Virus record (IMG/VR): IMGVR_UViG_3300042934_000547
Location: 124,001-188,000 of that record
Reading direction: 5' to 3' (one strand)
DNA: 64,000 nucleotides
Shown: in pieces, positions 1 through 64,000 of the stretch
Layout of the letters: every line of letters begins with the position of its first letter
Position numbering within the stretch: the stretch's first letter is position 1
Made by a program: the position numbers and the translations under genes
Notes under the pieces: model-generated
The model's input: only the letters and a program-made list of their open reading frames with translations
What the model was told of the DNA's origin: nothing
Databases searched by the model: none

Positions 1-32
1 ATAATATATACTTGAAATGAGTAAGTTTTACA
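1..32 (-). promoter_or_regulatory. Bipartite early-type promoter TGTAAA-N18-TATATTAT(A), cut by the window edge
   Basis: + strand ATAATATA at 1-8 and TTTACA at 27-32; same 18-nt spacer as five other copies. Confidence 0.75.
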
Positions 33-51
33 CTTTTTAGAAAGAGAAAGG

Positions 52-73
52 GAGTACGATTTAGATCGTACTC
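52..73 (-). terminator. Intrinsic terminator hairpin
   Basis: GAGTACGAT-ttag-ATCGTACTC right after the stop of 74..1255, followed by T-rich sequence on the minus strand. Confidence 0.7.
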
Positions 74-1255
74 TTAATAAACATTCTTAGCATTATTCTG
101 TATAAATAAAGTAAAATACTTTAATGTAGCCTTTATATATTCATTTCTTGTACCTTCTCTACTGGTTTGCCTAAACTTAGCCGAGTTCGTTTCTATTAAA
201 GATATGAGTATCTCTTTAATTCTTATAACAGCATCGTTCTTTGTATTAGACTTAGTAGCTAAAGTATATGATAAGAAATTCAATGATGTACAATCCGGTG
301 TTTTACTATTAGCATAGTAATCCACTACTATGAGAGTCACAAGTTCCTTAATCAATCCATTATTGGATCTATTACTGATAATCCCACTCATTATATTTTT
401 AAATTCATTAGTCTTAATTTTTTCTCCAGAACAGGTCAATATCAAGTTGTAATCCATCCCTATTGAATTTAAACTATTGATTGTTTTTTCAATTAATCTT
501 CCGGCAGCTTTAGTATTACTATCAGATATGTGATAAGAATCAACTTCAAAACTATCACCATCATACGTCATATAAAGCTCATTATCATAAGCATCATAGA
601 ATAATTTAGCTATATTAACAACAAATCCTCCGATACGGGTACGCATCTGTTGTAGGATATATACAATATCATCATCTTGAAAATCCTTGAGCATCTTCTC
701 ATAGGTAGTAAAACACACTAATCCTCTAGATTTAAGTACACCTATAACCGTACCTTCAGTTTTTAAATCATATTTTTCAGTGAGCATTTTATTAACTACA
801 TAATCCATAACGTGTCTATTCTTATTAGGTTCGATTTTGAATGAATTGTAATGGATAGATGGATACATTCTACAAGCTAAGAATATGATGGATAACTCAT
901 AAAGTTTATCATCTTTCTTTTTAAATTTAAAGAATCTAATGATACACATCATTATTAATGACGTTGAATCTGTTATACTCGCTGTTTCCCAATCTTTGTT
1001 CGCATAATAGGTTTCTTTTATTAAACCTGCAATGAATTCATCAGTCAATTCAACTATTGACAATAATTCATCTATTTCTCTACGGGTAAATGGTATTCTA
1101 TCACACGGAGCACTGTCGTATAATGATTCCCTTCGTTCTTGAATATATCTCGATATAAGTTTCTTATATTTATCTATCGTTGAACTAGAAGAAAACTTTT
1201 TCTCTATTAATGGATATAATTTGGTTATAAATACTTTGGATGTATCAACACTCAT
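74..1255 (-). CDS. Hypothetical protein (393 aa, helical), late-type expression
   Basis: Long ORF, AAGGAGG RBS, GACA-N6-TA motif at 1284-1295. Confidence 0.6.
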   Translation of the reverse strand: MSVDTSKVFITKLYPLIEKKFSSSSTIDKYKKLISRYIQERRESLYDSAPCDRIPFTRREIDELLSIVELTDEFIAGLIKETYYANKDWETASITDSTSLIMMCIIRFFKFKKKDDKLYELSIIFLACRMYPSIHYNSFKIEPNKNRHVMDYVVNKMLTEKYDLKTEGTVIGVLKSRGLVCFTTYEKMLKDFQDDDIVYILQQMRTRIGGFVVNIAKLFYDAYDNELYMTYDGDSFEVDSYHISDSNTKAAGRLIEKTINSLNSIGMDYNLILTCSGEKIKTNEFKNIMSGIISNRSNNGLIKELVTLIVVDYYANSKTPDCTSLNFLSYTLATKSNTKNDAVIRIKEILISLIETNSAKFRQTSREGTRNEYIKATLKYFTLFIQNNAKNVY

Positions 1256-1299
1256 TTTATAAATATACCTCCTTCAGTGTAATTATAATTATGTCAAAG

Positions 1300-1383
1300 T
1301 TATTCATCATATTTAGACTGGATATAGTGAATCAGCACTCCAAAAACTGAATAAACGATAGTTATCAAAATCATGTCCATCAC
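1300..1383 (-). CDS. Small membrane peptide (about 27 aa; not in ORF track)
   Basis: GTG/ATG start, MDMILITIVYSVFGVLIHYIQSKYDE, AAGGA RBS, AACC-N6-TA at 1410-1421. Confidence 0.5.
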   Translation of the reverse strand: MMDMILITIVYSVFGVLIHYIQSKYDE

Positions 1384-1449
1384 ATTCAACACTTCCTTAT
1401 TTTGTTATTTATCCAATGGTTGTATAAATTAAGAAAAAATAAAATAGAG

Positions 1450-1650
1450 CTATACAGCTCTATTCATTTTCCTTTCTTTTTCCACTTCCTCTATGTATAT
1501 CAATTCTTCTTCTTGGTTCATTCTATCACGTTCTGTTTCTATTTCAACGAATTCTTTATATTCATCAATACCATCTCTAACTAATTCAATCATTCCTTTT
1601 ACAAAGAAATATGCTGCTATAATGATTGAAATAACAAAAAGTATTTTCAT
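1450..1650 (-). CDS. Small protein with N-terminal TM helix and acidic tail
   Basis: MKILFVISIIIAAYFFVKG; GAGGAGG RBS; abuts the upstream gene. Confidence 0.7.
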   Translation of the reverse strand: MKILFVISIIIAAYFFVKGMIELVRDGIDEYKEFVEIETERDRMNQEEELIYIEEVEKERKMNRAV

Positions 1651-1965
1651 TTATATTCCCTCCTCTTCACAATTAAAAACAAAGTTCACTGAATGAGATT
1701 TAATCAATCCACGGTGTTTACACACTAAATGCACTACGGGTGCATTTATATCTTCTGATGTAATCTCTATCTCATAAAACACCATTGCATATAATCTAAA
1801 CATTGCATCCCCATTTGAACGTTCATGGTCTACAACTAACTTAAGTGCTTCATACAATTCATCGTGTTCATTTTTCATAGCTTTTGTTTGTCTGTACCTT
1901 GAATGAACTCTTAAAAACTTATCCATCTTTTTGCATATTTTGTCTTTTTCTGTAAATATTGTCAT
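1651..1965 (-). CDS. Hypothetical early protein
   Basis: GGAGG RBS; first gene behind the bipartite promoter and pseudoknot leader. Confidence 0.7.
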   Translation of the reverse strand: MTIFTEKDKICKKMDKFLRVHSRYRQTKAMKNEHDELYEALKLVVDHERSNGDAMFRLYAMVFYEIEITSEDINAPVVHLVCKHRGLIKSHSVNFVFNCEEEGI

Positions 1966-1980
1966 TTGTAAATCCTCCGT

Positions 1981-2036
1981 GCCATCTAATGAATGAGATT
2001 GTGATGGACTTTAGATTATTTTATTTTCTCATTCAT
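1981..2036 (-). promoter_or_regulatory. Predicted 5'-leader pseudoknot, copy A
   Basis: Sense strand: S1 ATGAATGAGA/TCTCATTCAT, S2 CCATC/GATGG, AAATAA after the S1 5' strand, GGAGG 3 nt after S2. Confidence 0.7.
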
Positions 2037-2039
2037 ATC

Positions 2040-2072
2040 TATAATATACATTTGAAAATCTTAACTTTTACA
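2040..2072 (-). promoter_or_regulatory. Bipartite early-type promoter TGTAAA-N18-TATATTATA
   Basis: + TATAATATA 2040-2048, TTTACA 2067-2072. Confidence 0.8.
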
Positions 2073-2111
2073 GTAAAAAATAATGAGTGAATTTTTCACT
2101 CATTATTACCT

Positions 2112-2723
2112 TCATTTTGAATTCATTGCCACCCTACTTTTAGCATCAGAGATCATTTCTTTATCAATTGGTATGTATTCGATTTGCTTAATATTCTTAT
2201 TTCTTTCAAAAATAATAATTGGTTGTTCTACCCAATCGGCATCATTGTCATCGATAGTCCCATCATAACCACGTTCTTTAAGTTCTGTAAAATATATACT
2301 TCTATTATAATCAGATGTAACTAAAGATGATATAAAAGATATATATGACTCATTACTTATCTTTTTAGTAGACCTATTCTCCCATTCTCTAAGAAATTTA
2401 TCTGAATCATTTCTATACTTTAATACCGAAATATCTTTAGCTACTTTATTAACATCTGCTTTTTCAACAGAACTGATAAATGCTTCGACACGCTCTTTAT
2501 GATTTGGTATTTTTATATCGTGTATAACCTTCAGTATAACTTTATATCCTCTGTTACCCCATTCGATTAAATATTTATCATTATCTAATGCAAGTTGTGA
2601 AACATACACGTGACGTTCGTTATTTACTTCGTTCTTATTTAAAGTAAGGCGTTGTAACAATGTTCCCTTTTTTAGTATTAGTGAATCGTTATTGAATTTA
2701 ATATTGTAGATCATATTCATCAC
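2112..2723 (-). CDS. Hypothetical protein, possible ADP-ribosyltransferase-like fold
   Basis: Pattern LQR...YVS...GYDG...EQPIIIF; fold guess is weak. Confidence 0.45.
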   Translation of the reverse strand: MMNMIYNIKFNNDSLILKKGTLLQRLTLNKNEVNNERHVYVSQLALDNDKYLIEWGNRGYKVILKVIHDIKIPNHKERVEAFISSVEKADVNKVAKDISVLKYRNDSDKFLREWENRSTKKISNESYISFISSLVTSDYNRSIYFTELKERGYDGTIDDNDADWVEQPIIIFERNKNIKQIEYIPIDKEMISDAKSRVAMNSK

Positions 2724-2777
2724 CTCATTTTTATATTAAACTACAGTTGAAAAAAATAAAGAGAGAATATTCTCTCT

Positions 2778-3176
2778 TTACCATGATGGGCATATACCTT
2801 TACATCCAATGGTTGTATTACCATCATATGTATATACTGCATCAGCTACACAGTACAATTTATCTGAATAACCAAATAAATGTGCATAAGCTTTAGCATA
2901 CATTGCTGATACAATATAGATATCGTATCCTTCAGGAAGTGGATCACAATTTACCACTTCTTTATCGAATACTGGGATACCACCTTGTTCAGTAACTCCA
3001 TTAAAAGTAGTGTTAATGGTAGCATTTAATTTTCCATCAGATGGTAGGCAGGCTACTACTTTGGGCTTTAAATCACGTACAATCATTTTCCTTCTAACGC
3101 CATCATATACTGCATTTTCTATAACAACTACTTTATGTGGCACTCCCACATAAATTTTACCTGTTATTTTGTTCAT
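2778..3176 (-). CDS. Hypothetical early protein
   Basis: GAGGTG RBS; own promoter and terminator (2758-2780). Confidence 0.7.
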   Translation of the reverse strand: MNKITGKIYVGVPHKVVVIENAVYDGVRRKMIVRDLKPKVVACLPSDGKLNATINTTFNGVTEQGGIPVFDKEVVNCDPLPEGYDIYIVSAMYAKAYAHLFGYSDKLYCVADAVYTYDGNTTIGCKGICPSW

Positions 3177-3190
3177 ATATAATCACCTCA

Positions 3191-3248
3191 CCTATTTGTA
3201 TTCTATACAAACGGATTTTAAATAGGATTTCGAATTATTTATCCGTTC
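3191..3248 (-). promoter_or_regulatory. Predicted 5'-leader pseudoknot, copy B
   Basis: S1 AACGGAT/ATCCGTT, S2 CCTAT(TT)/(AA)ATAGG, AAATAA loop, inserted hairpin TTGTA-tagaa-TACAA. Confidence 0.7.
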
Positions 3249-3253
3249 ATAGT

Positions 3254-3286
3254 TATAATATATATTTATAATTCCTAATTTTTACA
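3254..3286 (-). promoter_or_regulatory. Bipartite early-type promoter TGTAAA-N18-TATATTATA
   Basis: + TATAATATA 3254-3262, TTTACA 3281-3286. Confidence 0.8.
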
Positions 3287-3296
3287 AAGAAAAACT

Positions 3297-3318
3297 GGGT
3301 TAGGAATTAACCTAACCC
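3297..3318 (-). terminator. Intrinsic terminator after gyrA
   Basis: GGGTTAGG-aattaa-CCTAACCC followed by a T-run on the minus strand. Confidence 0.8.
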
Positions 3319-5672
3319 ATTATTGTGCAATCAAGTAATATAACACCCTTAGATGGAATCAATTTTGTTCCTTTAGAAATACTACTACCAATTTTTATAG
3401 TATCTATAGGTACGCCAATCTCACACTCAGTCGTTTTATAACCAAATGTCTGACACGGATTTTTATAGGCTAATACTTTGAATATTTCATCACCATCGCC
3501 TAACTTAATAAAATTAGCACCAACATTCGCTCTCTTACCATGTTTGATTGATTCAATGTCCAGTCTATTAACGTAACCTTTTCTAGTCACAATCAATACA
3601 CCTTGAGTATCTGCATCCTTAGATATACTTACTCCTTGCATACCAGTACTATTACCCATAGAACGAACACCTTTTGAATGACGTCTTTGTAATGGTATTT
3701 CAGTAGCATTCATAGCCAATCCTTTTTCCCTATCATATATAAATATGATGTCAGAATCTTTAATGAAATCTACATCAACCAGATAGTCATCATTCTCTAG
3801 ATTAATGGCATACATTCCAGCCTTGGAAACATTCATGAAGTCTTTTACATTAACCTTCTTAATATTACCATTATAGGTAAGAAGTAATATATAATTCTTA
3901 CGAACTTTCTTAGCCAGCTCATTTATTACTGAGTCTGTTGTAACATACATAACTTCCGATGTTAAATTCTTAGATATAAATCTTAAATCAACGCCAGTAG
4001 TATTTGGGTCCATCATAGGCATTGTACTAAGTGGAATACTGAATATACTTCCATTCTTACAGAATAATATAATACTATCTCTATTATCTATAAGGGTGGT
4101 GAACTTCGGTGCATCGTTATTAGCAAATGCTCCTAATCCTAGATTTTGATCTATTTTCTTTATAAAGTTATTTTTGGTAATAACCATTTGCATCATACCA
4201 CCACTAACTGCTACAGTTGCTGGATCAGGTATTACTTTACTTCTTCTAGGTCTACCATATTTAACTTTGAATCCATTGAGTTCATTTTTGATCTCGTCAA
4301 ACAGTAGTTTCTCATTATCTAACTTCATCTTTATATTTTCAATTTGAGATGATAGTTCGATTTGATCCACCTTATACCTATCTAATCTGGTCGGAGATAG
4401 ATATTTGAGAGGTGCATTAATTATAAATAATGCCTGATGTTCAGTTATCTTAATCTCTTTAATCAAGAACTCAACTAATTCTAAATCATCCTGCTTTGTT
4501 CCTTTACGAATCTTTTGGATTATATAATCAATATAACCAGATTCCATTACAGTAATAAACCCAGCTTTCTCATGTCGATTTGTTGATAACATTTGAAGTT
4601 TATTGGTATATAATCTATGCTTAGTCATTAATCTAAAGTCAATCCATTTCAATAAATATCCTTTATAAGAGTATCTATCTAATTTCAATCCATCAAGTAA
4701 CTGCATATTAACTGTGTATGTCATCTGTAAATCCGTATGTTTATATAGGATTTCTCTATTGTATTCTGGGTCAGCACCTTTTTTAAGTTCTAACCATAGA
4801 TCTACGTCACGCTCCCCAGATTGATCCTTATAATCTACAACTTGTAGCTTTTTAGCATCTATGAGACCAACAATTCTTTCTAAGATATTATTTAACGTTC
4901 TCATATCTGGAGTTGATTTAATGACCAAAAACGTTTTTTCTTTCTTGGTATCTCTCACAATTTCAATTTTTCCTCGAACACGAAAACTTCCGTGACCAGT
5001 ATTTGATATTGATTTGAAATTTGATTCTATTATATCAGAACCTAATAATTGGTCTGGAGTCAACACTATTGGTGCTGATGGATCATCTATTAATTTAAGT
5101 GTAGCATTTATAACCTCATTTAGATTATGGGCTGGTATATATACTTGTAATCCATATCCTATACCAAAGTGCCCATTAATCAATAATACCGGAGCTGCTG
5201 ACGCAAATGCTTCCGGTTCTTGATAATCCCTATTATACGTTTCAATATAATCTAAAACATTTTTATTGACATCGACATCTCGTACAAACATGTCGATAGC
5301 AAATTCAGATAACCGCATCTCTGTATATCTTGGAGCGGCTTCTTCATCTCCCTGTGAATTACCCCAGTTACCTTGACCAGTAAATAGTGGATAATTTATA
5401 TTGAAATCAGTCATGGAGTTAACTACCGCACTTTGTAATCCTTGATCACCATGTGGGTGGGATATCTCCATCGTTTTACCTATTACTGATTGAGTCTTAA
5501 TAAACTTCTCTCGTTTCATATGATAAATTAAACTACCAAGTAATCGTCGTACAGATACTTTTAATCCGTCTCTATAGTCTGGAGTAATCCTGTCAAAGTT
5601 AACAGATGTTGTATATATCTCTGCATCACGTTCATATGAATTTAAAAGATTTTGTTCAATTATTTTGTCCAT
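3312..5672 (-). CDS. gyrA: DNA gyrase / type IIA topoisomerase subunit A
   Basis: RDGLK, HPHGD, catalytic AAPRYTE, C-terminal pinwheel-type repeats (QRRHSKG). Confidence 0.95.
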   Translation of the reverse strand: MDKIIEQNLLNSYERDAEIYTTSVNFDRITPDYRDGLKVSVRRLLGSLIYHMKREKFIKTQSVIGKTMEISHPHGDQGLQSAVVNSMTDFNINYPLFTGQGNWGNSQGDEEAAPRYTEMRLSEFAIDMFVRDVDVNKNVLDYIETYNRDYQEPEAFASAAPVLLINGHFGIGYGLQVYIPAHNLNEVINATLKLIDDPSAPIVLTPDQLLGSDIIESNFKSISNTGHGSFRVRGKIEIVRDTKKEKTFLVIKSTPDMRTLNNILERIVGLIDAKKLQVVDYKDQSGERDVDLWLELKKGADPEYNREILYKHTDLQMTYTVNMQLLDGLKLDRYSYKGYLLKWIDFRLMTKHRLYTNKLQMLSTNRHEKAGFITVMESGYIDYIIQKIRKGTKQDDLELVEFLIKEIKITEHQALFIINAPLKYLSPTRLDRYKVDQIELSSQIENIKMKLDNEKLLFDEIKNELNGFKVKYGRPRRSKVIPDPATVAVSGGMMQMVITKNNFIKKIDQNLGLGAFANNDAPKFTTLIDNRDSIILFCKNGSIFSIPLSTMPMMDPNTTGVDLRFISKNLTSEVMYVTTDSVINELAKKVRKNYILLLTYNGNIKKVNVKDFMNVSKAGMYAINLENDDYLVDVDFIKDSDIIFIYDREKGLAMNATEIPLQRRHSKGVRSMGNSTGMQGVSISKDADTQGVLIVTRKGYVNRLDIESIKHGKRANVGANFIKLGDGDEIFKVLAYKNPCQTFGYKTTECEIGVPIDTIKIGSSISKGTKLIPSKGVILLDCTIMG

Positions 5673-5684
5673 TTGTTGTTCCTC

Positions 5685-8030
5685 CTATAAATCAAATCGG
5701 CTAACTGAAACAATTCTTTTAGCTAATATAGATTTCTCACTATTCAGTTTATGAATACCATCAATATCCCTCTTAAAGTCATCTGATGTGTATTTAATGA
5801 TAGTTCTAGTATTGATATCAACAGCTGATTCAAATAATCTCTGACCATCCATCTCACCTAAGCCTTTATAACGCTGAAGTGCTGGTATGGATTTATCAAA
5901 GATTGTCATCAATTTAAATAATGTAACTGGTTGATCATTAATGATATAATTGATTTGTTTATCATTAACTTCGTTGATTAAATGGTCCATGTTTTCACAG
6001 AACTTTAAGAATCTTTCATTCATTACTATGAATTGCTGGGTTAAATCAACTTCACCTGTGATCATCACATTACCTGAATCAAGTTTTGAAACTGTGATGA
6101 ATCTATATTCATTTTCTATAGCCTTTTTAAATTTATTGTATGGAAATTTGTAATTTAATATTATACTTTCTAATAATCGTGGATTAACTGCGAAATTCTT
6201 ATTCATCTTAGTCACTTCTGAGACGTAATCTATATTACGTGATAATAAGTCGAGTAATCCAGCATTAGAAAGCTTTTTACCATGAATATCAGTAACAACA
6301 TTCTTCTTTATAAAAGAGTTGTTTACAAAATCCTGATATTCTGTTTTGTTGATAAAATATTCATATTTTCCTTTTTTCTGTTCTATTCCATATAATGGTG
6401 GCATACCAATATATATAAGTCCTGCTTCTAATAGTGGTCTCAAATATACTGCTATAAACATGATGATCAATGTTCGTATATGTGCACCATCACTATCAGC
6501 ATCGGTCATAATTATGATCTTCTTAAACCTACATTTTGCTGGATTACAATCTTTGAGAACTGTATTAGGATTATATCCAAACAATCTAATCATTCCAGAT
6601 ATTTCTGCATTGTCTAAGAATTTATGTTTTGGGGTACTTAGAGCATTAGGTATTTTACCCCTAAGTGGGAATACACCTTGATGAACTTTATCTCTAAAGC
6701 TTTTGATACCACCTTTAGCTGAATTTCCTTCAACTATAAATAACTCTAAGTCCTTATTACCAGTTGGTCTAACATACTTAGATGGTAATCCTCCAGATAA
6801 ACTATTTGTTTCATATTTATCTGCAATCCTCAATGTTTCTGTAGCTAATTTAGCTCTCATATCAGATATATCTTTTAAATATCTACAAATTTTGTTTATT
6901 TCTTTTGGATTTTTTGTTACCCATTCTCCAAAACTACTTTGTACTAAATCAGAAACAAATTTCTTCATGTCAGAGTTAGATAATTCATCTTTTGCCTGAC
7001 CAACAAAGTTTGGTTCTAAGTGAGCTACAGATACAACAGCCCTCAATGTATATAATATATCTTCTCTCTCTATCTTACGTTTAGCGTTAGCTGGTAAGAA
7101 TACTGTATTCATATATTTTTTCAGAAACTTCACTATACCATCTTTAAATCCTTCTATATGCGTACCCTTTGATGTAGGTGTCATATTACTATATGACCGT
7201 TCAATAAAATCTGGAGTTCCTCCAGCATCATAACTAAATACAACGTAAGCTTGCATGAATCCTGTATCAGCAAAGAATTCTATTGGTACAGTAAGTGAAT
7301 TAGCTGTTATTTCTTCAAATTTAGCAGCAACACCTTTCCTATTATCATACACTTCTGATGTCGTACTACCATCTTTGTTATAACAAGTTATATATATCTT
7401 ATTTACATCACTCCTTGGAGTAAGTATAAATAAACTTCCTGTAAGATATCTAATATCCTGACTAGTCAATGTTAGTTGTCCAAGTATTGAGAGTAATGGT
7501 TTAAATTTAACAATTGAACCTTGCATCTTTTGAGGATTCTTGATATCTTCAATTTTTTGAAGTCTTCCATCGATTAATGTCATCCTCTTTGCTTCACCGA
7601 GTCTATAAGATTCAACTATAAAATATTCTGATAAGGCATTAACTACTTTTGCTCCTACTCCATTTAATCCAGATGAATATTCAAATGGTTTCTTTTCATA
7701 GTTTGAGCCTGTATGTTGTGCAGTAAGCATTGACTCCATTTTATCGAATGGAAATCCTCTTCCGTTATCCTCTATAATAACCTCAAATGTTGCTTCATTA
7801 TAGATAACCCTTATTGTATCACACGGTGATGCTTGTTTAACCATTTCGTCTATGGCGTTTTGAAGTATCTCCCTGAACATCTGAAGCATACCTCTATCTT
7901 CTAATGGTCCTAAATACATGCCCGGACGTTTTCTAACCGCTTCAACAAAGTCCTTTAAAGTCTTAATTTCATTACTATAATTCTTAATGTTTTCTATCAT
8001 CTCTTTCGAGAGTTGATGCTTTTCTGCCAT
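5685..8030 (-). CDS. gyrB: DNA gyrase / type IIA topoisomerase subunit B
   Basis: VRKRPGMY, GHKL motifs (NAIDE, DNGRG, GLNGVG), EGNSA, PLRGK, DADSDG, RYKGLGEM; start moved to the ATG after AAGGAG. Confidence 0.95.
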   Translation of the reverse strand: MAEKHQLSKEMIENIKNYSNEIKTLKDFVEAVRKRPGMYLGPLEDRGMLQMFREILQNAIDEMVKQASPCDTIRVIYNEATFEVIIEDNGRGFPFDKMESMLTAQHTGSNYEKKPFEYSSGLNGVGAKVVNALSEYFIVESYRLGEAKRMTLIDGRLQKIEDIKNPQKMQGSIVKFKPLLSILGQLTLTSQDIRYLTGSLFILTPRSDVNKIYITCYNKDGSTTSEVYDNRKGVAAKFEEITANSLTVPIEFFADTGFMQAYVVFSYDAGGTPDFIERSYSNMTPTSKGTHIEGFKDGIVKFLKKYMNTVFLPANAKRKIEREDILYTLRAVVSVAHLEPNFVGQAKDELSNSDMKKFVSDLVQSSFGEWVTKNPKEINKICRYLKDISDMRAKLATETLRIADKYETNSLSGGLPSKYVRPTGNKDLELFIVEGNSAKGGIKSFRDKVHQGVFPLRGKIPNALSTPKHKFLDNAEISGMIRLFGYNPNTVLKDCNPAKCRFKKIIIMTDADSDGAHIRTLIIMFIAVYLRPLLEAGLIYIGMPPLYGIEQKKGKYEYFINKTEYQDFVNNSFIKKNVVTDIHGKKLSNAGLLDLLSRNIDYVSEVTKMNKNFAVNPRLLESIILNYKFPYNKFKKAIENEYRFITVSKLDSGNVMITGEVDLTQQFIVMNERFLKFCENMDHLINEVNDKQINYIINDQPVTLFKLMTIFDKSIPALQRYKGLGEMDGQRLFESAVDINTRTIIKYTSDDFKRDIDGIHKLNSEKSILAKRIVSVSRFDL

Positions 8031-8056
8031 TTGTGATGCTCCTTCCAATAAAAAAT

Positions 8057-8068
8057 CAATTAAGTGTT
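8057..8068 (-). promoter_or_regulatory. Late-type promoter AACA-N6-TG upstream of gyrBA
   Basis: Sense AACACTTAATTG. Confidence 0.55.
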
Positions 8069-8120
8069 CACAATAAAAACTAGATGTAAGTCGTTAAACT
8101 TACACCCAGTTTAATTTGTA

Positions 8121-8990
8121 TTAGTCTTCAAATGCTTTTTTATTTGCTGCAACGCCATTATTAGCAGGTGCTGCCTGTTGGTTTCTCATATTGAATCCGT
8201 TATTCGCTGTTTGAAAATTGTTTTGCATTGGATCAGCAGCGAATGGTGTATCATAACCGCCCATACCCATATTCATCATATTTGGATTTTGGTTAGCTCC
8301 GAATTGAACTCCACCTTGTGGCATTCCTTGTGGCATTCCGAATTGAACTCCACCTTGTGGCATTCCCCAATTCTGGTTCATAGCTGGGTTTTGATTAGCA
8401 CCGTAATTCATATTCATTGCCGGATTAGCTCCCATGCCGAAATTGTAGTTTCCGCCTAGTATGCCCTGTAACATAGCAAAGTTGTTGTTATTTGAATGTA
8501 TATTTGTATTCATTGAACTAAATTTACTGAAGCTGTTTATTGCAACTTCATATACTTTAGGTAACTTCTTGATGTATGGTATCATCTGAGCATACACACT
8601 CAAGAAGTCTCCTGCTAAATCAACTCCGAAGAATTTGATATTTTGAAGCAGGAACACAGCTTTATTCACGATATTTTGTACATCTTCTAAGCTGAGATTT
8701 TCCCAAATTGGAAACTGTTCTTTACACCAATTACAGAAGTAAACTGGGAATCCATTCTCATCTACTTTGCCTGTAGCTTCAACAATAAAATTTTGTGCAT
8801 TTTTGTGTGTACATAAAGCAGCAGCCGCTTCCACGTCAGTTACTTCGAATACACCTCTTGATGTTCCTTTTAATAATTCTGCATTCTTTCCTTCCATGGC
8901 AGGATTTTCCATAGTTGGTTTTTGAAACACTGGTGGTGTTGTAACTCCACTATTAAACATAAATCCTGCATTATTGCCAAAATAACTCAT
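8121..8990 (-). CDS. Early protein with Cys/His Zn-binding motif and N/Q/G/M-rich low-complexity tail
   Basis: CTH...CNWC; GMPQGGVQFG repeats; strong RBS; TATATTATA promoter. Confidence 0.75.
   Translation of the reverse strand: MSYFGNNAGFMFNSGVTTPPVFQKPTMENPAMEGKNAELLKGTSRGVFEVTDVEAAAALCTHKNAQNFIVEATGKVDENGFPVYFCNWCKEQFPIWENLSLEDVQNIVNKAVFLLQNIKFFGVDLAGDFLSVYAQMIPYIKKLPKVYEVAINSFSKFSSMNTNIHSNNNNFAMLQGILGGNYNFGMGANPAMNMNYGANQNPAMNQNWGMPQGGVQFGMPQGMPQGGVQFGANQNPNMMNMGMGGYDTPFAADPMQNNFQTANNGFNMRNQQAAPANNGVAANKKAFED
8298..8366. repeat. 30-bp intragenic direct repeat x2 (period 39)
   Basis: TCCGAATTGAACTCCACCTTGTGGCATTCC at 8298-8327 and 8337-8366. Confidence 0.9.
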
Positions 8991-9035
8991 TTTGTTATTT
9001 CCTCCTAAAATTTTATTTGGTTTTTATTTCACATT

Positions 9036-9044
9036 TATAATATA
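9036..9044 (-). promoter_or_regulatory. Early-type promoter TATATTATA
   Basis: Motif about 45 nt upstream of start 8990. Confidence 0.7.
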
Positions 9045-9059
9045 TATTTATAAAGTGTT

Positions 9060-9392
9060 TTAATACAATGCCAATATAGCTGTTTTATCATCTTGTTCGT
9101 TCACTGGTATTTTATTAATAAAGCTATTCAAATGGTCTTTATTAGAAAAATACTTTTGAACGTATTGAACCACTTCGAAATGAAAAATTTCACATACGAC
9201 TGGAAATATCGTTATATCTGAGCCTTTATTACTCAATTTATAATGATATATCAATTCATTAGTCCAATCAATGATTAGCTTTGAACCTTCAAAGTTACCA
9301 TATGCAACTCTTTCGTTATCCATATATAGTGCAAATGGGGCTGTTTCTCCCTCAATCTGAGTGTATATATTCTGGAATGTAACTTTATCCAT
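9060..9392 (-). CDS. Hypothetical protein
   Basis: ORF with GGAGG RBS. Confidence 0.65.
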   Translation of the reverse strand: MDKVTFQNIYTQIEGETAPFALYMDNERVAYGNFEGSKLIIDWTNELIYHYKLSNKGSDITIFPVVCEIFHFEVVQYVQKYFSNKDHLNSFINKIPVNEQDDKTAILALY

Positions 9393-9446
9393 TAAACAAG
9401 TCCTCCTAATTCGAATTAAATTATTTAATGGTTACATAATATATAA

Positions 9447-9881
9447 TTATAAAACAGCTTTGAATTCTTTGATTTGATTTGTCAATATTAATAACGGTTC
9501 AACAGTACGTGTATCTTTAACTTTATTGAATGCCTGAATAATAAAAGTGTAAGCTTGTAACTTCTGCTCTAACTCTGCTATATAGCTATTCATTTGTGTT
9601 AATGATATTTGATCAGTTGGCGGTTGTGTTATCATAAGAAGTCTCAATCCCTCATAATACAACCTGTTTCTTTGATATCTTTCATTAGCGGCTGCAATAC
9701 ATGGAACTAATAACAAATCACTTGTAAGATAGTTCACATATTCATTTGGAGCCACTGACCCATAGGCTATGTCTTTAAATAACCTATCACTTTCTCTCAT
9801 TATTGTATCCTGACTTTTCTGTACTAGAAAATTAGGACCGAATTTTTTGATTGCATCTGAAATATAATTTTTTGCATTCAT
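9447..9881 (-). CDS. Hypothetical protein
   Basis: ORF with GGGAG RBS. Confidence 0.65.
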   Translation of the reverse strand: MNAKNYISDAIKKFGPNFLVQKSQDTIMRESDRLFKDIAYGSVAPNEYVNYLTSDLLLVPCIAAANERYQRNRLYYEGLRLLMITQPPTDQISLTQMNSYIAELEQKLQAYTFIIQAFNKVKDTRTVEPLLILTNQIKEFKAVL

Positions 9882-9901
9882 CTTGTTTCTCCCTTTCTTA
9901 T

Positions 9902-10453
9902 TTATTCTTCTTCTTCAGTGTCGTCATCGTCTTCATCATTATAAAAGTCAATATCAAACTCTTTCTTAAAATCAGACGAAGCTTCTTCACAAAATTCACG
10001 GAGAGTCATCTTTTCATCGAAACCTCTATCGCCTCTCCATACGATTGATTCTTCTAATGTTTCTTCAACCATATATTCTTTATATTCCTCAATATATTCT
10101 TTAAGGAAATTAAAGGCATTTTCATAACCTGTTACTAATTCCCATTCTGGCATTTTATCGCCTTCATAATCATACAATGCGAAGCAGAATAAGAACTCAA
10201 CATTTTCTGGATTAGTTGCTAATCCATCAACTCTACTCACCAGCTTCATAGGATCTCTGCTAATTGGTGACTTCGATAAATCCCTACTGATTGGTGAATT
10301 GAGTTTAGTTTCTTGATACTGTGATTTATTTTGGTTCAAAAATTCCATTATAACTTTAGCCACCAACGAATCTACATTCATATTGTTCTTCTTTGCAATA
10401 ATCGTTAGATTATTATATATGGCTAATGGTAAAATTTGTTTAATATCTGCCAT
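9902..10453 (-). CDS. Protein with N-terminal ribbon-helix-helix-like segment and acidic C-terminus
   Basis: LPLAIYNNLTIIAKKNNMNVDSLVAKVIMEFL fits the RHH pattern; SPISRD duplicated. Confidence 0.55.
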   Translation of the reverse strand: MADIKQILPLAIYNNLTIIAKKNNMNVDSLVAKVIMEFLNQNKSQYQETKLNSPISRDLSKSPISRDPMKLVSRVDGLATNPENVEFLFCFALYDYEGDKMPEWELVTGYENAFNFLKEYIEEYKEYMVEETLEESIVWRGDRGFDEKMTLREFCEEASSDFKKEFDIDFYNDEDDDDTEEEE

Positions 10454-10477
10454 TTTTATTCTCCCATTTTTGTATTT

Positions 10478-10693
10478 TTAATATCCGTAAAAATTCTTAG
10501 TACCACGTAACAATTTTTCATTGTATTTATCTTTCAATTGCTGAAGTTCTTGTTTCTTTATTTCCTTAATTTCTAATCTTAATTTTTTACATTCCAAACC
10601 CAATTCGAATTTAGTCTGTTTGTCTTTACAGTGCTTTCTTTTATACTCCAGTTGATTTAACCGTAGTTCTTTTCTTTCAATTAAACTTTTCAT
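10478..10693 (-). CDS. Small basic coiled-coil protein
   Basis: K/R/E/L-rich heptads; overlaps the upstream gene. Confidence 0.65.
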   Translation of the reverse strand: MKSLIERKELRLNQLEYKRKHCKDKQTKFELGLECKKLRLEIKEIKKQELQQLKDKYNEKLLRGTKNFYGY

Positions 10694-10908
10694 TTGAAGA
10701 ACCCCCGTATATCTGGGAATGGGAAATATGCTTCATGTGAACGCATACGCCGATCCATGATATTATTCTTTATACTTCGAATTTCATTCTTTAATGCGGT
10801 GCATTTCTTAGATATTTCCGTAATATCTTTACCTTTAAATCTCATTCCGTCACGCTGGCGTTCAAGTCTTCTTAATTTAATTTCAAGTCTTTGTAAAGTT
10901 TTATTCAT
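10690..10908 (-). CDS. Small basic coiled-coil early protein
   Basis: AAGGAGG RBS before MNKTL; TATATTATA at 10930-10938. Confidence 0.65.
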   Translation of the reverse strand: MNKTLQRLEIKLRRLERQRDGMRFKGKDITEISKKCTALKNEIRSIKNNIMDRRMRSHEAYFPFPDIRGFFK

Positions 10909-10953
10909 GTATCCGTCCTCCTTCATCATTATAATATATATTTATTATAACTT

Positions 10954-12126
10954 TTAAAAGTATTTACGTTTCTTTTTAACAAGTATCAATCCATTCTTGA
11001 ATCTAGTGATACCAGTATACATAAACCTATTACGTAGGTCTCCACCCATATCTTCTTCAAAGAAGATTCCACTATTATACTCACTACCTTGAGCCATATG
11101 ACAAGTAATAGCGTAACCGAATTCTAATTTCTCCCCAGTTTGATATTTATCAAATTTTAAGAATTTTCTTTCATTATGAGGAGCCAGTAAATATTTATAA
11201 TCACATGGCAAATCATAAAATACCTGCTCAAATTTATCTGGTTGAAAATCCACCATAAAGTTACCATCTCTCATGTCAACTGGATTTGGACTATTAACGA
11301 TTGTGCCCCTTAATCCATTAGCTATATTGATTCCATCACATTCTATAGTCCAGTTATTCTTTCTGAATACAACTTTCTCGCCGTATACTGGAAGTTCATT
11401 ATTGATATGCAATAAGTCATGACGGATTTTATTCGTTAACTTATCCCTCATTCTATTAGTACCACATATGATAACTCCAGCCTTTTTGAGTATTTCATCA
11501 GTGATTTCATCCTCATCTACGACTATACAGTCTTTATAATTACCATATTGTAATGGTAACCCAGCTAAGGCTCTTTGACCTAAATACAGTATACCTGAAC
11601 CCTCTTTTTGACGAATGATGGTCCTTAGTCTTGTTATTTTTTCTGGATCAGTTAAATATGCTGGTTCATCCATCACTGGTGGTAGTTGGTCTATGTCTCC
11701 AGATACTATTATTTTCTTACCATGCTTCTCTATATCAGCTTTATTTCTAAGTGGAACTGATCCACCCTCATCAATAATCATAGCATCAATAGCAGATAAA
11801 TCCTTATCTACTGTAACAAATTTAACTTTAGGGCGATTATAATATTCATCAACCTCATCTAAAACTTCTTTGGTCTCATAGATACTAGAATGTATAGTCT
11901 TAGCATTGGGTAATCCCTTTAAACGCATATTTATTGCTGCTTGACCTATATATGCCATGGATAATACTTTTAATGGATTGAGATTTAGTCTCTCTAAAAT
12001 CCCCAGTAAAACTGTTGTTTTACCAGTACCCGGTCCACCACTAAATTCGTAAACTTGCCTATTTGGGTCTTTATAAAATTCATAAGCTTCATTGATTACT
12101 TTAAGCTGGTCTTCATTGTATATCAT
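10954..12126 (-). CDS. SF1B helicase (Dda/RecD-like)
   Basis: GGPGTGKT, IIDE, GDIDQLPPV, YAITCHMAQGSE, YTGITR. Confidence 0.9.
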   Translation of the reverse strand: MIYNEDQLKVINEAYEFYKDPNRQVYEFSGGPGTGKTTVLLGILERLNLNPLKVLSMAYIGQAAINMRLKGLPNAKTIHSSIYETKEVLDEVDEYYNRPKVKFVTVDKDLSAIDAMIIDEGGSVPLRNKADIEKHGKKIIVSGDIDQLPPVMDEPAYLTDPEKITRLRTIIRQKEGSGILYLGQRALAGLPLQYGNYKDCIVVDEDEITDEILKKAGVIICGTNRMRDKLTNKIRHDLLHINNELPVYGEKVVFRKNNWTIECDGINIANGLRGTIVNSPNPVDMRDGNFMVDFQPDKFEQVFYDLPCDYKYLLAPHNERKFLKFDKYQTGEKLEFGYAITCHMAQGSEYNSGIFFEEDMGGDLRNRFMYTGITRFKNGLILVKKKRKYF

Positions 12127-12181
12127 TTAATCAACTCCTAAAAAAGAAATAGATTTCTCTATTTCTTCTATTCATGAATAT

Positions 12182-12487
12182 CTATTTTGGAATGTCATAA
12201 TTATCCATCATTTTCTTTAGATGATCGTCTATTAAACAGATTTCTTCAGATTTGATTGTAATAGGCATATGTCTATCCGTATAAAAATCAATTTTTTTCT
12301 GTGTAATAAATTTTTGCATTTTTTCTAAAAATTCATTACGCATATCTATAAATGATTTGGCATTCATAAAATTTGGTAATTTCATTACGATAAGTGAATC
12401 GTCTTTTATATTATCCTGTTTCATCATTTTGCGTATTTTATGAACATACATTTTATATTTTTTCTTAGCCTTAATATATTTATTCAT
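12182..12487 (-). CDS. Hypothetical basic protein
   Basis: GAGG RBS before MNKY. Confidence 0.55.
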   Translation of the reverse strand: MNKYIKAKKKYKMYVHKIRKMMKQDNIKDDSLIVMKLPNFMNAKSFIDMRNEFLEKMQKFITQKKIDFYTDRHMPITIKSEEICLIDDHLKKMMDNYDIPK

Positions 12488-12614
12488 ATCCAACCTCTCA
12501 TACAATATTGTAGATATATATGAATACCCATTAAGAATAGAATAAATAACCATTCAATCATTTTTCTTGATAATGGTTTACTATAACTATTATATTCATT
12601 ATATTTCTTCATAT

Positions 12615-13106
12615 TCATCTACCCTGAATATCTTTCAATGTCATATCGACATTATTCATTCTAAAGCTTTCTCCATTAAGCATGAATATCAAATCTATAT
12701 AACCAATCAATTGATTGAAATATGGATATGATGTCAATCTACGTCCATCACTAAAACGTATTTCCCCTACAGTTCTATAATCACTTAGAGTTACTTGATA
12801 GAATGATGAAACCTCATCACCGGTATTTACTGAATATATACTGATAGCCATTGCTAGTAATATATTAACCAATTTTGAATTATGAGTAATATCGAATGGA
12901 GTTTCAACGTTATTGTTCACAATCTCATTATAATCACCATTCTCATCCTTTGTTACTCTTTTTACCAACTTCTTATTTACTAAAATCAATTCCCCGTACT
13001 CATCATATAGAATATCATTTACAAACTGAAGTCCTAATGTGAGAATTAATTCATATTCTAATTCACTTTCATTTATTATCATTCTTGGTCTTTTTATTGG
13101 ATACAT
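12615..13106 (-). CDS. Hypothetical early protein
   Basis: AAGGAGG RBS before MYPIKR; TATATTATA at 13134-13142. Confidence 0.65.
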   Translation of the reverse strand: MYPIKRPRMIINESELEYELILTLGLQFVNDILYDEYGELILVNKKLVKRVTKDENGDYNEIVNNNVETPFDITHNSKLVNILLAMAISIYSVNTGDEVSSFYQVTLSDYRTVGEIRFSDGRRLTSYPYFNQLIGYIDLIFMLNGESFRMNNVDMTLKDIQGR

Positions 13107-13184
13107 CCCAGTACCTCCTTTCTTATTCATATCTATAATATATATTTCAAACATTTTTACATTAATATAAAGAGGTGATTAAAT

Positions 13185-13547
13185 ATGGCAGAATATAATT
13201 ATAAAAATATACTATCACAAGTTTTAGAATGCACAACATTGGATTATTTCACATTTGGGGCAACTTGTACAGTGCCATTTCATATCCCATTATTATTGCC
13301 ATTAACTAACTCAAAAACGTGGAGTGGTGGTTCTATAGGTCATAGTCAAGTTATTAATGATATACCAGAAAAAATAACCGGTATTTCAAATACTGGTCAT
13401 ATAATGATAAAAATTCCATTTTATATGACTGAGGATTTAGTAAATCGTCCATATTCATCAAGTAAAGGAATGACATTCTATATGACATTCGTAAATGCAG
13501 ACATCAAAAAACCAATCATATTAAGAAGAGGAGATGACACATTCTAA
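13185..13547 (+). CDS. Probable baseplate/spike OB-fold-like protein
   Basis: VPFHIPLL...GMTFYMTFVNADIKKPII resembles gp5/Vgr OB strands; coupled to a wedge-like gene. Confidence 0.45.
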   Translation: MAEYNYKNILSQVLECTTLDYFTFGATCTVPFHIPLLLPLTNSKTWSGGSIGHSQVINDIPEKITGISNTGHIMIKIPFYMTEDLVNRPYSSSKGMTFYMTFVNADIKKPIILRRGDDTF

Positions 13548-13915
13548 TGAAACCACATTTAACGTATAGTGTCGGAGATTTTATTGCCAGTAGTGACCAA
13601 GCCCCTATATATCTTAAGGATTTTCTGGAATGGTCTCAAATAGGTGATGTTCAATACCCTACATATAATGCCTTGCATGAGTATAGGGATATATTATCAA
13701 AATATGCAGTAAGATTAGCCCTCACCGAAGAAGAGTACCAGAGATTTATATATAAACCAGAATTATTAGCCTTTGAATTATATGGTTATACTGATTTATA
13801 TTTTGTTTTGCTATTCATGAATAATATCTATAATAACAAGGATTTTAAGTTTAGAGAGCTTAATGTTCTTTTACGTGACCATATTCCACTATTAGCAAAA
13901 TTAAAATTAAGGTAG
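13547..13915 (+). CDS. Baseplate wedge protein (T4 gp53/LysM-like)
   Basis: YKPELLAFELYG.TDLYFVLLFMNNI. Confidence 0.7.
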   Translation: MKPHLTYSVGDFIASSDQAPIYLKDFLEWSQIGDVQYPTYNALHEYRDILSKYAVRLALTEEEYQRFIYKPELLAFELYGYTDLYFVLLFMNNIYNNKDFKFRELNVLLRDHIPLLAKLKLR

Positions 13916-13932
13916 TTTTATAAAACTACCTT
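13909..13932. terminator. Bidirectional terminator (24-bp palindrome) between convergent genes
   Basis: AAGGTAGTTTTATAAAACTACCTT. Confidence 0.75.
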
Positions 13933-15692
13933 TATCTTTTTACTCTATGTACTGGTATACATTTGGTCACAAACTCACCCTCAGTAATATCATACCTCGT
14001 AAGAATACTATTATCATATGCAGGAGATTTCTTAAAGGTCAATTCATAGATACTTTCTTTCGAAGGTGATGTTATAGGGGATTGTTCACTCATTATTTCA
14101 TCAATACTTCTTCTTGACTGGAAAATACTATCCATTGTCGGTGCTTCCATACGTTCCATTTGTTCCATTAATGTGGTTTTAAATAATGGATAATTCCAAG
14201 ATACATCTTGCTTACAGCCTATACCACACTCCTGAATAGGTTGATAGAACATCTCCAATGTGAGTTTTGCATACCTAAGTTTAATACATTTAAACCCTTG
14301 ATACCATTCGCCATTCAATGTCATATCTTTCTTGATAATACATCCAAAGTCAATATTTTGCATAATTGAATAAGACTCTGCTATATGAGTTTCATTTAAA
14401 TATTTGATTACATCTATTTTACCAACATTCGTAACGTTTTCTATTACAGCCTTAGCGTCCTTATTTAACTGAGACGCACATATTACTGGTATATCTCTTA
14501 ATATTGCAACAGTCTTTAATTCATTAACAACTGCACCTAATTCTAATCTTAAATCTTTGTATCTCTCAACACTTCTTATTCTAAATAAATAGTCATGTAT
14601 AAAAGCTATACATTCCATCCCTTTATCTTCTAATTCATCCAATAATTCGTATACATATGATGTATCTATAGAACCATTTGGCTTAAATTTGATTATGATA
14701 TTTATAGGGCTATCATCAGATAGACACATCTCACCTTGAGTTTGTAATATTCTTATAGCTTCTTCAACATCGTAATCGTTAATTTGTTTGTTACTATTTG
14801 TACTCATGCTGAATAATCTACATACAGACTCTCTAACAGAGTTCTCTTGAGTTAATAACACAACACATGGTCTCTTAGTTGGGTCTTTAGTTGTTACATA
14901 TGGATTATATTTCTTGATTTGCTCCATTATATCAAGTAATAGATTTGATTTACCTGTGCCCGGCAATCCGAAATAACAATATATTCTACCTGACTCATAT
15001 CCACCGGCAGTCATTTCGTTCATTCCACGCATTCCGGTTATTAATCTAGATGATGGGTTACTAAGGTATGTATGTACACCTCTGATATATTCGTCCATAT
15101 ATCCACTCTCTAATGAGAACATCGTGTCATCTACACCGTTACTAGATTTATTTACTCTAAATTCATTTTGTAATTGCTTTAGTAACTCTTCTGTTTGGAA
15201 TATGGTATGTTCCATATTATTGAACATATCAGTCTTTAATTTGGTTCCGATATCAATAAACTTGTCCGCCTGATTAAATAAAAAGTAGTAGTTTAATGTG
15301 CTAGCTACCCTCGAAACGATATGTTCAACTTCACCATTACCAAGCTCACTGATGTTGCTGAAATCGAAATCTAATGAACCTAAACTACTTTGTATAAAAT
15401 CTATGAGTATAACAGGGTTAACGATATCATTCGTTAATCTTCCCTCTAAACCCTTGGAAATAATCCTGAGATATTTCATCTTTTCAGGTTCATTCATATA
15501 TGTATCTAAATTAATAATACCCATTAATGATTTGAGCATTATTAAATTTCCACGCTTTATTTTTGTATTCTTTGAAAATATCAAACTACAAAACATATTG
15601 AGTGTATTTATATCAAAATTTATACCCTCTGCCTTAGGCTCTAAATTATTTACTTTACCATATTTTTTGGTTCTAACCTGTTGTATACTCAT
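13932..15692 (-). CDS. Replicative DNA helicase, DnaB/SF4-like
   Basis: TGMRGMN, GLPGTGKS, TQEN, HDYL, ASQLN, IAES. Confidence 0.88.
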   Translation of the reverse strand: MSIQQVRTKKYGKVNNLEPKAEGINFDINTLNMFCSLIFSKNTKIKRGNLIMLKSLMGIINLDTYMNEPEKMKYLRIISKGLEGRLTNDIVNPVILIDFIQSSLGSLDFDFSNISELGNGEVEHIVSRVASTLNYYFLFNQADKFIDIGTKLKTDMFNNMEHTIFQTEELLKQLQNEFRVNKSSNGVDDTMFSLESGYMDEYIRGVHTYLSNPSSRLITGMRGMNEMTAGGYESGRIYCYFGLPGTGKSNLLLDIMEQIKKYNPYVTTKDPTKRPCVVLLTQENSVRESVCRLFSMSTNSNKQINDYDVEEAIRILQTQGEMCLSDDSPINIIIKFKPNGSIDTSYVYELLDELEDKGMECIAFIHDYLFRIRSVERYKDLRLELGAVVNELKTVAILRDIPVICASQLNKDAKAVIENVTNVGKIDVIKYLNETHIAESYSIMQNIDFGCIIKKDMTLNGEWYQGFKCIKLRYAKLTLEMFYQPIQECGIGCKQDVSWNYPLFKTTLMEQMERMEAPTMDSIFQSRRSIDEIMSEQSPITSPSKESIYELTFKKSPAYDNSILTRYDITEGEFVTKCIPVHRVKR

Positions 15693-15697
15693 AACAA

Positions 15698-16867
15698 TTA
15701 TAACTCCCCGCTCAAGTATTTATTAAGTTCATCAACTGTTGTGTATTCGCTTCCCATTTTCTGATTAACAAATTTAACAAATTTCTCTTTATAATCTAAT
15801 GAAGAGTCTAGTAAGAATGCGTATTCATCCCCTAATAATTCTTCATCTACAACCAATTTAGATTCATTTTTAAAATTGCTTCTGTCAATTTTTATAAGTG
15901 TGTTGCCCCTAAAGTGATTAATTAAAAATTGCATATTAGTCCTAGTTAGGTCATTTACGTGAGCCTTTATGGTAAGCCGTAAATAATCTATATTATTATC
16001 ACTTTTGTATGTATTGATATATGAAATTATTTCTTCTATTGGGGTCTCCATTATTGTATCAAGCTCTATTGTTTTATAAACCTTGGAAATAATAGGTTCC
16101 ATATGTGCATAATGCGTATTATTATCAAGGTCAGAGAAAACAATTAAAAATCCCTTTGTGTGGTCATCAGCATACGTCCAAGCATATGGCGAACCCACAT
16201 AATACATATATTTCTCTAGACACATTGGAGTATGTATGTGACCACCGATAATCACATTTCTACAATTGCAAAAATCTGTTATACGAAATACTGGTCTTGA
16301 TGAATGTAATCCTTGTGACTCTAAATCAGCTATATACATTGCACCTGATATCACACCATGTAATAGACAAATATCATAACCACCACTATAAAAAAGAGAC
16401 TGTTCATATACTTCTTTAGGTACATCATATAATTCTGGTATACACAGAATTCTAGCCCCTCTAAAATCAATAAATTTTATAGTTTCAACAATTGCTATAT
16501 TTAAGCTTTGTTTATTTAGGTAATGATAGAATAATTTCAATTGATTAGAATCGTGAGAACTTGTCCCTTTAAGTATAACAACTAAAGCATTTTTTGATAA
16601 AGCATCCTGAATAGCTTCATCAACAAACATAAGCCCGTACATAACTGGATCAGATTCAGACATAAATTTATGGTCAAAAATATCTCCACATATATTTAAT
16701 ACGTCATACTCAAACGGTTGTATTTTTTCTAGAAATTGTTTTTTTAAATATAAATATTGTTCCTTAGGAGCAAAAGCTCCAAAATGTAAATCTGCTAAAT
16801 TAACGGTTTTTAATATTCCTCGGTTTTTAAATTTATTATACCTAATAATAGGTGGTCTAACGTCCAT
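15698..16867 (-). CDS. SbcD/Mre11-like metallophosphoesterase nuclease
   Basis: ADLHFG, GDIFD, GTSSHD, HG, GHIH, YVGS; start moved to the ATG after GGAGG, downstream of a terminator. Confidence 0.88.
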   Translation of the reverse strand: MDVRPPIIRYNKFKNRGILKTVNLADLHFGAFAPKEQYLYLKKQFLEKIQPFEYDVLNICGDIFDHKFMSESDPVMYGLMFVDEAIQDALSKNALVVILKGTSSHDSNQLKLFYHYLNKQSLNIAIVETIKFIDFRGARILCIPELYDVPKEVYEQSLFYSGGYDICLLHGVISGAMYIADLESQGLHSSRPVFRITDFCNCRNVIIGGHIHTPMCLEKYMYYVGSPYAWTYADDHTKGFLIVFSDLDNNTHYAHMEPIISKVYKTIELDTIMETPIEEIISYINTYKSDNNIDYLRLTIKAHVNDLTRTNMQFLINHFRGNTLIKIDRSNFKNESKLVVDEELLGDEYAFLLDSSLDYKEKFVKFVNQKMGSEYTTVDELNKYLSGEL

Positions 16868-16961
16868 TTTCCCATGCCTCCATATTTCCGTATGCCTAGT
16901 AATATGTCCCATACGAAATAGAAAATAAAAATCCCATATCAAAAAATGATATGGGAGAAAT

Positions 16962-17411
16962 TTACACGTTTTTAATGCATTCAGTGTAGTAAACTTTAAT
17001 AGCATCCATAATAAGATTATTAACAGAATCATGGAATTCACTTCCATATATAGAAGCGTTTTGAAAGTATTCCTTTGTTTGAAAACTATTCGAGTCAGTG
17101 AATATCACTTTAATATGATTTCTATCAATGGTCATAGTTATTGTTATATAACCCCTATATTCTATCTTTACTGTTTTGAATATATTTGTTATAATTCTAA
17201 TCTCGCCATTGTAAATTTCATCATTTTTAGTGATTTCAGCATGACGTTTCAAATCTTTCACATATGAAATAATTTCTGATGATTCTGATATAGATTTTGA
17301 TATGGATTGCTGATATTTTCTATAATTAAAGAATACCAGTAGAGAGTAAAATTTCTTATATTTTATTTTCAATTTTTTTAAATGGAAATACCAATCATAT
17401 AAATCTCTCAT
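16962..17411 (-). CDS. Hypothetical protein
   Basis: ORF overlapping the upstream nuclease gene. Confidence 0.6.
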   Translation of the reverse strand: MRDLYDWYFHLKKLKIKYKKFYSLLVFFNYRKYQQSISKSISESSEIISYVKDLKRHAEITKNDEIYNGEIRIITNIFKTVKIEYRGYITITMTIDRNHIKVIFTDSNSFQTKEYFQNASIYGSEFHDSVNNLIMDAIKVYYTECIKNV

Positions 17412-18063
17412 AATATTTCACCTTCTTGTATTCACTTTTAATTAATTGTTTTAATGAAAATCCTTCTAGTAAAATATTAAAAGTTTCAGTAGCTTTTTTG
17501 AATAAATATTGATGATCAATATTAGTAAATGAGTATACATTCATATTATATTTTTGAGAATGCTTATCGAGTTGTAATATAAAACAACCATCTGGTTGTA
17601 TACCTTTAGTCTCTTTTAACCCTTGGATATAACCAGCTACCTGTAGTATGTATCTATATGACAGAGAATTAGATGTTTTGAAGTCGCCAATATAAATTTT
17701 ACCATCTATTTCCAAAATAATATCACAAGTACCTTGATATTTATCAGTTTCAAAATGTTCTTCAGATGATATAATTCGAACGGTGTGAAATTTATTTAGG
17801 TTATTCCACCATAATATAAAACTCTGATATCCATACACAACTTCTTGATACTGATCATCTGGTATATCGTATTCGCCTTGATTAGAGTTCAATTTATCCT
17901 CTATCATACCATGCACCAATGAACCAATGCAAGCTGCCCTATCTCTAACTACATCATATCGCTGTCTTTTAAATCCTAAACTATTAGCCCATTTCATCAA
18001 GTATTCTTCATATATCATATCTGATAAAACCTCAGTCACTCTCGGTAATAAATTCGTATTCAT
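17395..18063 (-). CDS. PD-(D/E)xK exonuclease (RecB/Cas4-like superfamily)
   Basis: GSLVH, E, GTCD, GDFKTS, LQVAGY. Confidence 0.85.
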   Translation of the reverse strand: MNTNLLPRVTEVLSDMIYEEYLMKWANSLGFKRQRYDVVRDRAACIGSLVHGMIEDKLNSNQGEYDIPDDQYQEVVYGYQSFILWWNNLNKFHTVRIISSEEHFETDKYQGTCDIILEIDGKIYIGDFKTSNSLSYRYILQVAGYIQGLKETKGIQPDGCFILQLDKHSQKYNMNVYSFTNIDHQYLFKKATETFNILLEGFSLKQLIKSEYKKVKYYERFI

Positions 18064-18095
18064 CTAATGTTTATCCCCCTTAAAATGTGGTATTA

Positions 18096-18119
18096 TACTA
18101 CTATGTAAACATATTAATA
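18096..18119. promoter_or_regulatory. Abutting divergent late-type promoters
   Basis: Minus TACA-N6-TA 18096-18107; plus AACA-N6-TA 18108-18119. Confidence 0.6.
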
Positions 18120-18153
18120 AAATTTTCAGATGAGCTTGAAAGGAGCTATAACT

Positions 18154-19122
18154 ATGAGTAAAAATACAATTAAAATGATAAATGAAACCTTTCTATACAA
18201 GTTAAATCAATCAAGAAATGATGCCGCAATTAAGACATACTTAACTAACGCACCACGTATTGATAGAAACACAGAAGGGTTTAAGGAATTTGAAACAATC
18301 GTGAATAGTTATATAAATTCGAAAACTATTATCGATTCAACATTAAATGCTGACCAAGTAGTTTTCACAATGGGCGAAACTCCTATGTCATTTACTGTCC
18401 TTACAGCTAAGGATATTCTAAAAGACAATAAGCATAAAATATTTGTTTCATTATTACCATATGTGAGATATGAGACTAAAGATAGTAACGTCGAAGGTGG
18501 TTTAAGCGTCTCAAACAGAGATATTGATAAATTGATATCTAGATTATATTCAGTTATCAATCATCAGGTATATTATTCTCAATATAAAAAATTGAGTCTT
18601 GATAGCACTATACTTGAGACTGGTGCTGAAATATTTGCATCATTATATGGATACATCTTTAATTATCTATATAAGATCAACCAAAATGATATCATGTTTG
18701 CTAAGGTTAAATACTTGGCTGCTAGATATTATTTAGAGGGAATTCTTAATATAGAAAGAGAGAATATCCATAAATATGCGTTATCAATTTCTAAACTTAC
18801 TGAACGTCAGGCTAACGTAATTGATATTTCCAAGACAAAAGATAATACGTTTAGTGATCTACAAATGTTCACTAAAGCTGTAGCTGACGTAACTGGTATC
18901 GATGTTAAATTGGATGCATTCATAGAAAAATGGTCTTATGTATTTTCAAGTACGACATTCTATGCTTTAGAATCATTCACTCATTTTGCTGATTTAGTAT
19001 CAAACGTTTATGTTGGTGCATATGCTAATAACCAGAAAACAATTGAAAAAATCTGCGGCATAGAAATGATTAAAGAATTTACCTTGGCTATACATAAACT
19101 AAATAGAGAAAGATTATCATAA
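18154..19122 (+). CDS. Hypothetical, probable virion/tail protein
   Basis: First gene of a late + strand operon; AAGGAG RBS before MSKN. Confidence 0.6.
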   Translation: MSKNTIKMINETFLYKLNQSRNDAAIKTYLTNAPRIDRNTEGFKEFETIVNSYINSKTIIDSTLNADQVVFTMGETPMSFTVLTAKDILKDNKHKIFVSLLPYVRYETKDSNVEGGLSVSNRDIDKLISRLYSVINHQVYYSQYKKLSLDSTILETGAEIFASLYGYIFNYLYKINQNDIMFAKVKYLAARYYLEGILNIERENIHKYALSISKLTERQANVIDISKTKDNTFSDLQMFTKAVADVTGIDVKLDAFIEKWSYVFSSTTFYALESFTHFADLVSNVYVGAYANNQKTIEKICGIEMIKEFTLAIHKLNRERLS

Positions 19123-19155
19123 TCCTTCCTCTATTAAATAAAGGAGGGAATAAAA

Positions 19156-21915
19156 ATGTATGAACCAGTTTTATGGTATGATTTTAGTGAATTGATACAA
19201 GGTACCATTAGTATTACCGATAAATCGAATAATGGACATAATGGAAGTATTTCTGGAAATTATGCAGTAGGTGATGGGTTTATTATACCTAATCAAGATA
19301 TGGTAATTTCCCATGATAATTTTCTATTCAATACTATAAATCAACCATGGTCGATAAGTCTTCATTGTCTGATTAATACTCTTCCTAATGATAAACCGAT
19401 ACTCGATATATTTGACGGGATTTATTTATCATTACTTGACCGTGGAGTAATTAATATAAATAAATTTTTCTTTGCCGAATTTGCATACATTAATTCCAAA
19501 ATCATCACACTTTGTTATGATGGGGTTGCAAGTTTCAAAATATTCGTTGATGGGTTCAAATTACCTATTAATATAAATGACTCTGAAATTAATCTAAATG
19601 GATTAATTATAAATCCATCGGTTAAATTGATGAATTTGGGTTCTGGAAATTTGTTTTCATATAAATTATATGATTCATATCTTCCAGATTACATAATCGT
19701 CGGAGAGCATAAAGGAATAATCGTTCAGAATAACTTTGTTGAACCAACTGAACTTGGTACTGAAAAGTTATTTCTAAGTGATGAATTAAAAGGGATGATT
19801 GATAATATCAAATCATCCTTTAATGATACCTATATATCAAGACACAATGCTCAGTATCTACCTAAACTTGCAACTACGTTTATTAGATTGGGAGATGAGT
19901 TTAAATATGAAGGTAAAAAATATAAAACAACTAAACCTTACCTATATACAGTAGAAAATACAGCTCTATTCAAAAAAGAGGATAAGATATCTAAATTTAG
20001 GAAAACACACCAAGAATTATTAAATCTTGGTGTTAAATTAGCTGATATACTCGTTATCAGTGATGGTGAAATATTTCCTATGAGTAATGCTAATCTTATA
20101 TTTACATACGATGGTAAATATCTCTATGTAGAATCAGATATCAAAATGGATCAATGGTTATTGTTTTATAATAAAAACTTTTCTTTAAGCAATATCATTG
20201 AGCCTAATAGCATAAAGGTAGGTAGTAAATATCTTGTACTCAATGACATCACAGTTAGAGAAATACATAGTGATGTGTATATGATGGAAAAATATGATAA
20301 TATAGAGGAAAATAGTTTCTATTATCTTAATCCAACAACTGGTATATTTGAATATGCTAAACCTGAAAAGTTTCAAAGTGGTATAAATGTATTTTTCAAG
20401 TTCTTTAAAGTTGGCGATACAATATTATTATTAACACCAAAATATCCTGAAGTATCTAACGTCAACAAGAAATTTGATTTACTTAACATTCCACAAATCA
20501 GATTACCTAATATGAATTACATCAATTCTGATGGAACTAAAATCAATATACCATTATCAGAATTAGACAAATCCAAACGAGAATTATGGTTTATACATCA
20601 TATTCTTAAATCCAATTTAAGATTATTGGAAGATTATCAATTAGAAGATGTCAATGTGAAGTATTCTCGTGTATCTGGAAATAGAATAAAGACCTTAGCT
20701 AAAAACAATAAATATACATTTATTCCACCTATTGTTAAAGATAAGAAAAGCTACGTCTTAGTATTTAGAAATGGATTGTATGATACGTCGATTATTAAAG
20801 ATAAGAATAAATTTATCATAGATACAACAACAGTTAACTTATCTGACAATTTCGATATAATGACATTTGAATATCTTGATACAAGACGGACATCGATTAT
20901 TTATGATCATTCAATTGGTATTAATAAGACGTTATTAGACGGTAAGATAAGAATATTTGCTAGAAGTGATAGAACTGGTGTCTATAATAGAACCTTAGAT
21001 TATCATCTATTCGAGATATTCTATGATGATAGTAATGTTGATAAAATATTCTTATCACCATTGTATGATGGCGATGAAATAATAATTACGACTGATAGAT
21101 ACTTTAATCATCATCAATTCACTATTGATAGTAATGACAGTTGTGTACTAACATGGAACTCCGACGAACATCTTGGACATAAATTGAAAACGTTGTTATT
21201 TATAAATGGAGTATGGATACCTCACTCACAATATGAAATAACCAATCCAACCGATTACAATTTAACAACCAGATCATACTTAACAATTTATGGATTTCCT
21301 AAGAGCACTACTGGAATTTTCAAAATAGATTTATTTTGTACTCCCGTATCATTTATTCCATTAGTAGAAAATGAAACACTAGATGTGAATAATTTACTAT
21401 ATACAAGGAGTTCATTATTCACTCTACCATTTAATATTCAAAAAAATATCATATTTGCTGATGGTAAAATTATATCTGAAGAGTTAGTAACTCATATATC
21501 GTCTGATATAATTCATATAGATAATAATGATACTAATAATCTCTTTATGATTGGTATAGATTATGATAGAGATGAATTCATAACTAATCTGTCTGAAATC
21601 ATCGATAATATATGGGATACAACTGTAAGAACTTATTCCGAAAATGATATAATGACAATATTCAATCTTAAATATAAACCTGATATTAATAAGGAAGGTA
21701 TATTATACAAACTGAATAAACGCTTAGTTGATTTAGCTAACGTTTTTAAATTCGGATTAAGAAATATGACTGGAACAATAAATGTTGGGGAAATTCAGCA
21801 GTTACCGGGATTCAATTATGCTAAGACTGCTAAGGGGGAACTCTATCTAGATAGCAATTTAGACTTATATGAGGACCCACAAATACCAAATTATGCAACA
21901 GAAAGTGAGGTGTGA
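19156..21915 (+). CDS. Large virion/baseplate protein with N-terminal LamG/ConA-like domain
   Basis: VLWYDFS...ITDKSNNGHNG...LCYDG..FKIFVDG; repeated L(F)INGxW/Y beta motifs. Confidence 0.65.
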   Translation: MYEPVLWYDFSELIQGTISITDKSNNGHNGSISGNYAVGDGFIIPNQDMVISHDNFLFNTINQPWSISLHCLINTLPNDKPILDIFDGIYLSLLDRGVININKFFFAEFAYINSKIITLCYDGVASFKIFVDGFKLPININDSEINLNGLIINPSVKLMNLGSGNLFSYKLYDSYLPDYIIVGEHKGIIVQNNFVEPTELGTEKLFLSDELKGMIDNIKSSFNDTYISRHNAQYLPKLATTFIRLGDEFKYEGKKYKTTKPYLYTVENTALFKKEDKISKFRKTHQELLNLGVKLADILVISDGEIFPMSNANLIFTYDGKYLYVESDIKMDQWLLFYNKNFSLSNIIEPNSIKVGSKYLVLNDITVREIHSDVYMMEKYDNIEENSFYYLNPTTGIFEYAKPEKFQSGINVFFKFFKVGDTILLLTPKYPEVSNVNKKFDLLNIPQIRLPNMNYINSDGTKINIPLSELDKSKRELWFIHHILKSNLRLLEDYQLEDVNVKYSRVSGNRIKTLAKNNKYTFIPPIVKDKKSYVLVFRNGLYDTSIIKDKNKFIIDTTTVNLSDNFDIMTFEYLDTRRTSIIYDHSIGINKTLLDGKIRIFARSDRTGVYNRTLDYHLFEIFYDDSNVDKIFLSPLYDGDEIIITTDRYFNHHQFTIDSNDSCVLTWNSDEHLGHKLKTLLFINGVWIPHSQYEITNPTDYNLTTRSYLTIYGFPKSTTGIFKIDLFCTPVSFIPLVENETLDVNNLLYTRSSLFTLPFNIQKNIIFADGKIISEELVTHISSDIIHIDNNDTNNLFMIGIDYDRDEFITNLSEIIDNIWDTTVRTYSENDIMTIFNLKYKPDINKEGILYKLNKRLVDLANVFKFGLRNMTGTINVGEIQQLPGFNYAKTAKGELYLDSNLDLYEDPQIPNYATESEV

Positions 21916-21918
21916 TAA

Positions 21919-23142
21919 ATGTTTAATAAATTATTACAGATGATAATACCCAATCCTTCAACAAGATTAGTTTTTAATGATTTAGCATATAGTGTTGAAA
22001 ATATAAACAAAGCAAAACCGGGTGAACGTTTAATTGACTATGAAAATGGTCATATCTATATAAAGAAACTTGACGGTATTGGAATAGTTTGTAAGACACT
22101 TGAAATGGAAACTAGAGTGGGAATGATCGATGTTGATGCTGAAGGTAATCTCACATATAAAGACCATATTGTATGGCACGCAGGAATCTTCAACCCAGAT
22201 GATTATTTAAAACGTTCTGGTAATGTGATGACTGGTGCTATTGAATTTGTACCAGAAAGTGATGTCGATTTTACATTTATGAAATTAACATCTGCTATCG
22301 GAGACAGTTGGAAATTTGATTATCTGGATACTGCTAAAGGTAATTCAATAAAAATAACATCAATAGATACAAATAAATCTCTCGAATTGAGTCACAATGG
22401 TATATTGAGTGCTGATGAACTAAAAACTAATCTATCTAAGGTTTGGTTTGGTTCTAATAGATTTGAATACAATTATACTGATAATTTGATGGAATTGTTT
22501 ATTGGTGATAGTAATACTGGTAAGGTTCGATACGCTAAAGAAAGTGAAATTTTACATGCTGATACTGTAATATTATCCCCATCTGGAGATAATAAATTGA
22601 ATGTTGGTGTGAAGAATACTCTTAATAAAATTTTTATTGGTCATACACCAATTTCTGGATACAATAATCCATCTATATATAGTTTTGGCGATGGAACGGT
22701 ATTCAGAGATATAGAAGCTGGAAATGTAAAGTCATACGGTAATATCAATATCGTTGGTCTAGGTAATCACATGTTTTTACCTAATAATTCCTTTATCAAA
22801 GGTTCATTAAATGATGGTAGTATGTCGATATCATTGATTGGAATGAATATAGATAATAAGGTGACAATTAGTGATTCAGAGGCTGAAATATTTTTTAATA
22901 GCAACATGTTGTCATTACCAGTAGCAGGGGTTACTTCTCTATCGAAGAATACGACAAATATCGAAATTAGTGATAATGATACTCTTGTAGATATTAAAAA
23001 CAATGACGTCAGTATGGCTAAATTTAATAAAACAGGTATTATGGATGTTTTATCTGGTATTAATTTTAACGGTATTCTTATTAAGAAAAATACCAGTGAA
23101 AATACTTTGGATATTATATTCCAACCAATACCTATAAATTGA
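21919..23142 (+). CDS. Tail fibre / receptor-binding-like protein
   Basis: VWHAGIFNP..YLKRSGNVMTG tail-fibre motif; beta/Gly-rich. Confidence 0.65.
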   Translation: MFNKLLQMIIPNPSTRLVFNDLAYSVENINKAKPGERLIDYENGHIYIKKLDGIGIVCKTLEMETRVGMIDVDAEGNLTYKDHIVWHAGIFNPDDYLKRSGNVMTGAIEFVPESDVDFTFMKLTSAIGDSWKFDYLDTAKGNSIKITSIDTNKSLELSHNGILSADELKTNLSKVWFGSNRFEYNYTDNLMELFIGDSNTGKVRYAKESEILHADTVILSPSGDNKLNVGVKNTLNKIFIGHTPISGYNNPSIYSFGDGTVFRDIEAGNVKSYGNINIVGLGNHMFLPNNSFIKGSLNDGSMSISLIGMNIDNKVTISDSEAEIFFNSNMLSLPVAGVTSLSKNTTNIEISDNDTLVDIKNNDVSMAKFNKTGIMDVLSGINFNGILIKKNTSENTLDIIFQPIPIN

Positions 23143-23164
23143 TAAGGAGAGATTTCTCCTTATC
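23141..23164 (+). terminator. Intrinsic terminator
   Basis: GATAAGGAGA-gatt-TCTCCTTATC followed by a T-run. Confidence 0.75.
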
Positions 23165-23186
23165 ATTTTTTTAGGAGGAAATAAAT

Positions 23187-23921
23187 ATGAATACGCAACT
23201 AAGAAATGGGTTAGTATGTTGGTATGATTTTGTTCGAGATCGTACTGGACGTAGTGATATATATGATTTCAGCGGTAATGGACATGATTTAATCATTGAA
23301 AATCCACAGAATGTTGTATGGCTTGGTAATGATAATATAGTAATCACTGATGATGGTGCGTTATCTTCTGAATTTAATATACCGCTAACTGCTATGTCTA
23401 CGTTCACAATAAGTTATAGGGTTTATTCAGATGCGAACCCTTATGATGTTTTTGGTATACAGATAAAGGGGATAGATGATGAAGTCGTATCTACATTCAA
23501 TTATATGAAAATTAGCGAAATGCATTATGTTGCATTTTCATTTGACCTATCCACCGAAACAGGTAAAGCTTATTTAAATGGCTCTTTGAAGAGGACGTAC
23601 GCAGTACCTCAGAGTGTGTATGTTGGTAAAACACTATCGAAATTACTAATTGCAGGGGGACCATCACCCACTCAAATCACATATGGTGATATAAGAATAT
23701 ATGACAGACAATTATCAGATGAAGAAATATATAATTTAGTTTATAGAAAAAGTTTTATTGATGAGAGTGGTCGGGTTTATTCTAAATCATTTAATACTGA
23801 CCAAGTTATTACACCAAAAATAAAAGAAACTGGTTTGGATTATCCTATTTTCGATGGAACCAAATTAGGTGTAAATCTCTCTGAAACAACACTGGGGTGT
23901 AATGATATCGAGGGCATATAA
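23187..23921 (+). CDS. LamG/ConA-like domain protein
   Basis: GLVCWYDF, DFSGNGHD, HYVAFSFD, AYLNG, DIRIYDRQLSDEEI. Confidence 0.8.
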   Translation: MNTQLRNGLVCWYDFVRDRTGRSDIYDFSGNGHDLIIENPQNVVWLGNDNIVITDDGALSSEFNIPLTAMSTFTISYRVYSDANPYDVFGIQIKGIDDEVVSTFNYMKISEMHYVAFSFDLSTETGKAYLNGSLKRTYAVPQSVYVGKTLSKLLIAGGPSPTQITYGDIRIYDRQLSDEEIYNLVYRKSFIDESGRVYSKSFNTDQVITPKIKETGLDYPIFDGTKLGVNLSETTLGCNDIEGI

Positions 23922-23928
23922 AGTATTA

Positions 23929-23940
23929 AACACAATTATA
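23929..23940 (+). promoter_or_regulatory. Late-type promoter AACA-N6-TA
   Basis: AACACAATTATA upstream of the RBS of 23965. Confidence 0.6.
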
Positions 23941-23964
23941 ATCTAAGGAAAGGAGAATGATTGA

Positions 23965-24300
23965 ATGACTAATGAAATCATTTCGGCACTATTCCAAGCT
24001 ATAATGACAGGACTTGTTGGACTAGTAATAGCTTGGGTAATAAAAAGACCGATGGATAAATATCTAGCTAAAAGGGATCAAAAAGATATAGCGTTCTCTA
24101 AATATATAGCTACCTATTATTCATCCATTCTCAATAAAGTAGATACCTTGGGTGAGATTGTTATAATACAAGCATGTGCCACCAGTTGTGATAATGCAGA
24201 GATTATGAAATTGGTATCTGAATACAAACAACTGGACAAAGAATTTAGAGAAGATACTGCTAAAAAGATGGCAAGTTTTTCTCAGTTTGACTATAATTAA
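23965..24300 (+). CDS. Membrane protein, holin-like candidate
   Basis: Single N-terminal TM helix; own late-type promoter and terminator. Confidence 0.5.
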   Translation: MTNEIISALFQAIMTGLVGLVIAWVIKRPMDKYLAKRDQKDIAFSKYIATYYSSILNKVDTLGEIVIIQACATSCDNAEIMKLVSEYKQLDKEFREDTAKKMASFSQFDYN

Positions 24301-24317
24301 AACAAAAATAAAATATT

Positions 24318-24341
24318 TGGGTAACTCAATCGAGTTACCCA
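24318..24341. terminator. Bidirectional terminator
   Basis: TGGGTAACTC-aatc-GAGTTACCCA between convergent genes. Confidence 0.8.
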
Positions 24342-24352
24342 GTTATTTTTTG

Positions 24353-25624
24353 TTATTTTATTTCTTCAACTTCTACATCTTTAGATATAATCTCAGCAGC
24401 ATCAGTACCTTCCATCGCTGGATCTTGATAACCAGCCATCGATGCATCAAGTTGTAATTTAATTTCTTCTTCAACTATATCTACATTTTTGTAAGTCTGC
24501 TCAAACATTGGCTTGCTTATAAGTGGTTTATTTTTACATAAATCAACAAATAGGAACTCATCATCGGCAAGTTTAGTGTCAATATGATGTGCTATTGAAT
24601 TATATAAACCTCTGTATTCAGCGATTTTATCTAAAGCTGTATTTAATGCTTCAATAGAACTATTTTCGCCGGATTTCATATTATTATAACTGAATTCGAT
24701 TTCATTAACCAAAGTGTACAACTTAGATATATTACTTTCGTCAGTCATTTTTTCATTTATCAATGGCATATAGCTATATATAGTTTTATCCAATTTCTTG
24801 CCATCTTTATATACATCGCCACATCTATCAATTAAAACTGTCTTTGTACTAATAACATTAGCGATAGCCGCATTCATTATGTAATTCAAGCTCACAACCA
24901 TTTCACTTCCATTACTGATTCGATTAAGAACCATTTTGCCTTCATTATATGAAGCTATTGAATAGAGAATATCATTCACATATATGTATTTATTCTCATC
25001 TGGGTTGATTAAATATGGAAGTATTGCACCAACAGCATCATCATATTTAGATAAATCGCTTATCAATATTGAATCATCAACAATACCTTCATACAGTGTA
25101 TTCAAGATATTTAATCTAGGACTCAATGGAGATAATCTCACATATAGTGAAGCGGACTTAAACCTTCTACCACTTCTTATTATAGTTTTTATCTCTTTTT
25201 CAAATAGTGGATAATGTTTGATACATTCATAATCACCTTCGAGTATTGCCGGAATAGCATCAACAATATCAAAAAGAATGATATCTGAACCATCAGGACG
25301 TTTTCTTACATTTATAAGAACAAACTGGCGTGTTATTTCTTTAATAAAAACAGCCTCCTGATTTCTAAATACTGTAATCATATTCAGTGTGTCATGGTGT
25401 TTCGTGAATGTGATTACATCATCCTGTTTTAAGTTCAGCATTGTATCAGACCCAATACTAACCATTAGATTTTTAAATTCATCAGGATTAATTTGAATTA
25501 CTAAAACATCTTTCCCATTGATGTTTTTCTTTTCTAAACCAACCAAACTATTTAGACTTACTATTCCTTCAGTCCTTAATTGATCAAGAATTCTTGTATC
25601 AGCGTTTTGAACTTTGTTATCCAT
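24353..25624 (-). CDS. Hypothetical protein (423 aa)
   Basis: Long ORF, AAGGAG RBS. Confidence 0.65.
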   Translation of the reverse strand: MDNKVQNADTRILDQLRTEGIVSLNSLVGLEKKNINGKDVLVIQINPDEFKNLMVSIGSDTMLNLKQDDVITFTKHHDTLNMITVFRNQEAVFIKEITRQFVLINVRKRPDGSDIILFDIVDAIPAILEGDYECIKHYPLFEKEIKTIIRSGRRFKSASLYVRLSPLSPRLNILNTLYEGIVDDSILISDLSKYDDAVGAILPYLINPDENKYIYVNDILYSIASYNEGKMVLNRISNGSEMVVSLNYIMNAAIANVISTKTVLIDRCGDVYKDGKKLDKTIYSYMPLINEKMTDESNISKLYTLVNEIEFSYNNMKSGENSSIEALNTALDKIAEYRGLYNSIAHHIDTKLADDEFLFVDLCKNKPLISKPMFEQTYKNVDIVEEEIKLQLDASMAGYQDPAMEGTDAAEIISKDVEVEEIK

Positions 25625-25639
25625 TTATAATTCTCCTTT

Positions 25640-25909
25640 TTATACAAATCTCAATTCTTTCATTTTCTTTAATGCTAATTTAGTTTCATATTGATTTAAT
25701 CCAACAGCATTGTTTAATCCACTTTTGTTAACCCCTTTTTCATATGAGTTAATAATATGATTTCCACTATGCTTATGCATTATATCAATAACGTGAACGT
25801 ATCCGTATTCAGATATAATTTTTTCATAACATGCACCAAATTCATTTTCCTTGACTTTGATAAATCCAATTTCCTCAAATTTTTCATCAGTGGTTTTAAA
25901 TATCTTCAT
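25640..25909 (-). CDS. Hypothetical protein
   Basis: AAGGAG RBS; AACA-N6-TA at 25929-25940. Confidence 0.65.
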   Translation of the reverse strand: MKIFKTTDEKFEEIGFIKVKENEFGACYEKIISEYGYVHVIDIMHKHSGNHIINSYEKGVNKSGLNNAVGLNQYETKLALKKMKELRFV

Positions 25910-25984
25910 TTTGACCGCTCCTTTACTTTATTGTATTGTTGTATGGGTGATATTTTTTAACTATAAGATAAGGAGGTGTTATTT

Positions 25985-26314
25985 ATGTCAAAATTCATGA
26001 AGACATTTTTAACAGACGATGATGGAGTGACTGCTATCGATTTCCTTACAGCGGTGATATTTTTTCTATATGTAATAGCAAAAGTATTTCATATCATAGT
26101 TATATTCAATTATAGACAAGATTTGGTATTTATTGATTTAATTGACGATGTACTATTAGATATCACTGTATTTATGGAAATGATAATTAAATTCTATTTC
26201 GCAATAAAGGGTACCTCTATAGTAGCCAGCTATTTCCTAACAAAGAAAACTGGCAAACCGCAAATCATAACCTATGATAATGCTACAAACAAAAATGAAG
26301 GAGGAAATATTTAA
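25985..26314 (+). CDS. Two-TM membrane protein, holin-like candidate
   Basis: Two hydrophobic segments; GGAGG RBS; AACT-N6-TA at 25959-25970. Confidence 0.55.
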   Translation: MSKFMKTFLTDDDGVTAIDFLTAVIFFLYVIAKVFHIIVIFNYRQDLVFIDLIDDVLLDITVFMEMIIKFYFAIKGTSIVASYFLTKKTGKPQIITYDNATNKNEGGNI

Positions 26315-26748
26315 TGAATAATGAGCAAGTAATTATGATGATTCTTTTTGGAATCATATTGGTAGCTAGTATGGTGGTTACCGTGATGAAAACGAACAAA
26401 TCCAACCAAACGAAGGAAAGTAAAATTCAGTCTATTATAGTTGAATTCTCCGAAACTATTATTCGCTTAGCTAAATCTGTAATCGATTCTTTAGAAATCG
26501 ATCCAGAAGACTATGCTTCAGACCAATTATATAAGAGGGCTCTTGCAGAATTAGTGGCTCGGGATTTTAGAATATTCTTAGAAGATACTTTACCAAAAGA
26601 GGAATATGAATCTATACTCAATCTTCTAGATGAAACCACACTTATTAATATGATAACCCTAATTTTAAATTTACAGGTACCTACGCAGACGGAAGTCAAA
26701 CAGGAAATTCCTCCAGATTCAACAAAAGAAAATGAGGATAGCGAATAA
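26314..26748 (+). CDS. N-terminal TM protein, holin/antiholin-like candidate
   Basis: N-terminal TM followed by an acidic helical domain; coupled to the previous gene. Confidence 0.5.
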   Translation: MNNEQVIMMILFGIILVASMVVTVMKTNKSNQTKESKIQSIIVEFSETIIRLAKSVIDSLEIDPEDYASDQLYKRALAELVARDFRIFLEDTLPKEEYESILNLLDETTLINMITLILNLQVPTQTEVKQEIPPDSTKENEDSE

Positions 26749-26758
26749 TCGCTATCCT
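26735..26758. terminator. Bidirectional terminator
   Basis: AGGATAGCGA-ataa-TCGCTATCCT. Confidence 0.75.
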
Positions 26759-26764
26759 TACTTT

Positions 26765-28012
26765 TTAACTTTTAATTACATCAATGGCATCATGTATATA
26801 TTTACTATTAGCGTAAATGAATATTTCTGATGTATGTGTCGCCGCTATACCGTCAATACTCATTTCATTTGTCACCCAATCTATCATCACTGGTAGATAT
26901 GTACCATTATTATGGAATTTAATATCTATATACATTTCAGGTGGAAATGCTTCTCTATGTTTTAATAATTCAACTATATCTGGTAATTTACCTATTAAAT
27001 CTAGTACAGGTATTCCAGAAATATTTTTAGTTAAATCTTCCTCAAAATACTGATGGCTAGTAAGTATATTCCATCCATTTTCATTTATTTTTGGTACCTG
27101 CACATGATACAATGTGATTACATAATTCATGATTGACTTCAAATATAAATCAGATAATGCCTCGAACTGTGGTAATATTTGAGGGAATTCTGAATGATAC
27201 ATATATGAATGAGGAGCGTTCATATACACTTTAAACATGCAGTCTATATTGAAATTGTCGTTTAATGAGCCTTTTCTTTCTCCATCATCTGGATTTGTTT
27301 TATCAGTCATATCAATTCTAACTTGTACTCCCGGAAATATAAATCCATATGTAGAATAACCAACATGAGTGTTATATTTACAAACGAATTTAAGGAAGGA
27401 ATGTGAATTAAGATATGATAACATAGCTACATCATCTTTAACATGATCTACCCCATGAATATCTTGTTTTAACTCAAATGATAAATCTTTAGCAATTTGT
27501 ACAATGAAATCATTTGATATAGGGTATTCGATATCTTTATATAGAATTATATTGTGTCCCATTCTGAAAGCATTATTAATGTAATTATGATATTCCATTT
27601 GTTGTGAACGGGATTCAACTCTAAAACGCACACCAATATCTGCTTTAATTTCGACGAATCTAGATACACTTAAAAATATATTATTTTCATAATCCCTTAA
27701 TACTGGCTCACCCTCTCCATCAGGTAAATGCATCATATTAATACCAAATGGATTATCAGAAAAAGGATCTCCATCATAATCAAAATCATATTTTGGAGAA
27801 GCCAATAACATTGGTTTATTCTTCTTTAGTATATCTTTAAAGTTAAACTCTCTATACCCAAATAATGGATGTGATTCATTGATTGCTATTGTTGGAAAGA
27901 AATCTTTTGGGAATTTCTCTAATATCGTATCCATGACAACACCAAACATTTGGCTATACGAGTGAAATCTTGAAGCCATTTGTATTGATGAATATAATTG
28001 TTTACTTTCCAA
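26765..28012 (-). CDS. Probable virion structural (neck/tail completion-like) protein
   Basis: 415 aa, TTG start, late-type promoter at 28071-28082. Confidence 0.5.
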   Translation of the reverse strand: MESKQLYSSIQMASRFHSYSQMFGVVMDTILEKFPKDFFPTIAINESHPLFGYREFNFKDILKKNKPMLLASPKYDFDYDGDPFSDNPFGINMMHLPDGEGEPVLRDYENNIFLSVSRFVEIKADIGVRFRVESRSQQMEYHNYINNAFRMGHNIILYKDIEYPISNDFIVQIAKDLSFELKQDIHGVDHVKDDVAMLSYLNSHSFLKFVCKYNTHVGYSTYGFIFPGVQVRIDMTDKTNPDDGERKGSLNDNFNIDCMFKVYMNAPHSYMYHSEFPQILPQFEALSDLYLKSIMNYVITLYHVQVPKINENGWNILTSHQYFEEDLTKNISGIPVLDLIGKLPDIVELLKHREAFPPEMYIDIKFHNNGTYLPVMIDWVTNEMSIDGIAATHTSEIFIYANSKYIHDAIDVIKS

Positions 28013-28082
28013 TTTTCATAACCACCTTTCATAATAAAAAAAAAAGAAACAGACATCACATCTGTTTCATTATTAAATTGTT

Positions 28083-28424
28083 TTAATCTATAGGTATGTT
28101 TTTGTTTATACAGGTTTCATAAAGTGATTTAAAATGACTTGAACCGTATTCTTTATTTGCATAAAGAGTCCACAATTTAACATCATCTTTTTCATATTTA
28201 TCTGTACAATCACCTGTTATATCATAAATTCTGCCCGCATAATGATACACAAAATGATTTGATACTGGAATATAACAGACTTCACCAAGAGCAAATCTAT
28301 CATCTAACATCTGTGCAAAATGATAACAATATCCGTTTGAAAAACAATCTTCTATTTCTTTACCAGTACCAAACTTTTTAAAATCACTTATAAATTCTTC
28401 TATAGTAATCTCTCGAAATTTCAT
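28083..28424 (-). CDS. Small protein with Cys-His-Asp (papain/transglutaminase-like) pattern
   Basis: NGYCYHFA...NHF...IYDITG. Confidence 0.55.
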   Translation of the reverse strand: MKFREITIEEFISDFKKFGTGKEIEDCFSNGYCYHFAQMLDDRFALGEVCYIPVSNHFVYHYAGRIYDITGDCTDKYEKDDVKLWTLYANKEYGSSHFKSLYETCINKNIPID

Positions 28425-28428
28425 ATTC

Positions 28429-28596
28429 TTAATCCTCTCTCGGAAAATGTCTTATACTCTCTTGGATTAGGACCCCTATAAAAACACTAAACAACATTCT
28501 CATCCATCCAATATCATAAGCAATTCCTATATGACTTAAAATGATGGATATACATAATAATCCCATAATAATACAATGCGTTACATAACTACTCAT
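28429..28596 (-). CDS. Small two-TM protein (55 aa; not in ORF track)
   Basis: MSSYVTHCIIMGLLCISIILSHIGIAYDIGWMRMLFSVFIGVLIQESIRHFPRED; GAGGTG RBS; fills the operon gap. Confidence 0.7.
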   Translation of the reverse strand: MSSYVTHCIIMGLLCISIILSHIGIAYDIGWMRMLFSVFIGVLIQESIRHFPRED

Positions 28597-28607
28597 ATAC
28601 TTCACCT

Positions 28608-30107
28608 CTATGCATTTACTTTATTATAGAATTCAATTAATGAACGTTTGTATTCTGGATCATATTTATCTCTACCCAAATTGATAAAGTTGTTTAAGTT
28701 AACTAATGTATTCTTTGTTGGTAGGTAGTTAACGTATAACAATCCATCATTTCTGTTTATAATCATAGCTCTTCTTGGATTATAAACTAATAATGCTGTT
28801 TGATAGAACTTGTCGTTGATTATCAACTTAACGTTTAATACGTCACCGTCAAAGTCTGCTTGTAGTGATGGCAATATATCAAGTGGAACACCCATTGTGA
28901 AATTATAGCATATTCCAATAACATGCATTTGAATCATACTACCATATTCCAATGTAGGATTTCTGTTTATCATTACTGGAATTCCAAATGGGTATGAGTT
29001 GATAATACTATTAATGATACTTATCAATTCATAATTCTCTTTAAGTCTTCCAACACTCCATATCATGTAAGCATCATTAATACTGATACTTCTTCTATGT
29101 GCAATTATATTTATAATTTTCTGTTGCAACAAATCACACAATGTATAATATGATAGAGTTATTTGGTCAACCTTAAGTGAAGCATCTGGTTTGATAACAT
29201 TTCTTGCTGTAAAGTTATATTTACCACCATATGCTCTCCTTATCAATCCAGTTTTACCTGACAAAATTTCTTCAATATCTGCATATACGTTCATGAACTC
29301 ATCTTGAAGTTTTTGAAGATATTCAGGTATTGATGTTTTATATAGAGTTAATTTATTCCTGTTTATTCTAGCTGTATACATAGCCATATTATTAAAATTA
29401 CCATTGATATCATAATATTCTAATTGTATACCAGAGGTTTTTAATAATCTTAATAATGTAGTATAAACAGGTATACAGCTTGTAAATATTAAGTCTCTAT
29501 TCTTTATGATTTCTTCATATGCATCCTGTTTACTTTGGGTATTAGCCATTTTCTTATAAAATGTAATTATTTCATCGAATCGATTGATGAATTCATATAT
29601 CCCGATTCTAAAGAATGGTTCTTTATCTGGATCTGGAGTCTCTACCGGAATCTCAATTCCATCTGAGTTAAAGTTTTCATCTAGATTCATCATATTATTA
29701 AATGCTTTTTGACCAATAAAACTTTGTATAGTCTTATACATTATTGGATGAATTACTTTATATCCATGCTGTATTACCAACCATCCCGTATAAGCAAAAT
29801 TATCGTCAACAAATTTAACTTTAGTTTTACATTTCGGGCACAGTATTCCTTCATTACTACGTGAACGTAAATTACCACATTCACATTTGTGTCGATCGCC
29901 ATTTGGACTAATATCATCAACACCTCTACCATATCGACTAGAGAATATTCCATCTGGGTCTTTTAATGCTTTTTTGATACCTTGGGCACCAGTAATTATA
30001 AATCCGTTGTCTGTTTCTAAGTCTCGTTTACATTCTTCTTCAAAATTGATTTTTACCAATCTAGATTGGTATTCAATTTCGTTACTATGTCCGTAATCAT
30101 TATACAT
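28608..30107 (-). CDS. Phage multisubunit RNA polymerase beta-prime, N-terminal catalytic fragment (probably non-virion RNAP)
   Basis: GIFS, Zn finger CECG..CPKC, GKTGLIR, NRNPTL, ADFDGD catalytic loop; TATATTATA at 30188-30196. Confidence 0.92.
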   Translation of the reverse strand: MYNDYGHSNEIEYQSRLVKINFEEECKRDLETDNGFIITGAQGIKKALKDPDGIFSSRYGRGVDDISPNGDRHKCECGNLRSRSNEGILCPKCKTKVKFVDDNFAYTGWLVIQHGYKVIHPIMYKTIQSFIGQKAFNNMMNLDENFNSDGIEIPVETPDPDKEPFFRIGIYEFINRFDEIITFYKKMANTQSKQDAYEEIIKNRDLIFTSCIPVYTTLLRLLKTSGIQLEYYDINGNFNNMAMYTARINRNKLTLYKTSIPEYLQKLQDEFMNVYADIEEILSGKTGLIRRAYGGKYNFTARNVIKPDASLKVDQITLSYYTLCDLLQQKIINIIAHRRSISINDAYMIWSVGRLKENYELISIINSIINSYPFGIPVMINRNPTLEYGSMIQMHVIGICYNFTMGVPLDILPSLQADFDGDVLNVKLIINDKFYQTALLVYNPRRAMIINRNDGLLYVNYLPTKNTLVNLNNFINLGRDKYDPEYKRSLIEFYNKVNA

Positions 30108-30187
30108 CTTGTCTCTTCTCCCTATATTTATATTTTTAAGTCTCTTTACCTTAACATATAGTTTTTACTCTTTTAATTTTCTATTAT

Positions 30188-30217
30188 TATAATATATATT
30201 TGTAAAACAAATTATTA
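30188..30217. promoter_or_regulatory. Divergent early-type (minus) and late-type (plus) promoters
   Basis: TATAATATA 30188-30196; AACA-aattat-TA 30206-30217. Confidence 0.65.
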
Positions 30218-30239
30218 ATGGTAAAGGAGGGAGTTATTA

Positions 30240-30794
30240 ATGATATTCAAAAAATACAAAATAACATGTCCATTTGGACCACGTTCAATAAAGGTGAATG
30301 GTAAAGTTGATAATAGAAACCATAATGGTATTGATTTTGTAGCTATTGGAGATACAACCGTTTATTCCCCAATATCTGGTAAAGTGATAACCAGTCAATA
30401 CATTACAGATAAGAATAATAGTCTATGGCAATATGGAAATTATGTATGCATTCAAAGTGCCGATAATCATGTTCACTATTTCGCACATCTAGCATCGAGA
30501 TATGTTAGGGTTGGCGATTTTGTTCAGCAAGGTCAAAGTATAGGAGTTATGGGTAATACTGGATATAGTACTGGTGCCCATACACATTACGGTATAAAAA
30601 GTCCAGTTTCAAATAAATTTATCAATCCAATTGATTATTACAATACAGTTCGACAAGCTCAATCGATGGGTTCTGCATCACAAGGTAATTCAGGTGGATT
30701 AGATGTATTTGGATATAATAAACTAGAAAAAGGTATCCAAGATATAATGGCTATTTCAATAGAGCAAGCACTTAATCAAAGACTTAAAAAATAA
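30240..30794 (+). CDS. M23 family peptidoglycan endopeptidase
   Basis: HNGID, YGNYV, FAHL, GNTGYSTGAHTH. Confidence 0.92.
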   Translation: MIFKKYKITCPFGPRSIKVNGKVDNRNHNGIDFVAIGDTTVYSPISGKVITSQYITDKNNSLWQYGNYVCIQSADNHVHYFAHLASRYVRVGDFVQQGQSIGVMGNTGYSTGAHTHYGIKSPVSNKFINPIDYYNTVRQAQSMGSASQGNSGGLDVFGYNKLEKGIQDIMAISIEQALNQRLKK

Positions 30795-30795
30795 A

Positions 30796-30819
30796 GGAGT
30801 AGACTTATAAGTCTACTCC
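30796..30819. terminator. Bidirectional terminator (24-bp palindrome)
   Basis: GGAGTAGACTTATAAGTCTACTCC. Confidence 0.8.
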
Positions 30820-30828
30820 CATTTTTAT

Positions 30829-32025
30829 TTACCAAATTTTAGTCACATCAACGTCAAATATTCTTATTGTAGAGTCATGGAATTTTTTCATATTTTTCTG
30901 CATTATCGTATTAGGGTATCCAACTGTTGTCATACCTATTTTAGTAATTCCTATACGTTTAAATAATGTAGAAGAACATGTTTGACATATACCATCCTTA
31001 CATTCACACATAGAACTATAACGCATTTTGACTTTCTTCCCAATATATTTATTCATATTGTCGGTTGTTAATTCTACTAGTTTAGTTCCTTCGATTATAT
31101 ATCCATAAATCCAACCTCTAATATTTCCATCAGTCAGTGCTACATCAATATACCTGTCCGTGTGACAATCATTAGTTTCAGATTGCACAACATGTTGTAG
31201 AGCCCTTATGAATAACTTAACCCAGTATCCACCAATAGCAGTATTGTTTGATTTCGCATATACCCCTGCTACAAGTGAGTTACCAAATAAGACATATTCA
31301 TCTTTAGAGATTCCATCCATATATGAGCTAACCCCAACATCGAAACCTTTAACTGGATCTATATTTTTAATAGCACCCTTCATTATGTAAATATTCTTGA
31401 AATGGTTATCAATAGAACCTTTTGCACCAGATTTAAATTGTTCCAGTCCCTCATCATTTGGACCTAGGATATTTATAGCTTCATTAGTTAACTCTTTTTC
31501 AATCTTGTCTGATACCTTAAAGTCGCCTTTTTCTAAAGCTTCTTTATTCTCCTTGATAAGTTTCTTCTTCTTGGTTCTAATTTTATCAGAAACTCTAAAG
31601 AAGTTCTCAGAATAATGAGAAGATAGAACAAAAATAAATGATAAGAAAAATTGATATTTATCTTCATATCTAACGAGTTGTTCAGCTGTGATTTTATCCT
31701 CATTTAGTGCAAATGATAGTTTTTCATCAAGTTTCTCATATAATTTCTGAGTTAATGGTTCATTGATATATCCCAAAACATTACTCACATCTTCGATAAA
31801 GTATTTATTAAATACCCATATCCCGAGTGTGGTCTTACATGGTTTGGTATTCTTTTTAACTTTCCCATACTTTCCAGCAGGTATAATGATAGTGTCCTGT
31901 GGATCATATTTGCGAACTTCATTTAAGAATCCAAAGTTTTTAATAATGAATGTTCTAGTTACATCTTTTTCTTCAATATTTAAGAAGTAATTTAGAGTAG
32001 TTTTATCAGTTATCATTTTCGCCAT
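30829..32025 (-). CDS. Phage RNA polymerase beta-prime, C-terminal fragment (probably virion RNAP)
   Basis: TTLG..VFN, SGAKG, SYMDG, bridge-helix-like TAIGGY, DCHT, RYSSMC, GICQTC, MKKFH. Confidence 0.88.
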   Translation of the reverse strand: MAKMITDKTTLNYFLNIEEKDVTRTFIIKNFGFLNEVRKYDPQDTIIIPAGKYGKVKKNTKPCKTTLGIWVFNKYFIEDVSNVLGYINEPLTQKLYEKLDEKLSFALNEDKITAEQLVRYEDKYQFFLSFIFVLSSHYSENFFRVSDKIRTKKKKLIKENKEALEKGDFKVSDKIEKELTNEAINILGPNDEGLEQFKSGAKGSIDNHFKNIYIMKGAIKNIDPVKGFDVGVSSYMDGISKDEYVLFGNSLVAGVYAKSNNTAIGGYWVKLFIRALQHVVQSETNDCHTDRYIDVALTDGNIRGWIYGYIIEGTKLVELTTDNMNKYIGKKVKMRYSSMCECKDGICQTCSSTLFKRIGITKIGMTTVGYPNTIMQKNMKKFHDSTIRIFDVDVTKIW

Positions 32026-32041
32026 AACTATCACTCCTTAA

Positions 32042-32866
32042 TTAGAAGAATAACTGATAAATTATATCCAGTGCTTTACCATCTTCTATAAGGAATTCAG
32101 TCATGAAGTGAACTAATGTAACTGGTCTAATTCTAGTATATTTAGCACCAGTTGGAGTCGTCTCTTTTAATGCACTACATAAATGCATAGAACTAACCAT
32201 ACAATCCAAAGGTCTACCAATTAAATTGAAATGTTCCTTGAAATCGTCAACAGTAACTGACATTATCAATTCGCTATATGTATCAATCGGTTTAGTGGTT
32301 GGCTCGTATAACGTAGTAAGAACTGTATTGTCAGATATTCTTCTAAATTGTGGAATATCATCAAATTCTTTAAAATAATACTTATCCAATCCGTCAATAG
32401 TTTTCTTTCCTGTGTATTTAGAATCAATACTTGTTCCAGTAGGAACACATCTAAACGGTAACAAATCAGCTGGTGCGATTCTTGAATTATACTCAGTTTT
32501 CTTACGAGCATTCGCAGCATTATCGCATCCAGTATTTGCCATACAGAATAAATATACTTTTTCAGCTGCTGTTATTTCTGTACTAGGAATAGTACCCTTA
32601 TCATTTAAATTTAGGTCTAAATCGTAGTAAACTAAACTAGCTGCTGGTGGTACATAACCTAACCATTTTTCTGCATTGAACATACTTCCATTAATATTTA
32701 CAATATTGGTTGTTTCGTGTTCATCAACAATCTTACCATTCTTTTTACTTTTAAATAATACCTTGTTTTGACGATACCTAACTTCATCACCAGAACCAAC
32801 ACCGTTGATTTGATAATCGTCATTTAGTTTTAATATATCTCTTTGTAATAAAATCTTTTTAGACAT
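32042..32866 (-). CDS. Probable virion (baseplate/tail) structural protein
   Basis: In the late operon; YYFKEFD, DIIYQLFF-type ending. Confidence 0.5.
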   Translation of the reverse strand: MSKKILLQRDILKLNDDYQINGVGSGDEVRYRQNKVLFKSKKNGKIVDEHETTNIVNINGSMFNAEKWLGYVPPAASLVYYDLDLNLNDKGTIPSTEITAAEKVYLFCMANTGCDNAANARKKTEYNSRIAPADLLPFRCVPTGTSIDSKYTGKKTIDGLDKYYFKEFDDIPQFRRISDNTVLTTLYEPTTKPIDTYSELIMSVTVDDFKEHFNLIGRPLDCMVSSMHLCSALKETTPTGAKYTRIRPVTLVHFMTEFLIEDGKALDIIYQLFF

Positions 32867-35162
32867 TTATCCTCACCTCATCTATATAAAAATTATCTCT
32901 TGGTCTTACATTATCCTTAAATATTAACTTTGAAACAACGATTGGGTTTTCTTCATACATACTAGTTTTGTCGTGGTCTTTAAACGTAAGGCTTCCATGA
33001 ATACCAGCAATCTTATCATATATTTTAACTTGATTTTCCGTTTTATCTTTAAATATATACATATTAGAGATATTGGAAATATCAATCATATACGATTTGA
33101 AGAATGAAAGTATCTCGTATATATATCTAGAAATAGGATATATAGTTATAACTGGGATTGAATGCGATACGTATTTGAAATGACCTTCTTTTAGTAGCTC
33201 CTCGATAGCAAAAATGATATTTACGGATGCTTCATTTAGAATAGATTTAACCTCCTCAATATCTTTATCAATCACTTGATTAACAACTTCATACAATAGT
33301 GGGTCATTATATTGAATGAATTCACTATACGTATTTGCTATTCTACCTAGTTCATCAATATAAAAAACCTCTTTGTTTACTTTTGTATACATCAATGCAT
33401 CATGTATTTGTTTATATAGTTGATAGGTTCTGTGATCACTTGTGTTTTCCATGACACTAACCAAATGATTATAAACCTTTTCATTACTTAAATACACATC
33501 CATGACTTCGTTAAATGATAAAAATCTATCTTTAGGAATAATAAAATTATCTAGCATGAAATCAGCATTAGTAAACCCATTATCCCTTATTATTTGACTT
33601 AACTCGGTTAAATCTGCTTCAAAGTTAAATCCTTTGATTTGTAATATATCTGCCGTATCTGTAAAAATAGTATCAACAATTCCATATTTAGCGTATATTG
33701 TATAAAATAGGAATGATACTAAATCTATAATACGAAATTCGTGACCAGCACCTATTTCTGGAACTCTACAAGTTAAAGTTTCCACTAAATGCCCACTATT
33801 GACAATAGTATTGAATAAATAACAAAATTCAAATTCCAACACATTCATATCATATAATGTATTGATACTGATGTATTTAGATAGGTCAATGTTAAATTCC
33901 TGCTCTAATATTTTTTGTTTTATTACAGCTGGGTCTTCTCCACCTGTCCAATAGTAGTCTGAGCTGGTTACAGATTCATAACTTTCTAAAGACTTTTTAT
34001 CGAAGATATATTCATTGATATCTTTACCTACCTGAACTTTAAGAAATTCAAGTGAATAGTTTTTATCATAATCTTCTTTAGTTTCTCCGGTTTCTGGATC
34101 TTGAATATATTCTAAGACGAAATTACCACTTTCATCAAGTTTCCTATTACGAATTAGATAATATTGGAAAACCTTGATATTCTCAAATCCAAATAAGTTA
34201 CATACATCTATTACGTTTGTATTAGATGATTTATACTTGATAAATCTATTTAGATTCTGCATCATTAATCTACGATATTTACTTGGTATTGTATTAAAAG
34301 ACGGTAACCCGTTAGAGGCAAATATTTCATTCATTGTCTCTCTATCAAAGAAATCTTGTCTAATAAACATTTCCGGTAAATCGAGTATGACTTCATTCAT
34401 TGTCTGTATTTTGATAAACATTTCGATGAATTCATCATAATAAACAGAACTCAACTTTAATGCTTCAGAATAAACAGCCTTTAATGTATAGTGAATTTGC
34501 TGTTTTAATTTTTCTAAGTATAAGTTCCTAATATTCTCCATCTCAATGGTAGGAACAAATAGGATGTCAAGCTTTTTAGCCTTTCTAGCAGTATAATATG
34601 ATATTGATTTCGAACCTAAATAATTTAAATACTTTTCATCTGGATTCAATGCTATAAGATTTTTGATAACTCCTATTTTTTCTAATGTATCATATTGAGC
34701 TACATTTAATTGATGAAAAAATAAATTGTTATCAACTAAATCTCCACTGTAATAATCTCCGACTAATATTCCATCTTCACCAATGGGAGGAATACCATGG
34801 AGCATTCTATAATATGGATTTAAATCTTGGTAATTCTTTATCATATATAGACGCATTTCTTCAACTAAGATATTTCGTTTGAGTGGTGGAATTTTATTCT
34901 TATCAGCTATACATTCGTCAATTAATGGACCATCATCAAGTATTTTTAGTAATACCTCTCTAGGATACACATCCCATGTATTAAAATTTACTTTAAATTC
35001 ATTCCATGTGATAAATTTATCGCCCTCACGGATACTATCAACCGTTTCGTTGTTTATTGCCTTATCTTTATTTTTAAGAACAGTTCCAAATACCAGAATT
35101 TTTAGATTATGGACAATATTATCCATGACACTATTACTGGTATAAATCTTATTAATATCCAT
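32859..35162 (-). CDS. Large probable virion (baseplate) structural protein
   Basis: 767 aa; NPYYRMLHGIPP, LNRFIKYKSS; first gene after the late promoter. Confidence 0.55.
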   Translation of the reverse strand: MDINKIYTSNSVMDNIVHNLKILVFGTVLKNKDKAINNETVDSIREGDKFITWNEFKVNFNTWDVYPREVLLKILDDGPLIDECIADKNKIPPLKRNILVEEMRLYMIKNYQDLNPYYRMLHGIPPIGEDGILVGDYYSGDLVDNNLFFHQLNVAQYDTLEKIGVIKNLIALNPDEKYLNYLGSKSISYYTARKAKKLDILFVPTIEMENIRNLYLEKLKQQIHYTLKAVYSEALKLSSVYYDEFIEMFIKIQTMNEVILDLPEMFIRQDFFDRETMNEIFASNGLPSFNTIPSKYRRLMMQNLNRFIKYKSSNTNVIDVCNLFGFENIKVFQYYLIRNRKLDESGNFVLEYIQDPETGETKEDYDKNYSLEFLKVQVGKDINEYIFDKKSLESYESVTSSDYYWTGGEDPAVIKQKILEQEFNIDLSKYISINTLYDMNVLEFEFCYLFNTIVNSGHLVETLTCRVPEIGAGHEFRIIDLVSFLFYTIYAKYGIVDTIFTDTADILQIKGFNFEADLTELSQIIRDNGFTNADFMLDNFIIPKDRFLSFNEVMDVYLSNEKVYNHLVSVMENTSDHRTYQLYKQIHDALMYTKVNKEVFYIDELGRIANTYSEFIQYNDPLLYEVVNQVIDKDIEEVKSILNEASVNIIFAIEELLKEGHFKYVSHSIPVITIYPISRYIYEILSFFKSYMIDISNISNMYIFKDKTENQVKIYDKIAGIHGSLTFKDHDKTSMYEENPIVVSKLIFKDNVRPRDNFYIDEVRINV

Positions 35163-35190
35163 ATTCCTCTCCTTTCATTGTATTTTTGCT

Positions 35191-35220
35191 TATATATATG
35201 TTTTCTTAAACATTTCTATA
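35191..35220. promoter_or_regulatory. Divergent pair of late-type AACA-N6-TA promoters
   Basis: Minus 35191-35202, plus 35209-35220. Confidence 0.7.
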
Positions 35221-35236
35221 ATACCATAGGGAGGGT

Positions 35237-35899
35237 TTGAATATGGAAGAATTAAATCAAATAATGAAACAAGAACCTATTAATGATAATCCGTTTTTGT
35301 ATTCACCAGAAGATGATATATCGATATTTTTTGCACAAACAAGAGAGACACTATACAATAGTGAATTATACAATAACTTCGTAAATAATGCTGTAAAAGT
35401 ATTCAGAAGTTCAAAAACTTACAAGAATTATAAGAGTTATTTAATGGAAATGGGATTGAATAGATGTCAGCATTTTAGTAATATAATTGCTGATGAAATG
35501 GCTGAGGTAGAATTACATCACAATATGCTTACATTACACGATATAGCTCTTATCATTTGTGAGCATGTTCTTAATACTATAGGTCAAATAACAACTTTCC
35601 AGTTACGTCAATTAATTAAAGAGGAACATAAGCAAAATCATGTGCAGATAGTAATGCTATCAAAAACGCCACATCAGATGTATACTAATACTGACCAAAT
35701 GTTTTACCATCCAGATAATACATTCGGAGATTGGGAATCATTCGTATTCAGATATAGATATGGAATTACATTTGATATAGCTAATAAACTTATTGCTTAT
35801 ATTGGATTAATACAGTCAGAAAAGAATTCATATGATAATAATGCTTTAAAATTAAGAGATGAGATATTGTCATTTGCTTATCAAAACGCAGAAATATAA
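35237..35899 (+). CDS. HNH-like (His-Me finger) protein, paralog of 45381..46154
   Basis: RC...ELHH..TLHDI...MLSKTPHQ. Confidence 0.55.
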   Translation: MNMEELNQIMKQEPINDNPFLYSPEDDISIFFAQTRETLYNSELYNNFVNNAVKVFRSSKTYKNYKSYLMEMGLNRCQHFSNIIADEMAEVELHHNMLTLHDIALIICEHVLNTIGQITTFQLRQLIKEEHKQNHVQIVMLSKTPHQMYTNTDQMFYHPDNTFGDWESFVFRYRYGITFDIANKLIAYIGLIQSEKNSYDNNALKLRDEILSFAYQNAEI

Positions 35900-35912
35900 A
35901 AAAAAAAATAAA

Positions 35913-35934
35913 GTGGAACTCGTTTGAGTTCCAC
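35913..35934. terminator. Bidirectional terminator
   Basis: GTGGAACTC-gttt-GAGTTCCAC flanked by A and T runs. Confidence 0.8.
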
Positions 35935-35938
35935 CATT

Positions 35939-36397
35939 TTATTCTTGATTTGCATTTATTAAGGTAACCTTTGTTTGACTCACAAATTTATTGTGTTTAT
36001 TTATACAATCACCCAATTGAAGTCTAATCTTTGGGGTTAGAATCAAATGTATATTTTCCTCATTATATACAATACTTATTCTATGTAAGAGTACAGGTGA
36101 TATATTATTTACGATTTGGGTTTTAACCTCATCCAATATTTCAACTTCCTGTTCATCCTTAATAACTGCTCGGTTATAATATATGAAGAGAAATTCTTCA
36201 ATCGTTTCTCTTATAAAAGCATTGAATAAAAGTATATCATCACCAACGCCTTCATAATTAAACTGGGCTAATTCATGATCTCTTTGTAATGAAGCAATTC
36301 TAAATTTGTTAATCTGATTTACGTACAATATAGCCACTATCAATAAACCGACGAGTGTAACCCATATTATGCATAATAAAGTTAAAATTAAATTCAT
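35939..36397 (-). CDS. Membrane-anchored hypothetical protein
   Basis: N-terminal TM helix. Confidence 0.65.
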   Translation of the reverse strand: MNLILTLLCIIWVTLVGLLIVAILYVNQINKFRIASLQRDHELAQFNYEGVGDDILLFNAFIRETIEEFLFIYYNRAVIKDEQEVEILDEVKTQIVNNISPVLLHRISIVYNEENIHLILTPKIRLQLGDCINKHNKFVSQTKVTLINANQE

Positions 36398-36408
36398 ACT
36401 ATCACATC

Positions 36409-36858
36409 CTATTTACGTATTTTACACCATAATACAATTACATAAATGATTGAAACTAAAACTACACAAACCGTAAATATCACCGAAAACATACCATACA
36501 ATACCAATGGTTCTAAACCACTACCAACAATAAGTTCCGATGTTAATTGGTATTGTGCACTTGCCATTGCAACACATGTTGATACAAAGCCAAGTACCAC
36601 AGAAATCCACATCATTGCATTAATCTTAGATGCTGCATATCTGTATTTAATATTGTTAGATTCTTTATCTGAATAAGTATTAACTGTCTTACAATTTTCT
36701 TTTTGGGTCAACGATGGTAATTCTATATTACCTGTTGATTCTGATAGTAACTCATTTATTCCATTTAGCATACTATCATAAGCAGCTCTTAAACTGTTAT
36801 AGTCTTCCACTGATACATATTTTTGTACTTTAACGTTTTCTTGTTCAACTGAACTCAT
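36409..36858 (-). CDS. Early two-TM membrane protein
   Basis: Two C-terminal TM helices; GGAGG RBS; behind a pseudoknot leader. Confidence 0.7.
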   Translation of the reverse strand: MSSVEQENVKVQKYVSVEDYNSLRAAYDSMLNGINELLSESTGNIELPSLTQKENCKTVNTYSDKESNNIKYRYAASKINAMMWISVVLGFVSTCVAMASAQYQLTSELIVGSGLEPLVLYGMFSVIFTVCVVLVSIIYVIVLWCKIRK

Positions 36859-36878
36859 TTTAAACCTCCAAATTACAC

Positions 36879-36957
36879 CTCACTTCTTTATAGAAGAATA
36901 GTTACGTGAGTTATATATCCAACCAAGGATATATTTCGATTATATTATTTACTATTC
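36879..36957 (-). promoter_or_regulatory. Predicted 5'-leader pseudoknot, copy C
   Basis: S1 GAATAGT/ACTATTC, S2 CTCAC/GTGAG, AAATAA loop, two inserted hairpins. Confidence 0.75.
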
Positions 36958-36962
36958 AATTC

Positions 36963-36995
36963 TATAATATATATTTAAAAATACTAATTTTTACA
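36963..36995 (-). promoter_or_regulatory. Bipartite early-type promoter TGTAAA-N18-TATATTATA
   Basis: + TATAATATA 36963-36971, TTTACA 36990-36995. Confidence 0.8.
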
Positions 36996-37005
36996 TCTGT
37001 TATAA

Positions 37006-37251
37006 TTATGGGTATGGACTCAATCTTGGTGGACGCATGTTTGGCTTGCATAATGGTTCACCATATTGATTATTGATTATAGTTTTAAGTGCCTTAATTT
37101 GTCCTTCATAATATGCCTTCATAGCATTATATTCTTCAAGTGTTACAGTTTTAGTTTGTCTGTTTTTAGATTTAAATCCCTGTGTGTTTATCATAACTTT
37201 ATCTATTTCTTCTTGTAAACTAGGAATTGCTGGTTCATTAAACATATCCAT
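37006..37251 (-). CDS. Small hypothetical protein
   Basis: GAGGA RBS; coiled-coil motif shared with 36409..36858. Confidence 0.65.
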   Translation of the reverse strand: MDMFNEPAIPSLQEEIDKVMINTQGFKSKNRQTKTVTLEEYNAMKAYYEGQIKALKTIINNQYGEPLCKPNMRPPRLSPYP

Positions 37252-37260
37252 TCTTCCTCT

Positions 37261-38019
37261 CTAATAATATATTTTTGACAGAAACTTATTTAATTCTGTT
37301 AGTATCTTCTTATTATAACCAATTTTAATATTATTAACATCATCGCAAGTATTTACACCATACTTGTTATATATATTAAATTTGCTGGTATGATTAAGTT
37401 CTCTATAATAATTCACATTCAAACTTCTATTACTATATTGCTGATAAAAGAATCGTGAATTGACTATAGCTTGTGCTACATTACCCGTCATCACTAAGTA
37501 ATATATATGACATATAAAATCTAACATATAATCTTTATGTAATTCGAGAAATGTATCTTTTATACCCTTGATATCAAGTTTTTCTGTATCAGCCATAATA
37601 TCATATTGATAATACGTCTCTAATGCTCCAATCCTATTAAATAGATTATATCTGTTTTTCTCAATAAAATTAATGTTATCGAATTGTGTAACCATAGGTT
37701 TTCGATTTACCAGAAACACAGCATCATTCTTTACCGATAGTATGTCATCAGGTAGTATGTTATTTATTGAAATGAAGTTATCAACTACTTCTGTAAATCC
37801 ACTTGACAATGCTTCTGATAGCTCCTTATTATTTTGAATCAATAAACCAACCTTACGATTACGTTCTTCTTTGGGTAATATCTTTAATGCATCATACAAA
37901 TTATCTTCTATCAATCCATATCGTTTCATTACATTGATATTACCTTGTTGTATATCATATTCATAAATAAATTTATTAACAATGAATTCATAATTTGGAT
38001 TAATATAAAATTTGCCCAT
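37261..38019 (-). CDS. Minimal DNA-polymerase-palm-like protein
   Basis: Motif A-like YEYDIQQGN and motif C-like ILSVKNDAVF; 252 aa, no exonuclease domain. Confidence 0.55.
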   Translation of the reverse strand: MGKFYINPNYEFIVNKFIYEYDIQQGNINVMKRYGLIEDNLYDALKILPKEERNRKVGLLIQNNKELSEALSSGFTEVVDNFISINNILPDDILSVKNDAVFLVNRKPMVTQFDNINFIEKNRYNLFNRIGALETYYQYDIMADTEKLDIKGIKDTFLELHKDYMLDFICHIYYLVMTGNVAQAIVNSRFFYQQYSNRSLNVNYYRELNHTSKFNIYNKYGVNTCDDVNNIKIGYNKKILTELNKFLSKIYY

Positions 38020-38438
38020 TATACTCGCCTTTCATCAGCCACACTAATATCAATACCATGAGATCTACATATTTTACTAAGGCATATATAAGACATAAAA
38101 CTGTGTATATCGTTTTCAACGATAATAGCCCTTTGATCTTTGATTAAATCATCAATAGTGTATGATATACAATCCCAGATACTTTGGTTTCGTCTTTCAT
38201 AAACTATTAATTCTCCCGTGGTACTGGAAATTATTGCCCCTAGAACTATAGCCATTTTCATTTGATTCTGAAATTTAATATCATCATCAACCGACGGTTT
38301 TACAATTATATCAAATATTTCCCTAGAAAATAAATAATCGTCATCTGTTATGCAATTATCTAATATCCTAATAAATTTCTCAGTATCTAAGTCATAAATT
38401 TCCGAGTCGTTTGATAATATAATTCTTAGACTAGACAT
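38019..38438 (-). CDS. Hypothetical protein
   Basis: Coupled ORF in the operon. Confidence 0.6.
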   Translation of the reverse strand: MSSLRIILSNDSEIYDLDTEKFIRILDNCITDDDYLFSREIFDIIVKPSVDDDIKFQNQMKMAIVLGAIISSTTGELIVYERRNQSIWDCISYTIDDLIKDQRAIIVENDIHSFMSYICLSKICRSHGIDISVADERRV

Positions 38439-38830
38439 AATAAATCTCCTCTGAAATCACATAAGACATAATCAGTTATTCTAGATACTTTCAATGCACC
38501 AATAAATTGTGTTAGTATCATATACAGTGGTGATGATATATTAAAATTATAAGGGATAAATATATCAAACCCTCTATTATAAAAATGTAATATTTCCATC
38601 ATAGGTAAGTGAATTTCGAAATTATCTATAACATGATCGACAAGGTTTGATACCTTATTACCTGATTTATTATAGTCAAATACACTCATCAACTCATTAG
38701 ATAGACGTTGAGATGATTGAAATTCCTCACCAATTTTAATAAGTCCCCTCATCAAATGCTGTTTATTTTTTAATTTAAATATTTCAAAACTTTCTTTATC
38801 AACATTCGTTGTATAGTATATATAAATCAT
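38426..38830 (-). CDS. Hypothetical protein
   Basis: AAGGAG RBS. Confidence 0.6.
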   Translation of the reverse strand: MIYIYYTTNVDKESFEIFKLKNKQHLMRGLIKIGEEFQSSQRLSNELMSVFDYNKSGNKVSNLVDHVIDNFEIHLPMMEILHFYNRGFDIFIPYNFNISSPLYMILTQFIGALKVSRITDYVLCDFRGDLLCLV

Positions 38831-38880
38831 CTTATTGTCTCCTTTTTAAATAAAAATAAAAGGTATACTAAATAGTATAC

Positions 38881-39351
38881 CTATCTTCTTATATTCGACA
38901 TCATCATTTCTCTTATGTCTTTATCAAGAACTTCTAGATATGGAGCAGCTATCTCTAGTTCTTTTATACCATCATAATCATCCATGCAGTTTATTTCTGT
39001 ATAGTTTGTATTATATCTATCAGTAATAAATCCTATAATTTCATATAACAAAATACCTTTTACGGTATATTTATTGTTACATACAATATATACATCTATA
39101 CCATTATAAATATAATACGAAAAAGCACTGAATAGAAATAACAGTGTACATCTAGCATGTGGATTACTGAATGGTGCTGTTAAGCTTTCTAAATATTGTC
39201 TACTGTACGCTGATATATCATTTTGTTTGTTACGTGAGACACAAGGTTGTATCCCAAAGACCATTTCCGCCAGACTCTCACCATCAGGTACAATTGATTT
39301 TTCATTTGTACTAGGTTGTATTAAACTCTGGTCATTTACTATATATAACAT
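38881..39351 (-). CDS. Hypothetical protein
   Basis: GGAGG RBS. Confidence 0.6.
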   Translation of the reverse strand: MLYIVNDQSLIQPSTNEKSIVPDGESLAEMVFGIQPCVSRNKQNDISAYSRQYLESLTAPFSNPHARCTLLFLFSAFSYYIYNGIDVYIVCNNKYTVKGILLYEIIGFITDRYNTNYTEINCMDDYDGIKELEIAAPYLEVLDKDIREMMMSNIRR

Positions 39352-39356
39352 TTTGG

Positions 39357-39935
39357 TTATATCCTCCTTAATATTGGCACTTGTGAAGCTGTTTTGATGT
39401 CATTTACTTGATAGTTAACCTGCTTACACGCTAACTCAAATTGTGGGTTATCAATAACCTGATTGATGTAACCAAATCTACGTACTGCTTCAATATACAT
39501 TGATGGACTTATATCTCCTATTGCATAAGAAGATTCTAACATACGCAATCCAGCATATTTACCACCCTGATAATCTACATTCATTGAAGGTATACCAAGA
39601 ATAATATCGAAATTCTCTCGTATATAATTGTGTAGTATCTCCAAGTAACCCATGTCAAATTCATCCTGAGTTACATAAATAAATATTGGTTCACTAGAAC
39701 CTAATAATCTAACTAAAAATGGTTTAGCATCATCAAGTTGCTTTCTGAATAATCTATTAGCTTCAACAGCATTATCTTCTATTATAGCTGTTACGGCATC
39801 GACCATTGGTATTAGACAAGCTAAATCTGGTAATATAGTTACATTAGGGTGAGTCATTGTTATCGACTCATACCCTAATGCATATGCAACACTACCTACT
39901 GGTAGACTATTTAGATTCGTTATTATATTTATCAT
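39357..39935 (-). CDS. Hypothetical protein
   Basis: GAGGA RBS. Confidence 0.6.
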   Translation of the reverse strand: MINIITNLNSLPVGSVAYALGYESITMTHPNVTILPDLACLIPMVDAVTAIIEDNAVEANRLFRKQLDDAKPFLVRLLGSSEPIFIYVTQDEFDMGYLEILHNYIRENFDIILGIPSMNVDYQGGKYAGLRMLESSYAIGDISPSMYIEAVRRFGYINQVIDNPQFELACKQVNYQVNDIKTASQVPILRRI

Positions 39936-41619
39936 TTTGTTCCTCTTTCTTTAAATTCTTAACGAATATTGAGTTTGGATCATTAGCCATGTTTTGCAGA
40001 CGGTCCATTAATGATTCATCCTCATTGAGAGTTGGATTAATTGTATCCTGAATTTTTTGATAATCTTCATCTAATTCTACTGGAACAATATCATCGTCTT
40101 CATCGTCATCATTTTCTATAGATACGCAATTAAATGTATCTCCCTCGAAACTGTTAACAAATTCTTCTACCGACTCCTTTTTAAGTTTATTATCCATAAT
40201 TGTATAAATCGATTCATCAACATTTGAATCAGCCTTAATTTCTTCCGGTGTTTCCTTAATAATTTCACTACCTAAAATCTTACCAGTTGATGTATCAATT
40301 GTTGCACGTATTGTGATTCCATCACTTACAGCAGCTTTATCTTCTGCTTTTATTTTGATTTCATCCTTAGCAACAACCAGTTTGGAAAAATCTACTTTAT
40401 CACCCTTATCGATGACATTGTTATCTATAGGTTTCAAACTAATTTCATCTTTCATTCTTACCATTTCATTGTCTGCTACTAGTTTCAATTTAGTTCCAAC
40501 AACATCTTTCAACTTTGGAACTGAATCATACTCTTCCTGAGTAACAACTTTATCCTCTATTACAATCACTTTTTTTAGAGGAGTTATTTCTTCTTTTTTG
40601 GCAATAAATGATTGGTAATTTTTATTTACCTTTGGTTCCACTTCTAATAATCTAAATCCTTTTCCCTCATTTACTGTTTTTGTTTCTACATCATATTTAT
40701 GAGGAACTGGTCCATCAACTTTAGGTGCTACTAATTTGCTTATATCAATTTTGTCAACACCATCATCTAATTGGTTACTCTTTTCTCCGCCAACTTCCTT
40801 TATGATTTGGTCTCCACATCTCAAAATTATTCTTTCATTTGATTTCATTATTTTGTTTCCTCCTATTATTTTTATGGAATCTGTTTTAATACTTAAATCT
40901 CTTGCATTATATCTTCTTCCGCATTTATCACATATCAATTCATTAAATCCATCGTCATAACCAATATGTCCCATACACGGTGTTCTCGATGGATCTTCTC
41001 TTTTGACATGGGTACAAAATACTTTTCCACCATCCATTGGATAAACATATGGAAAATCTATTATACCCGGTCCTCTTTTGAATACAGCCCAATTCATAAA
41101 ATAATTGGTTCCAAAGTCTGCCATAACATATTTACCGATAAAGTAATTTGTTATTATATCATATACATCAGATGCTATGTTTAAGAACTCCTGAGTATGA
41201 GTTATAGGTCGACCACGTTCTGCTGACAGCATAGTACCTTCAGGTGCTACTTCAAATATTTTCGAACAGAATGGTTTTAACATCTGTTGATTAATAAATT
41301 CAGCTGGATTATCTGTCAACGCTGTATGATCGACTGGAACTTTTACTATTATATCATTAAATTCGATTGGTCTATATATAACTCTGTTTGTTCCAGATGC
41401 AAATTTAACAAATCCCCTCGCTGTCATTATCTTATCAATTGCATCTTTCTTTTTCTTGAGCTTACCTGAATATCTAATTGATGAAGCAATATCATGTAAA
41501 TTTACAAAGTCATTTGTACTAAATGCTTGAAATATACTAAATGATGGTTTTAATTCATCAAATTCTACTTCTGAAGGTAATTTAACCTTATTGTATATTC
41601 TATCTAGCAACACAATCAA
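39907..41619 (-). CDS. Protein-kinase-like domain plus Zn ribbon plus acidic low-complexity tail
   Basis: SGTNRVIY, IVKVP, NPAEF, ADFG...NW, IIDF; C...C...CDKC. Confidence 0.6.
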   Translation of the reverse strand: MIVLLDRIYNKVKLPSEVEFDELKPSFSIFQAFSTNDFVNLHDIASSIRYSGKLKKKKDAIDKIMTARGFVKFASGTNRVIYRPIEFNDIIVKVPVDHTALTDNPAEFINQQMLKPFCSKIFEVAPEGTMLSAERGRPITHTQEFLNIASDVYDIITNYFIGKYVMADFGTNYFMNWAVFKRGPGIIDFPYVYPMDGGKVFCTHVKREDPSRTPCMGHIGYDDGFNELICDKCGRRYNARDLSIKTDSIKIIGGNKIMKSNERIILRCGDQIIKEVGGEKSNQLDDGVDKIDISKLVAPKVDGPVPHKYDVETKTVNEGKGFRLLEVEPKVNKNYQSFIAKKEEITPLKKVIVIEDKVVTQEEYDSVPKLKDVVGTKLKLVADNEMVRMKDEISLKPIDNNVIDKGDKVDFSKLVVAKDEIKIKAEDKAAVSDGITIRATIDTSTGKILGSEIIKETPEEIKADSNVDESIYTIMDNKLKKESVEEFVNSFEGDTFNCVSIENDDDEDDDIVPVELDEDYQKIQDTINPTLNEDESLMDRLQNMANDPNSIFVKNLKKEEQNDKYNNESK

Positions 41620-43229
41620 CCCTCCCTTCTAGGTGGTATGGTATCTTCAATTCTTATTGTACCCTTACCATCATACTTTCTAGCAAGTTCTGCTTCAAAA
41701 TTAATATCATTCAAAATATTCATTGGAATATTATCAGCTTTAATCGAATTAATAAATCTGTTCTTCTGTTCGAATGTTGCCATAGATGGTGCTGGTATTC
41801 TTACTTCAATATCATCTAGGTTAATATCTTCACCTCGTTCGATTGCTTCTATGATATTACCATATTGATCTCTATGACCGTACATATAACCTAGTTTCTT
41901 ATAAAGTCCTCTATTATATTGACTATTTATGTCAAACCTAAGTTTATTACTTCTATCCATCATTAATTGCTCATCATACATATCACCAAGCACTCTTAAC
42001 ATTTCTGCTTTACATGAGCATTTCTTTAACACTTCATTTTGTTTATCTCTTGATGCTTGTAACATTTTTGTCATATAACTTGTGTCATATGCGTCATTAA
42101 CTCCAGCCCTCAATACATAATCAGTTTTATTCTGTCCAAGTTTTATTTTTGCTTCTTCTGGACTTGTAAATAATTTAGGTTTGTCGGCTTCCATAACTTT
42201 CTTTAAATTTTTGAGAGCCTCTTCCCTTAATTCAGCTGAAGTTTTTCTAATTCCTTTATTTGCGTATTCATGTCCTATTCTAACACTCTCCAACATAATA
42301 GCACTCTGGTTATGCATATCAATTGCTTGTTGTTGGTGAGGTGGCATCCACGGATTCTTCTCTAATAAATCCATGATTGTCTTAGGTCTTTGTGGTTGTT
42401 GATTCGGAAACATCATTGGACTATTCATCTGTGGATTTTGTATTCCATCAATTCTATCCATCTGTTCCTTAATTCTTAAGTGATGACGTCTCTCATCATC
42501 ACTCAATCGAATCTCATTAATCACTTCAATTTGAGGTTCACTTGGATTCTTCATCTGTTCCTTCTCAAGTTGAATCTCTTTATATCTATCTTCCATATCA
42601 CTAACCACATCTTTTAAACCTCTGTAAATAGGTCTTCCGAGATTTGGCTTAGTTTCAATACCACGTATTTCATTAAAGTCTTTACGGTTTAATAATATAT
42701 TATTTGTAGCACTATAATATGTCATTCCTACATTTGCATTAGGGAATCTATTTTCAAATGCAAACTTACTCGCCATTGGATTCCCAACAAAATCTGGCTG
42801 TCTACCAAAGTTTGTATTTATTGTAGGAAATCTCATACCGGTATTAGGATAATAATTATTTGCGTACATATAATTCTGTTGTTCTGGAGCATATCCTCCA
42901 ATGCTAATATTGTTATCATAATTATAAGTCTCTGGTATATATACATTGTCATGTGGCATCGTTTCATATATGGCTTCATCACCGTATACCTGACGATTAT
43001 ACATCGGGTTCATTCTATCTGTTATATATTGATCGAATGCACTATCATCATATATTTCATCAGTTTGAAATCGACTCAACTTCACGCACTCTTCATTGTT
43101 CTGCATAACTTCTTCAATCGATGGTCTCTGAACAAAACTAGTTGGTCCCATATCAGGTTGATAATCATTGGGTTCTAATTTATTTAAGTAAAATCTGTTC
43201 TCGTTTGGATCATAGTAATTTTGCAACAT
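41616..43229 (-). CDS. Early hypothetical protein with long N/Y/P/Q-rich disordered region
   Basis: 537 aa, compositional bias, GGGAG RBS. Confidence 0.65.
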   Translation of the reverse strand: MLQNYYDPNENRFYLNKLEPNDYQPDMGPTSFVQRPSIEEVMQNNEECVKLSRFQTDEIYDDSAFDQYITDRMNPMYNRQVYGDEAIYETMPHDNVYIPETYNYDNNISIGGYAPEQQNYMYANNYYPNTGMRFPTINTNFGRQPDFVGNPMASKFAFENRFPNANVGMTYYSATNNILLNRKDFNEIRGIETKPNLGRPIYRGLKDVVSDMEDRYKEIQLEKEQMKNPSEPQIEVINEIRLSDDERRHHLRIKEQMDRIDGIQNPQMNSPMMFPNQQPQRPKTIMDLLEKNPWMPPHQQQAIDMHNQSAIMLESVRIGHEYANKGIRKTSAELREEALKNLKKVMEADKPKLFTSPEEAKIKLGQNKTDYVLRAGVNDAYDTSYMTKMLQASRDKQNEVLKKCSCKAEMLRVLGDMYDEQLMMDRSNKLRFDINSQYNRGLYKKLGYMYGHRDQYGNIIEAIERGEDINLDDIEVRIPAPSMATFEQKNRFINSIKADNIPMNILNDINFEAELARKYDGKGTIRIEDTIPPRREG

Positions 43230-43248
43230 CTTGTTGTTCTCCCTCTTA

Positions 43249-43560
43249 TTATTTTATTTCCAACTCCGTTTTACAATATGGACATGTAAATATCTTTACG
43301 TTACCCATTTGTATCACTTTAGTTTCCCATCCATTTTTAAATATTATATGATTGCACATAGGGCATCGTTTAGATTTAGTTATAGATGTATACACAATAA
43401 GTCTCGCTTGTGATATATCTATTTTATTTAATTTCATTTGATTTAGTTCTTCTCCTAAACCTGTTACGTCTTCTTCTTCTTGTTCTATTTCTTTTTTCTT
43501 AAATATACCTGTAAAGAATTTCTTTACAAGATAGCTATAATATATTATATGGTCTAACAT
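43249..43560 (-). CDS. Early zinc-ribbon protein
   Basis: CPMC...CPYC; TATATTATA at 43587-43595. Confidence 0.7.
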   Translation of the reverse strand: MLDHIIYYSYLVKKFFTGIFKKKEIEQEEEDVTGLGEELNQMKLNKIDISQARLIVYTSITKSKRCPMCNHIIFKNGWETKVIQMGNVKIFTCPYCKTELEIK

Positions 43561-43658
43561 TTGTTGTCCTCCTTCAATATTATTACTATAATATATACTT
43601 ATTCACTATATTAAATAGTTTTTCAAATATTAATATTAAAATTTCTGGCATAGAAAAA

Positions 43659-43684
43659 TGGGATAACTAATTAAAGTTATCCCA
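43659..43684 (-). terminator. Intrinsic terminator
   Basis: TGGGATAACT-aattaa-AGTTATCCCA. Confidence 0.8.
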
Positions 43685-43694
43685 ATTGATTTTA

Positions 43695-44042
43695 TTATAT
43701 ACAAAAATAAGATAATGCTTCCTTAACTTCATCCGGTAAATTTGGCGGATAAGAGAAAAACATTCTATCTTTATTTACTACTATACCTAAATTTGGTTTA
43801 TATTCGGGCAACCCGAATAACCAGCTTCCTAATGTATTTACAGATACTTCATTACTGTCGTATTGTATCACAATTGGTTCATCAGTTTCAATTTTGGCGA
43901 AATAGATTTTGTTAAACTTTTTCTTAAAAACCTTTCTAATGTTCACCATTGTTTTTACATAGTTATCCTTAACAAACTCTGGTTTAATTTCTTTTCTGGA
44001 AGTTTGTTTAGATAAACCCCTCAAACAAATACTCTCTGTCAT
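43695..44042 (-). CDS. Hypothetical protein
   Basis: Overlaps the RNase H stop. Confidence 0.6.
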   Translation of the reverse strand: MTESICLRGLSKQTSRKEIKPEFVKDNYVKTMVNIRKVFKKKFNKIYFAKIETDEPIVIQYDSNEVSVNTLGSWLFGLPEYKPNLGIVVNKDRMFFSYPPNLPDEVKEALSYFCI

Positions 44043-44713
44043 ATATAACGCTCCTTACTAATCAATTTAATATAGTTTTCGACGATTTCCTTTTTCATGC
44101 TGTTATGAGAATCTGTTCTATCAGAACTATACTTATTATTCATATTGTCCTCGATAAGCAGATTTCTGGTAATTTTATCTATTTTATCGTTAAAATAAGA
44201 AATCTCTTTAATAAAATTAATATCTGTTATGTTTTGTTTATTTGATTTGTTGAATACATTTCTAGCATTCTCTAATGATGAATCACTCTGCTTCACATGA
44301 CCTTTTTGATGGTAAAATCTTAAATCTAAACCACTATCTAGTATTAATTTCATACAGTATATAAGTTTTTCTTGATTTTTAACAATCCCATTACCACCAT
44401 AGAAGTTTCCATCTTTAAATCTCCAATTATGTACCCATTCTCTCAAGCTATTTATACAAATTAATGAATCAGAAAAAATATTAAATTTGGTAGTACCATA
44501 CGTATTATGAAAGTTTTTTGCTATTTTGATACCCAAAATTATTCCTTCTAGTTCCCCTCTGTTATTTGTTGTGTCTGAAATCACTTTGCCAAAAGCATTA
44601 GTGTATTCTTTTGATTTTATAATAGCTCCTGCACATGAATATGTAGTACCCTTATATATTCTCACTGAGGCGTCGGTAAAAATATTTACCCTGTTTTCGT
44701 AATCTAATTTCAT
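44039..44713 (-). CDS. rnhA: Ribonuclease HI
   Basis: FTDAS, TNNRGEL, FSDS, KGH, NDKID; TATATTATA at 44744-44752. Confidence 0.9.
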   Translation of the reverse strand: MKLDYENRVNIFTDASVRIYKGTTYSCAGAIIKSKEYTNAFGKVISDTTNNRGELEGIILGIKIAKNFHNTYGTTKFNIFSDSLICINSLREWVHNWRFKDGNFYGGNGIVKNQEKLIYCMKLILDSGLDLRFYHQKGHVKQSDSSLENARNVFNKSNKQNITDINFIKEISYFNDKIDKITRNLLIEDNMNNKYSSDRTDSHNSMKKEIVENYIKLISKERYI

Positions 44714-44767
44714 TTTGTTGTCCTCCTAAAATATTATCGAATATATAATATATACTTCTAATATGTT

Positions 44768-45394
44768 TTATTCAGTACATAAATTGATATTTAAACTTTG
44801 TTTCAAAAATAAAGCTTGATTAAGAATCTGGTTGAAATTAGTCATTTCATTTAGATCGTTGCATTCTTCGATCACTGATTCTTTTGGAAGTAAAACGTAA
44901 ATGTTCTCAGGCTCAATATTATGATATTCTAAAAGTTGTGATACGCAATAGTCAATGTTCATATTTTGGTGCTCATTGATATAATTGTGTAATATTTCTC
45001 CCGGTATTATATATACATATCCCGGGTCATTCCCCAAATGAGTTTCTACTATTGGAATATTCTCTTCACTGTATATAAAAGTAGACACTTTAGATTCATC
45101 AGTGTTTAGACCATTACATATCTGAGAAGCTACTTCACTTAATGAAAGTCCAGTATTTCTAGATACCAACATCGCCGTTGTGTGATCTATATCCACGATG
45201 CTTGAAAAGTCTTCTTTTAATGAAGAAACAAAAGATATATCATTAAATACGTCTTTACCATTCCAAAACGGAATATTATAAGATTCATCAAGATATTGTT
45301 TCTTTATCGTTTCTATAACAGATGAATTTTCTCCAATAATTCCATTTATCAAATATTCAGTTTGTTTTAAATCATCCATATTATTTGTTGTCAT
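44768..45394 (-). CDS. Acidic hypothetical protein, possibly virion-associated
   Basis: Late-type operon. Confidence 0.55.
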   Translation of the reverse strand: MTTNNMDDLKQTEYLINGIIGENSSVIETIKKQYLDESYNIPFWNGKDVFNDISFVSSLKEDFSSIVDIDHTTAMLVSRNTGLSLSEVASQICNGLNTDESKVSTFIYSEENIPIVETHLGNDPGYVYIIPGEILHNYINEHQNMNIDYCVSQLLEYHNIEPENIYVLLPKESVIEECNDLNEMTNFNQILNQALFLKQSLNINLCTE

Positions 45395-46154
45395 CCTCCT
45401 TTTTTATTCTTATTATAGGACATGTGTTCATTAATTGCCCATACATTGAGTTTTGCGTAATTAATTTTCGTTCCTCTAATGTTTCTAGTAGATTATCGTA
45501 TGAAGAAACTTTATTCAACTCATGTTCCACATATAAATAATCCGTATCAAGGATATTATTATGCGGTGCTGAATGTGCCAAATACATAGCATCATAAGAT
45601 TTTTTCATGATGTATCTTTCCATAGCACTATCAGGAACATAAGCTCCATAAATTCTTAAAAATTCTTCATAGTTTCCCCTAACACTTGACATCGGGATCT
45701 GATAAAACTGATTATGAACTAATTCATGAGGAGTTTCTGATAATGGTATCAACCCTACCAATCCAATATAATGTAAATACGTAACTTCCATAGCAATCAT
45801 TTCAACTTCACAATTTTGACCTGAAGCTAAACGTTTATTATAGACTGTTTCAGATATATCATATAATGTAAATGGCTCATGATGAACGTGTATTTTAATT
45901 TTCCTGTTTTCCAGACAAGAAACATTTTGAAATATTGCACATCTATGGAACCCTTTATATTTCTTAAGAAATTCTATTATTTGTCTATATTCAAATGAAT
46001 TTCTACATACATATTCTATATCTTTAATAAATTTATCATATTGATTTGGTTCAGTTAAATCATAATCTATTTTGTCAAACTCCGGTATATTCTCGAGTTT
46101 TAAGGTACTAACTGCATGATTGGTATCAATACTTTTCTTTGCTACATATTTCAT
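45381..46154 (-). CDS. HNH-like (His-Me finger) protein
   Basis: RC...HVHHEPFTLYDI...LIPLSETPHELVHN. Confidence 0.6.
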   Translation of the reverse strand: MKYVAKKSIDTNHAVSTLKLENIPEFDKIDYDLTEPNQYDKFIKDIEYVCRNSFEYRQIIEFLKKYKGFHRCAIFQNVSCLENRKIKIHVHHEPFTLYDISETVYNKRLASGQNCEVEMIAMEVTYLHYIGLVGLIPLSETPHELVHNQFYQIPMSSVRGNYEEFLRIYGAYVPDSAMERYIMKKSYDAMYLAHSAPHNNILDTDYLYVEHELNKVSSYDNLLETLEERKLITQNSMYGQLMNTCPIIRIKKEDDNK

Positions 46155-46155
46155 A

Positions 46156-46245
46156 TTAAATCATACCTTTCGTTTTAGCACCAACATAGATTATACCTAT
46201 TGATAATAATCCTGACAATAAGCTATTAAGAATCTCTCCTAGCAT
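46156..46245 (-). CDS. Small TM peptide (29 aa; not in ORF track)
   Basis: MLGEILNSLLSGLLSIGIIYVGAKTKGMI; AAAGGAG RBS; AACA-N6-TA at 46308-46319. Confidence 0.65.
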   Translation of the reverse strand: MLGEILNSLLSGLLSIGIIYVGAKTKGMI

Positions 46246-46385
46246 ACTTAACTCCTTTCTTTATATCATAATTATTGTGCCCTGAGTTATATTTTATTTT
46301 ATTGCTTTATCTGTATGTTAAAACTTACCCATGTATGCATATCTAAAGAAAAAAAATAAAGAGGGAAGTTATTCCCCCTTTTTAT

Positions 46386-47207
46386 TTAATGATTATGGTT
46401 ACATCCACACGATTGTTCACCAGTATGAACATGACCGCAATTACAGTCACGAGGTTCTCTAGTCTGAATTTGTGGATTTCTTATAATCGGACTACCTCCA
46501 ATAATGTAATTAATATATGTGGTTGTAAATAACAAAGTTGGATGATCATTACCACCCACAGTCAAAGTCATTTTTGTCATAAGATCATTTTCATCAAATT
46601 CATATTGGATATGTTTAGCCCCTGTAACAGATTCTTCCAGCACTTGACCTAAATCATTATCACGATATATCATGTGCGAAAGTTCATTACCATCTTCACC
46701 GATAACTATTTCACTCTTTTTGTTTGGTGAATTTGGATAAAACTCGCCTGTTACCTTAAACCCATCAATTTCAAATGAATATTTATCACCATCGATTTTA
46801 ATATCATATAACGTTTCAATCAAAGCTTCTTTATTTTCTGAATCTTGAGAATCTACCGAATGTTTAATCATTCTTATTGGTCTTTCTAATTCATTGAATT
46901 CAGTATCCATATAATTTAAATAAAGACTACCACTTCTAGTTGTTTCAGTAAATTTGCTTTTTGTAAGTTTGTTATTTTCGTCATAAAAATTTTCTGTTAT
47001 AGAACTCGGTTCAATTTTTCTAATTATTTTATCAGTATCTTGTAAATAACTAATTGTTTTTTGATTACCTACATAAATAGACGTTTCATCATTAATACGA
47101 ACAATTCTTCCGAGTTCATCAGTAAACATCAATGCGTGAAAGCATTCTCCTTCGTTTACAACCTTTCTTGTCACTAATATCTTTTTATTTGCTAAATTTT
47201 CATTCAT
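46386..47207 (-). CDS. Stand-alone YD-repeat-like early protein with His/Cys-rich tail
   Basis: TDELGRIVR, FYDENNKL, YEFDENDL; tail CNCGHVH...CGCNHNH; start moved to MNEN. Confidence 0.7.
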   Translation of the reverse strand: MNENLANKKILVTRKVVNEGECFHALMFTDELGRIVRINDETSIYVGNQKTISYLQDTDKIIRKIEPSSITENFYDENNKLTKSKFTETTRSGSLYLNYMDTEFNELERPIRMIKHSVDSQDSENKEALIETLYDIKIDGDKYSFEIDGFKVTGEFYPNSPNKKSEIVIGEDGNELSHMIYRDNDLGQVLEESVTGAKHIQYEFDENDLMTKMTLTVGGNDHPTLLFTTTYINYIIGGSPIIRNPQIQTREPRDCNCGHVHTGEQSCGCNHNH

Positions 47208-47225
47208 TTTATTACCCTTTCTTTG

Positions 47226-47273
47226 CCTCATTTTAGGATAAGATATGAGGTCTTACACATTATTTTCTTATCC
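47226..47273 (-). promoter_or_regulatory. Predicted 5'-leader pseudoknot, copy D
   Basis: S1 GGATAAGA/TCTTATCC, S2 CCTCAT/ATGAGG, AAATAA loop. Confidence 0.75.
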
Positions 47274-47278
47274 ATATC

Positions 47279-47311
47279 TATAATATACATTTGAAATAAG
47301 TTATATTTACA
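47279..47311 (-). promoter_or_regulatory. Bipartite early-type promoter TGTAAA-N18-TATATTATA
   Basis: + TATAATATA 47279-47287, TTTACA 47306-47311. Confidence 0.8.
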
Positions 47312-47340
47312 TGGGGAGTGAATATTCACTCCCATTATTT

Positions 47341-48030
47341 TTAATTAAAAATTCGGTTATAAAATGTAGTGGTGGTTTCTTCTGTATTATTATCTTTATG
47401 AGACACTTTCTTAGTTAATAATCCATTTTCGTCATATGTATATTTAGTTAACTTTCCATATTGACATGTTGAGTACCATTGATTTAATGGATTATCAATG
47501 TAAAAATTATGTATAACAACAGTATCTGTTTTTATTACCGTTGCTTTATATTCTTTCTTACGTGAAGAATTTGGGAAATAAGTAAAGTCCAATTTTCTGC
47601 CATTTATGATAAAAGTGTATGTATCATTAACTATAGTAGCATCCATGATTGTTTTTTCCTTTTTGGGATCTATATCACCAAAAATAGAATCAGTACTACC
47701 CTTAGTGATCTGTATTATTCTCCCTAACTCATCATATGAAAATATCCATATAAAAAGGTTTACACCATCTACGTCTTTTGTATACTCCCTACCTACTTCC
47801 AATTTACCGTTTTCATCATAGACATATTCGCCACACATTGTAGAACTTATTTTAATGATTTTGTCAGTATCATTGAAGTATTCGATATTTTCTGACGATC
47901 TCGTATACTTCTTTTCCCTCCTTACAATTCTACCGAGTCTATCGGTAAACATCAGTGAATGAAATTGTTCCTCACCATTATTCTTTCTCTTTGTTACCAA
48001 AATTACTTTCTTTTCCAAATTTTTGTTCAT
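47341..48030 (-). CDS. Stand-alone YD-repeat early protein (paralog of 46386..47207)
   Basis: FHSLMFTDRLGRIVR, YVYDENGKL, YDELGRI, YTYDENGLL; TATATTATA at 48087-48095. Confidence 0.75.
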   Translation of the reverse strand: MNKNLEKKVILVTKRKNNGEEQFHSLMFTDRLGRIVRREKKYTRSSENIEYFNDTDKIIKISSTMCGEYVYDENGKLEVGREYTKDVDGVNLFIWIFSYDELGRIIQITKGSTDSIFGDIDPKKEKTIMDATIVNDTYTFIINGRKLDFTYFPNSSRKKEYKATVIKTDTVVIHNFYIDNPLNQWYSTCQYGKLTKYTYDENGLLTKKVSHKDNNTEETTTTFYNRIFN

Positions 48031-48125
48031 CTTGTTTATTCTCCTTTTTAGGTTTTTAAATAAAAATCTATGTTTTTATTCATATCTATAATATATACTT
48101 GAAAAAATAACTAGAGAAAAAAGAA

Positions 48126-48149
48126 GGAGGATGAAATTAATCATCCTCC
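48126..48149 (-). terminator. Intrinsic terminator after dut
   Basis: GGAGGATGA-aattaa-TCATCCTCC. Confidence 0.8.
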
Positions 48150-48157
48150 ATTATTAT

Positions 48158-48685
48158 TTACTTTCCAGTTGAGCCAAAGCCCTTCTCACCACGAGATGAT
48201 GGGGATAATTGTTTTTTAATTACCAGCTTATCAGGTTTAATTCCAGTAGATATAACTAGTTGAGCGATTCTATCACCGATAGAAACTATATATTCACTTT
48301 CACCTAAATTGAATAATACTACCTGAATTTCTCCTCGATAAGATTCATCTATTGTTCCCGGACTATTAAGAACAAATAAATCATGCTTACGAGCTAGTCC
48401 ACTTCTACTACGAACATCGGCGTATAATTCTTCCCAAGGGTTTAATCTGATATTAATAGACGATAAATCAATCCAAGTTCCAGTTGGTATGATTCGTTTT
48501 GATTTAGGTGGAATAGTAACATTTATAGTGCTTTGTAAATCCATTCCTATAGAACCTTCATCTTCGAATTTAGGTAAGAATTTTTCATCTGTAACCTTTA
48601 CATCCATTGTGATTTTTGGTATATTTGGTAGTGCTGACAGTGTACCAGTAAAACACATTTCTGAATTAACTATTAAATTATCCAT
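48158..48685 (-). CDS. dut: Trimeric dUTPase
   Basis: All five motifs: GMDL, RSRSGLA, GTIDESYRGEI, GDRIAQL, RGEKGFGSTG. Confidence 0.95.
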   Translation of the reverse strand: MDNLIVNSEMCFTGTLSALPNIPKITMDVKVTDEKFLPKFEDEGSIGMDLQSTINVTIPPKSKRIIPTGTWIDLSSINIRLNPWEELYADVRSRSGLARKHDLFVLNSPGTIDESYRGEIQVVLFNLGESEYIVSIGDRIAQLVISTGIKPDKLVIKKQLSPSSRGEKGFGSTGK

Positions 48686-48742
48686 TATAAACTCCTATTT
48701 ATTATATTTGATTTTATCTTATAGTTGATCATAAAGATTTTT

Positions 48743-49201
48743 TTAAATTTGTGGGAATAGTACGATATCTCTATATTGGGTCAAAATCAAAAATTCCCTT
48801 ATAGCCCTCACATGTCCTAGTTCCTCAATCCCATCTGTAATTAAAGTAAAATCCTTTTGTAATGTCTCTAACCTACTTATTATTAGATCATAATCATCTG
48901 CTGTTGAGCTACGAGTATTATAAATGAATGCATCTAATATACCGAACAATTCCGTTCGTTTATTATCACAATCTTCATTTATGAGAGGTAGACTTTGTTC
49001 TGGTGTGAGGTTTAATGAAACTTTAATTAATTCTACCTCTTGTTTAATTGCTAAGTCGCATGAAGCTAATTCAGTCTCTATTGATAGCTTAAGATCAGGT
49101 GATAAAGTTGTATCACTATAATTACTAAGTATTTCTTTTAATTCATCATTCTTTTTAATCAATGATCTTAAATTATTAAAACTAATTTTTTCATATATCA
49201 T
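48743..49201 (-). CDS. Hypothetical helical protein
   Basis: GGAGG RBS; GACA-N6-TA at 49229-49240. Confidence 0.6.
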   Translation of the reverse strand: MIYEKISFNNLRSLIKKNDELKEILSNYSDTTLSPDLKLSIETELASCDLAIKQEVELIKVSLNLTPEQSLPLINEDCDNKRTELFGILDAFIYNTRSSTADDYDLIISRLETLQKDFTLITDGIEELGHVRAIREFLILTQYRDIVLFPQI

Positions 49202-49274
49202 AATATATTACCTCCAATATTGGTTAATTAGAATAGTGTCATAAAAAAGAAAGAGAGGGAATCCCCTCCTTTCA

Positions 49275-50006
49275 TTAAAAATATTGATACGAATCAATAT
49301 AATCAGTGGTAGATAATGAAACTAATCTTTGAACCCCATCTTCAAATTTATCACTATATATTGGAGTGAAGAGTTTAATCTTACCAAAATTATCAATGTA
49401 AGATAATAGTGAACCGAATTTGTCATAGATATATGTATCTACAGCATCTTCTTTATTTGGTTCAGATACGATTAAATATTTCTTTGTTCTACCTGTTGAT
49501 AGAGTCTCATATCTGTATAATTGAGTAATATTAGTTTTTAAATCTCTTTCTTTCGTAATTCTTCTGTTCTCGTCATAATCATAATCTATTGAAACAAATC
49601 CTCTCTGATTTATTAATAGATCACCATCATCATATGTATATTTAGAGATCATTCTACCTAAGTCATCGCACTCCTCTATTAATAAACAAGGATCATTATT
49701 GTCATATTTATAGAAGATTTCGTGTATCTTATTTTTTATACTATTTGTTGAATGTATAAGCCTTTGTAGTTCATCATAATAACTTTCTTTAATAACGTTT
49801 AAATTATTTTTAAAGTTAACTGCTGTGACAGATTTTGTATTATTATCAGAAAAAACTGTCATTTGTTCCCACTCTGGTTTAGCTGTAGGGTTCTTAAAAC
49901 TCTGCATCCTAATTACCTCATTTTCTCCATTGTAGAATACCTTATCTACTGAATTATTTGAATACTTTCTTGTTACGATTTTTGTAACTTGGTTTTTGTT
50001 AATCAT
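49275..50006 (-). CDS. Stand-alone YD-repeat protein
   Basis: YYDELQRL, YTYDDGDL, YDYDENRRI, YIYDKFGSL. Confidence 0.75.
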   Translation of the reverse strand: MINKNQVTKIVTRKYSNNSVDKVFYNGENEVIRMQSFKNPTAKPEWEQMTVFSDNNTKSVTAVNFKNNLNVIKESYYDELQRLIHSTNSIKNKIHEIFYKYDNNDPCLLIEECDDLGRMISKYTYDDGDLLINQRGFVSIDYDYDENRRITKERDLKTNITQLYRYETLSTGRTKKYLIVSEPNKEDAVDTYIYDKFGSLLSYIDNFGKIKLFTPIYSDKFEDGVQRLVSLSTTDYIDSYQYF

Positions 50007-50062
50007 TTTGTTTGTCTCCCTTTATATTTTATTTTTAATAGAATATGATTCTATTATTACTT

Positions 50063-50896
50063 CTAAACGTATAATATCTGTTTTATGTAATTGCTGGATT
50101 TAATCTCAATTAATTGATTGTTTCTGGTATAATATAATTTATATGAGTCCTTAAATACCGTTTTATCGTCTTCGATTATTTCTGTAAATATTCTATCACC
50201 TTTATCATTAAATTCAGTAAAAGTAATATCAGTTATGCGTTTATTTTGTTCATTCTTATATTGCATAAATTCTTTATTTGTAGCTTCCTTACCATTTTCA
50301 TGATATGTGTATTCAGTAACATGAATTTTATCTGCATCATTATCATATGTATGAGTTATAGATTTAATCTGGTTCTCATCATTGTAATAATAATCAGTAA
50401 CAATACCATTTTTGTGATTTATGTATCGTGTCAAATCATTTCTGATATTATAATAGTATGATGATAATATTCTACCATTCTCATCACATATCTCACTTAT
50501 CATATCACTGTTTTCAAAATACTTCATTATCACAATATTATCATCTGAAACTAATTCTGATAATAATCCACTTCCATTATATTTATATAATGTGATTTTA
50601 GGTACACCAGTTTTGATATCAAAATCAAATGTACTAATTATCTTACCAGACAAATCATATTCTGACTTAGATAATACAACTCCATTAGTATTATACTTAG
50701 TTTCAATAATTCTAGTATTACTATGAGTAAAAACTGTTCTAAGTTCTTTAATAAGTTTACCCTTAGTATTAACCTCTTTCTCATATAGAGATTGACCTGA
50801 GTCATTAAACATCTCAAGTCCAATTTTAGAAATCTTACCTTCTCCATCATTAAATTTAGTTGTAACTATCTTAGTTACCTTATTTGAATTCATCAT
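50063..50896 (-). CDS. Stand-alone YD-repeat early protein
   Basis: EYDLSGKI, YKYNGSGLL, YYYNDENQI, YTYHENGK; TATATTATA at 50963-50971. Confidence 0.75.
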   Translation of the reverse strand: MMNSNKVTKIVTTKFNDGEGKISKIGLEMFNDSGQSLYEKEVNTKGKLIKELRTVFTHSNTRIIETKYNTNGVVLSKSEYDLSGKIISTFDFDIKTGVPKITLYKYNGSGLLSELVSDDNIVIMKYFENSDMISEICDENGRILSSYYYNIRNDLTRYINHKNGIVTDYYYNDENQIKSITHTYDNDADKIHVTEYTYHENGKEATNKEFMQYKNEQNKRITDITFTEFNDKGDRIFTEIIEDDKTVFKDSYKLYYTRNNQLIEIKSSNYIKQILYV

Positions 50897-51018
50897 TCGA
50901 ATTCCCCCTGTTATTAAGATTATTAATTCTATCCTATATTAGATTAGAATCAATTTCATAAATATAATATATACTTATAAGTGTTTTTATGGAATTGAAA
51001 TGATTAAGTGATTTAATT

Positions 51019-51417
51019 GGGTAGAAGAATTTTTTACCCTTCTCTTCTCCTTTCCCCCCTTAAACCCCCCTTTCCTCATCTCATCCCATTCACCCCTCTC
51101 CCTTATAATCTAGATTTAAATTATATTTATTTATTCTTTATTATTCTACCATCAATTCCATTATTCTTTATTTATCTTTAATTTTATTTATTTTTCTTCT
51201 TTCTCTTTATTTCTTTTCTTTATTCTTCCTGAGCTTCATCCATGAACCCCAATCTCGCTTCGCTCGTTCATTGGGTTCATGTCTCTACGAGACATTTTAG
51301 AGTCCAAAGCCCCCTATAGAAAACACCCGGTAGTAAAAAACTACCGAATGCGGGGGCTTGGACATAGTTACAACGCTCGACAATATTAGTATCAACTTTT
51401 GTGATTATCCTATTGTT
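51019..51417 (-). other. Non-coding structured locus: candidate replication origin / primer RNA
   Basis: Late-type motif 51406-51417, three GC-rich hairpins 51241-51363, about 190-nt purine tract, G-runs 51037-51102; no ORF. Confidence 0.55.
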
Positions 51418-51491
51418 ATTCGTAAATATTTTTTATAAATTTTATAGTCCTTCAACAATACTATAAATAATCCTTAGGAGGATATAAATAA

Positions 51492-52106
51492 ATGAATATA
51501 AAAAATAAGATTAGGTTATTCTTTCATAAATATAATTTAGATAATATATTTCTATTCTTTAATAATGATATAGATTTAGAAACTAAAACGACCATTCTGA
51601 GTGAGGAAGAAATATTAAGCAATCCTTTAGCTAGTTTATGTCAGCACCCATTTTATTCTATTATAGATATAAGCTTTGTTAATCAAAAAATAGTAATCAG
51701 TCTAGAGTCAATTATAACTCTAACCATATTACATGATTGTATTCAGAATATTTATAATAGAACGTCTGACTATATATTCACATTTGACATCACACGGTCT
51801 TATAAGATAGATAAGCTCGTAATCGATGTGGAAATACAATTCAGTACGACTCAGCAGGCTTATAAGTATTTACTCCTTTTACTGACTGACCTTAACCTAG
51901 AACTTATAGAAAGTGTAACTGTAGAACCTAAAAATATTTACGAGCATGATGATCTACTAAAATATTTCAATTCATATCAAGTAAATTATGAATCATATAT
52001 ACGATATTTGGATTCTAGTAAAACTAAACCTCAAATCAAATATATTATTGATGTACTTCATAATCATAATGATATGATTAAAAATATTCGTGATTTAATA
52101 CATTAG
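51492..52106 (+). CDS. Hypothetical protein
   Basis: GGAGG RBS; AACA-N6-TA at 51454-51465. Confidence 0.65.
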   Translation: MNIKNKIRLFFHKYNLDNIFLFFNNDIDLETKTTILSEEEILSNPLASLCQHPFYSIIDISFVNQKIVISLESIITLTILHDCIQNIYNRTSDYIFTFDITRSYKIDKLVIDVEIQFSTTQQAYKYLLLLLTDLNLELIESVTVEPKNIYEHDDLLKYFNSYQVNYESYIRYLDSSKTKPQIKYIIDVLHNHNDMIKNIRDLIH

Positions 52107-52118
52107 AAAAAAAAATAA

Positions 52119-52144
52119 ACCTCTAGGACTTTAATCCTAGAGGT
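52119..52144. terminator. Bidirectional terminator
   Basis: ACCTCTAGGA-ctttaa-TCCTAGAGGT. Confidence 0.8.
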
Positions 52145-52155
52145 ATCTTTATTTT

Positions 52156-53175
52156 CTATAAATCCGTATATATTTCTTCTAATAGATTTCCATCCATATC
52201 ATAAATTTTTCTATGCTTTTGATACTTATCAAATCTTACAGCTTCCTTATTCCATTTAGAATAAATAAACTCTTTAAAATGACATTCTATATCATTATAA
52301 ATGAAATCTCTTTCCATCATCAACTTAGAGAAGTTTCCATCATGGAAATATATACTTCCACCATCAGGCATGATGATATTTTTGTATTCATAGTCGTCGA
52401 TTTTTTCTGTTACCATTACTACATCATGTGGTAACGATTCTATAGTAACGGTGTGCCCCTGATTAGCAGCTACTATTGTGTAAGAACTAGGACGTCTTTG
52501 AAGTACCTCAAAATTATCAGTTGGTTTTAATAATATCTTATCCCTAATTTTACTATAATTGATCTTACCATAAACTGATGAAACTAAATCTCTGAATGAA
52601 GAGTAATTACCATCTGTTAAAATAGATGTACCGTTCTCAGTGATATTAGCTAATAAGCCACTCTTGCTATAGAAATATTTAAACTCTTTCTTAGCTGGTA
52701 TTATGACTATCATTCGTTCCACATCGTGACGATATGATGTGTATGAATATATCATATGAGATACAGTACGTTGGTCGTTTAAACCTAAAACGCTTTTAAC
52801 TAACAACAATTTGGTATCCATATTATTATAAATGCTTATTGTTGCCTTACCAGTAACTTCATCATATATTATAACAGTATTACCATATTGCACTCCCTTT
52901 ATTTCACGTTTAGTAACTTCGCCAGTAACAAGATTTGTCGTCCTATGTATTTGGTGTGGTAAATCTTCACGCAGACTCATGTATTCAACATTTAATTCAG
53001 TTGATGCTACAAAGTCAGTCTTTGTCTTTATTCCACCATAGTTATTATAAATCTCTTCCTTTAGAAGTTTACCCTGAGACTCTTCGGTCCCCTGTTCATA
53101 AAGATATGTATGTCGTAACTTTGATTGTCCATCTACTAATGCATATACTTTCCTTAATTCATTTTTTCCTTCCAT
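52156..53175 (-). CDS. Beta-rich, YD-repeat-like early protein
   Basis: IIYDEVTGK, YFYSKSGLL, IYDMDGNLL; AAGGAGG before MEGK; TATATTATA at 53214-53222. Confidence 0.6.
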   Translation of the reverse strand: MEGKNELRKVYALVDGQSKLRHTYLYEQGTEESQGKLLKEEIYNNYGGIKTKTDFVASTELNVEYMSLREDLPHQIHRTTNLVTGEVTKREIKGVQYGNTVIIYDEVTGKATISIYNNMDTKLLLVKSVLGLNDQRTVSHMIYSYTSYRHDVERMIVIIPAKKEFKYFYSKSGLLANITENGTSILTDGNYSSFRDLVSSVYGKINYSKIRDKILLKPTDNFEVLQRRPSSYTIVAANQGHTVTIESLPHDVVMVTEKIDDYEYKNIIMPDGGSIYFHDGNFSKLMMERDFIYNDIECHFKEFIYSKWNKEAVRFDKYQKHRKIYDMDGNLLEEIYTDL

Positions 53176-53243
53176 TTGTATCCTCCTTATATAACCTTTT
53201 AACTTATCGTTTATATAATATATACCCATATCAAATTTTGAAA

Positions 53244-53314
53244 ATAAAAGGGAGGAGTGAAATTAATCACTCCCAACAAGATGATTTTTATTACTTTACT
53301 TATAACCGAGACTT
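53244..53314 (-). ncRNA. Candidate small RNA (about 70 nt)
   Basis: AACT-N6-TA at 53314-53325, terminator 53254-53273, no minus-strand ORF. Confidence 0.3.
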
Positions 53315-53339
53315 ATGATATAGTTATATATATTTAGAA

Positions 53340-53510
53340 AAAAAAATATCGGGTAGGAAATCAATCCTACCCATTAGGCATGTGTAAAAGTAATTGATTT
53401 ATATGAATTAAAAAAGGAACGTTGTTGATGGAAAACAAATTTTAGGAGTTATACATAACAAATTGTCTTCACATGCCTATTTTATTTAACTGAAATTTTC
53501 TTATTCAATT
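53340..53510 (-). ncRNA. Candidate small RNA (about 170 nt)
   Basis: AACA-N6-TA at 53510-53521; 10-bp long-range stem TAGGCATGTG/CACATGCCTA; terminator 53351-53372 plus T-run. Confidence 0.45.
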
Positions 53511-53530
53511 ACCTTATTGTTATTACCCTA

Positions 53531-53644
53531 TTAATTATTATTACGTTGAATTGGTATAATATTATGAGTAAATTTGAATAGTAATTGTTCAGACTCTTCC
53601 ACCATCAATGCCTCTAGTATGAATTTCTTTTCATTAATTGTCAT
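53531..53644 (-). CDS. Small protein (37 aa; not in ORF track)
   Basis: MTINEKKFILEALMVEESEQLLFKFTHNIIPIQRNNN; starts just downstream of the preceding stop; AAGGA RBS. Confidence 0.5.
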   Translation of the reverse strand: MTINEKKFILEALMVEESEQLLFKFTHNIIPIQRNNN

Positions 53645-53647
53645 AGT

Positions 53648-54496
53648 TTATTTTTCCTTTATTATGTATTCTAAATTATTCAGTTTAAGTTTATTAGCAT
53701 AACTAAATAATTCAGTGGCAAATATATCATCACATTGTTTATGCCAATTTATTTTTTCTTCATCTGTCATTTCCAACAGCGTACAAAATTCATCATATCT
53801 ATCTATATATAGATATACCTTAGATTTATTATCCCATACATCCAATGTTTTATCTAATCTCACTTTACGAACAATAAATCGTGCCAGTGTTTTTAATACA
53901 TTGATATATAATTCTTTATTGAAACGTCCTGATTCTTCAAATAACTGAAATACATTTACAGTAAATTTATTGTATCTAATTCTATCAAGACTAATATATC
54001 CACTGTATATATATTTAAATAAATCGTATCGCTCATTTATCTGTATTGGATAACTAAAATTATTCATATTAATATTGTGAGTACATTTCGATACCCAATC
54101 ATTAAATTTCTTTGAATTAATATTAGTATGTAATATCTCAGTTACCGTATAACTAGGTTGTATATTGATGAAATTACTTAATGGTATTTCATCTACACAA
54201 TTCACAGGAACATAGGAATTTGCTCGGTTATTATTATAACAGACGTAATACTTAAGAGCCATAGGTTCATATTTAATGAGTAATCGTTCAATAGCCTCCT
54301 GTATCTCACAGCTTTGAACTATATCCCTAGAACCAAATTCTTTTTTGATTTTTCCAGAGATAGTATAAACTAATGAAACGTCCTCTAGATATTTTTTAGG
54401 ATTGCAAGCCACCAAAACTGAATTTAAAATAATATTGAGTTTTTCTTTATTAAATGGTTCTACCGCCCCGTTCCGTTTAATAATTAAAGTAATCAT
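53648..54496 (-). CDS. ATP-cone protein with degenerate RNR-like C-terminus
   Basis: IIKRNGAVEPFNKEKL...EIQEAIERLL; AACA-N6-TA at 54533-54544. Confidence 0.75.
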   Translation of the reverse strand: MITLIIKRNGAVEPFNKEKLNIILNSVLVACNPKKYLEDVSLVYTISGKIKKEFGSRDIVQSCEIQEAIERLLIKYEPMALKYYVCYNNNRANSYVPVNCVDEIPLSNFINIQPSYTVTEILHTNINSKKFNDWVSKCTHNINMNNFSYPIQINERYDLFKYIYSGYISLDRIRYNKFTVNVFQLFEESGRFNKELYINVLKTLARFIVRKVRLDKTLDVWDNKSKVYLYIDRYDEFCTLLEMTDEEKINWHKQCDDIFATELFSYANKLKLNNLEYIIKEK

Positions 54497-54654
54497 ATTG
54501 TAAGTCTCCCTTCTAATGCCTATTAATTAAATTATCTTTATGTTTGTTTTTTCGTTAAATATTCTACAGTTACATAAATCAATATCTCCGTGAAATTTAT
54601 TATTTTATACCATTGCAACATTATAATAGTTGTGGAAGACTAAAGGAGAATATG

Positions 54655-55464
54655 ATGATGGAAAATAAAATAGATGTACAAGGATATAAGTATTATTCAA
54701 TAGAAGATAATATTATTAGAATCTCTAAAGATAAAAATGTTATTAATGATAAGTGGACTAAACTGAAAATGGATGCATTAATGGCTTTTCATATAATATC
54801 GAATGATGATGGAGCCAAATATATTATGGTTGCTATGTACAATAATGGTGACTATAAAAATCCTGTTCTGATATTTGTTTCAAATTTTATAAATGAATGG
54901 GACGCAAATATTGGTAATAGAATACTAGGGAAAACATTCAACAGGTATACTGGAATTGATGAAAATTTATTTAAGGTTATAAAAATAGAATATTCCGAAT
55001 ATGTTGCTATATATAAGGAAGATTCATTTAAAAATATTTATGACCAACTTATTAATAAAGATAAGTTTAATGAAGTCCTTAAAGCATTTAATTCTGCTTT
55101 TATAGAAATGGGTAATCTTAATATATCTCTACCTGATAATCTTTATGATTATATGAAACACGGTGCATTTGATTATGACTACGATAATGAATTAGGCATT
55201 GAGCAACTTGAATTTGACCTTGAAATAGATAATGAGAGACTAATCAACCAATTAGACTTAGAAACATTTCTCGGTCATAAATTAATTCAACCTGTTATAG
55301 TCAAATATAATCGAATTATAGTTTTAGAAGATATCAAAAAAGACTATGGATTATTCCGTGACGCCACTGATACATTATATCTAGTTACGTTTATTCGTGG
55401 AGATATAATAGATGATGAAAACCTAGATTTAATCGAGTGGAATAAGAGCTTTGGAGTGAGGTAA
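54655..55464 (+). CDS. Hypothetical protein
   Basis: AAGGAG RBS; AACA-N6-TA at 54617-54628. Confidence 0.65.
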   Translation: MMENKIDVQGYKYYSIEDNIIRISKDKNVINDKWTKLKMDALMAFHIISNDDGAKYIMVAMYNNGDYKNPVLIFVSNFINEWDANIGNRILGKTFNRYTGIDENLFKVIKIEYSEYVAIYKEDSFKNIYDQLINKDKFNEVLKAFNSAFIEMGNLNISLPDNLYDYMKHGAFDYDYDNELGIEQLEFDLEIDNERLINQLDLETFLGHKLIQPVIVKYNRIIVLEDIKKDYGLFRDATDTLYLVTFIRGDIIDDENLDLIEWNKSFGVR

Positions 55465-55535
55465 TAAAATATATTATAAATATATATTATAACAATGAAT
55501 TAAACAAATTTAAAATTTTAGGAGGAACAACAAAG

Positions 55536-56255
55536 ATGGATATGGATAATACATTCATGAACCCAAACCAAGTGAATCAAAAGGAAATAAAGGATTACGA
55601 AGCAGAATTCGATACTCCAATTACATTAAGTGAGCCGATGAGATTTTATATCGAGACCACTACACGTTTAGGTATGGAGATATTAAAGAAGTATACTCCA
55701 ATTTTCGGCGACTTAATCGGTACGTTTATTACGGTTAATACCAAAGGCGATCTTGAAGTATCATTACAGTTTGAGAAAAAAGGTGCTGGCAATGTTGTAG
55801 ACTTATTCAACAACAGTGACTTCAACCAAAGAATTACAGCGTTCAATACGCTTAACACAACAAACAGAATCTTCGATTTAGATGATACTGTTAAAGGAAC
55901 TTTCCAAAGATTCTTAATCAAAGCTAATCCAATGCAGAAAATTGATTGGAATCAATATATCAGACAAATAACAATCAACAACAACACTATGAGTGGAAAG
56001 CACACAATTCTTGAATTGGCTCACATTTCACTTGATAGATTGCTGCCTGAATTAATATTTGTTGGAGAAGATGCTAAGAAAAAACGCACTACTCAGATTA
56101 AGACTATTATAACTGGTTCTGTAAATCCAGCTTCACCATTATCAAAAAATTGGTTCGTGAAGATAGATATGCTGGATCAAGCTACTGTTGATTTCGTATC
56201 TAAAGAAGCAGGAATTGTTACAAGCACTTACGGCTTGGATATGATAACACTCTAA
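55536..56255 (+). CDS. Early hypothetical protein
   Basis: TATATTATA at 55483-55491; strong RBS. Confidence 0.7.
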   Translation: MDMDNTFMNPNQVNQKEIKDYEAEFDTPITLSEPMRFYIETTTRLGMEILKKYTPIFGDLIGTFITVNTKGDLEVSLQFEKKGAGNVVDLFNNSDFNQRITAFNTLNTTNRIFDLDDTVKGTFQRFLIKANPMQKIDWNQYIRQITINNNTMSGKHTILELAHISLDRLLPELIFVGEDAKKKRTTQIKTIITGSVNPASPLSKNWFVKIDMLDQATVDFVSKEAGIVTSTYGLDMITL

Positions 56256-56313
56256 TATAGCAGAGGGTATACATTATGTATACCCTTTAATTTTTCTCTA
56301 TGGAGGTACACTA

Positions 56314-56643
56314 ATGGCTTTCGAAGACAAACTCGAATATGACATAGAACAAGAATTAGGTGTATTTGATGAAAAAGGAAATACATCACTTGAATTAAGA
56401 GTTGTAAGCTGGAATAAGAAGCCTGCTAAACTTGAATTAAGAAAATGGGTAACCAACAGCGATGGTCAAAATCCAAATAAAGGATTCTCATTCTTAACTG
56501 ATGAAGGTCCGCATCGTCTTGCTGAACTTTTAGTTGAAAATAATTTTGGAGATACAAAAACTCTAAAAGCTCTTTTAATTGATAGGGATGATTACGATGA
56601 ATCTGAATCAGATTATGACTATTTGGATGAAGAAGAAGAATAA
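56314..56643 (+). CDS. PC4/YdbC-family ssDNA-binding protein
   Basis: LELRVVSWN..PAKLELRKW...KGFSF; acidic tail. Confidence 0.8.
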   Translation: MAFEDKLEYDIEQELGVFDEKGNTSLELRVVSWNKKPAKLELRKWVTNSDGQNPNKGFSFLTDEGPHRLAELLVENNFGDTKTLKALLIDRDDYDESESDYDYLDEEEE

Positions 56644-56649
56644 CAATTA

Positions 56650-56679
56650 ATGGTGGAACCTGTAATCGGGTTCCATCAT
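56650..56679 (+). terminator. Intrinsic terminator
   Basis: ATGGTGGAACC...GGTTCCATCAT followed by a T-run. Confidence 0.8.
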
Positions 56680-56719
56680 TTTTTTTTGTATTATGACAAT
56701 ATTCGCATCAAGATAAGAA

Positions 56720-56752
56720 TGTAAAAATTAACTTTTTTGAATATATATTATA
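56720..56752 (+). promoter_or_regulatory. Bipartite early-type promoter TGTAAA-N18-TATATTATA
   Basis: TGTAAA 56720-56725, TATATTATA 56744-56752. Confidence 0.8.
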
Positions 56753-56757
56753 GATAT

Positions 56758-56839
56758 GAATAGTAAATAATAAATAGTAGTATATTCTTAGTTGAATATA
56801 TAAACTCACATAACTATTCTTCTTTCATAAGAAGTGAGT
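56758..56839 (+). promoter_or_regulatory. Predicted 5'-leader pseudoknot, copy E
   Basis: S1 GAATAGT 56758-64 / ACTATTC 56813-19; S2 ACTCAC 56804-09 / GTGAGT 56834-39; AAATAA loop. Confidence 0.75.
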
Positions 56840-56855
56840 AATAGAGGAGAATGAA

Positions 56856-56990
56856 ATGAAAGTAGCAATATTTATTTTAGGAGTAATGATTTTAACAGCA
56901 ATAATACCAGCACCATATAATGTAGTTGCAGCTGTTGCATTTGGATTTATATTATCTGGTATAGATTTAAAGAAGAAAAATGATAATTAA
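56856..56990 (+). CDS. Small two-TM early protein (44 aa; not in ORF track)
   Basis: MKVAIFILGVMILTAIIPAPYNVVAAVAFGFILSGIDLKKKNDN; GAGGAG RBS. Confidence 0.75.
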   Translation: MKVAIFILGVMILTAIIPAPYNVVAAVAFGFILSGIDLKKKNDN

Positions 56991-57068
56991 ATATGAATAA
57001 TAGAACGATAAAATAATATAGCGGGAAATAAGAATGCTATATTATTTTTTATCTAAAAGGAGATAAAG

Positions 57069-57254
57069 ATGAATACAAAGAAGAGTAATACAATATTTTT
57101 ATTAACAGTTGTATTGAGTTTGTGTTATAGTATGCTTATATTTGGGGCAATACAACTTGCTAAAATATACGGTAAATTACCATTATTTATAGTAGGAATG
57201 GTTATGTATTTAATTGGAAAATTTATATATTTTAAAAGGATGAAAAATGACTGA
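57069..57254 (+). CDS. Small two-TM protein
   Basis: Two hydrophobic helices; AAGGAG RBS. Confidence 0.7.
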   Translation: MNTKKSNTIFLLTVVLSLCYSMLIFGAIQLAKIYGKLPLFIVGMVMYLIGKFIYFKRMKND

Positions 57255-57393
57255 AATAATTTCATTGGCAATAATAATTATCTTTATCTTAAAATGCATA
57301 ACGACCGATCCACATGCTGTAATATACAGAGTTATTGGATTGGTATTCATTGTATGTTTTTTGTTATTAACTAGTATATTTGGAGGTTATTAA
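57247..57393 (+). CDS. Small two-TM protein (48 aa; not in ORF track)
   Basis: MTEIISLAIIIIFILKC...VIGLVFIVCFLLLTSIFGGY; coupled to genes on both sides. Confidence 0.7.
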   Translation: MTEIISLAIIIIFILKCITTDPHAVIYRVIGLVFIVCFLLLTSIFGGY

Positions 57394-58443
57394 ATGAATA
57401 ATTATCAAGTAGAAGTAAGCCAATTATTGGGAAAATTCTATGTTGCGTATAGCAAATTAGAAACTATTGTAAATGCTTTATTTGCTGCATCCACAGAAAA
57501 TATTTCCCATATTAATATCTATCTAGATATTAATTCTATGACTAAGGTGCTATATGGAAATATTGACTTTAGAATGGATGAAAGACTTCTTATATCTGCA
57601 AGTATCGTAAACTTATGTGCTCATTATAGGTCTTTCTTTAGACGCTACTATAATACAGAGACTACATTTTATATTATAGATTCTCATAATTTACCCTTAA
57701 TTAATCGACGTATAATAAAGGATTACAATATCTCTTATGCAAAGAATATTGATACTAAAAGAGATTTATTGAATAAAGTTAAGGTGAATATAGAATGTAC
57801 AAAGATGCTATGCGAATATTTACCAGAAATATATGTTATCCCTACGACGTTTGAAACTGGTGTTATAGTACGTGAATTGATGGGGAGAGAACAGAATAAA
57901 CCTACGGCACACATGGTTATTACTAAGGACCCATATAATTATCAATTGATAACTGATGTAAAGAATTCATTTATATTGAGACCAGTTGATAAGGAGAAAA
58001 CTTATTTTGTTGAATCTTCAAATTTGTTTAAAGTAATTGAAATTGAACGAGGATTAAAAAGGGGACTCGAACCTCTTATTTCCTCACAACTATACTCTAT
58101 ATTATTATCACTTATTGGTATCAAAGAACGCAACATTAAAAGTATCTTCAGTATACACACGGCAATGAAGATGATCCAAGAGGGTATAGAGAGTAATTGT
58201 TTGGTTAATGGATATAATCATAATCCAAATTTATTCTTTAGTAGAATAAATGGGGTAAATCCAGAGGAACTAAAAAATAGATTTGAAGTGATAGATTTAA
58301 TTTATCAACATAAAATATTTGTGACTCATCCAGAATTTCAATTATTAGACACCTTTATAATAGACAAACATAATCCACAGGAAGTGAGGGAAATATGTAG
58401 TAAATATTATCTTTTAGATCCTATAGATTTAGAGAGACTGTAA
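57394..58443 (+). CDS. Divergent 5'-3' exonuclease/flap endonuclease (PIN-fold)-like protein
   Basis: IYLDINS, FE, VITKD..YQL, LIGIKERNI (H3TH-like). Confidence 0.5.
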   Translation: MNNYQVEVSQLLGKFYVAYSKLETIVNALFAASTENISHINIYLDINSMTKVLYGNIDFRMDERLLISASIVNLCAHYRSFFRRYYNTETTFYIIDSHNLPLINRRIIKDYNISYAKNIDTKRDLLNKVKVNIECTKMLCEYLPEIYVIPTTFETGVIVRELMGREQNKPTAHMVITKDPYNYQLITDVKNSFILRPVDKEKTYFVESSNLFKVIEIERGLKRGLEPLISSQLYSILLSLIGIKERNIKSIFSIHTAMKMIQEGIESNCLVNGYNHNPNLFFSRINGVNPEELKNRFEVIDLIYQHKIFVTHPEFQLLDTFIIDKHNPQEVREICSKYYLLDPIDLERL

Positions 58444-58455
58444 AGGAGTTAGAAT

Positions 58456-59616
58456 ATGAGATATAGATATAAAGTAGGATTATCATGGACAGATCCAGTT
58501 GGAGTTGTAACAGAGTTTGATCCAGCTCTTGTGAAAAGTTTTATGATATATTCGGATTATGAGGGTAGTTTTTTACCAATGATTGTTCTTAATATGAAGA
58601 TTCGGGTTGATATATATGATAAAATAATACTTAATAAGGATAAAGGATTCTTTCTATTCACACTGAAGAAATACAAAGATTCTGATCCAAATTATGTAAT
58701 GGAGGAGTCATATGTCGGTGTACAGTGTTCCTATTATACACTGGATGATATTAATTATCGTGAAAAGATAGTCGAAAACGCATCTGATAAAGAGGATTAC
58801 CATAGGGTTGTAAATATCGGTTTAATCAGGGAGGATTTATTAACACAAAATAGATGCTCTGCTAATACTGTAATAAATACAAGTCTCATGGGAATAATAT
58901 CATCACAAACTAAAGTTAAACGATTATTAACTGAATATATTGGAAAGAGTTATTCCGGTATTATTCCTCCTATTAGTAAGGTTTCAGAATTATTAAATTT
59001 CTTGGAGGATCAAATAGGACCATTCTATCCAACACCATATAGGTTTTTTATTGATAATGATAGAACGTATTTAATATCATCTAGTGGGCAACCTATATAT
59101 GCTAAGGGAGACAAACAGTTCGCAGTCTCTATAGAAATATTAGATCCTACAGATGATAGAGTGCGTAATGATGGTGCAACCATGGACATATCAGGAAATA
59201 TTTGTAACGTTCTTGTTAGTGCCGAAAGAACTAGATTTCAAATTGATAGTATTGAAGGTTCAAAAACTAATAAATACACCCATATAGGTTATGATACGAG
59301 TGTTGGTAACGTCGATGTCAATTTAATGACAAGAAAAGAATTAATTGGGCTTAACAAGTTTAGTTATAGTCCAGCTAAATTCCTGAATCACGATAAATTT
59401 ACAGCTGAATTAAATAATAAGTCCCTAACAATCATGTTGGATGAATGTGACAATTCTATATTCACAATTAATCGTAAATTCATTATTAAAAATATTGAAA
59501 AATATAAACAGTATGACGGTGAATATTTATTGGTTAAGAAGATAGAAGGATTTATACAAGAAGGGGAAGTTTACAAAAGTATTGCGACAGTAGTTTTTAA
59601 AAAAATACCGAGGTAG
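58456..59616 (+). CDS. Probable baseplate hub / tail-associated protein
   Basis: SFMIYSDYE...LPMI, YRFFID, DGEYLL pattern of hub proteins. Confidence 0.5.
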   Translation: MRYRYKVGLSWTDPVGVVTEFDPALVKSFMIYSDYEGSFLPMIVLNMKIRVDIYDKIILNKDKGFFLFTLKKYKDSDPNYVMEESYVGVQCSYYTLDDINYREKIVENASDKEDYHRVVNIGLIREDLLTQNRCSANTVINTSLMGIISSQTKVKRLLTEYIGKSYSGIIPPISKVSELLNFLEDQIGPFYPTPYRFFIDNDRTYLISSSGQPIYAKGDKQFAVSIEILDPTDDRVRNDGATMDISGNICNVLVSAERTRFQIDSIEGSKTNKYTHIGYDTSVGNVDVNLMTRKELIGLNKFSYSPAKFLNHDKFTAELNNKSLTIMLDECDNSIFTINRKFIIKNIEKYKQYDGEYLLVKKIEGFIQEGEVYKSIATVVFKKIPR

Positions 59617-59633
59617 GAAGAAATTCCTACCTC
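59610..59633. terminator. Bidirectional terminator
   Basis: GAGGTAGGAA-gaaa-TTCCTACCTC. Confidence 0.8.
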
Positions 59634-59647
59634 TAGTTTATTTTTTT

Positions 59648-61873
59648 TTATCGTTTCATTAGTTTTTGGAGGAATGATTTATCCTTCTCTTGTGTAGGTT
59701 CTGGAACATTAATGTTTCCATTCTTAGCATAATATTTGGTAATAGCCTTTAGTTGATCATCTGAATACACATCTTTACTATTGATAGCTTTTCCGTTAGC
59801 GTAATGTGTGATTCGTGTTTTTACAATCTTCTTCCCATTTTCCTCAACAGTAACTTCTTGTTGAGTGATGCCATCTTTAGGCATATCAGGTTCTTGTCTC
59901 TTGCCGCCATTATTTCCAACCCCATCTTTATCAATTTTATCATTACCTATATAAGAACGAACGTGTTTTTCAAGTATAGCTAAATACGTCTTCACACCTT
60001 CATCTAATGCTGTCATCTTAGCAGTCAATACAGCTGAACAAATTTCTTGATAACGAGTTACTAATTTAACGTCTTCAGAACTATCAACGACTTCTATTAC
60101 CTTTTCTTTAGTATTGATAGATTTTATCTGGTCTACAGTATTTTTATTATCCTTAGTGTCAATTGGAACTTCTTTAGGTTGTTCATTACCCTTAGGTTCA
60201 TCATTTGGTTTGTCCTGAGGATCTGCTTCTAATAATACCCTAGCTATAGATAACTCTGAATAAGATTCTTTGAATGATTTTCTCTTAGGAGATAATTTAG
60301 TGATGATATTATCAATCATTTGTGATTCTCTCACATTTTTAGCTTTTGGTTTTAATTTATTTATAGCAGCTACAGAATTATTTATGAGTATAACGTTTAC
60401 AGCTATACCAACATCTGTTACAGCTAATAATAACCCAGCTAGCAATCCGAGTATAGTTATACCTCCAATAAATGATAAAGTAAGAGTAACTCCTAGTATA
60501 ACTGTAGGGGCTCCTACTAAAACAGCTTGAGCTACTTTTCCGATAAGTTCAGCTATTTCTCCAGCAGTCTTTTCATCTTTAACTCGTTTACTATACTGAT
60601 GCTCTATAGTTCTAAGAAGTTTAGCCTCTTCTTTTGATAATTTATCAAAGTTGTTGGTAACTTCTTTCTTAGATTCACTCAGAATGTTGTTCAGAATGTA
60701 ACTAGTATCAGTATCCCCGTATACCATCCTGTTATAGTCATCAGTAAGTCTATTGATTAAGTTTGAAACTATATCATTACCAATCATGTGTCTAAATACA
60801 TTTTTATGTGAAATGGATATCATGTTCTTGACATAATTATCGTTAGGATATTTACCCACTTGTTGGATTATGAAATTTAGTATACAATAAACTGTGTTGA
60901 ATGATACCATATAGAATGTTTCACGCTCGAATTCAAATGATGGAATATTATCTATAATACATGCAGCCACAATTCTTTCGTATAGATTACCAAGTTGATT
61001 AACGGCTGATTCATGATCCTGCATTAAATCAGTAACTACCATTTTAAATCTGTCAACAATATTCGCTTCAACCGTATCTAAATAATCATAACCAAATTTT
61101 TCGTTATTGATATAGATAGTATTTTCGAACAATACGGAACCAACTTCTGTTACAGATTCACCCTGAGCTTTCTTCTCTAATTTTTCCTTATCCTTTTCAT
61201 AACCAGCATTACTAGCGATTTCAGCAATCTTCTTAAGAGCTGTTTCTAATCTATCTTTCTCTTTCTTGATAGATTCTACCTGAGTGATAGCTTTCTTACA
61301 ATATTGATAATATTCCCACATCGATTTATCTTTAAAATCGATACGTTCTACATCCATATTTTTTCCACCTTTGAATAACAATGATGCCATTTGTGAATAA
61401 TGACGATTTTTATCCATTAAGGCACTCCACTTAGCGTGGGTTAAGAAACTACTATCATCTTTTAATGCACCATTATTTTTCATTTGCTCAAAATCAAATA
61501 CTGGTATATCAGGGAAAGTTTCCATTTCCTTAAATCCATCTGGATAATAAGGGTACATGTCATATACTAAATCTATTTTAACCGGTTTACGGATGGCATC
61601 TTCGTGTTTAGCTAACCAATCGATTTTCTTCATAAATACAGACTGCATTCTATCAAGGAATTTAGCCCATAACTCCTTAAGTTTATCAATTAGTTTTTTC
61701 CACTTATCTTTAACCCCGTCCGCAAAATTAGCTTCTTGGAGAATAGCTAACTCTTGTAAATTATATTTTCCAAGTAAAGCATTAGTCTCATTAACAGCCA
61801 TCTTTAATAGAGCTTCTTGTTCTTCGTGTTTTACTATAACTGAATATTCCATATATTCATTTAAATAATTCAT
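59648..61873 (-). CDS. Probable internal head (ejected) protein with internal hydrophobic hairpin
   Basis: LQE-A followed by amphipathic KWKKLIDKLKELWAKF; several xxE-S/A sites. Confidence 0.6.
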   Translation of the reverse strand: MNYLNEYMEYSVIVKHEEQEALLKMAVNETNALLGKYNLQELAILQEANFADGVKDKWKKLIDKLKELWAKFLDRMQSVFMKKIDWLAKHEDAIRKPVKIDLVYDMYPYYPDGFKEMETFPDIPVFDFEQMKNNGALKDDSSFLTHAKWSALMDKNRHYSQMASLLFKGGKNMDVERIDFKDKSMWEYYQYCKKAITQVESIKKEKDRLETALKKIAEIASNAGYEKDKEKLEKKAQGESVTEVGSVLFENTIYINNEKFGYDYLDTVEANIVDRFKMVVTDLMQDHESAVNQLGNLYERIVAACIIDNIPSFEFERETFYMVSFNTVYCILNFIIQQVGKYPNDNYVKNMISISHKNVFRHMIGNDIVSNLINRLTDDYNRMVYGDTDTSYILNNILSESKKEVTNNFDKLSKEEAKLLRTIEHQYSKRVKDEKTAGEIAELIGKVAQAVLVGAPTVILGVTLTLSFIGGITILGLLAGLLLAVTDVGIAVNVILINNSVAAINKLKPKAKNVRESQMIDNIITKLSPKRKSFKESYSELSIARVLLEADPQDKPNDEPKGNEQPKEVPIDTKDNKNTVDQIKSINTKEKVIEVVDSSEDVKLVTRYQEICSAVLTAKMTALDEGVKTYLAILEKHVRSYIGNDKIDKDGVGNNGGKRQEPDMPKDGITQQEVTVEENGKKIVKTRITHYANGKAINSKDVYSDDQLKAITKYYAKNGNINVPEPTQEKDKSFLQKLMKR

Positions 61874-61876
61874 TAA

Positions 61877-62908
61877 CTATTCACCTCCTTTATTGGTTTG
61901 AATCATTGTATAATATGCTTCATTACATATGGATACTAAATGAAGATGTTCTTCGATTAATGCTGATATACGATAAGCTAAAGCAGTAGTATATACCTGA
62001 GCAATAAACTCAAGTTCATTATATTTGACATCAAGTAATGTCTTTATAGCCTTTACATTATCTGTATATAGGGATTCCCTATTGTAAACAGATATATCTA
62101 ATCCTATTTCTGGAACTCGTATCCTACCAGTATTATTATCCATTTTATAACATTCTTCAATTGATTTTTGTATCAATGTAATTTGCTTTGTTATTTCATT
62201 TTTAAGATTAACTAATTCGGTCATTGTTTCATTGATATTGGATAATCTGTCAAGTGAATATTCTAATTCACTCTTATTAACCATTAATTCAACTTTATCC
62301 GAATTATTTCTAAATGATTTAAAAAGCATTGTTGTGTAATCTCTATTAGAAACACCAGAACCAATACCTAATATTTCGGCTCTTACTGCATTCTTATAAT
62401 TTTCAGTTTTAACTGTATTTATATACTCTTCCAGAATTTTTTCAGCAGATATATTTGTAGATGTCAGAGTAGCAAATTGTGTATTGAGTCTTTCATATAT
62501 CTGTACCCTAGGCACATCATTTTCGAGTGTGTAGGAATACCCATTTACCTTAAATGCTAATAAATCATCAAAGTCATGTAGTAAGTCAGCCTTACCATTT
62601 AGAATGCGTTTTACTTCTTCTTTTATGGCTGACAACTTATTTATACCAAGTTTAGTATATGCATCCATTTGAGCTTTATATTTATTAACAACATCTGCTG
62701 ATTTCTTATGAAGAGAATTTATGTCTGTTGATGGATTAAATCCATTAAATGCTAATACTCGAGTCATCATTGCTTTTGCTGAATATGAATCTTCATTCAT
62801 TGAATTGAGGAAGAGACAATGTTCCAATATAATATCAGTCTCTTTTTCTTTAACTGATTCGTATACAGGAGTAGTAGGATTTAAAGCTGAAGTCAATTTT
62901 AGCTTCAT
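61877..62908 (-). CDS. Probable internal head protein, same family
   Basis: FKVNGYSYTL matches FKFKGFKYTI in the neighbouring gene; same operon. Confidence 0.55.
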   Translation of the reverse strand: MKLKLTSALNPTTPVYESVKEKETDIILEHCLFLNSMNEDSYSAKAMMTRVLAFNGFNPSTDINSLHKKSADVVNKYKAQMDAYTKLGINKLSAIKEEVKRILNGKADLLHDFDDLLAFKVNGYSYTLENDVPRVQIYERLNTQFATLTSTNISAEKILEEYINTVKTENYKNAVRAEILGIGSGVSNRDYTTMLFKSFRNNSDKVELMVNKSELEYSLDRLSNINETMTELVNLKNEITKQITLIQKSIEECYKMDNNTGRIRVPEIGLDISVYNRESLYTDNVKAIKTLLDVKYNELEFIAQVYTTALAYRISALIEEHLHLVSICNEAYYTMIQTNKGGE

Positions 62909-62939
62909 AACAATTCTCCTTTCAAAAATTTAAAATTTA

Positions 62940-62965
62940 GAAGCTACCCTTCAATGGGTAGCTTC
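62940..62965 (-). terminator. Terminator / intergenic hairpin
   Basis: GAAGCTACCC-ttcaat-GGGTAGCTTC. Confidence 0.7.
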
Positions 62966-62982
62966 ATAAATATCTTTTATGA

Positions 62983-63999
62983 TTATATTAATTTAGGCAT
63001 TGATAAAGTAGCCGTTACCTGAGGTTCAGCTTCTTCTTTGAATGCTTCTTTACCCTGAGTTAATACTTTAACACAGATTGCTTTTGCTTGTCTGTTTTCT
63101 GCTTTAAGAGCTGATAACATAGTAGCGTTAGCTGTTTGAGAAAGAGTTAACAGTTTCTTACCATAAGAGCAAGCTATATGAGCAACTTTAACTTTTAATT
63201 GGTAAGTTTGACCGAAACGTTCTTCAGAACCAGCAGCAGAAGTATTTCTGTCTTTTTCAGCTGAAGCCAATGATGTTTGAAGTTTATCACACATTTTAGT
63301 GAATTCATCGCACATTTTCTTAATTGCCTTCATGTTGTTTTCAGCAGTTTTCTTCTGATCTTTGTAATTTGATATGATAGATAATTGAGCTGCAACAGAA
63401 ATATCGGAATCTTCAAGAGTCACTTTATTCTTTTCGCCGTCTCTTAATACTTCATACAAATTGTCTCTGAATTCTTTAGTAGTCATAGATGCTTCTGCTG
63501 AACCAGCAACGACTGTTTTGTATATTTTAGCTGTGAATTTCTCCATAGCTCCTTCACTGTCGTCACTATAACCAGCAACTGATTTCTTAGCTTTTTCAAG
63601 GTTAGCAGCGTCAACCTGAACTCCACTATCTGATAATGTAACACCAAGATCTGTTGATATTCCATCTTTAATAGCTGTCATAGCACTCAAATTCAAGTCA
63701 GCTTTGCTGATTGTGTATTTGAATCCTTTAAATTTAAAGCTGTCTTTAATAGTAGTCTTAGCTAATTCACCTGAATACTTCTTAACAAATTCTTTGTCAG
63801 AAAGCATGAATGAATCCATCATAGAGATGAATTTCTTGAATAAAGCTACAGCCTTTCTATAAAGAGCAACTATCCAGTCTTTTACCTGATTGAAGAAATC
63901 ACCAACGAATCCTTCAGTAAGTAAGTAATCCTGTCCATTAGCAGCTTCTTGGAGCTGTCTTTGTTCTATATATGTTTCAATAGCATTCCAATTAGCTTC
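62983..63999 (-). CDS. Probable abundant internal head protein (5' end outside the window)
   Basis: Frame stays open to the window end: ...LLTE-GFVGDFFNQVKDWIVALYRKAVALFKKF..., the propeptide/amphipathic pattern of phiKZ-like head proteins. Confidence 0.65.
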   Translation of the reverse strand, partial: EANWNAIETYIEQRQLQEAANGQDYLLTEGFVGDFFNQVKDWIVALYRKAVALFKKFISMMDSFMLSDKEFVKKYSGELAKTTIKDSFKFKGFKYTISKADLNLSAMTAIKDGISTDLGVTLSDSGVQVDAANLEKAKKSVAGYSDDSEGAMEKFTAKIYKTVVAGSAEASMTTKEFRDNLYEVLRDGEKNKVTLEDSDISVAAQLSIISNYKDQKKTAENNMKAIKKMCDEFTKMCDKLQTSLASAEKDRNTSAAGSEERFGQTYQLKVKVAHIACSYGKKLLTLSQTANATMLSALKAENRQAKAICVKVLTQGKEAFKEEAEPQVTATLSMPKLI

Positions 64000-64000
64000 A

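What the first reader, a model, noticed from the sequence alone, without database searches (positions are those of the whole stretch)
8057..54628. AR9-type late promoters (AACA-N6-TA/G) in a phage that encodes an intact dUTPase
Seen: AACA-N6-TA/G in intergenic DNA at 8057, 18108, 23929, 25929, 28071, 30206, 35191, 35209, 46308, 51406, 51454, 53510, 54533 and 54617, plus GACA/TACA/AACT/AACC variants, so only the central AC and the T-purine are invariant. A dUTPase with all five motifs lies at 48158-48685. Established: AR9 has uracil-DNA and its non-virion RNAP needs template-strand deoxyuridines in this motif. Inference: this phage has thymine DNA yet uses the same consensus, so its specificity subunit must read T. 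Caveat: the motif is short and occurs by chance in AT-rich DNA; the support is positional.
Basis: partly seen in the sequence, partly recalled or inferred. Interest (0 to 1): 0.65.

Follow-up and report, generated by a model that had tools for sequence, protein, structure and literature searches.

The report
AR9-type late promoters, thymine-DNA phage
This soil jumbo phage keeps the whole two-polymerase transcription system of the uracil-DNA phage AR9, including the same early and late promoter sequences. Yet it carries the genes for making thymine DNA, so its polymerase probably reads as T a promoter that AR9's polymerase accepts only as U.

Summary
All 14 listed AACA-N6-TR sites exist. Genome-wide (232 kb, complete) the motif occurs 38 times in sense-oriented upstream DNA against 12.1±3.5 in shuffles. 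The N6 spacing is a sharp peak, and 35 of 38 sites lie 19-60 nt from a start codon. It is the top result of an unbiased dyad scan, it is avoided inside genes (z -4.6 and -5.8), and it precedes terminase, sheath, portal, virion and virion-RNAP genes.

About 45 copies of the AR9 early promoter (AAATATATATTAT-N6-G) precede the non-virion RNAP genes, replication genes and the dUTPase operon. All four nvRNAP core subunits and a gp226 homologue are present (profile hit to 7S01_A, E=3e-30).

The thymine inference is supported indirectly. The dUTPase is intact, a ThyX is also encoded, and both sit in early operons. Five uracil-DNA relatives have none of dut, ThyX or ThyA. AR9's uracil-gating Val206-Ile207, invariant in those five, is Asp-Asn here and hypervariable across about 80 metagenomic relatives, of which 40 of 45 near-complete genomes carry a thymidylate synthase. 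Two such relatives use the same late motif.

No chemistry or TSS data exist. This is a new variant of a known system.

The parts
8057..8068 (-). late promoter motif AACACTTAATTG; +1 lies 27 nt upstream of the gyrB-like gene 5685-8030
18108..18119 (+). late promoter motif; +1 lies 35 nt upstream of ORF 18154-19122
23929..23940 (+). late promoter motif; +1 lies 25 nt upstream of ORF 23965-24300
25929..25940 (-). late promoter motif; +1 lies 20 nt upstream of ORF 25640-25909
28071..28082 (-). late promoter motif; +1 lies 59 nt upstream of ORF 26765-28012
30206..30217 (+). late promoter motif; +1 lies 23 nt upstream of ORF 30240-30794
35191..35202 (-). late promoter motif; +1 lies 29 nt upstream of virion protein gene 32859-35162 (AR9 g260 orthologue). 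The operon continues to the vRNAP subunit at 30829-32025
35209..35220 (+). divergent late promoter motif; +1 lies 23 nt upstream of ORF 35243-35899 (AR9 g261 orthologue)
46308..46319 (-). late motif 63 nt upstream of the unannotated 29-aa ORF 46156-46245(-), which has SD AAAGGAG
51406..51417 (-). orphan late motif followed by a structured non-coding stretch (51180-51406, MFE z -4.28); candidate small RNA
51454..51465 (+). late promoter motif; +1 lies 27 nt upstream of ORF 51492-52106
53510..53521 (-). orphan late motif followed by a structured stretch of about 185 nt that ends in a hairpin plus T9 terminator (53325-53510, z -3.84); candidate small RNA
54533..54544 (-). late promoter motif; +1 lies 37 nt upstream of ORF 53648-54496
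54617..54628 (+). late promoter motif; +1 lies 24 nt upstream of ORF 54652-55464
48158..48685 (-). trimeric dUTPase, 175 aa, five motifs intact. It is the fourth gene of the early operon that starts at the promoter at 50957-50976
50957..50976 (-). AR9-type early (virion RNAP) promoter AAGTATATATTAT-N6-G heading the dUTPase operon
   Evidence: consensus
48081..48100 (-). early promoter
47273..47292 (-). early promoter
44738..44757 (-). early promoter before the RNase H gene 44039-44713
36957..36976 (-). early promoter, perfect 13-mer
30182..30201 (-). early-like promoter: perfect 13-mer but A at +1. It precedes the nvRNAP beta'N gene
13128..13147 (-). early promoter, perfect 13-mer
10924..10943 (-). 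early promoter, perfect 13-mer
9030..9049 (-). early promoter, perfect 13-mer
3248..3267 (-). early promoter, perfect 13-mer
2034..2053 (-). early promoter
55478..55497 (+). early promoter, perfect 13-mer
56739..56758 (+). early promoter
28608..30107 (-). non-virion RNAP beta' N-terminal subunit (AR9 g270 orthologue, 29% identity)
30829..32025 (-). virion RNAP subunit (AR9 g264 orthologue, 32% identity)

Best explanation
The window belongs to a complete 232-kb soil jumbo phage distantly related to AR9/PBS1 (about 25-35% protein identity). It runs the AR9 transcription programme.

Early phase. An injected virion RNAP starts at about 45 early promoters (AAATATATATTAT-N6-G). These express the four non-virion RNAP core subunits, a gp226-like sigma-like subunit, replication genes, a dUTPase and a ThyX.

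Late phase. The resulting five-subunit non-virion RNAP then starts at about 35-60 late promoters of the form (A/G)ACA(A/T)-N6-TA/G. The last purine is probably +1. These sites lie 19-60 nt upstream of virion, packaging and virion-RNAP genes.

Difference from AR9. This phage makes dTMP (dUTP to dUMP by Dut, dUMP to dTMP by ThyX) and destroys dUTP early in infection. Its DNA therefore most likely contains thymine, and its gp226-type subunit must accept T at template positions -11 and -10, where AR9's enzyme demands U. Consistent with this, the 2.1bis helix that forms AR9's uracil pocket is remodelled here.

Shown: motif statistics, gene content, homology and phyletic patterns. Inferred: base composition of virion DNA, TSS positions, template-strand reading and T tolerance.
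For: Late motif:
- 38 sense intergenic hits vs 12.1±3.5 in shuffles, a sharp N6 peak, and +1 at 19-60 nt from a start codon in 35/38.
- Top two entries of the unbiased dyad scan.
- At PWM score >=10, 32 of 61 genome-wide hits lie in 11.4 kb of sense upstream DNA.
- Avoided inside genes at N6 only.
- Precedes terminase, sheath, portal, virion proteins, the 3731-aa tail protein and vRNAP betaN. The early motif precedes nvRNAP beta'C, betaC and betaN, gp226, ligase, RecD, RNase H, dUTPase and ThyX. Fisher p=3e-4.

Machinery:
- The early motif matches the published AR9 consensus.
- Orthologues of AR9 g270, g154, g105, g089 (nvRNAP) and g145, g264, g189, g078 (vRNAP) are present, and g228-g227-g226-g225 synteny is conserved.
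- gp226 homologue: the family profile hits only 7S01_A in the PDB, E=3.1e-30, full length. The AF2 model (pLDDT 80) has 7S01_A and 7UM0_A as top Foldseek hits, then phiKZ gp68.

Thymine:
- dut passes the equivalog cut-off and has five motifs.
- ThyX scores 97.5 bits in Pfam.
- 0/5 uracil-DNA relatives have dut, ThyX or ThyA.
- The criterion is stated independently in PMC7824862.
- No orthologue of AR9's Ugi, dCMP deaminase or deoxyribonucleotidase; no Pfam dCMP deaminase.

Pocket:
- V206, I207 and W208 are invariant in the 5 U-DNA phages.
- This phage has D-N-W, and the column is hypervariable in about 80 relatives, including 16 with Gly, the engineered T-accepting change.

Generality:
- 40/45 near-complete relatives carry ThyX or ThyA.
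- G001 (ThyA) and G016 (ThyX) show the same late motif at z 10-15.
Against: - There is no direct evidence on the bases in virion DNA and no RNA data; no RNA run holds the phage.
- The ThyX is divergent: 78.2 bits against the NCBIfam equivalog cut-off of 87.9, with RKR where I recall the canonical signature as RHR.
- Seven relatives that carry thy or dut genes retain Val at the V206 position. Every residue except Gly has a C-beta. So the substitution alone does not show T tolerance, and the pocket geometry is unknown.
- The gp105 R363/K375 alignment is locally ambiguous.
- The late core is short. About half of the PWM hits lie outside upstream regions, and 3 of the 14 listed sites are not next to annotated genes.
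- Several replication genes (gyrA/B, UvsX, DNA polymerase exonuclease part) carry the 'late' motif only.
Confidence: 0.8

Rival explanations
1. The phage has uracil DNA like AR9. The dUTPase and ThyX-like genes would be inactive, used for another purpose (for example moonlighting Dut functions), or act only on host pools, and the RNAP would read U exactly as in AR9.
For: The promoter consensus is identical to AR9's. The ThyX falls below the NCBIfam equivalog cut-off and has RKR in its signature motif. No phage-encoded UDG was found. Genome GC is low (30%), as in known U-DNA phages.
Against: - All five dUTPase motifs are intact and the equivalog score is passed.
- Dut and ThyX are both in early operons, so they would deplete dUTP during replication.
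- None of five U-DNA relatives has either gene.
- No orthologue of AR9's Ugi, dCMP deaminase or deoxyribonucleotidase.
- The V206-I207 gate, invariant in U-DNA phages, is lost.
- The phage lies outside the monophyletic U-DNA clade.
Confidence: 0.06
2. The DNA carries a modified thymine or another 5-substituted pyrimidine rather than plain T. The polymerase pocket would then be adapted to that base rather than to thymine itself.
For: Jumbo phages outside Chimalliviridae often have modified DNA. The ThyX is atypical. Eleven relatives carry ThyA-family enzymes, and this family also includes the hydroxymethylases. The 2.1bis helix is strongly remodelled, not merely V-to-G.
Against: ThyX-family enzymes are known as methyl transferases to dUMP/UMP, not hydroxymethylases (general knowledge). 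No ThyA-type enzyme is present in this genome. I did not search for hypermodification genes, so this rival is not excluded.
Confidence: 0.1
3. The AACA-N6-TR pattern is not an nvRNAP promoter. It would be a by-product of AT-rich intergenic composition, a 5'-UTR or RNA-processing signal, or a site for another factor.
For: The core is short. It is not enriched window-wide. There are no TSS data. TACA and AATA variants show no spacing specificity.
Against: - Composition-matched shuffles never reach the observed count.
- The N6 spacing specificity is strict.
- Selective avoidance inside genes on both strands fits a DNA-level signal rather than an RNA signal.
- It associates with late functions.
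- The motif is experimentally proven in AR9 and is recovered by the same pipeline in AR9 and in two relatives.
- The complete nvRNAP plus gp226 is present.
Confidence: 0.04

Closest known systems
Bacillus phage AR9 late promoters and the five-subunit non-virion RNAP with gp226 (Lavysh 2017, PMC5312081; Sokolova 2017, PMC5449584; Fraser 2022, PMC9209446)
   Same: The late consensus AACA-N6-TA/G and the early consensus AAATATATATTAT-N6-G are the same. Orthologues of all four split beta/beta' nvRNAP subunits, of gp226 (full-length profile and fold match) and of the vRNAP subunits are present. nvRNAP genes sit behind early promoters and virion genes behind late ones, and some genes have both. g228-g225 synteny is conserved.
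   Different: The genome encodes dUTPase and ThyX, which AR9 and four other U-DNA phages lack. It has no detectable Ugi, dCMP deaminase or deoxyribonucleotidase orthologue. gp226 positions V206, I207 and Y210 are D, N and T here. Position -11 tolerates G, -8 tolerates T or C, and there is an extra preference for T at -7/-6 and A at +2. Protein identity is only 25-35%.
Engineered AR9 gp226 V206G, which accepts T at -10 (Fraser 2022)
   Same: Sixteen of 78 aligned natural relatives have Gly at exactly this position. Among the near-complete genomes, 8 of the 9 with Gly carry a thymidylate synthase. This matches the engineered thymine-tolerant enzyme.
   Different: This phage itself has Asp, not Gly. 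In AR9 the -11 position excludes T through the DNA backbone conformation, which V206G does not relieve. The natural enzymes must therefore differ more broadly.
phiKZ non-virion RNAP with gp68 and its TATG late promoter (thymine DNA, nucleus-forming Chimalliviridae)
   Same: Thymine DNA (inferred here). A multisubunit nvRNAP with a sigma-like fifth subunit; gp68 is the third-best fold match (8QUE_B, E=4e-6).
   Different: The promoter consensus is different (TATG at +1 vs AACA-N6-TA). No chimallin homologue was detected here by sequence (weak evidence). On the beta'N tree this phage groups with the AR9 lineage, not with Chimalliviridae.

Membership tests
AR9-type late (nvRNAP) promoter | Consensus AACA at -11..-8, a 6-nt spacer and T-purine at -1/+1 | tested here: met
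   35 exact sites within 15-70 nt of start codons vs 6.7±2.6 in shuffles; N5 and N7 give 2 each. Top dyad in the unbiased scan.
AR9-type late (nvRNAP) promoter | Lies upstream of late (virion, packaging, vRNAP) genes | tested here: met
   Timing is inferred by orthology to AR9, not measured. 12 virion-class genes have L vs 1 with E; non-virion genes have 5 L vs 14 E; Fisher p=3e-4.
AR9-type late (nvRNAP) promoter | Transcription starts at the terminal purine | not testable with these tools
   No RNA run holds the phage.
AR9-type late (nvRNAP) promoter | A five-subunit nvRNAP with a gp226-type specificity subunit is encoded | tested here: met
   Orthologues of g270, g154, g105 and g089. The gp226 family profile hits 7S01_A at E=3.1e-30, with a matching fold.
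AR9-type late (nvRNAP) promoter | Requires template-strand deoxyuridine at -11/-10 (V206 gate in gp226) | tested here: not met
   This is an indirect test. The V206-I207 pair, invariant in 5 U-DNA phages, is D-N here. The genome encodes dut and ThyX. No biochemical test was possible.
Uracil-DNA jumbo phages (PBS1/AR9, BpSp, phiR1-37, S6, LPJP1) | No thymidylate synthase (ThyA/ThyX) and no dUTPase (criterion from PMC7824862) | tested here: not met
   dut and ThyX are present here. All three families are absent from the five reference phages.
Uracil-DNA jumbo phages (PBS1/AR9, BpSp, phiR1-37, S6, LPJP1) | Ugi-type UDG inhibitor and dUMP-supplying or dTMP-removing enzymes (AR9 g104, g221, g151) | tested here: not met
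   No tblastn match at E<1e-4 to these AR9 genes. No Pfam dCMP deaminase. Small, fast-evolving inhibitors could be missed.
Uracil-DNA jumbo phages (PBS1/AR9, BpSp, phiR1-37, S6, LPJP1) | Falls inside the U-DNA clade on an RNAP tree | tested here: not met
   The five U-DNA phages form one clade (SH-aLRT 93) and this phage lies outside it. The backbone is unresolved.
Trimeric dUTPase (Dut) | Five conserved motifs and a score above the curated equivalog cut-off | tested here: met
   TIGR00576 132.6 vs 102.55; NF001862 131.8 vs 103. Motifs listed.
Flavin-dependent thymidylate synthase ThyX | Thy1 domain and the RHRxxS...S signature | tested here: inconclusive
   Pfam 97.5 bits (cut-off 24.8), but TIGR02170 78.2 is below 87.9. 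The signature reads RKRLASYLIKSGR, with Lys where I recall the canonical motif having His.
AR9-type early (vRNAP) promoter | AAATATATATTAT-N6-G(+1), intergenic, upstream of early operons | tested here: met
   About 45 intergenic copies with 2 or fewer mismatches; consensus. They precede the nvRNAP subunit genes and gp226.
Chimalliviridae (nucleus-forming phiKZ-like phages) | Encodes chimallin | tested here: inconclusive
   phiKZ gp54 finds nothing in the proteome or the six-frame genome. Two large unknown ORFs have no PDB sequence match. Chimallins diverge quickly, and no fold-level test was done.

The most novel reading that the evidence does not exclude
A large, uncultured clade of AR9-related jumbo phages has thymine DNA but keeps both AR9 promoter classes. 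At least 80 IMG/VR loci belong to it, and 40 of 45 near-complete genomes carry ThyX or ThyA. The AACA-N6-TA promoter and its template-strand reader would then predate uracil DNA. AR9's strict uracil requirement (the invariant Val206-Ile207 gate) would be a derived lock, added once in the monophyletic U-DNA lineage. The natural enzymes with Gly, Asp, Thr or Lys at that position would be T-reading counterparts of the engineered V206G mutant. This would break the current dichotomy of 'thymine DNA with a nucleus' versus 'uracil DNA with no nucleus and uracil-gated promoters'.
Probability: 0.55. Interest if true: 0.75.

Novelty: new variant of a known kind. Interest (0 to 1): 0.68.

Why it matters
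AR9's non-virion RNAP is the only characterised polymerase that recognises its promoter on the template strand and needs deoxyuridine there. That requirement has been explained as the way the phage avoids transcribing host DNA with a very short consensus.

A natural relative that uses the same consensus on thymine DNA gives a ready-made comparison for three questions: how the pocket discriminates U from T, which came first (the promoter or the uracil genome), and how promoter specificity is kept without the uracil mark.

It also gives a simple genomic rule for sorting metagenomic AR9-like phages into likely U-DNA and T-DNA types: the presence of dut and thy genes together with the state of the 2.1bis helix. 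This matters for sequencing and library preparation biases. All genes needed to reconstitute the enzyme are identified here.

Tried and rejected
- Megablast of 10 kb against the phage collection found nothing.
- I tested the idea that the 'dUTPase' is really a dCTP deaminase, which would have supported U-DNA. It is rejected: 32 bits against a cut-off of 92.8.
- AR9 gp226 against this proteome with default phmmer found nothing because of the bias filter. The single sequence against the PDB also found nothing. PHROGs has no family for it. Only --max phmmer and the family profile worked.
- gp105 R363 and K375: R363 aligns to Lys with an Arg one residue earlier, and K375 aligns to Tyr. The local alignment is too uncertain to interpret.
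- Chimallin: phiKZ gp54 finds nothing here, and the 568-aa and 537-aa unknown ORFs have no PDB sequence match and are not paralogues. This is not conclusive.
- TSS evidence from public reads: only three holders were listed, all kept as Logan contigs and none on record as RNA. I therefore did not use read laying.
- Rfam and tRNA scans of the orphan-promoter regions found nothing.
- No UDG or dCMP deaminase is encoded in this genome.
- I tested Val206 as a stand-alone predictor of U-DNA and rejected it: 7 relatives that carry thy or dut genes keep Val.
- The tree could not resolve whether the U-DNA clade is nested within, or sister to, the thymidylate-synthase lineages.
- The search of protein representatives, complex prediction and the protein-atlas search were not needed. 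Only genetic code 11 was used.

Full report
CONTEXT. The window is bases 124001-188000 of a 231,975-bp IMG/VR virus record. The record is rated 100% complete, has a 127-bp terminal overlap and is 30% GC. It has no near relative among deposited phages. Its RNAP beta' fragment is 24-29% identical to those of AR9/PBS1, BpSp, phiR1-37, S6 and LPJP1. Public runs place it in a soil metagenome, with partial matches in an unnamed sample and a wastewater metagenome. No listed holder is an RNA run. I called 244 genes with a simple codon-usage and SD-based caller. All statistics below use those calls.

OBSERVATION. All 14 listed AACA-N6-T[AG] sites exist. Across the window the pattern is depleted, not enriched (96 vs 133±11.6), so the test has to be positional.

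Over the whole genome, intergenic DNA oriented with the downstream gene holds 38 hits. This compares with 12.1±3.5 in 500 dinucleotide-preserving shuffles, none of which reaches 38. Spacing is sharp: N6 gives 38, N5 gives 6 and N7 gives 5. In 35 of 38 cases the terminal purine lies 19-60 nt upstream of the start codon.

I then scanned every 4-mer/gap(0-10)/2-mer dyad with early promoters and SD sites masked. ACAT-N5-TA ranks first (35 regions vs 5.3, z 13.9) and AACA-N6-TA second (z 9.4); these are the same motif in register. The logo is AACA-TT-nnn-A-TA-A. With a PWM, 32 of 61 genome-wide hits (both strands, 464 kb) fall in 11.4 kb of sense upstream DNA.

Inside genes the N6 motif is avoided on both strands. 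Counts are 157 vs 221 on the sense strand (z -4.6) and 86 vs 160 on the antisense strand (z -5.8), against codon-permuted genes. The N5 and N7 versions are not comparably depleted. Enrichment upstream plus avoidance within genes is what selection on a working promoter produces.

TACA is not (z 1.5). So -10 A and -9 C are fixed, and -11 and -8 are tolerant.

Three listed sites (46308, 51406, 53510) are far from annotated genes. The first lies 63 nt upstream of an unannotated 29-aa ORF. The other two precede stretches that fold far better than shuffles (z -4.3 and -3.8) and match no Rfam family.

WHAT THE MOTIF IS. The strongest intergenic signal in the genome is a different, long element: TGTAAAA-N13-AA(A/G)TATATATTAT-AGATAT-GAAT, present in about 45 copies. 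Its core equals the experimentally defined AR9 early (virion-RNAP) promoter AAATATATATTAT-N6-G(+1). The AR9 late consensus is AACA-N6-TA/G, with the last base as the TSS.

Orthologue mapping against the whole AR9 genome finds:
- all four nvRNAP core subunits: g270 = window 28608-30107; g154, g105 and g089 elsewhere in the genome;
- the vRNAP subunits g145, g264 (window 30829-32025), g189 and g078;
- conserved g228-g227-g226-g225 synteny.

Promoter class follows function as in AR9. The early motif precedes nvRNAP beta'C, betaC and betaN, the gp226 homologue, ligase, RecD, RNase H, the dUTPase operon and the ThyX operon. The AACA motif precedes terminase, tail sheath, portal, five virion-protein orthologues, a 3731-aa tail protein and vRNAP betaN. 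The DNA polymerase catalytic subunit has both.

I counted genes with a direct or operon-inherited promoter. Virion-class genes are 12 late and 1 early; non-virion genes are 5 late and 14 early (Fisher p=3e-4). As a positive control, the same pipeline returns AACA-N6-TA as the top dyad in AR9 itself (z 17).

THE SPECIFICITY SUBUNIT. AR9 gp226 gives only a weak, bias-prone hit to the ORF at genome 38-1351. That ORF continues across the record junction to a 504-aa protein behind a GAGGGAGGA SD and a perfect early promoter, just as AR9 g226 has an early promoter. It has more than 100 metagenomic homologues of about 500 aa.

A profile of 41 of them (A1) hits a single PDB sequence, AR9 gp226 (7S01_A), at E=3.1e-30 over its full length. 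An AlphaFold2 model (pLDDT 80) has 7S01_A, 7UM0_A and then phiKZ gp68 (8QUE_B) as its top Foldseek matches.

In AR9 the -10 uracil is wedged between gp226 I207 and gp105 R363. The V206 side chain would clash with a thymine methyl, V206G accepts T, and the Val is reported as absolutely conserved in U-DNA phages. I confirmed that AR9, BpSp, LPJP1, S6 and phiR1-37 all read D-x-V-I-W-x-[Y/F].

Anchored on the invariant Trp, this phage reads P-D-N-W-K-T. That puts Asp for V206, Asn for I207 and Thr for Y210. Across 78 aligned relatives the V206 column is G16, I15, V12, T10, gap 8, K7 and others.

Two caveats apply. Seven relatives that carry thy or dut genes keep Val there. And any residue other than Gly has a C-beta. 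So this column alone does not prove T tolerance; it shows only that the constraint seen in U-DNA phages is absent.

THYMINE OR URACIL.
- The dUTPase is genuine. It is the fourth gene of an operon headed by the early promoter at 50957-50976.
- The genome also encodes a ThyX (Pfam 97.5 bits) in another early operon. It is divergent: it falls below the NCBIfam equivalog cut-off, with RKR where I recall the canonical signature as RHR.
- There is no ThyA, UDG or dCMP deaminase. There is no orthologue of AR9's Ugi, dCMP deaminase, deoxyribonucleotidase or NrdEF.
- None of the five uracil-DNA relatives has dut, ThyX or ThyA. LPJP1's uracil-like behaviour is documented in PMC8460666.
- Iyer et al. state that uracil genomes require the absence of thymidylate synthase or Thy1 and of dUTPase.

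An early-expressed Dut and ThyX pair would remove dUTP and supply dTMP during replication. The most economical reading is thymine DNA. Modified thymine is not excluded.

GENERALITY AND HISTORY. Of 45 relatives on contigs of at least 180 kb, 29 have ThyX, 11 have ThyA and 20 have a dUTPase-like gene. Only five lack a thymidylate synthase, and three of those have dut.

Two complete relatives fetched whole use the same late motif. G001 (ThyA) gives 48 regions vs 8.0 (z 14), with N6 63 vs N5 8 and N7 7. G016 (ThyX) shows it as GAAC[A/T]-N6-TA (z 10-15). G013, which has none of the three genes, has a different early core (TATATACTATA) and only a weak AACA signal (z 4.2).

On an nvRNAP beta'N tree rooted with Chimalliviridae, the five U-DNA phages form one clade (SH-aLRT 93). 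This clade sits inside a fully supported ingroup whose other deep branches are the lineages carrying thy or dut genes. The backbone is unresolved. Parsimony therefore favours a thymine-DNA ancestor that already used the AACA promoter, with uracil DNA and the Val gate arising once. Nesting is not demonstrated.

COMPARISON WITH WHAT IS KNOWN. Reviews up to 2026 describe two types: thymine-DNA, nucleus-forming phiKZ-like phages with TATG late promoters, and uracil-DNA, nucleus-less AR9-like phages whose short late promoter is made specific by uracil. I found no paper describing AR9-type late promoters in thymidylate-synthase-encoding phages. No chimallin was detected here by sequence, which is weak evidence.

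The system works like AR9's and is homologous to it part by part. It fails the features that define the uracil-DNA group. I class it as a new variant of a known kind.

LIMITS. Everything is inferred from sequence. There is no base-composition, TSS or biochemical evidence. Gene calls are my own. The host is unknown.

Noticed in passing
window 2034-2053, 3248-3267, 36957-36976, 47273-47292, 56739-56758 and others; genome-wide: Many early promoters carry an extra conserved upstream element, TG(T/C)AAAA, at a fixed distance: 22 nt before the TATATATTAT core in 13 of 35 strong sites. They also share a conserved +1 context, AGATAT-GAAT. The published AR9 13-mer consensus does not include the upstream element.
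   Followed up: partly
window 51180-51406 (-) and 53325-53510 (-): Two non-coding stretches, each directly downstream of an orphan late-promoter motif, fold much better than shuffles (MFE -62 kcal/mol, z -4.3; MFE -37 kcal/mol, z -3.8). The second ends in a hairpin plus T9 terminator. They match no Rfam family and are candidate late-expressed small RNAs.
   Followed up: partly
window 46156-46245 (-): An unannotated 29-aa hydrophobic ORF with a strong SD (AAAGGAG). It lies 63 nt downstream of the late motif at 46308 and just after a terminator-like hairpin.
   Followed up: partly
genome 231686-231975 joined to 128-1351 (+); outside the window (L012/L003): The gp226-homologue gene is split by the record's ends. 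The 127-bp 'direct terminal repeat' looks like an assembly overlap of a circular or circularly permuted genome rather than a true terminus. A gene caller working on the linear record would truncate this protein to 437 aa.
   Followed up: yes
window 47341-48030 (-) and 49275-50006 (-): Two small early-operon proteins flanking the dUTPase have weak RHS/YD-repeat matches (Pfam RHS_repeat E=5.5e-7; TIGR01643 E about 3-5e-4). Their function is unknown.
   Followed up: no
genome 25607-26128 (-), L004:6607-7128: A DUF5662 protein (104 bits) is encoded immediately downstream of ThyX in the same early operon. It may be a partner in nucleotide metabolism.
   Followed up: no
window 30182-30201 (-), 43581-43600 (-), 9429-9448 (-): Early-promoter cores with 0-1 mismatches but A instead of G at the predicted +1. 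One of them sits in front of the nvRNAP beta'N gene. In AR9 a single deviation can inactivate an early promoter, so these may be weak or inactive.
   Followed up: no
relative G013 (L136-L148), 249,585 bp, rated complete: This is the only complete relative with no dut, ThyX or ThyA. It has Ile at the V206 position, a different early core (TATATACTATA) and only a weak AACA-N6-TA signal. It does not group with the known U-DNA clade on the beta'N tree. Its DNA chemistry and late promoter are open questions.
   Followed up: partly
relatives G001, G002, G006, G009, G015, G022, G025, G029, G030, G032, G034, G043: In many relatives the nvRNAP beta'N matches are interrupted by stop codons or split into two pieces 0.2-2 kb apart. 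This suggests introns or homing-endonuclease insertions like those annotated in AR9 RNAP genes. The gene in this window is uninterrupted.
   Followed up: no
window 39907-41613 (-) and 41616-43229 (-): Two adjacent large ORFs (568 and 537 aa) have high coding scores. They have no PHROG, PDB-sequence or AR9 match and are not paralogues of each other.
   Followed up: partly
genome 200289-211484 (-), outside the window: A 3731-aa ORF behind a late promoter has a C-terminal glucosaminidase-like segment (42% identity to AR9 g025). It is probably a tape-measure or tail-lysin fusion.
   Followed up: no

What the first reader, a model, noticed from the sequence alone, without database searches (positions are those of the whole stretch)
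36879..36995. Leader C and leader E are homologous cassettes 20 kb apart on opposite strands
Seen: 36879-36957 (minus) and 56758-56839 (plus) share GAATAGTAAATAATA...ACTCAC.TAACTATTCTTCT...AGAAGTGAG. The inserted hairpin shows a compensatory change (TATATCC-ttggtt-GGATATA versus TATATTC-ttagtt-GAATATA). The downstream genes are unrelated membrane proteins. Inference: promoter plus leader moves as a portable expression cassette under structural selection.
Basis: seen in the sequence. Interest (0 to 1): 0.65.

Follow-up and report, generated by a model that had tools for sequence, protein, structure and literature searches.

The report
Jumbo-phage early promoter pseudoknot leader family
The two look-alike stretches are real and belong to a family of at least twelve early-gene control modules in a giant phage, each a virion-polymerase-type promoter followed by an RNA leader whose first bases fold into a knot-like structure that probably shields the message from decay.

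Summary
Window 36879-36995 (minus) and 56720-56839 (plus) are about 86% identical over 106 nt, and the hairpin carries a true C-G to U-A compensatory change.

The window lies in a 232-kb AR9/phiR1-37-like jumbo phage from a soil metagenome. The shared 5' half matches the experimentally defined AR9 early (virion RNA polymerase) promoter, AAATATATATTAT-N6-G(+1). The transcript is therefore inferred to start at the G of GAATAGT.

The leader is more than one hairpin:
- Nucleotides +1 to +7 pair with ACTATTC downstream (S1).
- CTCAC inside that loop pairs with GTGAG beyond it (S2), which is a pseudoknot topology.
- Hairpins P2 and P3 are inserted in the loops.

Three more copies elsewhere in the genome keep all four helices through compensatory changes: 97% of cells are paired and 16 of 23 pairs change on both sides.

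Seven further leaders have the same S1/S2 plan without P2. All twelve, and almost no other early promoter, carry TGYAAW at exactly -38.

Most likely function (inferred, not shown): a 5'-terminal structure that protects early mRNAs from 5'-end-dependent decay, placed next to a free ribosome-binding site.

The "portable cassette" idea is partly supported. The modules were duplicated in front of unrelated genes, but there is no sign of a mobile element.

The parts
36989..36995 (-). Copy C: upstream promoter element TGTAAAA, starting at -38
   Evidence: TGYAAW starts exactly at -38 in all 12 pseudoknot leaders and in only 3-4 of the other 29 motif sites.
36958..36976 (-). Copy C: core early promoter AAATATATATTAT plus a 6-nt spacer (-19 to -1)
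   Evidence: Matches the AR9 early (virion RNAP) consensus AAATATATATTAT-N6-G(+1) of PMC5312081. There are 41 strict matches in the genome.
36951..36957 (-). Copy C: inferred transcription start (G at 36957) and S1 5' strand GAATAGT (+1 to +7)
   Evidence: The start is inferred from the AR9 consensus. A 7-bp helix is anchored at +1.
36913..36934 (-). Copy C: hairpin P2 (ATATATCC / loop TTGGTT / GGATATAT), inserted in loop L1
   Evidence: Predicted by RNAfold. 100% of cells are paired in 5 paralogs and 5 of 8 pairs change on both sides.
36906..36910 (-). Copy C: S2 5' strand CTCAC, 3 nt upstream of the S1 3' strand
   Evidence: The third copy has CCTGC/GCAGG instead.
36896..36902 (-). Copy C: S1 3' strand ACTATTC (+56 to +62)
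   Evidence: It is GCTATTC in the copy whose 5' end is GAATAGC.
36884..36895 (-). Copy C: loop L3 with mini-hairpin P3 (TTCT-ATAA-AGAA)
   Evidence: helix 4 is 100% paired and 2 of 3 pairs change on both sides. It is thermodynamically marginal on its own.
36879..36883 (-). Copy C: S2 3' strand GTGAG (pseudoknot closure), 20 nt before the ATG
36856..36869 (-). Copy C: Shine-Dalgarno GGAGG (36865-36869) and ATG (36856-36858), outside the conserved block
35939..36858 (-). Genes driven by C: 149-aa protein (36409-36858) and 152-aa protein (35939-36397). Both have hydrophobic segments and no family match above threshold.
56720..56757 (+). Copy E: promoter, with TGTAAAA at 56720-56726 (-38) and core ATATATTAT at 56743-56751
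56758..56839 (+). Copy E leader: S1a 56758-56764; P2 56781-56800; S2a 56804-56809; S1b 56813-56819; L3/P3 56820-56833; S2b 56834-56839
56844..57393 (+). Copy E: Shine-Dalgarno GAGGAG (56844-56849) and three small hydrophobic ORFs (44 aa at 56856-56990, 61 aa at 57069-57254, 48 aa at 57247-57393)
56652..56690 (+). Intrinsic terminator of the preceding gene, just upstream of cassette E
   Evidence: a GC-rich inverted repeat followed by a T run. E therefore starts its own transcription unit.
1982..2072 (-). Family member without P2: class-I promoter and minimal S1/S2 leader (start 2034; S1 GAATGAGA/TCTCATTC; S2 CCATC/GATGG)
3191..3286 (-). Family member without P2 (start 3248; S1 GAACGGAT/ATCCGTTT; S2 CCTATTT/AAATAGG)
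47226..47311 (-). Family member without P2 (start 47273; S1 GGATAAGA/TCTTATCC; S2 CCTCAT/ATGAGG)

Best explanation
C and E are two paralogous copies of a modular early-gene control unit of an AR9-like jumbo phage.

Each unit has two parts:
1. An AR9-type early promoter, AAATATATATTAT-N6-G(+1), presumably read by the phage's virion RNA polymerase. It carries an extra TGTAAAA element at -38.
2. An 80-85-nt structured leader.

The leader folds as follows:
- The first 7-8 transcribed bases pair with a complement about 55 nt downstream (S1).
- A C-rich pentamer lying 3 nt before that complement pairs with a purine-rich pentamer after it (S2). This gives a pseudoknot topology.
- A variable hairpin (P2) sits in the first loop and a mini-hairpin (P3) in the last.
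- The knot ends 12-23 nt before the start codon and leaves a strong Shine-Dalgarno sequence free.

Shown here: the sequence family, the promoter match, and all four helices by covariation among paralogs.

Inferred: the transcription start; that S1 and S2 form at the same time; and the function. I take the function to be burial of the 5' triphosphate end, so that 5'-end-dependent decay enzymes (RppH with RNase J1 or RNase E) cannot start. That would prolong the life of early phage messages while the adjacent ribosome-binding site stays open. This is a 5' stabilizer built as a knot rather than a plain stem-loop.

The units multiplied by duplication in front of unrelated genes.
For: Genome and promoter
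- The genome encodes a split RNAP beta'-like subunit and is distantly related to phiR1-37, BpSp and AR9.
- The promoter motif equals the AR9 early consensus, whose G start was mapped by dRNA-seq and primer extension (Table S2).

S1
- 14 of 18 long early leaders have a helix of at least 7 bp that begins at +1. Shuffles give a mean of 1.7 and a maximum of 6 in 300.
- Allowing G-U gives 132 bp in total; allowing A-C gives 90. The pairing is therefore on the sense RNA strand.

S2
- The summed score is 191 against a shuffle mean of 155; 0 of 1000 shuffles reach it.
- The geometry is fixed: a 1-4 nt gap to S1b in 12 of 14, and an end 12-23 nt before the ATG in 12 of 14.

The five P2-type paralogs
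- 97.4% of cells are paired, against 73.6% when shuffled.
- 16 of 23 pairs change on both sides; slid controls give 32-49%.
- The S2 helix was not part of the model that made the alignment.

Other support
- The -38 element is present in 12 of 12 knot leaders and in 3-4 of the 29 other sites.
- The nearest relative found (IMG/VR contig, RNAP piece 41% identical) also has helices at +1 to +3 in excess (12 of 40 against 4.5 in shuffles) and four S1+S2-like leaders.
- Established knowledge: 5'-terminal base pairing stabilizes bacterial mRNAs, because RppH, RNase E and RNase J1 need unpaired 5' nucleotides, and Bacillus RppH needs at least 2 (PMC3997798).
Against: - No transcription start, RNA structure or half-life has been measured for this phage.
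- No RNA run is on record for it.
- The host is unknown, so its decay machinery is unknown too.
- Single-sequence folding does not single out S1. The MFE z-scores are only -0.9 to -1.3 for C, E and Q, and S1 and S2 each add only 2-8 kcal/mol.
- Some minimal members have a last loop of only 4 nt opposite an 8-bp S1. That is short for a canonical coaxial H-type knot, so S1 and S2 may not always coexist.
- In 8 of 14 cases the helix could formally extend 1-3 bp upstream of +1.
- AR9 itself shows no enrichment (3 of 20 against 1.5), so this is not a general need of virion-RNAP transcripts.
- A pure stability role does not explain the conserved AAAWAAW at the start of loop 1, or the tight link to the -38 element.
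Confidence: 0.5

Rival explanations
1. Translational operator. The shared knot plus the conserved A-rich stretch is the binding site of a phage-encoded RNA-binding protein. That protein would switch a regulon of about twelve early messages on or off together, as T4 RegA or gp32 do.
For: A conserved structure is combined with a conserved single-stranded motif: AAAWAAW opens loop 1 in 12 of 12. The position is fixed, 12-23 nt before the ATG and directly 5' of the Shine-Dalgarno sequence. The structure is restricted to one promoter class. The T4 gene 32 operator is also a 5'-terminal pseudoknot (own knowledge).
Against: No candidate binding protein was identified. The stems vary freely in sequence. 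The Shine-Dalgarno sequence is outside the structure. A-richness is expected for unpaired RNA in a 29% GC genome. The relative G005 uses plain 5' hairpins in the same position, which fits a generic end-protection role better.
Confidence: 0.2
2. Transcription-coupled role. The nascent 5' helix and the -38 element act together on the virion RNA polymerase, in promoter escape, pausing, R-loop avoidance or timing. The RNA fold then matters during synthesis, not afterwards.
For: The -38 DNA element and the leader fold are perfectly coupled (12 of 12). The helix starts at the first transcribed base.
Against: S1b lies 33-62 nt downstream, so S1 can only form long after promoter escape. In IMG/VR, many promoters with the -38 element have short or unstructured leaders: only 14 of 45 long ones have S1. 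The coupling is therefore not obligatory.
Confidence: 0.1
3. Ligand-sensing riboswitch or member of another described RNA family.
For: Pseudoknot folds directly upstream of ribosome-binding sites are typical of small riboswitches.
Against: No Rfam 15 family matches at gathering thresholds over the window, nor up to E = 10 over the leaders. Apart from the A-rich linker there is no conserved core of unpaired nucleotides. The downstream genes are functionally unrelated ORFans. The ribosome-binding site is not sequestered: S1b-RBS complementarity is at chance level.
Confidence: 0.03
4. A plain duplicated DNA segment. C and E are alike only because one was copied recently, and the 'structure' is incidental.
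For: C and E alone differ at few positions, so one compensatory pair is weak evidence. MFE z-scores are unremarkable.
Against: Three diverged copies (56-70% identical) and seven more distant leaders keep the helices through many double changes and G-U wobbles.
Confidence: 0.04

Closest known systems
Early (virion RNA polymerase) promoters of Bacillus phage AR9 and its relatives (PMC5312081)
   Same: The core is identical, AAATATATATTAT-N6-G(+1). There are tens of copies per genome, in front of early genes of a jumbo phage with split multisubunit RNAP genes.
   Different: A subclass here has an extra TGYAAW element at exactly -38, which is not part of the AR9 consensus. AR9 leaders are mostly 20-40 nt long and show no excess of 5'-terminal helices. 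The AR9 paper mentions an uncharacterized 5' UTR motif but no structure.
5' mRNA stabilizers: 5'-terminal stem-loops of E. coli ompA and papA and of the B. subtilis aprE leader; ribosome-binding stabilizers such as ermC and SP82 (reviewed in PMC3997798)
   Same: Base pairing starts at or next to the first nucleotide. A strong ribosome-binding site lies within about 100 nt. The expected effect is a block to RppH, RNase E and RNase J1 entry.
   Different: Here the terminal helix is closed by a long-range partner and locked by a second, crossing helix, rather than being a local hairpin. It occurs as a multi-copy family tied to one promoter class. Stabilization has not been measured.
Phage T4 gene 32 mRNA 5' leader pseudoknot (own knowledge, not checked with a tool)
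   Same: An H-type pseudoknot at the extreme 5' end of a phage message, followed by an unstructured A/U-rich region and the ribosome-binding site. It was supported by covariation among related phages, and that leader also confers stability.
   Different: T4 has one such leader, on the gene of the protein that binds it (autoregulation). Here twelve leaders precede unrelated genes. The loops are much longer and carry inserted hairpins, and there is no sequence similarity.
Exoribonuclease-resistant RNAs (xrRNA) of flaviviruses and plant viruses
   Same: A pseudoknotted fold that involves the 5' end and could mechanically resist a 5'-to-3' exonuclease. xrRNAs are cited as also blocking bacterial RNase J1 (papers listed; own knowledge).
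   Different: xrRNAs lie inside longer RNAs and stall an enzyme that is already moving. They have a defined ring-like three-way-junction fold with conserved nucleotides. No Rfam match was found here, and a ring topology cannot be tested with these tools.

Membership tests
AR9-type early (virion RNAP) promoter | Consensus AAATATATATTAT, a 6-nt spacer, then G as the start | tested here: met
   C reads AAATATATATTAT-AGAATT-G and E reads GAATATATATTAT-AGATAT-G. There are 41 strict matches in the genome. The consensus is from PMC5312081.
AR9-type early (virion RNAP) promoter | The genome encodes phage multisubunit RNA polymerase pieces | tested here: met
   ORF 28608-30107 (minus) matches Pfam RNA_pol_Rpb1_2 and the beta'-like subunits of phiR1-37, BpSp and AR9 at 28-29% identity. 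Only this one subunit was examined.
AR9-type early (virion RNAP) promoter | Transcription early in infection, independent of protein synthesis, starting at the G | not testable with these tools
   No RNA run holds this phage.
H-type RNA pseudoknot | Two helices whose strands interleave (S1a, S2a, S1b, S2b), each supported independently | tested here: met
   S1: 14 of 18 against 1.7 expected. S2: 0 of 1000 shuffles reach the observed score. Both helices covary in the 5-paralog alignment.
H-type RNA pseudoknot | Both helices form at the same time, with loop lengths able to span the grooves | tested here: inconclusive
   Energies are additive and favourable. However, L3 is only 4 nt opposite an 8-bp S1 in two minimal members, L1 is unusually long (12-46 nt), and L2 is 1-4 nt. 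No 3D or probing data exist.
5' mRNA stabilizer (5'-terminal stem type) | [quoted passage not shown] | tested here: met
   The helices begin at +1 in 14 of 18 long leaders, given the inferred start. The requirement is from PMC3997798.
5' mRNA stabilizer (5'-terminal stem type) | Lengthens mRNA half-life; the effect is lost when the stem is opened | not testable with these tools
   Needs reporter and half-life experiments.
Any described RNA family (Rfam 15, including riboswitches and xrRNAs) | Covariance-model match | tested here: not met
   No match at gathering score in the window. None up to E = 10 on copy C. Only chance-level matches on six other leaders.
Mobile DNA cassette (transposable or integron-like) | Terminal repeats, target-site duplication or an associated recombinase | tested here: not met
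   The homology block ends at -39 and at the end of S2b. The flanks are unrelated, with no repeats by inspection. The neighbouring ORFs have no recombinase match.
SD-sequestering translational switch | A leader segment complementary to the ribosome-binding site beyond chance | tested here: not met
   S1b-RBS duplex energies sum to -48.8 against -50.6 kcal/mol for shuffles; 302 of 500 shuffles do as well.

The most novel reading that the evidence does not exclude
The promoter-plus-knot unit is a dedicated self-marking device. The 5'-terminal pseudoknot would act as a bacterial counterpart of a cap or xrRNA, making a chosen set of immediate-early phage messages resistant to the 5'-to-3' decay (host RNase J1/RppH or a phage-induced nuclease) that clears host mRNA during takeover. 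The -38 element would mark the same genes for the virion polymerase. If so, this is a new RNA family and a new way for phages to tell their own messages from the host's.
Probability: 0.15. Interest if true: 0.8.

Novelty: new variant of a known kind. Interest (0 to 1): 0.55.

Why it matters
- If the fold protects messages, it shows how an uncultured jumbo phage keeps its first transcripts alive. It would also extend the 5'-stabilizer idea from simple stem-loops to a modular, knotted, multi-copy element tied to a promoter subclass.
- The motif pair (TGYAAW at -38, the AR9 core, then a helix at +1) gives a sequence-only way to call an early-gene subset in metagenomic jumbo phages.
- The compact, sequence-tolerant fold is a candidate insulating or stabilizing 5' UTR part for expression in AT-rich Gram-positive hosts.
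- It is also a candidate new entry for RNA family databases.

Tried and rejected
- **Rfam**: gathering thresholds on the whole window and E up to 10 on the leaders gave nothing real.
- **Megablast** of 20 kb against the phage records: no match.
- **Relatives through the RNAP piece** in IMG/VR by peptide words: none.
- **Exact leader word** AACTCACRTAACTATTCTTC in IMG/VR: none.
- **Relatives through the neighbouring 252-aa gene** in metagenome contigs: only 28-33% identical proteins without comparable leaders.
- **Covariance model R1** over the window: beyond the known copies, the two best hits are a terminator hairpin (48092-48170) and a coding stretch (62698-62760). Both are spurious.
- **Anti-SD switch** (S1b pairing alternately with S1a or the ribosome-binding site): at chance level, rejected.
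- **Single-sequence MFE folding as evidence**: uninformative for S1.
- **AR9 as a second example**: no enrichment.
- **Laid contigs of four runs** on 35900-38100 (2201 letters, within the operators' limit): no RNA evidence and no natural variants inside the leader. They gave only a hint that a roughly 93% relative in run X2 lacks contigs over 36010-36940, and a gap in contigs proves nothing.

No alternative genetic code and no large protein search were used.

Full report
**1. The observation**

- Window 36879-36995 on the minus strand (copy C) and 56720-56839 on the plus strand (copy E) are alike from ATGTAAAA to GTGAG.
- blastn-short gives 85.8% identity over 106 nt, E = 4e-16 within the genome.
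- The flanks on both sides are unrelated, and the block stops before the Shine-Dalgarno sequence.
- The hairpin differs by a C-G to U-A double change plus one loop change.
- The first genes downstream (149 aa and 44 aa) share no similarity. Both have strongly hydrophobic segments.

**2. The genome**

The window is part of a single 231,975-bp contig with about 29% GC, whose best DNA holder is a soil metagenome run.
- It encodes a split RNA polymerase beta'-like piece, type II topoisomerase subunits and a DnaB-like helicase.
- The RNAP piece is 28-29% identical to those of Yersinia phage phiR1-37 and Bacillus phages BpSp and AR9.
- It is 41% identical to that of a complete 243,964-bp IMG/VR contig, called G005 here.
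- This is therefore a jumbo phage of the group that carries its own multisubunit RNA polymerases.

**3. The 5' half is a known promoter type**

The shared 5' half belongs to a repeat family seen at once by the repeat finder. It has 41 strict copies in the genome, nearly all pointing at an ORF.

Its core is letter for letter the AR9 early promoter consensus AAATATATATTAT-N6-G(+1). In AR9 that start was mapped by dRNA-seq and primer extension, and the promoter was assigned to the virion RNA polymerase (PMC5312081).

By that homology the transcript starts at the G of GAAT: window 36957 for C and 56758 for E. This is an inference; no RNA data exist for this phage.

**4. The leader is a four-helix fold**

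With the start fixed, the first seven bases, GAATAGT, are complementary to ACTATTC at +56 to +62 (helix S1).
- Among the 18 early leaders of 55-200 nt, 14 have a helix of at least 7 bp beginning at +1. Shuffles give a mean of 1.7 and a maximum of 6 in 300.
- The partner changes when the 5' end changes: GAATAGC/GCTATTC, GAATAAGA/TCTTATTC, GGATAAGA/TCTTATCC, GAACGGAT/ATCCGTTT, GAATGAGA/TCTCATTC.
- Seven helices need G-U pairs and none gains from A-C. The totals are 132 bp with G-U allowed and 90 bp with A-C allowed, so the pairing is in the sense RNA.

A second helix, S2, joins a C-rich word lying 1-4 nt upstream of S1b to a purine-rich word downstream of S1b. It is CTCAC/GTGAG in C, E and one other copy, and CCTGC/GCAGG in another.
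- The summed score over the 14 leaders is 191, against a shuffle mean of 155. None of 1000 shuffles reaches it.
- S2 ends 12-23 nt before the ATG in 12 of 14.
- S1 and S2 interleave, which is a pseudoknot topology.

**5. More copies, and the formal count**

A motif scan found a third copy at genome 110525. The helix parse, checked afterwards with a covariance model built from C, E and the third copy, found a fourth at 43571 and a fifth at 221289.

On the model-made alignment of the five, with S2 added by hand:
- 97.4% of cells form standard pairs, against 73.6% after shuffling.
- 16 of 23 pairs change on both sides.
- No shuffle reaches any measure.
- Sliding the partners by 1-3 columns drops pairing to 32-49%.

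S2 was not in the model, so it is not favoured by the alignment. Its only unpaired cells come from the fifth copy, whose 4-bp S2 sits one or two columns out of register.

**6. Seven further leaders**

These have the same S1/S2 plan without P2. Four are minimal and three have a long hairpin in loop 3.
- C and E are the closest pair (83-84% leader identity). The next pair is at 77% and most pairs are at 45-70%.
- All twelve begin loop 1 with AAAWAAW, which I cannot explain.

**7. A promoter subclass**

All twelve knot leaders have TGYAAW starting exactly at -38. Only 3-4 of the other 29 motif sites do.

The same extended promoter occurs more than 100 times in IMG/VR jumbo contigs. There, only 14 of 45 long leaders have S1, so the link is strong in this phage but not obligatory elsewhere.

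In the nearest relative, G005:
- four paralogous -38-type leaders show S1 plus S2-like pairing;
- many core-only promoters are followed by plain hairpins starting at +1 to +3;
- 12 of 40 have at least 7 bp there, against 4.5 in shuffles.

AR9 shows no excess (3 of 20 against 1.5).

**8. Mechanism**

What is shown: the family, the promoter identity and the helices.

What I infer: the fold hides the 5' triphosphate end. 5'-terminal pairing is an established way to stabilize bacterial mRNAs, because RppH, RNase E and RNase J1 need unpaired 5' nucleotides (PMC3997798).

Three points favour this over the rivals:
- The helices start at the first base.
- A strong, unsequestered Shine-Dalgarno sequence follows.
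- The relative uses simple hairpins in the same place.

The main rival is an operator for a phage RNA-binding regulator, suggested by the conserved A-rich stretch and the fixed distance to the ribosome-binding site. A transcription-coupled role is less likely, because S1b is made 33-62 nt after the start. Riboswitch and described-family readings fail the Rfam tests. An anti-SD switch is at chance level.

Caveats:
- Folding energies alone do not pick out S1.
- Loop 3 is short in two minimal members, so coexistence of S1 and S2 is unproven.
- The host is unknown.

**9. The cassette idea**

The unit of homology is exactly promoter plus knot, without the ribosome-binding site or the gene. It precedes unrelated ORFan genes. 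That fits duplication of the control module on its own.

There are no terminal repeats, target duplications or recombinases, so it should not be called a mobile element.

In one run a roughly 93% identical relative covers the neighbouring gene, but no contig covers 36010-36940. This is only a hint that the genes behind C vary between strains.

**10. Novelty**

Full-text searches for pseudoknots or 5' structures in jumbo phage leaders found nothing. The AR9 paper only notes uncharacterized 5' UTR motifs.

I rate this a new variant of a known kind: a 5' stabilizer-like leader built as a 5'-terminal pseudoknot, multi-copy, and tied to a promoter subclass.

Noticed in passing
window 55497(+), 53208(-), 50957(-), 48081(-), 44738(-), 10924(-), 9030(-); 13128(-): Inferred starts of early promoters that have the core only, with no -38 element. 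Their leaders are short (16-61 nt) and have no 5' helix. The one at 13128 has TGTAAA at -33 instead of -38 and a 22-nt leader.
   Followed up: partly
window 36935-36950(-), 56765-56780(+) and the other ten leaders: The single-stranded start of loop 1 reads AAAWAAW in all twelve knot leaders. No explanation so far: it could be a protein or ribosome contact, or simply A-rich unpaired RNA.
   Followed up: no
window 46386-47207(-) and 47341-48030(-): Tandem paralogous genes (39% identical), each with its own early promoter. One has the -38 element and a knot leader; the other is core-only with a 51-nt leader. The second gene has a weak RHS-repeat match.
   Followed up: partly
window 28608-30107(-), 3312-8048(-), 13932-15692(-): A split RNA polymerase beta'-like ORF, GyrA-like and GyrB-like topoisomerase ORFs, and a divergent DnaB-like helicase. 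These are typical jumbo phage replication and transcription genes.
   Followed up: partly
window ~48125-48160(-) and 56652-56690(+): Clear intrinsic terminators (a GC-rich hairpin plus a T run) directly upstream of early promoters. The first one was picked up as a false hit by the leader model.
   Followed up: yes
window 8298-8366: A 30-nt direct repeat with two exact copies 39 nt apart and a partial copy between them. Not examined.
   Followed up: no
window 18000-24000 and 54000-60000: Two plus-strand gene islands with reversed GC skew in an otherwise minus-strand region. Cassette E heads part of the second island.
   Followed up: no
window 36010-36940 and 37323-38100 (run X2): A public run of a coded organism, at about 2400-fold depth, holds a relative about 93% identical over the neighbouring gene. 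Its loose ends match other knot leaders of this genome (those at genome 101147, 113121 and 127248). No contig covers the genes behind cassette C.
   Followed up: partly
loci L183, L185, L216, L217 (IMG/VR contig of 243,964 bp, G005): Four paralogous leaders starting GACATAGATAT behind promoters with the -38 element. Each has a helix at +1 of 8 or 11 bp in the two parsed (loci L126 and L097) and a crossing second helix. This is an independent occurrence of the same plan in the nearest relative found.
   Followed up: partly
genome 19375(-)/19395(+), 27682(-)/27702(+), 221289(-)/221294(+) (outside the window): Back-to-back early promoter cores that overlap as near-palindromes, which suggests divergent early transcription from one site.
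   Followed up: no

Follow-up and report, generated by a model that had tools for sequence, protein, structure and literature searches.

A 252-residue jumbo-phage protein predicted to fold as a reduced family-B DNA polymerase core with both putative catalytic aspartates

Family-B DNA polymerases (PolBs), such as Pol alpha, RB69/T4 gp43, KOD/Tgo, E. coli Pol II and phi29 DNA polymerase, combine a palm, fingers and thumb with N-terminal and 3'-5' exonuclease (DEDDy) domains and range from 572 residues (phi29) to more than 1,000 residues. The fold has also been recruited without catalysis: herpesvirus UL8, an accessory subunit of the helicase-primase of about 750 residues, is an inactivated PolB that has lost the catalytic residues. 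[quoted passage not shown] 2021, PMC7824862; Basu et al. 2026 preprint, PMC13648687), and a 2021 review states that no extra DNA polymerase has been described for these phages (PMC8150378). The PBS2-induced DNA polymerase has reportedly been purified with small subunits, an observation not used in the present interpretation. Here, we analysed a protein of 252 residues (P0001) encoded by a jumbo phage that belongs to the same supergroup. The protein is a member of phrog_21037, a true orthologous family, whose members AR9 gp238 (YP_009283143) and phiR1-37 g276 (YP_004934510) are annotated as 'hypothetical' or of 'unknown function', and no paper describing this family was found in the literature library searched.

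The gene resides in a stretch of 64,000 nucleotides (the window; about 30% G+C), which corresponds to C1:124001-188000 of a complete virus record (G000) of 231,975 bp with direct terminal repeats. The window carries split multisubunit RNA polymerase genes, an ADFDGD-bearing beta' part at 28608-30107 and phrog_2962 at 30829-32034, and the phage is therefore an RNAP-encoding jumbo phage. An earlier note, which was based on the sequence alone, had proposed a stand-alone polymerase-palm-like protein of 252 residues at 37261-38019, with two aspartates and without a proofreading domain. This observation was confirmed, although the open reading frame is located on the minus strand and the plus strand is full of stops. 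All four peptides named in the note are present, IYEYDIQQGN at residues 18-27, ERNRKVGLL at 52-60, ILSVKNDAVF at 93-102 and IKGI at 150-153, and the predicted secondary structure matches the description given there. The start codon overlaps the stop codon of the upstream ORF (TAATG) and the next ORF starts 10 nt after the TAG stop, so that the gene lies inside a tightly packed operon. It is present as a single copy in the genome. The features of the gene and one context gene are as follows (window coordinates).

37261..38019, minus strand: complete gene for the 252-residue PolB-like protein, stop codon included.
37927..37968, minus strand: motif-A-like segment, residues 18-31 (I-x-E-Y-D22-I-x-x-A-[N/G]-I-[N/S]-I-L); D22 (37954-37956), at the end of strand 12-23, is the putative metal ligand, and the position of the PolB steric-gate Tyr holds Asn/Gly.
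37846..37872, minus strand: motif-B-like segment on the stub fingers helix, residues 50-58 ([K/R]50-x-x-R53-[Q/N/E]54-x-x-x-G58), assigned from spacing only.
37714..37743, minus strand: motif-C-like beta-hairpin, residues 93-102 ([IV]-L-S-I-K97-[K/N]-D99-A-[IV]-F); D99 (37723-37725) is the putative second metal ligand, and the first Asp of the canonical DTD is Lys.
37648..37668, minus strand: KxY-like strand, residues 118-124 (F118-x-x-K121-N122-x-Y124).
37555..37575, minus strand: D149-[V/I]-K151-G152-I153-x-D155 segment at the palm-thumb junction, resembling the (K/R)-G-(L/I) motif of PolBs.
37264..37554, minus strand: helical thumb-like C-terminal domain, residues 156-252, with conserved H161, Y195, Y205-R206, S212 and N236.
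44039..44713, minus strand: RNase H gene about 6 kb upstream (PF00075, E 5e-14; phrog_531), context only.

Sequence-based methods did not provide a function. A Pfam search with the protein and with 120 family members gave nothing relevant, with no score above the gathering thresholds of PF00136 or PF03175, and sequence and profile searches of the PDB returned only chance hits (SRP72, EF-hand). The PHROGs search identified phrog_21037, 'unknown function', over the full length (E 9.6e-35; residues 5-238 against profile positions 11-245 of 257). A tblastn search of 50,697 phage records found homologs only in Bacillus AR9/PBS1-type phages, Yersinia phiR1-37, Staphylococcus S6/MarsHill-type phages, Listeria LPJP1 and Fusobacterium JD-Fnp jumbo phages, every one annotated as 'hypothetical'. 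A word search gave six metagenomic relatives, with homologs at E 1e-40, whereas a large profile search returned 1,226 cluster representatives (clusters at 50% identity) at E<=1e-3, 670 of them at E<=1e-30. The 150 best that were listed are nearly all 250-285 residues long, with no longer fused forms among them. Thus, the gene is real and not a chance ORF, and it belongs to a family of at least 1,226 clusters that is common in gut and rumen viromes and completely unannotated.

Structural modeling was more informative. An AlphaFold model based on 7 sequences reached a pLDDT of 89.6 and a pTM of 0.83, and a second model from an independent alignment of 120 sequences reached a pLDDT of 97.3 and a pTM of 0.91 with identical secondary structure. 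A Foldseek search of the PDB returned only family-B DNA polymerases and HSV UL8 (E about 2e-5 to 3e-4). Similarly, an exhaustive alignment of the first model to 48,161 representative PDB chains placed human Pol alpha (Z 11.2), RB69 gp43 (10.9), HSV-1 UL8 (10.7), HSV polymerase (10.3), Pol II (8.9) and phi29 (8.9) on top, while unrelated helical matches scored Z 6 or less and the family-A polymerases Pol nu and apPol reached only Z 5.6 and 5.7 with about 122-124 residues aligned. With the second model, 150 chains scored Z>=8 and all of the top 50 are PolBs or UL8, with 190-243 of 252 residues aligned (about 215-243 for all but two HSV polymerase entries) and the best Z scores at 11-11.6 with about 235-243 residues aligned. 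Model residues 2..252 map to Pol alpha 842..1229, KOD 387..750, RB69 394..894 and Pol II 402..770. Searches of BFVD and the ESM Atlas retrieved the protein's own uncharacterised phage family first (TM 0.8-0.9; TM 0.80 to G4KKL4, a 253-residue protein which is probably identical to phiR1-37 g276), followed by UL8-type proteins, which rank directly after the own family in BFVD, and by PolB clusters (TM 0.69-0.73 by query). The whole predicted structure therefore corresponds to the palm, fingers and thumb of a PolB, with the fingers inserted after the first palm strand and helix, shrunk to about 250 residues.

Conservation was scored in 155 representatives that share about 30-38% identity with the query. 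D22, G58 and D99 are 100% conserved, E20, F118, K151, Y205, R206 and N236 are conserved to 99%, H161 to 98%, and I18, Y21, A26, N86, A100, Y124, G152 and Y195 to 95-97% (Y21, A26 and Y124 95%, A100 and G152 97%). K/R50 and R53 are each conserved to 93%, K121 to 86% and N122 to 82%. In the models, D22 ends the first long strand (12-23), helices 50-62 and 65-85 follow, D99 sits in the turn of the hairpin 93-97/100-104, K121-N-x-Y124 lies on strand 116-130, and K151-G152 closes strand 145-151 before the C-terminal helices (155-251). This is the canonical PolB order of motif A, fingers, motif C, KxY, (K/R)-G and thumb. In each of the full-length templates Pol alpha, KOD, RB69 and Pol II the structural alignment starts 17-18 residues before the motif-A Asp, which matches D22 at 20 residues after model residue 2. 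The segment [K/R]50-x3-[Q/N/E]54-x3-G58 has the same spacing as PolB motif B (K-x3-N-S-x-Y-G), but S and Y are missing and the mapping rests on spacing alone. All motif equivalences are based on fold, order and spacing and not on a residue-level superposition, and the proximity of D22 and D99, which the note had named as critical, is inferred from the structural alignments only.

The departures from canonical PolBs are clear. The D-x-D signature of motif C, the apomorphy of PolB, reads K97-[K/N]-D99 with Lys (85%) or Arg (10%) in place of the first Asp, and the position of the steric-gate Tyr (S-L-Y-P-S), five residues after D22, is occupied by Asn (63%) or Gly (35%). The fingers are nearly deleted and reduced to a short two-helix stub. 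The protein begins 20 residues before motif A and has no N-terminal or exonuclease domain, and the only PF03104 hit in the genome belongs to the N part of the replicative PolB. No sequence-profile similarity to PolB was detected, as hhalign of the family against the C part of the phage's own PolB, alone (probability below 1%) or as a 21-sequence PolB-C profile, gave no signal. Homology is thus supported by the fold and these short, ordered motifs only, and we regard the protein as working like, and derived from, a PolB polymerase domain rather than as a canonical member.

The protein is not part of the replicase. The genome has no PolA (PF00476 is absent), and its replicative PolB is split into two distant ORFs on opposite strands: an N part of 659 residues with the exonuclease domain and motif A (D-F-D-I-K-S-E-Y-P-N), and a C part of 714 residues with motif B (K-L-D-A-N-G-I-Y-G), motif C (S-D-T-D-S), KxY (A-K-S-Y-A) and E-I-K-G-L. 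This fits the published description of group 1 jumbo phages (PMC7824862, PMC13648687). Nothing is missing from that enzyme, so that the 252-residue protein is a third, separate gene that carries a whole palm by itself, although its motif A ([D/E]-[F/Y]-D-I) and I-K-G-[L/I] motif look similar to those of the split PolB. The note stated that no primase is visible, which is correct for the window, but the genome encodes a DnaG/T7-type primase outside of it (C1:1365-2402). This protein is a homolog of the annotated AR9 primase (phrog_19847 'DNA primase', E 7e-41), and an alignment of 27 homologs shows a CHC2-type zinc finger and Toprim E...DxD signatures, although the Pfam Toprim_2 and Prim-Pol models miss it. 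The family profile finds AR9 (E 7e-60) but nothing in phiKZ, 201phi2-1, EL or SPN3US, and the primase has the same pattern, being present in phiR1-37 and absent from those four. Among 29 related viral genomes carrying the family, 27 have the PolB C part and 27 have the primase; of the two exceptions, one has a Pfam PolB hit and the other is only 85% complete.

Taken together, the interpretation given in the note is supported, with some corrections. The 'A/B-family-like' assignment resolves to family B, the protein is 'minimal' and not 'split', and a role in priming is weakened by the presence of the primase; in particular, the idea that it is the missing primase of group 1 jumbo phages is weakened further by its absence from the four phiKZ-type phages. 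Our analysis demonstrates the fold at the level of the models, the size, narrow length range and lineage restriction of the family, the invariance of the two carboxylates at the positions of the PolB metal ligands, the conservation of further basic and aromatic residues at the places of motif B, KxY and the K-G motif, the independence from a complete, split replicative PolB, and a replication-like expression profile in AR9, whereas catalysis and the cellular role are inferred. With moderate confidence, it might be hypothesized that the protein is a catalytically active, non-proofreading, template-dependent nucleotidyltransferase in which D22 and D99 would hold two Mg2+ ions, K/R50 and R53 would bind the incoming triphosphate, K121/Y124 and K151 would hold the primer terminus, and the thumb would grip the duplex. 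As the steric-gate Tyr is replaced by Asn/Gly, it may discriminate poorly between dNTPs and rNTPs. Its most probable function would be accessory synthesis during phage DNA replication or repair, either by extending primers made by the DnaG-type primase or by filling gaps left after RNase H removes primers. If active, the protein may be the smallest polymerase of this type and would set a new lower size limit for family B, less than half of phi29 polymerase, showing which parts of the fold are dispensable for catalysis, which is of interest for both polymerase evolution and enzyme engineering. It would also add a second polymerase to the replication machinery of the AR9/PBS1-phiR1-37 lineage, and the family would mark a clear difference from the nucleus-forming phiKZ lineage, in four phages of which it was not found. 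A more far-reaching scenario, which is not excluded but appears unlikely on present evidence, is that this smallest self-sufficient PolB works with the primase as a bacterial-virus analogue of Pol alpha-primase, taking over primase-made primers, or itself adding ribo- or deoxyribonucleotides, before hand-off to the split replicative PolB.

Among the alternatives, a non-catalytic, PolB-derived scaffold similar to UL8 survives best, but is considered unlikely. In this view, the protein would bridge the phage primase, helicase or replicative polymerase, and the conserved aspartates would serve metal or partner binding. UL8 is an equally good structural match (Z 10.7-11.2), is likewise a viral PolB-derived protein without exonuclease function, several canonical catalytic features are lost, and the primase has the same phyletic distribution. 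In contrast, inactivated polymerases such as UL8 are defined by loss of the catalytic carboxylates, while D22 and D99 are invariant in the 155 diverged representatives, together with basic residues at the triphosphate and primer-terminus positions. A complex prediction of RNase H and the primase with the 252-residue protein as the scored partner gave a median ipSAE of 0.33 (runs 0.07, 0.33 and 0.54) against 0.00 for the best of three controls, with a partner pLDDT of at least 82 and runs agreeing in at least 55% of contacts, and the score fell to 0.00 when the primase chain was replaced, which weakly hints at a primase contact. The mark was reached by 58 of 80 solved complexes and 2 of 110 mismatched pairs, but by the calibration of the method scores of 0.60 or under are more often wrong than right, and we treat this weak signal as a lead only and not as evidence of binding.

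Less likely still is a PolB-derived enzyme with unusual chemistry, such as rNTP-using primer synthesis or extension (a primase- or piPolB-like role) or template-independent 3'-end tailing. T7 RNA polymerase has Gly at the homologous motif-A position, and small residues there let PolBs use rNTPs; moreover, the fingers are almost absent, so that template and nucleotide selection must differ from canonical PolBs. Primpol-like behaviour has been raised for group 1 jumbo-phage polymerases (PMC7824862). However, no primase is missing in the phage or in 27 of the 29 related genomes, and the family is absent from the four phiKZ-type phages, which are the ones that lack a known primase. A virion or morphogenesis protein with an incidental polymerase-like fold is improbable: although an approximately 800-residue 'virion structural protein' (phrog_20751) lies about 2-4 kb downstream in 65 of 80 related loci, with the same order in the window, and the AR9 homolog has a late promoter, neither AR9 gp238 nor phiR1-37 g276 is flagged as a virion protein while their neighbours are, the AR9 transcripts are already present at the first time point, unlike those of virion genes, and a structural role would leave the invariant active-site-like residues unexplained. 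A detached fragment or decaying duplicate of the replicative PolB, as might be suggested by the similar motifs and the further breakage of that enzyme in some relatives, is effectively refuted by the completeness of the two PolB ORFs, the full set of palm motifs in order, the constant length among the 150 best representatives, the conservation at about 35% mean identity and the lack of residual similarity to PolB-C by hhalign.

Expression data are available for the AR9 homolog. The AR9 transcriptome study (PMC5312081) numbers genes one higher than the RefSeq locus tags, and RefSeq gp238 is therefore g239 of that study. It has its own late-promoter TSS at 205185 (Table S3), and its expression values are 60.7, 308.8 and 1533 at the three time points, whereas virion genes read about 0.3-2 at the first. 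This is the 'continuous' pattern that the authors ascribe to replication and nucleotide-metabolism genes. The cultured carriers of the family include the dU-DNA phages AR9/PBS1 and phiR1-37, but the genome analysed here has neither an AR9-type dCTP deaminase homolog nor ThyA, and a link to uracil-DNA was not used in the interpretation.

Eighty viral loci show a conserved local order that matches the window. In the orientation of the gene, this order comprises RNase H (within 6 kb in 37 of 80 loci), an approximately 550-residue protein (73 of 80), an approximately 220-residue protein (67 of 80), an approximately 165-residue protein (40 of 80), the PolB-like protein, small membrane ORFs, phrog_12252 on the opposite strand (66 of 80), the approximately 800-residue virion protein (65 of 80), an approximately 274-residue protein and the RNAP beta' C part. 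Most conserved neighbours are virion genes or genes of unknown function, and the synteny may only reflect common descent of the phages, since the AR9 and phiR1-37 contexts differ. Even so, an RNase H also lies within 600 bp of the AR9 homolog. In bacterial assemblies no defence-island or chromosomal context was observed, and the family occurs only in gut and rumen MAGs, several on contigs of 245-258 kb that are binned jumbo phages.

Outside the window, the phage genome (record G000, contig C1) encodes a 345-aa protein at C1:1365-2402 (locus L088 1365-2402) which is homologous to the annotated primase of AR9 (phrog_19847, E 7e-41). While the Pfam Toprim_2 and Prim-Pol models miss this protein, an alignment of 27 homologs reveals a CHC2 zinc finger and Toprim E...DxD signatures. 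The protein is present in phiR1-37 and in 27 of 29 related genomes, but was undetected in phiKZ, 201phi2-1, EL and SPN3US. The published statement that group 1 jumbo phages lack a DnaG-type primase therefore does not hold for this sub-lineage. The replicative family-B polymerase of the same genome is split between motif A and motif B into two ORFs of 659 and 714 aa, which are located about 13 kb apart on opposite strands, at C1:about 97.5-99.5 kb on the minus strand (locus L005) and at C1:83138-85282 on the plus strand (locus L004). In relatives, the C part resides in frames of about 1,300 aa (genomes G020 and G021), which are possibly unsplit, or is broken further (genomes G001, G005, G014 and G015).

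Within the window, the following genes were identified in addition to that of the mini-PolB, the predicted miniature family-B-type polymerase:

28608-30107, minus strand: split multisubunit RNA polymerase gene, beta' N part with the ADFDGD motif (PF00623)
30240-30794, plus strand: Peptidase_M23 gene (E 3e-23)
30829-32034, minus strand: split multisubunit RNA polymerase gene, phrog_2962 'RNA polymerase beta subunit' part
35237-35899, plus strand: first phrog_12252 paralog (E 2e-22)
39907-41619, minus strand: 570-aa protein with no family hit
44039-44713, minus strand: RNase H, 224 aa (PF00075, E 5e-14)
45381-46154, minus strand: second phrog_12252 paralog (E 2e-37)
46386-47231, minus strand: first of two tandem paralogs
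47341-48030, minus strand: second of two tandem paralogs

The Peptidase_M23 gene lies between the two RNA polymerase parts, on the other strand. The two paralogs of phrog_12252, a family annotated as being of unknown function, flank the block that holds the mini-PolB, and the first of them is conserved on the opposite strand in 66 of 80 related loci. The gene for the 570-aa protein is located upstream of the mini-PolB in 73 of 80 related loci; the N-terminal 240 residues or so of this protein are conserved (48% identity to the best relative), while its C-terminal half is acidic and low in complexity. The RNase H gene is located about 6 kb upstream of the mini-PolB on the same strand, and its product is too short to include the clamp-like domain of the chimallivirus Rhc protein described in the 2026 preprints. 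The tandem paralogs, which are of unknown function, share 39% identity over 215 residues, and the second has a weak RHS-repeat match.

With regard to the AR9 record NC_031039.1 (205236-206003), it should be noted that the gene numbers in the AR9 transcriptome paper (PMC5312081) are one higher than the RefSeq locus tags, so that g239 of that paper corresponds to BI022_gp238, which is easily misread when expression data are looked up.
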